DNA of 64,000 bases from Callorhinchus milii. Lineage: Eukaryota. This document shows, piece after piece, positions 1-64,000 of this stretch (the first letter of the stretch is position 1; each line of letters begins with the position of its first letter). Where the stretch lies: contig NW_024704742.1 of NCBI RefSeq assembly GCF_018977255.1, forward strand, positions 12,712,001 to 12,776,000. Reading direction: 5' to 3'. The notes under the pieces were generated by a model. That model ran no database searches. It was not told where the DNA came from and saw only the letters and a list, made by a program, of their open reading frames with translations. The translations under genes were made by a program, and so were the position numbers.

Positions 1-31
1 CATTTGACTGCCTTTCAGTGTAAGCTTAGAC

Positions 32-472
32 CAGGTAGTCCAACTTGGTGGCCTTTAGGCCGCATCCAGCCAGGGGATTGATTGCTTCTGGTCAGCCAAC
101 CATTTCTGCACCCAGTACCGGTGGCTCCGTTATTCAGTCACTGCACCACTCCCATTGTCTGGGTTGCCCATAATCAATGGGCCCGGCCCTCAATCTCTAT
201 ACCCGGGTGCTCAATTTCAGTATCAGCAATCCCACTCGCCATGCTCCTTGTCCCCATGCCGGTGCTACCACATCACGTTGTTGAGTGGCAGCCACCTGGG
301 CCCTAGCACCCGCCTGTACTTGATGCCTTGCAATTCCATAGATTCCATTTGCTGAGTTGATATTTTACAGTTTGTTTATGGATGGGAAACACAAAAATAT
401 TGCTTATGTGGTGCAGGGACAATTCTCAAATCTGGCATCTGGCCCTCAGCAGCCAAAAGGTTGCACCCCCCG
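32..472. mobile_element. degenerate non-autonomous hAT (Charlie-type) DNA transposon/MITE
   Basis: left end cagg-tagtccaact..ggcc..ggccgcatcc, right end ggccctcagcagccaaaaggttgcaccccccg; flanking 8-mers gcttagac / gcgtacaa match 5/8. Confidence 0.45.
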
Positions 473-1055
473 GCGTACAATGTGAGCTCAAAGTCTTGAC
501 TTCAACCAACAACCTTCTGAGTTGGAGACTGGTGCTTATAACTGGGCCGATTGACGCCTATCTCTTAAAATTATTTAATGTGTTTGCCAAGTAGATCTTA
601 ATTTGCTTCCTGGTAACTGAGTTTTAAGTGTGCTATAATTTAAGTATGTCGGTAAACTGAGTTATGCTAGGCTCTTTCCAAATCTCCAGAGTTTCTCCTG
701 AAATTACTCATGCCTTTCTAAACCTCCAGAGTTTCTCGAACTAAGCAATCTTGCAGAAATCATTAAAATCTGTACTAATTTTACTTTCCAACTCCTTTCA
801 GACTTGTGAATGCAGGCTGTCTAGATCAGGTATTTCGTAATGATTCCTCTTGCAAGGAACAAGCCCAACTAAGTTCTTCCTTGTGTTGAGAGGAGCATCT
901 CCCAATATTGCGAAGGTTAACTTTTCTTGTAATGTGGGTGGAGTTCACCTTTCCCATATAATTTAACCATTTAACTCTTCTGTTAAATAGTGTAGCTGTG
1001 GAACGTGTCTTCCTTTGTTTTAGATTTTTGAACTAAATCGTTATTCTGGCCACAG

Positions 1056-31626
<30,571 letters not shown>

Positions 31627-31911
31627 ATATTGCTGCCTCCTTTCCAAAAGAGTCCTTTGTGTCTGTCATCTCAGGCACTACAATTTTTGTTGTATGTCTA
31701 GCTTTTCATGGCACAAATTCAGTTATTCTCAAATGTAACTAGCTCAGTGGTTCAATGTCATTAGTATTAAAATAGTGAAAATAAGTAGCCTCTCAGATTG
31801 GCTAAATAGTTTAAATGTGGTAATGGTGTCTGTTAGCTGCAGGTCTATATTCTACAATCTTTTCATGGAGAGTACTTTTCATACCCAATTTACAAACGCC
31901 GGATTTCTGAA

Positions 31912-31917
31912 AATAAA
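31912..31917 (+). promoter_or_regulatory. candidate polyadenylation signal of HSPA4L
   Basis: first AATAAA seen after the stop (about 285 nt), with T-rich sequence downstream; ATTAAA variants also occur nearby. Confidence 0.45.
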
Positions 31918-33319
31918 GGAGGCATTTCAGTACTGAGAATTTTTAGCTTTTTGAAGGACTTTTGCTTTCTTCCCTGACAAACCTGTTTTTTAAAAAAAAC
32001 TTGTGCAAGAAAGTCATACCACTCTTGCATCCCTCTCATCCCTCTATACACTGAACTGCATTAGCCATCTTATTATAAAGTGATAAATGGTCCTGTGTAA
32101 TCTAGTGTAAGCTCTTCAAGCCTTAACTTGCAGATTTCTGTTTTACAGCTTGACATTTGCATCCTTCAAATATTTCCACTTTGAACTAGCTTCAAATACT
32201 GAGTCATATACGTTGCATTCAGTTTAAAAACTTGGACTGGGGTTGTTGAAACATTGCTGTTCAATAGGCTGCAAAAGTATTGGATAGTGGCTAAATCTGA
32301 CCTTGATTGTTTTGGATCTTACACTACCAAATGTATCACAACAATGAGTAAATGAAATGTACAGTCAAGAATCCTTTTCATATGGAGGGTGAATGAAATC
32401 CCTCCCTAGTATGTTGCATGTCAGTGAATTTCTGTTTGGATAACCAGTACCTCAGAACAGTGAAAAGTATTGATCTGCATCAAAGGATGCTATCTGTAGC
32501 TGAGTCATACTGAGCTGTGCTTAGCAACCTGAGTAAAAGACACAACATTGCACATTAAAGAGAATAGTTCAAATCTTGCGTAGTGTAAACCCTGAGCTTC
32601 TATTCTAATTGGAAAAGGATGAAGAAATTTACTCATTCAGATTATATTAAAAAATTTGCCTCAGCTATTAGCAGACAATGCAAAAATGTGCTGCATGTGC
32701 TCGGGACATGGTTTGATGCTCACACATTTACCTTTAGCTTGACATTTACCAGTGAGTGCTAATGTCGCAGCAGCAGACTGGCAACAGTGACGTGGTATGG
32801 ATACTATCAGCAAATTGGCTGTACTTTAAAATTTGTGAAACTTTGTAGCACTTATGCAGGAATTTATTTGCTCTTCAAATATTTAGTCATGAATGTAAAT
32901 CCTTTTAAGGGTCATTCTGTGGTAACCATTATGATTAGTTTTGCTAATACTGTCTATGTGGCTGGCTGCATAATTAGGTGATGTTTTGATGGACAGTGTC
33001 CAAGGCAGAAAACCACAGCACTCCCAAGAGATTTCTTCAGATTCCACAATTCAACTCTGCAGGTATGTAAAATTAAATGCCTACAGAGTATTTTTTTTAG
33101 ATCTACTAAAATGTGTGTGTTCCTTGTTTTGCGAAGGGTCAACACAAAGGTAGCAACTTTGGGCTTAGATATTGGTGTTCGAATGTTGCAGTCTCAAAGG
33201 GTTAACTTCATGTATTTCCATCTGTTAGACTTCTATATTAATAGTTGAGAATGAGAGGATGGTACTCCATTTCATTTGAGTTTTTTGGTGTATTATCTTC
33301 ATGCTGATTTTACTATTTC

Positions 33320-33657
33320 GGAGTCCTGTAGCTTAGCGGTTAGAGCATTCGCAAGCGAGAGGACCTGGGTTCAATTCTTGGCAGGGTGAAACATTGGGCA
33401 AGTTTCCTTACTTCACAAGCCTCTACTTAACTAGCAGTAAATAGGAACCCAGTTGTTAGTCGATTGGCAAATCACTTTTCCGGGAGTAATAATTCCTTCA
33501 AAATAAACAAAAATTTGGTCACTCAATCCATGTCTGTTTGTGGGACACTGTTGTGCGCAATTGGCTGCTGTGTTTCTCCCACAAAATTCACTGTGAAGCG
33601 CTTTGAGGTGTCTTGAAGACATGCTAAGGTGCTATATCAAATACAAGGATTATTATT
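33320..33657 (+). mobile_element. full-length diverged tRNA-SINE
   Basis: ggagtcctgtagcttagcggttagagc (A box), gggttcaattc (B box), tail aaggattattat. Confidence 0.88.
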
Positions 33658-33917
33658 TAAGGTTCTATCCTGTGCACTGAATAACATTCAAGCAAGTGCA
33701 AGACCAGAGGACAGATGTTATTGTACACCAACTACACTGTACATTAACAGCTTAAGCATTTGATTAAGTGTAACTTGCCTATCCACTGATCAGTGTATGA
33801 CCTGATACACAAATCCAGTGTAATCCACTTGATATTTATACTGTGGAAACTCTTAGGATAATCTTGGTTAAGATTAAAAGTTCAAAATCCAAAATTCTCC
33901 TATGTTCTACTAGGTGA

Positions 33918-34215
33918 AACATAGGAATTAGGAGCAGGAGTAGATCATTCAGCACCTCAAGCCTACACCCTCATTCAATAAGATCATGGCTGATCTTCTA
34001 AACTAACTCCATCCGCCCGCCTTATCCCCATATCCCTTAATCCCTCTATCCTTTAGAAATCTATCAATCTCAGTCTTGAATATGTTCAAGGACTGAGCAT
34101 CTACAGCCTACTGGGGTAGAGAATTCCATAAATTCACTAGCCTCTGAGTGAAGAAGTGTTTCCTCAACTCTGTTCAAAAACCCTTAATCTTAAGACTGTG
34201 ACCTCTAGTTATAGA
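33918..34215 (-). mobile_element. CR1 3' end
   Basis: reverse complement of 45200-45486. Confidence 0.88.
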
Positions 34216-35309
34216 TTAACTGATCAATTATTATCGTTATTCATGATATGATTATAGATCAAGCACAGTTGGAGGGCTAGGTTTCTAATATAACCTCATA
34301 GTAATATTTTTGGGAATATAGGAAAGAAATCAGGTCAGCATCGGACGCGATTCCAAGTGTGCTGGATTTCCCTCTTTGGTGAGACCAGTTGCATCCCCTC
34401 AACTAGTCGAAGTGGCATTGATGGCTATGGAAGACTAATTTCTTGGCCTAATATATAACGAATACAAGGATTGGGGGCATCACCACAAAAATGTGAGCAG
34501 AGAGGTGGAAAGTAAAGGTTCAAGGATTTTAATATTAATTCGGAAGGAAACAGCAAGGATGAGGATTGTTCTGAGCCAAACTACATCTGAAGAATTTTGT
34601 TGAATCTACCTCTTGCATGTGTCACTCATTCCCACTGAACCCAGAAACATTTTGCTAACACTGCAATGAGGGTGCAGTACAATAAAACCACACTTAATTC
34701 CCAATTCCAGTTGGCTAAAAGTTTTAATGTATAACGGGGTGAGAAAATGTCATCTTACTGTATTTTCTCACCACTTGTAAATGAAGTTAAATGAAGGTAT
34801 GTAAAGTCATAACTTAATATTGAACATTTAATTTGTAATGGGGTGGGTGAAGGGGGAGAGGGAAAGGGGCATATCGAAGTATGCAATGCATAGAGCAAAA
34901 TTGGAGCAGCTACTTAGGACAGACCTGGAAATAATAAGCGTGTCAGTTTTCAAGGCTAGACAATGGGGGAATTAAAAACTCAATTAGTATCTGGAAGCTG
35001 CAGATGGTGACTGGAAATTCTGCTTTGGAATTAAATTGTCAAAAAGGTGTTCCCATGGGTTGGTGAGACAAGGATGTATTGTCTACTCCCCTACTATCAA
35101 TTCAAGTGAAATATTGGAAATTAGCTGTGCCTCCCCAATATGCATATGGGAGAAATGTTGGACCAAAGGAGGCAGAACCTAATCCTGGGAAATTTTTCTG
35201 CTCTTCACCCAAGTGTGTTTAAATGTGCACTTATATGAGAGAATTTAATGTACACAACAACATTACACTTGTACAGTGCACTCAAAGTAGACCCAGGCCA
35301 ATCACCAAC

Positions 35310-36050
35310 AGAAACTTGCATTTATATAGCGCCCTTCATGCGGGGCAGCGTCCTGGAGTGCTTGACAGTGATGGAGTCTGAGCCAGAGGAAGGGGGGAGG
35401 TGACCTTAAGCACGATCAAAAAGCAAGGTCTTTAGGCAGAATTTGAAAGTGAGAGGGAGGTGGCAAGGTGAAGGGATTGAGGAAGAGTTCCAGTTTTGGT
35501 GCGTAGTGGCTGAAGGCATAGCCATCGATGGTGATGGGGACGAGTGACAAACAGGAGGCCGGAGGCAGCGGGTGGGGGAGTGGGATGTACGGTAAGCAGA
35601 TTAGATAGGTAGGGAGCTGCAAGGGCATGAAAGTATTTGAAAACAAAGTGAGAGGATCTTGAAATCGATCCGTTCAGTAATTGGGAGCCCGTAGAGCTTG
35701 GCAAGAACCGGTGTAATGGGGCACAGAGTTTTGTGCGGGTGAGAATCTGGTTCTATTAGTAGTATTTTGTGTACTGTGGGTGACAATCGGGTTTTGGACC
35801 CAAACTGAGAGTTGGGGTCAGGAGGGTGGAGGACGGGGGGGGGGGTGGGAAGGTGGTCAAAGGCGCAGTCGAAGAGGAAGATCTTTAGACAGGAAGAAGG
35901 CAAGGGGGTGAGGTGGAGGGATTGCGGGAGGGAATTCCAGATTGTGGGGGAGAGATGCTGAATGCCCAACCACCAATAATGGGGTGGGGGACCTGGAGCA
36001 GGCCGGTGCCCTCTGAGTAGAGGGAGTGGACAGGCTGATATGGGAGCTGA
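35310..36050 (-). mobile_element. two tandem L2 3' fragments
   Basis: [32 protein letters not shown]2 tail. Confidence 0.8.
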
Positions 36051-36762
36051 CTGATTCAACTGATTGGAACAGCAGCATACTGAGAGTAATGGCATGAGGT
36101 TTCTTGTTTTTACTCTAGTGGTTAGAAAAGACTGAGGGAAGATCAAGAGAGATCATCCCCTACACTGCCCCCAAGCAACAACGTTAATAACTGTCTAGAA
36201 GCCCAGGGATCCCAGAGAAAAATATAATCTCATCAAAACCAAGAGCCAGTGTGTAAACAGTAGATTGGTGTCTCGTTGAAGCAAGATGTTATAACATGTT
36301 TTTTCATGAGATTTTTGAACAGAATAAGTAAACTGCACTGTAATGGACTTGACAAATTATACAACCTGATTTATGAAATTGAAGGCTTACACATTAACCT
36401 AATGTTATGAGTTAATTTGGATTTTGCTTACCTGTGGGAGGATGGCTGTCTGGGGAAACAAAAGGAGGGGAAGTGGGAAATCAAATATGGGGGTTATGTT
36501 GTCTTCAGGGATAAATTAGTAATTGGAGCATTTGGTTAGAAAGCCTAATCAGGAAATGTAACTTTATTGTTGGATGTTCTAAGAGGTTATTTACAATTTT
36601 AAATATCAAAAAGAAAAAACCTTGATGTGGAATTAAACCAATTTACTTTGGGGCCAAAAGACTGACGGAGCACAACTGTACTTGGGAATGTAGTAATCAT
36701 ATCCACATCTTCTCAACTTGATGCTGGAGTTCAGATTTTCATAGTTGGCTTTATAAGGATTT

Positions 36763-36924
36763 TTAAACAGTGATATCAAATGGATCATTGAGCTCTCCTG
36801 CTGGACTGGGTACATGAATGTCCATGGAGATGTGAGCCAACTCATGATATGGCAATGATTGATAAGCTGTCAGTCGTCCGTACATCTTCTATTTTTCAAT
36901 GCATTTCAGCTTTGTTGAATCAAT
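36763..36924 (-). pseudogene. WD40 gene last exon: ..KLKCIEK*KMYGRLTAYQSLPYHELAH...GELNDPFDITV*
   Basis: ttgcag| acceptor; internal TAG 36889-36891; terminal TAA 36763-36765; AATAAA on minus strand at 36563-36568. Confidence 0.7.
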
Positions 36925-36989
36925 CTGCAAACAACAATTTATATTGTAATATTTTTTGCATCTGGAGGACATCTTAAAATGCTTCACAC

Positions 36990-37890
36990 AGCTGGCTTGG
37001 AGCTTCAGTGGTGGTGGGGGGTATGTGCTGAAGAGGATGGGGCAAGGTTGTGGAGTGATTTGAAAATGAGGGTCTTAGAATTTAATCCACTGGGGAGGTG
37101 AGTGAGGATAGGGTGACTGTTACACAGCCTGATGTGGGAGAGGACATATGCTGCAAAGATCTGGAAGGTATGAAGCTGGAGAGTCCCACGAGCAGGGTAT
37201 TGCCATTGAGCCAGGACATGATGAAGGGGTCTCTGGATCCCTGGTGGAGATGGTGAGGTTGCAGATGTGAGGGAACCCAGATATGGGATTTGAAGGACCG
37301 TTTGGTGTGGGGGGGATCCAAAAGGTACTAAGATTCGGCACTAGCTCCTTTGGGTGGAGTGAGCATCTGTACAAGCTCAGTGTTGTCGCCCCTAAGGTGA
37401 AAAGGTGCTGATAGGAGCCCAGTAGAACTTTGCTTTCAACATTTTTAGCTGAAGAAAGTTAGATTTTGTCGGATAGACAATGAGCCAGAACAACATTGAA
37501 CCTGGAAATGAGGGTGGAGGCAAAGTTGTGGAAATTTACCCAATGCCTTCTGATATCACACTAGGTGGGAACAAATAGATGATGAAAAAGAGACACCTGA
37601 GGATAGACCTCCAAGGAATACTCCATGAAACCGCGGGGACAGGAGAAGCTATTACAATAATCCTTGCATTTGATTGGCTGAGACTAATGTGGAGAATGGA
37701 GTCAAAGGCATGACTATCAAAGGCAGCAGAGATTGAGGAAAATGAGGCAAAGACCCCTGATTGCAGATGGAGAAGATGTCACTTCTCAGGCAATTCTGGT
37801 GTCTGGTGGGAGGGGGGCTGGAAAACAGGTAGGGAGCTCGTAGTGAGTCTTGTGAGAGGAAGGATCGGAGCTGGGAGGTGATGGTGAACT
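36990..37890 (-). mobile_element. highly degenerate L2 fragment
   Basis: purine-rich plus strand with residual similarity to other L2 copies. Confidence 0.5.
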
Positions 37891-38213
37891 TAAAAGTGAA
37901 TTCTGTTTATTACTGCAGTTTTCGGATGGACTTTGCTAATTCTACTAAAAAAAGTTGCATTTGATCATCGTGTTGGCAGATAAGACCTTGGTTTAACGTC
38001 TCATGTGGAGGATGGCACCTCCAACAATGCAGCACACCCCCTGCCTAGGTTATATGGGGCCCAAGTGCCAAAATGGGTCTTGAACCCCAACCTTCTGACT
38101 CGGAAGTGAGAGTTCTACCAACTGAGCCAGACTGCCACACAACACTTTATACTTAATAGGAAGGTGGCCATAATGTTCAGTAGATTACATGAGAAAATGA
38201 ATTTTAAAAGTAC

Positions 38214-38329
38214 CTGTTTTTCACAGTTGAGTCCAGCTGTTTTAACTCTTGTAATTCTGTGACACTTCGTTGTGAATAGGAACAGTGCTTCTTCTGCTTT
38301 ATTTTTAACCGAGAATCAAGGATGGAAAA
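38214..38329 (-). pseudogene. possible WD40 gene C-terminal exon: FSILDSRLKIKQKK...TVKN(R)
   Basis: ag|gtact donor and an open frame; acceptor and homology weak. Confidence 0.35.
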
Positions 38330-39689
38330 CTAAACTAACTTGATTCAGTTACATACCTGTTTGCCTGACTATTACAACCACCAATCAGTTAAACCAAACA
38401 TTTGAAGGCCTATTCAAATATAGTTCAGTTTGTGACTGCAGAGAACATCCTACTCTCCAAAGTCCTAGTATTATTGTGAAATGCTTATATCCTGTATCTG
38501 CTACAATTGACTTTCACAAAAGTCTTTTGATTATAATTTTATTGATGTGCAATGTCATTGGGTTTATGTTGTATGGATGACTGTATAAAATAGAACTTTT
38601 TCCTGTGCATTACTAACGTCATATTCATTGGATCAAAATCCTTTGCTTCCATATTGAACACCAATAGTTTATAATAATTCCAGATTATTTCTGATTACCT
38701 TTTCTGTCTCCCATCCTGCTCACTCCCACTTTCTCTCTGAAATGCTTTGAGTAATTTTCCAATGCAAAAGTCTTAAGTTTCTCCAGGACTGTGATCATCC
38801 CCAAATTGATTAAAAATGTTTCTCCTCTTACCTCCAGCTCCTATGGATTTGTGAGAATCCTAGAATAAATCTCTAAAGGTGGTGGAAAATAAGTAGAGCA
38901 AGCAAGAAGTATTTCCAGAGGATAATAAACAACTCAAACAGGTTACCTGCAAAGGATACTTGAGATCTTGTTGGATGGTAGGATGAGTATTGTGGAAGCA
39001 TGATCTTAAATAGTTCCTGTTTGAGAACCTTCTTCATCTATTGTATTCTATAGAGTCCCGTGCAGTAGTCTATTTTTGATATGAAAGTCACTACTTTGAT
39101 GTGTAATTCATTTTACTCATGAATTGTCAAGTTTCCTTCAATTGGGGAACAGATGCAGCATTCTCTATATGTTTTACCTCGGGTATTCATAATTGTGACA
39201 TCTAGACAACCTTTGAATTCTATCATTCCTCCAAGGGACAGTTCACATTTGAATTGATTTGCACAGCTGCTATCAATGTTACTCCCAAGATTAATGAACC
39301 AGGAAATACACTTGAGTAGTACCAAGCTTTCCCTCAAGCCAATCTGTTTTTGTTGTTCTCCAGTTGAACAAGATGCACTTGTGCAGCATCTTTTATTAAA
39401 GATAGTGTTTTATAAAGATTGGCGGGAGGTGGAGGGGAGGCAGGAAGAAGGTGGCTGAAGTGCATTAAGAGTTTTGAAGTGTTTTAAAAGGAAAGGGGGA
39501 AAGAGCGAGATGGAGGGAATTTTGGAAGAGATCCAGTGGGCGGGGACAAAGCGGTTGAAAGCTGTCTTATGAGGGGCAGAGGATTATGGAGCAGTGGGAG
39601 TGGGCAAAAGATCAAAGATAGGGCGGGGCAAAGTCATGGAAGCATTGAAGCTCACTTAGCCAACACAACTGCAATAGGGGTCAGTCTGA

Positions 39690-40077
39690 CTCAGTTGGTA
39701 CAGACAGAGGTGGTGGTCTCAAGCCCCATATCAGGATTTGGAATCCATATCCACTCCAGTCCTGGGAGTGTCCTGCATTGTTGGCACTCCCTTACATTGG
39801 ATGAGACATAGTGAGGTTCAGTCAGCCTGTCCAGGTGGATGTTAAAGATCCCTTGGCACCATTCGAAGAGAAGTGAGTTTCTCCCAGTGTCCTGGCCAAC
39901 AATCTTACTCAAATAAAACCCTGACCAATCACTCCACCGCTGTTTGTGAGATATTGCTATATGCAAAATGGTTGCCATGTATGTCCACAAAATACATAGT
40001 CACACCACTTTACACTATATCCTGTGAAGTGCTCTGAGATGTCCCAACAACACTGGCAAATGCAAGGATTATTTTAT
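39690..40077 (+). mobile_element. older Deu-domain-type tRNA-SINE
   Basis: ctcagttggta head; gcctgtccaggtggatgttaaagatcccttggcacc core; shared tail. Confidence 0.7.
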
Positions 40078-40132
40078 TAATAATCCAGAGCTCTAGTGAT
40101 CTTGCTTGACTGATCAGTAGTTTTACACTTAC

Positions 40133-40288
40133 GTTTGTTCCATTTTCACATTTTAAACTGGTTTGACTTGCTATCAATTGGCAGCTGTTTTTCTGACCAC
40201 TCTTCTTTAGAGAGGTCTTCTGGATGGAGAAGCTGCTGCCATGAGTTCCTGTTGTGAATATTCCAGAGTTCCTTTTGACCAACAAAAC
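40133..40288 (-). pseudogene. WD40 gene exon: FVGQKELWNIHNRNSWQQLLHPEDL...FKM*
   Basis: ttcag| ... |gtaagt, 156 nt; entry frame hits TGA at 40146-40148. Confidence 0.75.
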
Positions 40289-41173
40289 CTGAAACAATAT
40301 TTTAGTGGAATAATGTATTTTCCCTTACTCTTGTTTTTCTCCAATTCGTGCTGCATATTTCATGTAGAAGGACTGGACCATCTACAGTTCTTGTTAACTT
40401 TAAACTCCTCACCACCATTACACAATATTTGGGATTCTCTTCACGTCATAGTGAGACATAGTGGCCAAGTATCCAGCTTTGCAGACAGATCAAGAACTAA
40501 GTTAACAACAAATTACATTTGACCAGCGCCTTCCACAGCGGGAAGATGTCCCGAAGGCTGGGAGTATGGCAACACTCGACCAGTATGGCAACACTTGACC
40601 TTAAACCTGTAACTAGCATGTGCACAGGTAGGAAACCCAAGGATACCAGATGTTACTTACAATTCAATTAAAAACATGCAGTACAATTTAACCAAGGAAT
40701 GTAAATCTAAGCAGAGGTATATAATCCTGCATTGTGAAAAATGCAAATGCATTCCATTCCCTGCAGAACTTGCTTTTGCTGAATTTTGTGCCTATTAAGG
40801 TGACACATTAGTGCTGGGAAACTGAGGTACTGTGTATTGTGCTACTGCGCAAGCACTTTGGGGCGCCTCCCAAAGTGAAAGATGCTATATGAATGTAAAT
40901 TTGTATTATACCGAATCCTTAATGCGACTGGCGCTCTGAGGATGATTTTCTACTGTATTCTGAAATGGTTACCCTGGTGGAATAGAATAGTTGAGCCTTA
41001 AGTGTACAATTAATGAAATATAATATCAAGTTGATTGGATATTTTAATCTAAATTGGGTCAGTTCAATGCCACGTTACCTGGAACAATTTGTGCCACAGA
41101 GTGAAAGCAGGACTATTCCTCATCAACAAAGGGGCTGATCCAATTCTGCTGGTGTAACTGATACTCTACCTAC

Positions 41174-41259
41174 CTACGTACTCTCCTTCAACACTCCACA
41201 GCTTCACAGTACAGTCTGAGGAGCACGTTAGCAAGAACTGTTCTTCCACCAGCTTAATA
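41174..41259 (-). pseudogene. WD40 gene exon: IKLVEEQFLLTCSSDCTVKLWSVEGEYV(G) (open)
   Basis: ggcag| ... |gtaggt, 86 nt. Confidence 0.88.
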
Positions 41260-41999
41260 CTGCCGCCCGTGAAAAAAACAAAAAATTGAAAGAGTTTAAG
41301 ATATTCATTCACCCTCTGCATCACATAACTGCAGCAATATTTCAATGTTCTGATGTACCAGTTAATAATATCCAGTCAATTTAACAACTGTGATATTTAA
41401 GACATCAACTAGTTTGAGTATACTAAGGCAAGCCCCTTCTCAACATTCTTCTCAATAATCACATCTTAGAAGTTATGCATTGAACTTCTGGCTAGTGGGA
41501 GTTGGAGGCAATAGGAATAATTACTGAGGTCGATGTTGCTTCATGGATCACAAAATGTCTGTGCTGTTTGGTCTGGGGATGCTATCTGTTCAGGAGACGA
41601 GGATTGAAGTAAACTGAGGTTGAATTGTGGGAATTGATGACCATTCTGGAGCTTTTTACTTGAGTAATAATATTTTAAAAAGTTTGATATAGTAGCTTTC
41701 ATATCAGGATTGATTCACAGGATTGTGGAGTCCTGCAGCGTAGTGGTTAGAGCACTCTTGTTGAATGTTAGGAAGTCACTACATAATAATCCTTGTATTT
41801 GATACAGTGAGGTTCACGACTTCTAAATGTTTCAAAGCGCGTCACAGAATCATTCTCTGGAGCAATCAATCAAAAAGTTGTTAGCTTTCCAGTGCTGAAA
41901 ATCATTGCCAAAGTTGTCAAATACGTTAACATTGAAGCAGAATATAGCAAGATATTTATGAAGACTGAAGTTAAAATAATTTTCTTTCAGAGAATGCAC

Positions 42000-44900
42000 A
42001 AAATTGGCACGAGTATTGGGGAAGATGGGAGCTTTTCCAAAGGAATGGGCTCCACCTAAATAGGGCTGGGACAAATGTCCTGGCTACACGAATAAATAGG
42101 GAGGTAGAAAGGGCTTTAAACTACTAAGGGGGGGGGGGGGGGAGGTAAAACATAGTAAAGTATAGTCCACCACAGTTAAACTTGAGATCAACAAAAGCAA
42201 GAGAGCAGATTAACAAGGAAGAAGAGCAAAGTGTCAAGCAGGGAAAGGAAGTACGGTGATAGAGTGCTGGTGAATAGGGTTAATAGCCAGAAGTCAGAAT
42301 TAAGGGCGCTATATCTGAATGCACGAAGCATTCGTAACAAGATAGATGTATTAGTTGCACAAATAGAGACAAACCGGTATGATTTGTGGAGTCCTGTAGC
42401 TCAGTGGTTAGAGCACTCGCTTTGCAAGCGAGAGACCTGAGTTCAATTCCAGGCAGGGCGAAACCTTGGGCAAGTTTCCTTACTCCACACCCCTAATAAT
42501 AATCCCTCCAAAACCAAAAACAATAAATAAATTGGTCATTTTCAATCTACGACTGTTTGTGGGACATTGCTGTGCGCAATTGGCTGCCGCGTTCGCCCAC
42601 AAATATACAGTCAATTCACTTTACAGTGTGTTCTGTGAAGCGCTTTGGGACGTCCTCTCGACGTGAAAAGCGCTATATCAAATGCAAGGATTATTATTAT
42701 TATTATTATCTAGTAGCCATCACCGAGACATGGTTACAGGGTGATCAGGGATCGGAACTGAATATTCCCGGCTACGTGGTATATAGGAAAGATAGGCGAT
42801 GTGGTAAATGAGGAGGGGGAGTGGCCCTGCTAATAAAGGATGGGATAAAAACAGTAGAGAGGAAAGATTTTAAATCTGAAAAGCAAGATGTAGAGTCAGT
42901 ATGGGTAGAGATACGTAACTTCAAGGGGCAGAAAACTATAGTGGGAGTAGTTTATAGACCCCCAAACAGTGGTCAAAGTATCGCTCAAGGTATAAATCAA
43001 GAGATTAGTGGAGCATGTAGCAAAGGAAAGACACTAATTGTGGGTGATTTTAACCTGCACATAGACTGGGACAACCAAATTGGGAAAGGTAACATAGAAG
43101 AGGAGTTTATAGAATGTATTAGAGATAATTTTCTAGATCAATATGCTGAGGAGCCGACCAGGGAACAAGCCATATTAGACCTTGTTTTGTGTAATGAAAC
43201 AGGGCTGATCAGCAAACTGGAACTTAAGGCTCCTCTAGGGCAAAGCGATCATAATATGATGGAATTTAGCGTTAAGTTAGAGAGGGAAGTAGTTAAGTCT
43301 GAAGCAAAAGTCTTCAATTTAAATCGAGCCAACTTTGCTGGTATGAGAGAGGATTTAGCCAGAATAAACTGGGAGACTAAACTTAAAGATTTGACGGTAG
43401 ACCAGCAATGGCAGACATTCAAGGAGATAGTGCAAAATTCCCAACGAGCACATATTCCTTTGAGGAATAAGAATGCCATGGGAAAGGTGGTGCAGCCATG
43501 GCTAACTAGAGCAGTTAGGGAAAGTATCAAATCAAAAGAAAAAGCCTATAAAACAGCGAAGATGAGTAGTAAACCCGAGGATTGGGAGAACTTTAGGGAA
43601 CAACAGAGGAGGACCAAAAAATTGATCAAGAGGGAGAAAATAGATTACGAGGGCAAACTAGCAAAGAACATAAAAACAGACTCCAAGAGTTTTTACAAAT
43701 ATATAAAGAGGAAAAGGCTAGCGAGGGTGAATGTGGGTCCATTACAGGCAGAGACCGGAGGAATTATAATAGGGGACAAAGACATGGCAGAGTCATTAAA
43801 CAAGTATTTTTCTACAGTCTTCACCGTAGAAGACACTGGAAACATACCAAAAATAGAGGACCAAGAAGACAATGTTAGCGAGCAACTTAGGGAGATTAAC
43901 ATTAGTAAAGAGATGGTTCTAGGTAAATTGTCGGGTCTTAAAACCGATAAATCCCCTGGACCGGATGGCCTGCATCCGAGAGTTTTAAAGGAGGTGGCTA
44001 CTGAGATAGTGGATGGCATGTCTATAATCTTCCAAAAGTCTGTGGATACTGGAAAAGTTCCCATTGATTGGAAGATTGCAAACGTAACTCCACTATTTAA
44101 GAAGGGTGGGAGAGAAAATAGGGAAAACTATAGACCAGTTAGTTTGACGTCAGTTGTAGGGAAAATTCTTGAGTCCTTAATAAAAGACGTAGTTATGGGA
44201 TACCTGGAAGACCATAAAAAGATTAGGCAGAGTCAACATGGCTTTACAAAAGGGAAGTCATGCTTGACTAACCTTTTAGAATTTTTTGAGGATGTATCCA
44301 GCAGGTTGGATAAGGGGGAACCAGTAGATGTGGTATATTTGGATTTTAGGAAGGCATTTGACAAGGTGCCACACAAAAGGCTGTTACTCAAGATCAAGGC
44401 CCACGGGATTAATGGGAAAATATTAACATGGATAGAAGAGTGGCTATCGGGTAGAAAGCAGAGAGTAGTGATAAACGGATCATTCTCGAATTGGCAGGAT
44501 GTAACTAGTGGAGTGCCACAAGGATCAGTGCTTGGGCCTCAGCTATTTACCATTTACATCAATGATCTGGACGAGGACATTGAATGTAATGTGTCTAAAT
44601 TCGCGGATGATACTAAACTAGGTAGCAGAGTGAGCTCTCAGGATGATGCAAAAAGATTGCAACAAGATATAGATAGGCTAGGGGAGTGGGCAAGTAGGTG
44701 GCAGATGGAATTCAATGTTAGCAAGTGTGAAATTATTCACCTTGGTAGCAAGAATAAAAGAACAGATTATTTTCTGGAAGGGGAGAAGTTAGATAGTGTT
44801 AGTATTGAAAGGGATTTGGGTGTCCTTGTACACCAGTCCCAAAAAATTAGTTTGCAGGTGCAGCAAGCAACTAAGAAGGCGAACGGCATGTAAGCGTTCA

Positions 44901-45486
44901 TTTCGAAAGGTTTAAAATATAAGAGTAGGGAAGTCTTGCTGCAGCTTTGGTGAGACCACACCTAGAGTATTGTGTATTATTTAAAAAAGGACTTGCCCTG
45001 GAGGGGGTGTAGCGTAGATTCACTCGGTTAGTTCCTGGGATGAGGGGACTGGCCTATGAGGATAGGCTGAATAAACTAGGGCTGTATTCTCTAGAGTACA
45101 GAAGAATTAGGGGAGATCTTATTGAAACTTATAAGATTCTTAAAGGGCTGGATAAAGTAGACACTGAGGGACTGTTCCCCTGGTGGGAGAATCTATAACC
45201 AGGGGTCACAGTCACAGCCTCTTAGAACAGAGTTGAGGAAACATTTCTTCACTCAGAGGGTAGTGAACTTATGGAATTCACTACCCCAGAAGGCTGTAGA
45301 TGCTCAGTCCTTGAACATTTTCAAGGCTGAGACTGATAGATTCTTGAAAAATGGAGGGATTAGGGAATATGGGGATAGGGCAGATAATCAGAGTTAGGTG
45401 AGAAGATCAGCCATGATCTTATTGAATGGCGGAGCAGGCATGAAGGGCCGAATGGCCTACTCCTGCTCCTAATTCTTATGTTCTTA
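42000..45486 (+). mobile_element. CR1 LINE: ORF1 C-terminus + nearly full ORF2 (690-aa open stretch) + 3' UTR
   Basis: ORF1 end NGLHLNRAGTNVLATRINREVERALN (SGNH esterase-like); LYLNARS, ITETWL, GDFN, SDHN, YLDFRKAFDKVPH, KFADDTK; stops at 42809 and 44891; tail attcttatgttctt. Confidence 0.95.
42388..42709 (+). mobile_element. young full-length tRNA(Ala)-derived SINE inserted in the CR1 endonuclease
   Basis: A box tagctcagtgg, anticodon arm ctcgc-tttgcaa-gcgag (TGC), B box gagttcaattcc, (TTA)n tail; splits RYD|LVAITETWL. Confidence 0.93.
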
Positions 45487-45549
45487 AATATACAATTTTC
45501 AGTGGGAAAAATATCCAAAGCACCTTAAGCCAAGCCATTTCCATCTTAC

Positions 45550-45589
45550 CTTGTGACATTGCATCCATGAGCTCTCCAGCATGCCAGCA
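45550..45589 (-). pseudogene. WD40 gene exon: (M)LACWRAHGCNVT(S) (open)
   Basis: aaag| ... |gtaaga, 40 nt. Confidence 0.85.
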
Positions 45590-45695
45590 CTTTGCAAGAA
45601 AATGAAATTATTGGAAAGGTTACTTAAAGCGCATTTTCATTTTTTTCCAATTTGTACCAAACTCAGCATGTTTGATTTAAAAGTCCAATTCTTAC

Positions 45696-45837
45696 TTTTG
45701 GGAGGACATGTTTCAGGTTCATGAAGCGCATAGTGAAGAACGTGCCAAATGTAAACATAGCCAAGATGGTCAGCAACACAAAGGAGCAAGCCATCCTCTC
45801 CAACATCCATATTATTCAATGTAGCTTTAGATCCAGA
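45696..45837 (-). pseudogene. WD40 gene exon: SGSKATLNNMDVGEDGLLLCVADHLGYVYIWHV...CPPK (open)
   Basis: atcag| ... |gtaaga, 142 nt. Confidence 0.88.
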
Positions 45838-45939
45838 CTGATAAAATAAAACAGTTGTATTTTGTTAACAGTTGTTAAAATTAATTACATTTCCAGGATT
45901 GAAATACTAATTCCTTTACTCTTTTACTTATCAATTCTT

Positions 45940-46290
45940 GGGCGGGGCAAAACCTTGGGCAAGTTTCCTTACTCCACACGCCTTTGTTTACCTAGCAGTA
46001 AGTAGGAACCCTGTTCTTAATGCCTTCAGCTCCCCTCTCGACTCTCTACCCCCTCCTCGCTCCCTCTCTTCCCTCCCCTCACCCTGACCATTTCCCCCCT
46101 GCTTGAGTCCTGACCCAACTGTACAGCGCCTTGGGACGTCCTCCCGACGTGAAAGGCGCTCAATAAATGTAATGTTGTTGTTGTTGCTTTCCTGGGGTAA
46201 TAATCCCTCCAAAAAAAATAATAATTTGGTCACTCAATTGTTCAACACTGTTTGTGGGACATTGGGCAATTGACTGCTGCATTTAGTCCA
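45940..46290 (+). mobile_element. SINE fragment split by an L2 3' tail (46020-46186)
   Basis: SINE sequence resumes after (ttg)n; L2 tail nearly identical to 29273-29443. Confidence 0.8.
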
Positions 46291-46344
46291 CAAAATACAC
46301 AATAGTAGACAATTATTATTTTGAAGGGATTATTACTCCTGGAA

Positions 46345-46488
46345 AGCAATCCCCAATCGACTAACAACCAAGTAAACAGAGGTGTGTGAAGTAAGGAAAC
46401 TTGCCTAAGGTTTCGCCCTGCCTGGAAATTGAACCTGGATCCTCTTGTTTGCGAGGCCAGCGCACTAACTATTACGCTACAGGACTCC
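46345..46488 (-). mobile_element. tRNA-SINE 5' half
   Basis: reverse complement of the ggagtcctgtagc head. Confidence 0.8.
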
Positions 46489-48264
46489 TTAGCACTCCAA
46501 TGTACACATTGGTTTGTTAGGATAACAAGTCCAAATATCTGAAATCCATCGCCGAGGTATGTAAAGCCTACTGCATGAACATCAAGCACCATTACAGAAA
46601 TCAAAACAGAAAATCTAGAAATGCCACAGCACAACACAGATCAGCATCTGAAAAGGAAAGTTTGTTTATGGATCAAACTCAAAACAGTAAAATGTTTCTC
46701 AATCAGATGTTGACTTCCTTTGGGTAAATTTTGAGTATTTTTTAGTTTTGTTTCAGATTTCCAGCACACACAGTTTATTTGCTATCTGTAGTGTTACACA
46801 TTTTTGTTGAGGAAAATAATATTTTCAAGCAGTATGGGCTTTGACAAAACTCTGCAGCTTGTGAAATGTCATCAACACTGAATCAGATGGTTGGCACAGA
46901 CACCCTTATGAAAGACTTGCACAAATTTACCACTTTCACTCAGTCCCAAAGGAGCTAATTACTCAATAAAATTAACCTACTATAGAGCCACAATCTTCCT
47001 AGCTTACAGTAGTCTATTGTGCAATATACACGTGTGCTATACAGTGCTATACAGTGAGGTTTATATTACAATTTACATTTAGCCACCACCTTTCACGTTA
47101 GGAGGACATCTCAAATTGCTTAAAGGTTTACAAGCATAATTGGAGAATTGAGGGACTAGGGAAGGGGTTAGAGAGAAAGGATCTTTGGCTGCTGACCCAT
47201 CTTCCAATCTGCCTTTCCTCTCCAAGGTGCTGTTGTCCAAGTTGTCACCTCCCAGCACTCCCTCCTTGAGCCCTCCAATTAGGTTTCCACCCGACCCATG
47301 GTCAAAGTCACTAAAGAAATTCTCCCCATCTACAATCAGGATTCTTTCTGCTGCCTTTGACACTATTGACCATTTTATCCTTCTCCGAGGCATCACTCCA
47401 GGAAATTGCAGATGACAAACCAGCAAGCTTGGCTGATCATGAGGGCTTGGAGGGCAGGCAGATATTTATCCCATTCAGCTCCTGTTAGACCTGTAAGACA
47501 AAACCGTAATGGGTAGGGGTGGTCCTAGCCGGACAAGCAGCAGGAAAGCTTGCCAGATGGTGTTTTCAATTGCAAGCTATGTGGTTTTAGCTGCTTAAAC
47601 TCTAGCAGTTACCCCAAACGCACACCTAAGTCTTGATTCTTCCCAATCTGCATCAAATGCTTTCTGCGAAGTGCTTTGAGACCTTCTCTTGATGCCCAAG
47701 GTACTATATCAATGTAAAAGCATTCTTGTTACAGTGGTAACATACATGTCTGTCTTAGGCTGATTGATTGTTTCCTACAGGCAAACAGAATCATAGAATG
47801 TTGCAACCCAGAAACAGACCATAACTTCTGTTGTGTTCGTGTCCACATCATCCACCATGTCTAATCCCACTCTCCGACTTGCTGCTCATACCCTTTAATA
47901 TTCCTGGTCAATTATCTAGCTATTTTCAAGTGAATGATGGATTGAGGGCTGCTCCCAACTATGCTCAGTGCAAAGAAATAGCCTGAGTAAAAACCTCTTG
48001 TAATTGTACAGTGCCTTCCACATCTCATGGTCCTTCACCAAAACGTTGTGAATCACTGAACAAAGTGGGACCATGTGGCTAGCACTCAGTATCAGACAAC
48101 AACAACAAATTACATTTGTATAGACTCTGCAATTCTCTTAAACTGTTTCTACCTGCTTCCCCAGATGGAGGCTTTATAGGAGCACCAGGAAGAGCAAGAG
48201 AACAAGAAAAAGAAGATAACAAAATGATCAATATATAAAACCATATAAAATACTCAAAACTTAC

Positions 48265-48323
48265 ACATTGAAAGTGGGACCATAGTTTTCCACCACTAAA
48301 AACATTCCAAAAATGGATGTGAC
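48265..48323 (-). pseudogene. WD40 gene exon: (G)HIHFWNVFSGGKLWSHFQC (open)
   Basis: ttaag| ... |gtaagt, 59 nt. Confidence 0.85.
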
Positions 48324-48990
48324 CTTAAAGTAGAAATATAACAGTAAAATCAGAGAACGAATATATGAGACGGACCTTGCTTGCAATGTACGATGTCCAA
48401 ATGAAAATGGCGCCTCTTCTAAATTCAGAAACAGTGCACATGTGCTGGACGGCTCGTCCATCAGGACGGCAATCGCTGTTTGCTTATTGGCTGCTGCCTA
48501 GGTCCTGACCGCCCCACTTCTGTGTTTCAGTTTTTCCCTCCTATTTTCACTCAGTTTCTTTTCACTTTCTTCCTTTTGTTTTCTTTTTTTCGTCTTCCTC
48601 AACATTCATTCCGGTTCTTACTTGTGGGATACTGATGGCACAGATTGGCTGCCACATTTGCCAGCATAACAACACAGGAGTAAATGCAATACTTCAAAAT
48701 ACAAAGTTCATTCATCTCTTTGTTATTAATTTTACATTTAGCTGTCGCTATTTCACAGATATGGAGTCTTTTTCCTGGTTTATATTCCCCTCCTATTCCA
48801 AACTTATCACCAAATTGATATTAATTTGGGGATTGCACAAGTTTACAGGGCTACGGGGAGAGAGCGGGGGAGTGGGATTGATTTGGATAGCTCTTTTCAA
48901 AGAGCTGACACAGACACAATGGGCCAATGGCTTCCTTCTGTGCTGTATAATTCTATGATTCTATAAATTGGCAGCTCCACACGTTGTTTA

Positions 48991-51070
48991 CATAGGAACA
49001 CAGGAATTAGGAGCAGGAGTAGGCCATTCAGCACCTCGAGACTGCCCCGCCATTCAATAAGATCATGGCTGATCTTCTAACCTAACTCCATCTGCCTGCC
49101 TTATCCCCATAACCCTTAATCCTCTATCCTTTAGAAATCTATCAATCTCAGTCTTGAATATGTTCAAGGACTGAGCATTTACAGCCTTCTGGGGGAGGGA
49201 ATTCCATAAATTCCCTACCCTATGAGTGAAGAAGTGTTTCCTCAACTCTATTCGGAAAGGCTGCCCCTTAATCTTAAGGCTGTGACCCCCACACAATATT
49301 CTAGGTGCAGTCTCACCAAGGCCCTATACAGTTGCACCAAGACTTCCCTACTCTTGTATTCTAACCCTTTTGCAATAAACGCCAACATGCCATTAGCCTT
49401 CCTAGTTGCTTGCTGTACCTGCATAGTAACTTTTTGTGACTGGTATACAAGGACACCCAAATCCCTCTGAACACTAACACTATCTAATCTCTCCCCCTCT
49501 AGAAAATAATCTGCTTTTCTGTTTTTACTACCTAGGTGAATAACTTCACACTTCCCCACATTATATTCCATCTGCCACCTTCTTGCCCACACACCTAGCT
49601 ATCTATCCCTTTGCAATCTTTTTGTGTCATCCTCAGAGCTTACTCTCCCACCTAGCTTAGTATCATCTGCGAATTTAGATATTTTAAGTTCTATGGCCTC
49701 GTCTAGATTATTGATATAGATTGTAAATAGTTGAGGCCCAAGCACTGATCCTTGAGGCACTCCACTAGTCACATCTTGCCAATCTGAGAAGGACCCGTTT
49801 ATCCCTACGCTCTGTTTTCTTCTCATTAGTCACTCTTCGATCCATGTTAATATATTGCCTTTAATACCATGGGCCCTAATCTTGTGTAGCAGCCTTTTAT
49901 GTGGCACCATGTTCAATGCCTTCTGAAAATCTAAATACACTACATCTACTGGTCCCCCCCCCCCCCCCCCGCCCCCATCTAACCTGATAGTTACATCCTC
50001 AAAGAACTCTAAAAGATTTGTTAAGCATGACTTCTCTGCCTAATCATGTTATGGTCTTCTAAGTACCCCGCTACAACGTCCCTAATTAAGGATTCTAGAA
50101 TTCTCCCTACCACGGATGTCAGACTGTCTGGTCTATAGTTCCCCATCTTCTCTCTCCCACACTTCTACAATCTTGGAGTTACGTTTGCGATCTTCCAATC
50201 AATGGGAATCGTTCCAGAATCCAGAGAACATCAAAAACAAGGCATCTACTATCTCAGTCCCCACCTCTTTTAAAATCCTAGGATGCAGGCCATCAGGTCC
50301 AGGGGATTTGTCATTTTTCAATCCCAACAGTTTCCCTAGTATTAATTCTTTACTGATGTTAATTTCCCTAAGTTGCTCACTAACATTAGGTTTTTGGTTC
50401 CCCTCTCTTTTTAGTAAGTTTTCAGTGTCTTCTAACGTGAAGACAGAAGCAAAGTATTTGTTTAATGACTCTGCCATATCTTTATCCCCCATTATAATTC
50501 CTCCTGTCTCTGCCTGTATTGGACCCACATTCACTTTTGATAGATATTTGTAAAAACTCTTGCAGTCTGTCTTTATGTTCCTAGCTAGTTTGCCCTCATA
50601 ATCCATTTTCTCCCTCATAATCAGTTTCTTAGTTTGTCTCTGAAGCCCTCCCAATCCTCGGGTTTACTGCTCTTTTTGATAGTATTATAGGTCTCTTCTT
50701 TTAATTTTATACTTTCCCTAACTGCTCTAGTTAGCCATGGTTGAACCACTTTTCCTGTGGTATTTTATTCCTCAAGGGAATATATAATCGCTGGGAATTA
50801 TGTACTATATCTTTGAAAGTTTGCCATTGCTGGTCTACTGTCATATCCTTTATTCTAATTTCCCAGTCTATTTTAGCTAAATCCTCTCTCATACCTGCAA
50901 AGTTGGCTCTATTTAAATTTAAGACCCTTGCTTCGGACTTAACTACATCGCTCTCTAATTTAATGCTAAATTCCATCATGTTATGGTCACTCTGTCCTAG
51001 AGGAGCCTTAACTTCTAGATTGCTGATTAGCCCTATTTCATTACACAAAACAAGATCTAAGATCGCCTTT
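48991..51070 (-). mobile_element. CR1 LINE, internally deleted ORF2, same subfamily as the 42000 element
   Basis: KAPLGQSDHNMMEFS, DKSPGPDGLHP, GVPQGSVLGPQLF, KFADDTK. Confidence 0.93.
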
Positions 51071-51620
51071 TATTTATTTGACCTATATTTATTTATTTTG
51101 TATTTATTGGTCCGATGTTTATTGGACATTGCAAGTGCAGATTAGCTGCCATGTTTGCCTATATAACAACATTCAGAAGAGATGTTAAATCGAGGCTGTT
51201 CATTAAAGATTCCATGGCACGATTTGAAAAGAGAAGTGAGCGTTTTCCAGTGTCCAGGCTAACAATCCCCCAAATAAAATTGGTCCTTTACATCATGACT
51301 GTTTGTGGGACATCACTGTGCACAAATTGGCTGCTGCATTCGCCCACGGGACATCCTCCTGATTTGAAAGACACTCTACCAAATATAAGGATTTATTTTT
51401 ATTATTTATTCACTTCATTTCTCATCATTTGTATATGAGAAATGAAGCGAACAGTGCTTTGAAACATTTATTTTTTTACCTGGAAGCTGCTATACAAATA
51501 TAAATTATTGTTGGCACTAACGTATTGAATGCGCAGAATCAAAATTAATTTTCACCTGCCTGCTTTAGATACAGTATTTTTTTACATTTGAAAAGTCACA
51601 GTGGTTTTGCATATACTGAC

Positions 51621-51713
51621 CTCTCGGTCCGCTGGCAACCAGCGATCCTGACGCTTTCCTACTTGCAGCTCAAGATCTGATGAAAAGCACTTTGCTGATG
51701 GTCAGGTCTTCAC
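51621..51713 (-). pseudogene. WD40 gene exon: EDLTISKVLFIRS*AASRKASGSLVASGPR
   Basis: ggcag| ... |gtcagt, 93 nt, in-frame TGA at 51670-51672. Confidence 0.85.
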
Positions 51714-53148
51714 CTGCCAGAGTACAGTTACACACCAGAGAACAGATGAGGCAAGCAATTTTGTAGCAACTTCAAAAGCTATCTCCCTCTCTGGCTCTCT
51801 CTCTCTCACCTCGCTGACTCCCTCCTTACCTCCCTCCTACCATTTGTTGGATATCAAGAAAGGTCACCCAGCATTCCATTTAGGCAAAATCTGTTAAGCC
51901 AACCATTACTAGTTCCATAAAGTTACACCATGGAGGGATTACAACAAAGCAATACTACCGCGGGTCGGGATGTTCAGCAGCCGAGGTTCCAATCTGTCTT
52001 GTCTGGGTGTTCAAGCTTTTTGATCTTCCATCAAGTCTTCCCTCGTGCTCCTCCGATCTTTTCCTTCTTTGTTCTCCCTGTCTTTATATTCTCATCCCAC
52101 TCCCTCTATACCTTCCTCCAATCTCTTATCAGTCAATAACAACCCGTTATTAACATATCCAATCATGTTTCCTTCAACCCTCTTTCTTTGTACTGACTCC
52201 ATATGTTCCATGACCTCTCACCCCTCTTGACCCTTGTTAGTATGTTAATTCTGTACCCTTATGCTAACACATCCTCTCTCTCCGACTCCTCTCTCTCCCT
52301 GCTCTCTTTCTCTTTGAGTCTCTCCCTCTGACTCTCTCCATCCCTCTATGACTTCCTCCGTTCTCTCTTTCTCCCACACTTCCTCCTCTCTCTCTTTTTC
52401 CCTTCTTCCCTCCAATTACCCCCTCCACTCTCTCTCTCTGATCCCCTCCCTCCTATATTTATCATACCGTTGATTCCTGAGATCATATATTCACTCCCTG
52501 GCTGTTCGTGGGACATTTGCTGTGCGCAAATTGGCTGCCACATTCACCCACCCAAAAAACACAATCATACCATTTTACATCCTGTAAAGTGCTTTGAGAA
52601 GTCCTGATGACATGATAAGGCGTGATATCAAATGCAAGGATTATTATTTGTGGTGTTCTTTCAAGGCATTCCAACACTCAGAGATCCACCACATAGAGAC
52701 TGGTTGACCCAATAATCAGGAGAGAAAATTAAACCTCCTTTACTGGAATTACAAAATTAACAAGATTTTAAACCTGCTGGGTCAAATCCAAATTAGCAAT
52801 CACTTTAAGATGTGGGTTGATAGACAGCCTGAACCATAATCATAGCCATTCATTAATTCAGAGAAAATTTCTCAAGTTGTTAAAATCTCCCCTCCTAAAA
52901 TTTAACTGATAAAATGTAGGAAAATTAGTAAATTCAGTCTTAATTTTGGACAGTTTTTCTTGTACTGCAGAAAAACAACTTCCAAAGACTGAGTTTAAGA
53001 ATTTTCCAAAATTCTGCACAATCCTAAATTTTAAGGCAGTGGTCTTAATAAGAAATAAGAATTTCAATTGTCAAAAGACCCAGTTTTATTACCCAACTAC
53101 TGAGTTATTATTATTATTAGAAAGTAAGGATGAACAGCCCATACTTAC

Positions 53149-53300
53149 CTGACGCTGCCTGAAGCACTGGACTGGTGGTGGAGTGAAGATGGCAAAAGAT
53201 CAGACCTGAAACGAAGTTCCACACAATAATTTCACCATCGTAACTGGAGCTGGCCAGCAGGTTGGGCGACCGACAAAACCTCATCATTGTGGCTGTTTTT
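53149..53300 (-). pseudogene. WD40 gene exon: KNSHNDEVLSVA / frameshift / PNLLASSSYDGEIIVWNFVSGLIFCHLH...
   Basis: tacag| ... |gtaagt; 152 nt; the two halves of one WD repeat are in different frames. Confidence 0.88.
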
Positions 53301-53639
53301 CTGTAATTATTTGAAATTGAAAAGAAAACAAAATTGAAACCATTTACAGGGTCCGCGCCGTGGTCTGGAATGTGTACGTCATGTTTAAAAAACAGTGCAC
53401 TGGTTGAGGCAATGTTGGGCTGTGTGAGGTTGGTTACTGTGATTGGTGCTTACAGCAATTACCATCAAACTGGAAGAATGTTATTTTCTGAATTACAGAC
53501 ATGATAAAATGCCACTGATGGTAGGTAGAACCACCCAATAAAGTACAAAATGTGGGTCAAAATTCTCCATCAATTCTCTTCAATGACAATACAGAAATGG
53601 GCCTGTGACCATGGTTAATACCTTTGACTTAGTCTTCCT

Positions 53640-54385
53640 GGTGTCAGCCTGGCTCAATCAGTAGCACTCTAGCTTCCAAGTCCGAAGGTGAACCCCCACG
53701 TTAGGATTTTGAACTCATTTAATCTTGGCTGGCACTCCAATGCAATGCTGGGGGTGTGCTGGCTTTTTGGAGGTGCCGACCTTTGAATGAGATGTTAAGC
53801 CATGTCTGCCTCTTCAGGTTAAAGAATCTATGGCACTATTCAACTTCAAGATCCTCACTCTTGTCCACAAATCCCTTTCTGCCCTAGCACCTCCCTACCT
53901 TTCTGATCTACTTACTTCACTACCCGCCACCTCCGCTCCGCTGGTTCTGGCCTTCTGCTTGTCCCAACCACTTCACCATTGGCAGGTGTACTTTCAGCCA
54001 CTGCACCCCAAAACTTTGGAACTCTTCCTCAATCCCTCCATCCTGCCCTCTCCTTCCCCTTTCTCAGTTCACGCCTGAAGACATTCCTCTTCGAACGTGC
54101 TTATAGTCACCTCCTCCCTAACCCCAGCTCGGCATCAAGCTCCACTTCCGTTAAGCATTCCGAGACCGGTTTCTCCCGGTGTCTTGGCCAACAATCCCCC
54201 AAATAAAATTGACTGTTTAAGCAACATTGCTATGTGCAAATAGGCTACCTCACAACAACTTGCACTTATGGCCATAAGCATGGTACAAGATACAGTCACT
54301 ACACTTTACAATAAATCTTGTGAAGCACTTTGAGATATCCTTCTGATGTAAAGCATACTGCATCATATGTAAGGATTATCACTAT
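53640..54385 (+). mobile_element. older SINE split by an L2 fragment (about 53840-54160)
   Basis: SINE core stops at ggcactattc and resumes at ttctcccggtgtcttggccaac; FKILTLVHKSL..APPYLSDL in between. Confidence 0.7.
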
Positions 54386-54417
54386 TATTCTTGAAGAACT
54401 TGCAAAACTCAAACTAA

Positions 54418-54960
54418 TAAGAACATAAGAAATAGGAGCAGGAGTAAGCCATTCGGCCCCTTGAGCCTGCCCCGCCATTAAATAAGATCATGTATGATCT
54501 TCTAACCTAATTCAATTTACCCGCCCTTTCCCCATATCCCTTAATCCCTTTAGTTTTTAAAAATCTATCGATCTCAGTCTTGAATATGTTCGATGACTGA
54601 GCATCCACAGCCTTCTGGGGTAGAGAATTCCATAAATTCACTCATTTAAATGTTTCCTCAACTCAGTTCTAAAAGGCTGACCATTAATCCTGAGACTATG
54701 ACCCCTAGTTTTAGATTCTCCAACCAGGGGAAACCAATATCTACCCTGTCAAGACCCTTAAGAATCTTATAGGTTTCTATAAGATCACCTCTAATTCTTC
54801 TATATTCTAGAGAATATAGGCCTAGTCTGCTCAACCTCTCCCTGTATGTCAACTCCCTCATCCCAGGAACCAACCTAGTCAACCTACATTACATCCCCTC
54901 TAAGGCAAGCATATCCTTTCTTAGATAAGGAGACCAAAACTGCACACAATATTCTAAGTG
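54418..54960 (-). mobile_element. CR1 3' fragment
   Basis: RLVPGMRELTYRERLSRLGLYSLEYRRIRGDLIETYKI; tail. Confidence 0.9.
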
Positions 54961-54963
54961 CTT

Positions 54964-55360
54964 GGGGGGGAGAGGAGGGGGGGAGGAGAGAGGGGACGTG
55001 AGGGGGCTATTGAGGGGGGGCAGAGAGAGTGGGGGAGAGAGAGGGGGGGAGGGGGGGGAGAAGAGAGGAGGGGGAGAGAGGGAGGAAGGGGGAAGGGAGG
55101 GAGGGAGGGAGGGGAGGAGAGGAGGAAGATAGAGGGGGACAGGGAGGGGGAAGACACTCTCTTCCCCCCTCTCTCATAGGCAATCTCTCCTCTCACCCAC
55201 ACTCTCTCTCTCTCAATAACTCTCACTCACTCACTCCCCTTCTCACACCCTCTCAAACTCTCTTCTCTCTCACATTCCACCTCCCCACCCCCCTCTTTCT
55301 CTCTCCCCCTCCCCCCCCCCCCCCCCCACCCCCACTCCCCCTCTCTCTCCCCTTCCCACT
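54964..55360. repeat. polypurine tract followed by polypyrimidine tract
   Basis: G/A-rich 54964-55152, C/T-rich 55156-55360. Confidence 0.85.
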
Positions 55361-55899
55361 AATGGAAACAGGCTATGTGGTCCAACTTGTCAATGTTTAT
55401 ACTTCTTACAAGCAAGCATCCCTCCTAATAGCTTCTACTATACCCCTCTATTCCCTTCTTCCTCATTTAAGCCTTACATTTCCTCTTAAATATGTTAATT
55501 TTCTTTGGTTCAACCACAGTGTAATTTGCTTTGCTTCAACCACAGAGTAATGAGTTACACATTCTCACCCCCTCTGCAAAATGAAGTTTCTCCTAAACTC
55601 TCTGTTTGTGGCTATCTGATATTGATGCCTCCTTGAATTTGACTCACCAGCAAATGGACACTTTACCATATCATAAATCATAATCTTAAACACCTCTATC
55701 AGGTCCCCTCTCAATTATTTGATCTCCAACAATAGCAAATTACAATTTGCATAGTTCCTTTCACGTCAGGAGGACGTCCCAAAGTGTCTCCCACCTCCTT
55801 CCTGTCCCAGTACTGGTGCCAGTGTCCCATGAAATGGAACTCCTTCCCACACCACTCTTTCAGCCACACATTCATTTTTCTGATCTGTTTATATTTATG

Positions 55900-56170
55900 T
55901 CAATGTGCTCAAGTAGTAATTCAGAGATTACCATACTCGAGGTCCTGTTTTTTAATTTAGTTCCTAGCTCCTGATAATCCCTTAGCAGGACCCCCTTCCT
56001 ATTCTTTCCAATGGCGTTGATTCGGACATGGATCATGACAACTGTTCCTTTCCCCTCCTTTTCCACATTCCTTTCCAACCGCTTGGAAATATCCCTTACC
56101 CTGGCACCGGGTAGGCAACATACCCTTCTGGACTTCGATCACGACTGCAGAGGATACCCTCTATCTCTTT
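55900..56170 (-). mobile_element. CR1 ORF1 fragment (SGNH esterase-like)
   Basis: PGARVRDIS..VVMIHVRINAIG..YQELGTKLK..VISELL. Confidence 0.75.
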
Positions 56171-56869
56171 GATTATGAGTCAGGCATTTTCTAAAAACCA
56201 CCAGAATACAGGACAATTTTCATGTTGTGTTGCTTCTTCTGCTGCCTACTTCGATAGATTATGCAATATAACGCATTGACATTAACTTTAGCAGATCATA
56301 CATTACATGCATTGCTTTCAAACTCTAATATCCTTAGAGCACATCAATAGCAGTTTGTTGTAATGAATTTTTTTCCTAAATCACATCAAATTCATACTCT
56401 GCAGGGAAGTATATGGTTAAATGTTTATGAAAGCCCTATACAAATGTAATTATTATTATTGCAGCAAATGCAGCAGCCATTTTGCAATACTTCACAAGCA
56501 GCCATGAAGTGAATGACTAACTTATCTGGAGGATTTGGCCAAGAGATCAGGAGAAATTCCCTTCAGTTTTTGAATAGTTTCATAGAAACTTTAACAACCA
56601 CCTCAACCAACATTGTTTCAACAAGTTATCAGAACCAGGATATTGCAGGGATAGTGATTCAGTTATCACAGAATATGCATTTGATTTCATCAATGTGGAT
56701 TGATGTTACATTTTTTTTATTACAGTTTAAACAGCCTAACCTAGTCTAATTATAAGTGGGAAATGTACTGTTGTATTGATGCACATTGGTTGATTACAGC
56801 TATTCAGATTTAAAACAGACAAACGTCGGGCAGTTCAAACTAATCATTACCAACTACAGGAAACAATTT

Positions 56870-57350
56870 ACCACAGCATCATTGCCAACTCTCTACTCAC
56901 TGGATTACCCTCTTCTCCCCTTCACAAGCTGAAGACTATCCAGAACTCTGCAGCTCTTGTCCTTTTCCGCACTGAGCTTTCTACTGGCAGGATGTCCCAA
57001 AGAGCCTATCACCCCATCCTTGCCCAACTCCACTGGTGCCCCATCCGGCAGGGGATTGAGTTCAAAGATCCTCGTTCTAATCTTTAAATCCCTCCATGGT
57101 CTTGTCTCACTCTACCTCTGTGATCATTTCAAACCCTACCAACCAGGCTGCTTCCTCCGTTCTGCGGGTACCAGCCTGCTTCACATGCCCTGCCCTACCC
57201 ATCCCACCATTGCTGGACAAGCTTTTAGCATACTTGCCCCATTCTCTGGAATTCCTTCCCTTTAACTCGCCCCTTCCCTCTCCTGCTTCAAGATCCACTT
57301 CAAGATCTTCCTCCTTGACTATTCCTTCAGCCACCTCCCCTCCCACCGCA
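56870..57350 (+). mobile_element. degenerate L2 3' fragment
   Basis: atccagaactctgcagct; KILVLIFKSLHGL. Confidence 0.8.
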
Positions 57351-57696
57351 CTTGTAATACAATAATATTGCACCTTTCACAATGAGAGGACATGCCAAAG
57401 CATTTCACAGGATTTACTGTGAAGTGGAGTGACTGTGTTATACTATAAGAGCATGTGGAAAGGTAATTGAGAGTATCACTCTGATGTGTTTCTGTCATTT
57501 TACAACAGGCCTTCTAAATACAAATTAATTCAACAAAGCTTCCAGGATTATTTTTTAGTGGAAAATGCTCTGATGGTGCATTATGAAAATGTCCACCTAT
57601 TCTTCTGTAAGAAATACTAGGAAGCAAAAAGAAATAAAGCCTGCTAACCCTATAAAAGTGATATGGTGATAGCTAGATGACTTAAACATGTCTTAC

Positions 57697-57746
57697 TGTA
57701 TCATCTGCCCAATGGAATAATGGATACAGTGGACCGCAAAAGTTTC
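57697..57746 (-). pseudogene. WD40 gene exon: ..NFCGPLYPLFHWADDT
   Basis: tgcag| ... |gtaaga; 50 nt, not a multiple of 3 between presumed phase-0 introns. Confidence 0.65.
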
Positions 57747-58015
57747 CTGCAAACAGAGTATCAAATGGGTCAGGAAACATCTAAAACACAAAATTCACGC
57801 ACAAAATACAGTCAATCCACTTTACAGCACTTTGAGATTTCTCAATGAGATGACAAGACGCTATATCAAATGCAAGGATTATTATTATTATTAAACACCT
57901 AAACAGGAAAATGCATCCAGCTGTTTACAATGAGCATCCAATCAGTCAAATACTTGTGTCTAGTTTTGCAGCAAGAACATTCAGACAAACCAATCTTCAT
58001 TTGAAAGATGATGAC

Positions 58016-58064
58016 TGTTGCACATATGTTGATCCTTCTGTCTGAGCCAACTGATATTATAAAC
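58016..58064 (-). pseudogene. WD40 gene exon: FIISVGSDRRINICA; donor uncertain
   Basis: aaag| acceptor; only a weak gtcatc donor nearby. Confidence 0.75.
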
Positions 58065-58197
58065 CTTTGTAAAGTGTGGGGGGGGGAGGTGGGAGGGAGG
58101 GAGAGAAGAGAAAAAGGGACATACTGTTTAGAAACAAAAACATTTACCAACACTGCTTTTCAAACTTTAAAAAGACACAGAAAATAAATCCTGTTTC

Positions 58198-58258
58198 CTG
58201 TTTTTGTATGTTTCAGCATAGATACAGTGATTAACTTCCATTGCATCTTCAGCTGGAA
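58198..58258 (-). pseudogene. WD40 gene exon: PAEDAMEVNHCIYAETYKN(R); donor reads GA
   Basis: tgcag| acceptor; phase fits both neighbours only if the intron starts at gaaaca (58197). Confidence 0.7.
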
Positions 58259-58380
58259 CTGCAAGATCGCTTATTTATTTATTTATTTATTATTTATTGG
58301 TTAACAGATTTCCTTCTGTATTACACACTGTAAACGATTTGTGGACAAATGCAGAAACCAGAATCCGTTCCCTGACTTAC

Positions 58381-58460
58381 CTTGTCTCAGAGTCTTTACA
58401 CAGCAGCCACGTTTATAGTCCCATTTCTTCAGACATTCGTCTCTGCCACCTGTTATGAGC
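58381..58460 (-). pseudogene. WD40 gene exon: LITGGRDECLKKWDYKRGCCVKTLRQ (open)
   Basis: tgcag| ... |gtaagt, 80 nt. Confidence 0.88.
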
Positions 58461-59319
58461 CTGCAAAATATACAGTCACTACACTTTACAATATATTCTG
58501 TGAAGCACTTTGAGACATCCTCCCACCTGGCATAGTACTGTAGTGACTGTACTAGAACCTCAGGCAGAAAGGCTCCAGGGGTGGAGATGCCGATGACCCC
58601 ATCTCTCTCTTGCTGGGGCTGGGCTGAGAAGGGTGGAAACCTTGGGCTGGCCCATGGCCAGGGAGCATGAGATTTAGGGTACATGGCTGGCCCAAGGGTA
58701 ACTAATGGTTGAAGCAAGGAAGATTGTGAGTTCGCGGGTGTGTAAGAGGGACGGTAGGCATCAACCTCAAGCCCAGCTGCTTGCATCCCTCCGCAGTCAT
58801 TGTGTTGCTGTTCTGAGTTTCTCCCCCACCACAGATTAAACCTGGTTTATAGTGAGAGTCTCCATATGTGTCTCAAAGCTGCAGACAGCCTTGTGTGCTC
58901 TCAATATCAGGTTAAGTGGTTGACTTGCCTCAACCTCAGTGAGACATGCATAGGAGTGTCTATAGTACTTAAAGTAAACCTAGTAAATCTTCCTCACAGT
59001 TCCGCACAAGTGAAACTGACAAGTCAGGACATACCTCCTATTTACACATCTGCTTGATATGTCTTATTTTGCCCAGTTAATCTGAGGTGGAAAAATAACT
59101 CACCTCCCTTCCTGATCACTGTAATAATGTGGCTTATATAAAAGCAATAGGATTAATATGTACTCAAATAAAAAGTGGTTATGCATTAAATTGGAATTCC
59201 AGGCCAGATTACTATTGCGTTAGGTATCTGGGTGAGCAATTGAGAAATTGCAGCTATTCTGCCCCTTATTCTTTGCATGTAACTGTTTACTTTTGTCATT
59301 TTTATAACCAAAGAAGGGC

Positions 59320-59702
59320 CTGATTCTCTGGCAAACTCGCGACAATGTCCAGTGCTCACATTAGACTTGAACTCATGTAGTCTAAACTGACACTCTGATG
59401 CACTGCTGGGGGAGCGCTGCATTGTTGGAGGTACTGTCTTTTGGATGAGACTGAAGTCTCGTCTGCCTGTTCAGGTAGATATTAAAGATCTCATGGCACT
59501 ATTCAAAAAGAGAAGGGAGTTGATGTTCTGATCAAAAATCTCCCAAATATAATTGGTCACTCACTTAATGGCTGTTTGTGGGACTTTGCTATGTGCAAAT
59601 TAGCTGCTTTGTTTGCCTACAAAGTACACAGTAAATCTGTGAAGCTCTTTGCAATGTCCTCTCGATGTAAAAGGTGCTATATCAAATACAAAGATTATTA
59701 TA
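59320..59702 (+). mobile_element. older Deu-domain-type SINE
   Basis: gagcgctgcattgttggaggt..caggtagatattaaagatctcatggcactattc; shared tail. Confidence 0.7.
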
Positions 59703-59854
59703 CACATATGAAAATAAAGTAAATTTTCATTTGCACAAGCACTAAATTAAACTACCATGTTTTTAGTGTTCCTTCACTCCCTCCTATTCCTGAACCACTC
59801 CACTTCTGAATGGTCAGGCACAGAGTGCAGCTATGGACAGGAAGTGACAGAACA

Positions 59855-60164
59855 AATAATAATAATAATCCTTGCATTTGATAAAGCGTTTTTCACGTCT
59901 TCTAGATGTCCCAAAGCGCTTCACAGAACTGTAAAGTGAATTGACTGTATATTTGTGGGTGAAACGCGGCAGCCAATTGAGCACAGCAGTGTCCCACAAA
60001 CAGTCATGGATTGAAAATGACCAATTTATTATTGTTTTGTTTTTTTGGAGGGATTATTATTAGGCGTGTGGAGTAAGGAAACTTGCCCAAGGTTTCGCCC
60101 TGCCTGGAATTGAACTCAGGTCTCTCGCTTGCAAAGCGAGTGCTCTAACCACTGACCTACAGGA
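59855..60164 (-). mobile_element. young near-full tRNA(Ala)-SINE
   Basis: closely matches the reverse complement of 42388-42709. Confidence 0.92.
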
Positions 60165-60261
60165 CAAAGCTGGCAGTTGCACACAGATGACCCGTCACCC
60201 GTCTTAAAATAGCAGAGAAAAAACAGAGTGGACAAATTTTACACAGCTATAATAATCCTTG

Positions 60262-60364
60262 CAACAAAAACAGAAGTCGTTGGGAACACTCAGAAAGTCA
60301 GGCAGCATCTATGGAGAAAGGAAAGTGAGTCAACAATTTGGGTCCACAACCCTTTGTCAGAACT
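60262..60364 (-). mobile_element. single Penelope-like terminal repeat arm
   Basis: similar to 29815-29914. Confidence 0.7.
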
Positions 60365-60822
60365 CAAGGCTATCAAATGCAAGGATAATAATATCCGTGC
60401 TCTTGATAGCCTTATTATGTGATTATAGCCTTATTAAATGCTGCGTGCTTTATGATGCTACTCCACTTGAAGGGCAGTATATAAATGCAAGTTGTTGTTG
60501 AAACGTCTCAAAGCAAGCTAGCAACGATAAAAGAAAATCTCTGGTAAGGAGTGACTAAGATCAAAAGAAAATTAATTTATTTATTAATTTAGCAAGAAAT
60601 GAAATCTAAAACTGGGGTTCAAACAAGCACAATTTACAGGTTGAAGGCAATATTTTGTTAAGAGTTAGTAAGCAATTCACAACTATATTATAGAAATGTT
60701 TCAGTTGCAAGGTGAATAAATAGGAACATTGCAATTTTTCAGTGTTAGGTTTGATTTAATTGTAACCAAGTTCATGTTAAACAATTCTAACCAGAAAGTC
60801 AGTTAGGTCTGCGGTACTGTAC

Positions 60823-60857
60823 CTTGTTTCAGTGTTACCAAAGGCCATGCAGGTTAT
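60823..60857 (-). pseudogene. WD40 gene exon remnant (3' part only): ITCMAFGNTET(R)
   Basis: |gtacag donor in phase with next exon (R-LITGG); 5' part and acceptor absent, replaced by minisatellite/L2. Confidence 0.75.
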
Positions 60858-60861
60858 GAAA

Positions 60862-61216
60862 GGGGGGGGAAAGCTGAGGGGGGGGGAAAGCTGAGGGGGG
60901 GAAAGCTGAGGGGGGGAAAGCTGAGGGGGGGGGCGGGGAGCTGAGGGGGGGGGGGCGGGGAGCTGAGTGGGGGGGAAAGCTGAGGGGAGGGGGGGGAAAG
61001 CTGAGGGGAGGGGGGGGAAAGCTGAGGGGAGGGGGGAAAGCTGAGGGGAGGGGGGGAAAGCTGAGGGGAGGGGGGGGAAAGCTGAGGGGAGGTGGGAAAG
61101 CTGAGGGGAGGGGCGGGGAAAGCTGAGGGGAGGGGGGGGAAAGCTGAGGGGAGGGGGGGGAAAGCTGAGGGGAGGGGGGGGGAAGCTGAGGGGAGGGGGG
61201 GGGAAAGCTGAGGGAG
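60862..61216. repeat. G-rich minisatellite, unit about G(6-9)AAAGCTGAGGGGA, about 18 copies
   Basis: about 18 AGCTGA cores separated by G runs. Confidence 0.92.
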
Positions 61217-62290
61217 GGGCGAGAGCCGAGGTGGGTGTAATAAGATGAACAAAAGTACAGCTAAAGAGGTAAGTCTTGAGATGGACCTTGAACGAGTTGA
61301 AGGAGGGAGCGAGTCGGGGAGACTCCAGAATGAAGTTCCAGAGAGTGGGGGCAGAAAGGCTGAAAGTCCATCTGCCGATGGTCGGGCGGGGGATGTGAAG
61401 CAGGCCGATGCTCCATGGGATAGTTAGTAGGAGGCTGCCAAGGTAGGGTGGAGCAAGGCTATGGAGGTATTTAAAAGATAAGAATGAGGATCTTGAACTT
61501 GATTTACTGTGGGATGGGGAGCCAATGGAGCCAAGTGAAGATGGGGGTGATAAGCTCACAGAGGCTAGTGTAGGAAAGATACGAGCTGCAGAGTTCTCAA
61601 TAATCTGCAGCTTGTGTATTCAAGAGGCAGGTAGTCTGAGGGGCAGAGCGATGGCATAGTTAAGCCTGAGATAATAATTGCATGGATGAGAATCTCAACA
61701 GCCTGAGGGGAGAGGATTTGACAATGGTAGACAATGTTTCATAGGTGGGGTAAAATTAAGTGGCTAAGAGCATGGACGTGGAGTTAAAAACACAGTTGGG
61801 AGTTAAACAAGACATCAATATTCTGCACAGGTTCTGTGAGATGGAGTGTGCATCCATGCAAGTTGATGATGTCAGCACCTGAACTGTTAAGGTGCTGAAG
61901 GGAGTCTCTGTATTTTTGGTTTTCAACTGAAGAGAGATTGAGCTGATGGAGGACTGGATATCTGACAGGCAATCAGTCAGGAAAGGTTGGTTAGAGATGG
62001 AAACGTAACTGGAGCAAAAATGGGTCAAGGGAGAGATTTTTTGAGAAGTGGGTGGTGACAACAGTTTTGAGAGAGATGGGAATTGTACCAGTGTACAAGG
62101 AGCAGTTCACAATAACCGTTAAAATGGGCAAAGAGGTGAAGCTGGGAGGTCAGGAGATGAGTAGGGATGCGGTTAAGGCAGCATGTTATGAGTTTCATGA
62201 AGGAGGAAAGGAGGAAAGAAAGAATGAAGAAAAGATTGAAACTATGGAAGGAGGAGTGGATGGAGGCTAGAAGGGAAAGAGGAGGGGGAG
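61217..62290 (-). mobile_element. degenerate L2 LINE lacking its normal 3' tail
   Basis: KYLHSLAPPYL..APTLWN..FKVHLKTYLF; GADIINLHGCTLHL. Confidence 0.85.
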
Positions 62291-62550
62291 GGAGTAAGGG
62301 GTAGCACGACGAATGCTCACGAGTTTGGACCCAGGGAAGTCCATCATCTCCTTGCTTTTGGAGGAGCCAAAACTTATACATAAATAGTGGCCACTTGGGC
62401 AAGTTACCAGAGAGGTTTCTGTGGACTATAGCGAATAGGAAGAAATATAGAAGTTAAACCCACTTCAGAAGAGAGGAGAATAACATAGGTCTGTTACGTT
62501 GCTAAATTCTCAGGGGAGTAAATGAACTGTCTTGAACAGTTTGTACTTAC

Positions 62551-62653
62551 AGATCCTTCAGAACAGCTGATGACTTGTTGGAAAGAATTGCTGTAATCAC
62601 AGCAGAGTACCTCTTCTTTGTGAGACACTGATTTGCTGTCACGCAGCTCCTTT
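62551..62653 (-). pseudogene. WD40 gene exon: KELRDSKSVSHKEEVLCCDYSNSFQQVISCSEGS (open)
   Basis: cag| ... |gtaagt, 103 nt. Confidence 0.88.
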
Positions 62654-62767
62654 CTGCATATAAAAGAAAATATCTAGTAAGCGATGGTGTCATCAGTTAA
62701 CATTACCCACCTCCTGACAAGTGCCACAGCGAGAGAAGAGTCCCACCCGCTGTCCTGGTCTAACTAT

Positions 62768-63065
62768 AATAATCCTTGCATTTGATGTAGCGCTTTTCAC
62801 GTCTTCTAGACGTCCCAAAGCGCTTCACAGAATATACTGTAAAGTGAATTGACTGTATATTTGTGGGCGAACGCGGCAGCCAATTGCGCACAGCAGTATC
62901 CCACAAAGTCGTTGATTGAAAATGACCAATTTATTATTGTTTTTGGTTTTTGAGGGATTATTATTAGGCGTGTGGAGTAAGGAAACTTGCCCAAGGTTTC
63001 GCCCTGCCTGGAATTGAACTCAGGTCTCTCGCTTGCAAGGCGAGTGCTCTAACCACTGAGCTACA
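62768..63065 (-). mobile_element. young near-full tRNA(Ala)-SINE
   Basis: closely matches the reverse complement of 42388-42709. Confidence 0.92.
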
Positions 63066-63362
63066 AATCACTGGCGCAAATCAGTACTTTAAGTAATGAG
63101 CTGTAATAATAATTAGTTGCATTTGATCTCATTTGTAACATCTTAAAATGCTTCACACAATGAGTTACTTTGAATTCAGTGATTCTCGGTGTATGTCTCT
63201 CTCCTTCTCTGCCAATGCCTCTCTTAATAGTTACACATTTGATTATATTTGCTGTGCAATGTATCTCAGTTAAATCTAGTTATGTATTTATGTGTTTGAT
63301 TTTGTGACACTGTGAAAGATGTTGCTATCCGTGCTCTCCATTCGAGATATTTTCTTACTTAC

Positions 63363-63507
63363 CTGTCAGTGAGCTGTAGTAGAACCAGGGAATTTGTTGC
63401 AATGCACTCAGATCTTCAGAATGATAACAGGCAGACAGTTCTCCTCTGAGCTGAATAGTTTTAGGGTTTATGGTAGTGAGACATGTCTGATCTTCAATAT
63501 CCCATAC
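63363..63507 (-). pseudogene. WD40 gene exon: VWDIEDQTCLTTINPK...DLSAL / frameshift / ATNSLVLLQLTD(R)
   Basis: tag| ... |gtaagt; 145 nt gives phase 1 but the next exon needs phase 2; frame switch near 63400. Confidence 0.85.
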
Positions 63508-64000
63508 CTAAAACATATACATTAATGTGAGATAAAGTGAGAACATTGCTGAGAAATGATATCTGTGATGGGATAATGCATAATCATGAGTCAGCATATA
63601 TATATATATATAAAACGTGTGTGGATATACAATGTATGTGTGTATGCATATATGATACAGATATGACCAAATGTGTATCAGGAGAAATTCCAAGAGAAAT
63701 CCAAAACTCTGAATTTGGCTCCAATCTGAGGACAATCAAGGCATCTGAACACATGAATCACACTGTACTCTGCCCTGGATGCAGCTCTCAGCAGACTGAA
63801 CCATCTAGACAAAAATAACTTGTCACTCCAGCAGACGGATCACAATGACTTAATAATTCCGCCTTTAACTGCAAAAAATAATGCAAAAAGATAACACTGA
63901 TTGGGTGTTATAGGATTCATACACTTTGTATAGAAAATAAGCCCGCACCCCCCACCTGTAGTTTATACAGCAGGGAGTTCTCGCAGGGTCCTGGCTAATA

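Follow-up and report, generated by a model that had tools for sequence, protein, structure and literature searches.

Members of the CFAP337 family

The prototype of the family, FAP337 in Chlamydomonas and CFAP337A/B in Tetrahymena, combines an EF-hand with two WD40 propellers and a coiled coil. These proteins are placed on the axoneme, close to the N-DRC (bioRxiv 10.1101/2023.05.31.543107, PMC6761771), and FAP337/CFAP337 is described as binding CCDC96/113 and CFAP57 and as contacting inner-arm dynein d. These protist homologues are distant, and their function has been shown biochemically. Among mammals, mouse Wdr95 knockouts are described as fertile (PMC13253961), and human WDR95P as a pseudogene adjoining HSPH1 at 13q12.3 (PMC7890067). 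Like the locus described below, WDR95P is a dead WD-family member beside a gene of the HSP110 family. Unlike it, WDR95P belongs to the other paralogue, has HSPH1 and not HSPA4L as its partner and is found in a different lineage.

In Callorhinchus milii itself, a long-form gene on C4 (P0013, 1050 aa, with EF-hand and WD40 domains) belongs to the same family as our locus, shares 11 identical exon lengths and the same phases with it, and is likewise tail-to-tail with an HSP110-family gene. In contrast to our locus, this gene is intact, with 28 GT-AG exons and no lesion, and falls in the other gnathostome clade. Short forms are found in elasmobranchs (P0001 from a sawshark, P0004 from the zebra shark, P0002 from a catshark, and P0006 and P0096 from skates) and are orthologues of our locus by the tree given below, the sawshark protein with 59% identity over 524 columns. 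They are annotated as protein-coding, whereas our locus is broken, having lost its 5' exons together with e11, e12 and one half of e15. The EF-hand match PF13499 is listed for long forms, e.g., P0013, and was not seen in the short-form rows inspected.

The locus lies in a 64,000-nucleotide stretch of Callorhinchus milii DNA and continues upstream of it; the whole stretch was analysed and is called the window here. Exact protein matches identify the genome as that of this species. It is very probably a unitary, unprocessed pseudogene of the short-form "CFAP337-like" gene, and we refer to it as the relic.

Exon relics and lesions beside HSPA4L

With two shark "CFAP337-like" proteins as tblastn queries, 16 exon relics were found on the minus strand, running in order from 63507 to 36766 and colinear with the queries. 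The same 16 were recovered by a protein-to-genome aligner using two references. The first-pass annotation, which had proposed at least 15 small minus-strand exons forming a WD-repeat gene and a tblastn search with family proteins as a check, is thus borne out by both methods. Exons are named e13 to e28 after the numbering of the intact Callorhinchus milii paralogue. Five more relics upstream of the window bring the series to 21, colinear with proteins of the CFAP337 (WDR49)/WDR95 family. Eleven relic exons, including those five, have exactly the lengths of the C4 paralogue's exons, and the intron phases are those of the paralogue wherever they are defined. Matches to WD40/propeller Pfam models were weak, found in 4 of 9 exon ORFs and all under the curated cut-offs (the exons are short); full-length relatives of the relic carry PF00400. 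Within the window, the relic has kept 15 introns, which rules out a processed (retro-) pseudogene. It is arranged tail-to-tail with HSPA4L, and in the window about 5.1 kb separate the stop codons of the two genes.

Six exons had been described as still open, and these proved clean in the aligner. Five of them have the same length as in the paralogue: e14 (62551..62653, 103 nt, with AG/GT), e16 (58381..58460, 80 nt), e22 (48265..48323, 59 nt), e23 (45696..45837, 142 nt) and e24 (45550..45589, 40 nt). The sixth, e25 (41174..41259), has 86 nt vs 89 in the paralogue.

Seven of the eight lesions claimed in the first-pass annotation stand. Exon e13 (63363..63507) has 145 nt vs 152 in the paralogue; there is a 7-nt overlap between the two homologous frames, and the net 7-nt deletion produces the frameshift proposed near 63400, at about 63400-63408. 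The half-missing exon placed at 60857 is e15, of which only the 3' 38 of 107 nt survive (60823..60860), followed by a GT donor whose phase fits e16. The remnant directly abuts a tandem array of period 15/21 (60861..61219), and this array, together with a dispersed LINE-derived repeat (61242..62295, with copies at 66-82% identity elsewhere in the window), has replaced the 5' half of the exon. Searches for that half returned no match above shuffled controls, and a candidate at 59270-59213 was rejected, as 15 of 100 shuffles scored equally well.

Exon e17 (58198..58252) has the 55 nt of its counterpart in the paralogue, and a tandem acceptor is also present at 58258. Its donor is indeed GA (58197-58196), at a conserved intron position, and in-frame splicing could use a weak cryptic GT that lies 21 nt downstream of it. 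The one claim that failed was that of an out-of-phase 50-nt exon at 57697. This exon, e19 (57697..57780), is really 84 nt long, open, in phase with e18 and e20, and has an in-frame canonical GT-AG join to e18 (58016..58064, 49 nt), the GT donor of which is weak. A by-eye reading of an AT donor after about 58028 was likewise discarded, the canonical in-frame join being present instead. Further along, e20 (53149..53300) has 152 nt vs 163 in the paralogue and carries the expected frameshift, seen near 53265 in the first reading and placed by us at about 53262-53267. In e21 (51621..51713), an in-frame TGA (51672-51670) replaces a reference Arg. We rejected a selenocysteine reading of this codon, as the references have Arg and nine other lesions are present.

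The last three exons are damaged beyond what had been described, with frame changes in all three and a lost acceptor. In e26 (40133..40288), the homology shifts frame between about 40195 and 40157, so the TGA reported at 40146 (40148-40146) is real in the entry frame, but the homology has left that frame before reaching it. In e27 (38214..38309), the homology shifts frame at about 38249-38262; its homologous start at 38309 has no AG acceptor, and the first downstream AG is at 38298-38297. The last exon, e28 (36763..36924), contains the in-frame TAG noted at 36889 (36891-36889), where the references have Gln, as well as a phase mismatch or 1-nt frame change at about 36911-36914; the ancestral stop, TAA, is at 36765-36763. 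For e26-e28, the exact positions and the number of frame changes rest on weakly conserved coiled-coil sequence, and if the homology in two segments is ignored, there is a GT-AG path that meets only two stops. Altogether, the exons in the window require five frame corrections and contain two in-frame stops, the GA donor, the truncated e15 and the lost e27 acceptor.

Upstream of the window, we found an AT donor in e7 and a 1-nt deletion in e9, and e1-e5, e11 and e12 were undetectable there. No 5' exon scored above shuffles within 30 kb of sequence beyond the window, and over 18 kb upstream of e6 a recognisable start and the 5' exons are absent. A possible e11/e12 remnant at extended coordinates 64769-64674 (16/33 in the aligner) was rejected, as Smith-Waterman searches for e11 and e12 gave nothing above shuffles.

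Coding capacity, sequence quality and orthology

The protein cannot be encoded by any isoform of the relic. In a frame-aware splice search, the best stop-free isoform using native sites retained 178 of 500 homologous codons (36%), and the best one with 8 cryptic sites retained 329 of 500. No splice isoform retains more than 66% of the homologous frame, and a bypass of all lesions was not found. One could still argue that the locus is useful, either through a truncated or alternatively spliced WD protein made from e22-e25 or as a non-coding or small-RNA host transcript: most of its splice sites and six of its exons are intact, the decay of the protein sequence is slight, and piRNA clusters are described in introns of mouse Wdr95. 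We regard such a use as improbable in view of the low ceiling on stop-free isoforms with native sites, the missing start and 5' exons upstream of e6, and the Rfam matches, which are tRNA-like SINE heads only.

It is more improbable still that the animal has an intact gene and that the lesions, which were read from one assembly of one holocephalan genome, are sequencing or assembly errors. Long-read assemblies can produce frame errors of 1-2 nt, and four of the frame changes are of this size only. Nevertheless, the aligner found no lesion in 45 control exons of the same assembly, i.e., the 28 exons of the C4 paralogue and the 17 of HSPA4L. The latter lie only 5 kb away; the first reading had seen no defects in them, and they are all clean against the species' own protein. 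Against 0 of 45 controls, 8 of the 16 relic exons in the window are disabled (Fisher p 4.4e-6), or 10 of 21 when those upstream are included (Fisher p 1.7e-6). Moreover, the lesions include two substitutions to stops, donors changed from GT to GA and from GT to AT, a deletion of 7 nt, a half exon replaced by repeats and exons that are absent altogether. In four sequencing runs of whole-genome size, taken from four samples, 61-67% of the words sampled from 51500-58600 are present, a measure that is not lesion-specific. Three runs presumed to be RNA contain small shares, which counts neither for nor against expression. A polymorphic pseudogene, with a dead haplotype sequenced and an intact allele segregating, is hardly to be expected either: at least 10 independent lesions plus the missing exons imply a long neutral decay of the haplotype, and an intact allele persisting alongside it would be unusual.

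As regards its origin, the relic is the sister of six elasmobranch short-form proteins (SH-aLRT 99) inside a 21-row clade with a support of 100, and in a reduced 21-row tree it again groups with the short forms (100/100). A clade of the relic and the C4 gene was rejected by an AU test (log-likelihood lower by 297.5, p-AU 7e-33), which was run on 21 rows with a simpler model, the tested group having been named after the first tree had been seen. In six species, the short-form protein and HSPA4L are on equally sized contigs, which does not prove adjacency; in the zebra shark, for instance, both genes are on a common chromosome-sized contig. The long form and HSPA4L are on differently sized contigs in five species. 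The same species, family, exon lengths and phases notwithstanding, it is therefore scarcely credible that the relic is a duplicated pseudogene, copied recently from the C4 gene and now dead, with no gene lost, given that the AU test rejects their grouping, that the relic falls in the other paralogue clade and that its neighbour is HSPA4L, to which short-form genes are linked at chromosome level in six species.

The tree places the relic as the holocephalan orthologue of the short-form paralogue kept by elasmobranchs and many bony vertebrates. The earlier description of a decayed, intron-containing gene of WDR49/WDR95 type agrees with the relic's position inside the family, its retained introns and its lesions. 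That name is right for the family, but the rodent Wdr95 cluster and the shark genes named CFAP337 by NCBI both belong to the other clade, so that neither is the exact orthologue; in our tree, the hamster cluster named Wdr95 falls among the long forms.

In a whole-genome six-frame search with a shark protein, which scores best candidates only, strong multi-exon matches were obtained only at the window and at C4, and the remaining matches were weak and confined to one exon each, on C11, C18 and C1:23.98 Mb. Among these best candidates, no intact short-form copy was found elsewhere in the genome. Together with the retention of the gene in elasmobranchs, this upholds the proposed lineage-specific loss as far as one holocephalan genome reaches.

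History of the locus and its meaning

The unitary pseudogene is a lineage-specific loss of a clean but ordinary kind. The gene would have encoded an axonemal double-WD40-propeller protein, and its introns and genomic place have been kept. The relic departs from 8 of 90 invariant positions vs 13 of 205 for the functional paralogue, a slight amino-acid decay that does not by itself demonstrate relaxed constraint. Because protein-level decay is slight, the loss appears to be late, and constraint may have been lost late in the holocephalan lineage. The first impression of a loss recent enough to be readable fits this amino-acid divergence, which is barely above expectation. The loss was probably tolerated because the intact long-form C4 paralogue would cover the axonemal role, and the locus is now presumably without protein-coding function.

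Pairs of a WD gene and an HSP110-family gene occur twice in this genome, HSPA4L being the partner of the relic and another HSP110 paralogue that of the intact C4 gene. One exon of the C4 neighbour and one of HSPA4L both score 141 bits against HSP105 (PDB), which cannot tell the two apart. We tentatively raise, as a rather doubtful joint reading, that an ancient tail-to-tail WD/HSP110 pair was block-copied in the early vertebrate genome duplications and that its WD partner died independently, as WDR95P by HSPH1 in humans and as the relic by HSPA4L in the chimaera. On the same doubtful footing, the unusually good preservation of the relic might reflect residual use, through a transcript or 3' regulatory region held in common with HSPA4L, and not youth alone.

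Whatever the history of the pair, of two axonemal CFAP337-type paralogues one was lost, and this loss is documented here and dated to the holocephalan lineage. The Callorhinchus milii genome often serves as a slowly evolving jawed-vertebrate reference, and this locus should be entered as a loss, and not as a missing prediction, both in annotation and in comparative studies. The WD/HSP110 pairing, present twice in the genome, offers a modest yet usable marker for tracing the ohnologue history of both families. Finally, the fertility of mouse Wdr95 knockouts and the presence in humans of WDR95P alone suggest that each paralogue of this family is dispensable on its own and that such losses have recurred.

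The minus-strand WD-repeat gene and its exons

The window (G000:C1:12712001-12776000) is vertebrate DNA, with about 41% G+C and many LINE and SINE copies. When an exon-like minus-strand ORF was used as a query, two shark proteins were matched: P0001, a sawshark 'cilia- and flagella-associated protein 337-like' of 681 aa, and P0002, a catshark hypothetical protein. Both returned, by tblastn against the window, an ordered series of minus-strand matches from 63507 to 36766 that spans residues ~152-681 of P0001, and the hidden multi-exon WD gene proposed in the first-pass annotation is therefore real. That annotation was essentially right in both observation and interpretation: the decayed gene (the relic) is very probably a unitary and unprocessed pseudogene, well preserved, of the CFAP337-like paralogue that is linked to HSPA4L.

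Lesions were called with a custom aligner in the style of GeneWise, which models matching codons, frameshifts, in-frame stops, and introns of all three phases, whether canonical or broken. On the minus strand of the window, two shark references yielded identical exons and identical lesions. Exons (all minus strand) are numbered after the intact long-form paralogue on contig C4, hereafter the C4 gene. Exon e13 (63507-63363) is 145 nt long vs 152 in the C4 gene and has two homologous frames that overlap by 7 nt, i.e., the frameshift first read near 63400, and e14 (62653-62551) is clean. Only the 3' 38 nt of e15 are left (60860-60823, the half-missing exon first seen at 60857); they directly adjoin a tandem array (60861-61219), beside which lies a dispersed LINE-derived repeat (~61242-62295) with further copies in the window. 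For the 5' half of e15, no match above shuffled controls was found between e14 and e16 (58460-58381, clean). The GA donor at 58197 is real and sits at the conserved phase-2 intron position of e17 (58252-58198); 21 nt downstream of it, a cryptic but weak GT could allow in-frame splicing. The same exon has a doubled acceptor, two in-frame AGs spaced by 6 nt (58252-58258, minus strand) that resemble NAGNAG tandem acceptors.

Enumeration of canonical donors and acceptors between e18 (58064-58016) and e19 (57780-57697), both open, gave an in-frame GT-AG join with 58016 as the last e18 base and 57780 as the first e19 base. The out-of-phase 50-nt exon proposed at 57697 thus does not stand as a robust lesion, and an AT donor suspected between the two exons was dropped on account of the same join. 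Further along, e20 (53300-53149) is 152 nt vs 163 in the C4 gene, with the expected frameshift near 53265, and in e21 (51713-51621) the TGA noted at 51670 (51672-51670) replaces a reference Arg. Exons e22 (48323-48265, 59 nt), e23 (45837-45696, 142 nt), e24 (45589-45550, 40 nt) and e25 (41259-41174, 86 nt) are clean and, with e14 and e16, make up the six exons said to remain open. The TGA reported at 40146 is present in the entry frame of e26 (40288-40133) at 40148-40146, but the homology changes frame within that exon. It also shifts frame in e27 (38309-38214), whose homologous start lacks a preceding AG acceptor. Lastly, e28 (36924-36766) shows a phase mismatch and the TAG noted at 36889 (36891-36889, for a reference Gln), followed by the ancestral TAA stop.

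Five relic exons were recovered upstream of the window, in the extracted genome stretches L012 and L011: e6 (L012:2530-2622, 93 nt vs 93 in the C4 gene), e7 (L012:672-717, 46 vs 46, with an AT donor and then a stop), e8 (L011:7842-7888, 47 vs 47), e9 (L011:4155-4271, 117 vs 118, a 1-nt deletion) and e10 (L011:3984-4053, 70 vs 70). Searches for e11 and e12 gave nothing above shuffles, and no exons for residues 1-124 of the zebra shark protein (P0004) were detectable, with a positive control scoring 121 vs 39 for the best shuffle. The conceptual translation of the relic, built from coordinates, needs its frame corrected six times, at five places in the window and one upstream, and contains two in-frame stops.

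The window holds other elements besides. A LINE copy in the e25/e24 intron (42812-44893, plus strand) has an uninterrupted 693-aa endonuclease/reverse-transcriptase ORF and may be a young element; a decayed LINE of the same type, its reverse-transcriptase ORF in several pieces, lies in the e21/e22 intron (49248-51069, minus strand). Five tRNA-like matches (42390-42461 and 33322-33389, plus strand; 60095-60166, 62999-63070 and 46413-46486, minus strand), three of which ARAGORN calls tRNA-Ala (TGC), look like the heads of tRNA-derived SINEs instead of tRNA genes because the same flanking sequence recurs. In the e19/e20 intron, a long purine/pyrimidine-skewed simple repeat (54889-55400), which translates as poly-Pro/Ser/Leu or Gly/Arg/Glu, is weakly similar to the tandem array adjoining e15.

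Controls and alternative splicing

As a control, the aligner reproduced the C4 gene exactly, with zero lesions. It likewise recovered the 17 in-window exons of HSPA4L (1050-31623) with zero lesions, in agreement with the first-pass annotation. Tiny low-identity 'exons' that appeared in both controls, where the true exons lay outside the supplied sequence, represent overfitting and were disregarded. Disabling lesions are found in 10 of 21 relic exons vs 0 of 45 control exons (Fisher p 1.7e-6), or in 8 of 16 relic exons when only the window is counted (p 4.4e-6). They are diverse in kind: base substitutions that create stops or alter splice sites, a deletion of 7 nt, replacement by repeats, and loss of exons. 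Between 61 and 67% of sampled words of 51500-58600 were present in four whole-genome-sized runs (four samples); the stretch thus occurs in other data too, but the figure does not bear on individual lesions.

Alternative splicing that bypasses all lesions, which the first-pass annotation named as a refutation, was also looked for. With every canonical site up to 30 nt from an exon boundary permitted, an 'open' chain of fragments always resulted, which made that search uninformative. Rescue was scored instead by whole homologous codons kept in frame, out of 500 and disregarding the missing exons. Native sites with free exon skipping kept 178 codons with 0 non-native sites, cryptic sites within 12 nt kept 261 with 7 non-native sites, and cryptic sites within 30 nt kept, at best, 329 with 8. 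No splice isoform of the relic rescues the protein.

Paralogue identity and the HSP110-family neighbours

A homologue search with P0001 retrieved 589 proteins, and the best 120 of these served as the pool. Among the 120 matches listed was P0013, 'WD repeat-containing protein on Y chromosome [Callorhinchus milii]', whose exact matches on C4 chain into 28 exons; these run from residue 80 through the TGA stop, with all introns GT-AG. A tree of 54 rows, i.e., the relic and 53 of the 120 proteins spanning both length classes, vertebrate groups and outgroups, resolved two gnathostome clades (SH-aLRT 100 each). The long-form clade (~1050-1110 aa) includes the C4 gene, the shark genes that NCBI names CFAP337, and all sampled mammalian (8), avian (1), crocodilian (1) and eel (1) rows. 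The short-form clade (~840-890 aa) contains sharks, skates, lungfish, coelacanth, amphibians, turtles, squamates, sturgeon and bowfin. The relic is sister to six elasmobranch short forms (SH-aLRT 99), and the C4 gene mirrors this placement as sister to six elasmobranch long forms (SH-aLRT 99). A reduced tree of 21 rows placed the relic identically with support of 100, and on these rows a clade of the relic and the C4 gene, a grouping chosen after the first tree was seen, was rejected by the AU test (log-likelihood lower by 297.5, p-AU 7e-33).

At 90% identity, the hamster long-form row clusters with proteins named Wdr95, WD40 repeat domain 95 and also WDR49; rodent Wdr95 therefore falls in the long-form clade. 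The original description of the gene as 'WDR49/WDR95-type' holds at the family level, but by the tree the relic is the other, short-form paralogue. When the best candidates from a six-frame search of the 991.5-Mb genome were scored, multi-exon matches to the shark protein occurred only in the window and on C4, with single weaker exon matches on C11, on C18 and at C1:23.98 Mb. The C11 match (G000:C11:18,340,736-18,340,915, minus strand; stretch L009) covers 60 residues at 48% identity to the shark WD protein within a 114-aa open frame, and could represent either a further member of the family or a WD gene unrelated to it.

HSPA4L is the gene next to the relic: P0130, 'heat shock 70 kDa protein 4L [Callorhinchus milii]', matches the window exactly. 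The two genes are convergent, with stops ~5.1 kb apart. A short-form protein and HSPA4L lie on equal-sized contigs in six species (zebra shark, bowfin and four geckos), with three of the six short-form proteins placed in the tree and the other three assigned by length and name. This is chromosome-level linkage and does not imply adjacency. The long form and HSPA4L are on differently sized contigs in five chondrichthyans. The C4 gene (G000:C4:70,478,882-70,517,076, plus strand, stop at 70,517,076) is tail-to-tail with an HSP110-family gene (minus strand, from 70,562,889 down to at least 70,534,021), as the relic is with HSPA4L, and human WDR95P is described as adjoining HSPH1 (PMC7890067). It is thus plausible that the WD/HSP110 gene pair was copied as a block. 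The start of contig C13 carries a third HSP110-family gene (G000:C13:21,968-36,566, minus strand), whose individual exons are 60-83% identical to those of HSPA4L, and the WD-protein genome search gave no match on that contig.

Age of the loss and the role of the family

In the 54-row tree, the terminal branch of the relic is 0.44 vs a mean path of ~0.45 for elasmobranch short forms, and that of the C4 gene is 0.33 vs a mean of ~0.28 for elasmobranch long forms. By summed branch lengths in the 21-row tree, the chimaera-to-shark path is 1.45x as long in the short-form clade as in the long-form clade, and shark-to-skate paths are ~1.3x as long. Of the positions that do not vary among all other functional members, 8 of 90 are changed in the relic and 13 of 205 in the functional C4 gene. 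These branch lengths and counts indicate that the predicted amino-acid sequence of the relic carries little extra decay and that most of its branch was probably spent under constraint. We infer, rather than measure, that the load of frameshifts, stops and damaged splice sites in ~1.9 kb fits a few percent neutral divergence, which would correspond to tens of millions of years since a split roughly 400 million years old.

Among the matches listed for CFAP337, WDR95, WDR95P and C. milii gene loss, titles and abstracts gave no account of the relic locus, and a pseudogene may already be marked there in the official annotation. Chlamydomonas FAP337 and Tetrahymena CFAP337A/B are described as having an EF-hand, two WD40 propellers and a coiled coil, and as sitting on the doublet microtubule near the nexin-dynein regulatory complex, where they need CFAP57 and CCDC96 and touch the stem of inner-arm dynein d (bioRxiv 10.1101/2023.05.31.543107, PMC6761771). 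Among solved structures, the chain nearest the shark short form belongs to a more distant relative, WD repeat domain 64 (9fqr, E 4.6e-50). Mouse Wdr95 is described as testis-enriched and without a human orthologue, and knockout males as fertile with normal sperm (PMC13253961). In the elephant fish, the intact long-form paralogue would cover the role of the lost short form.
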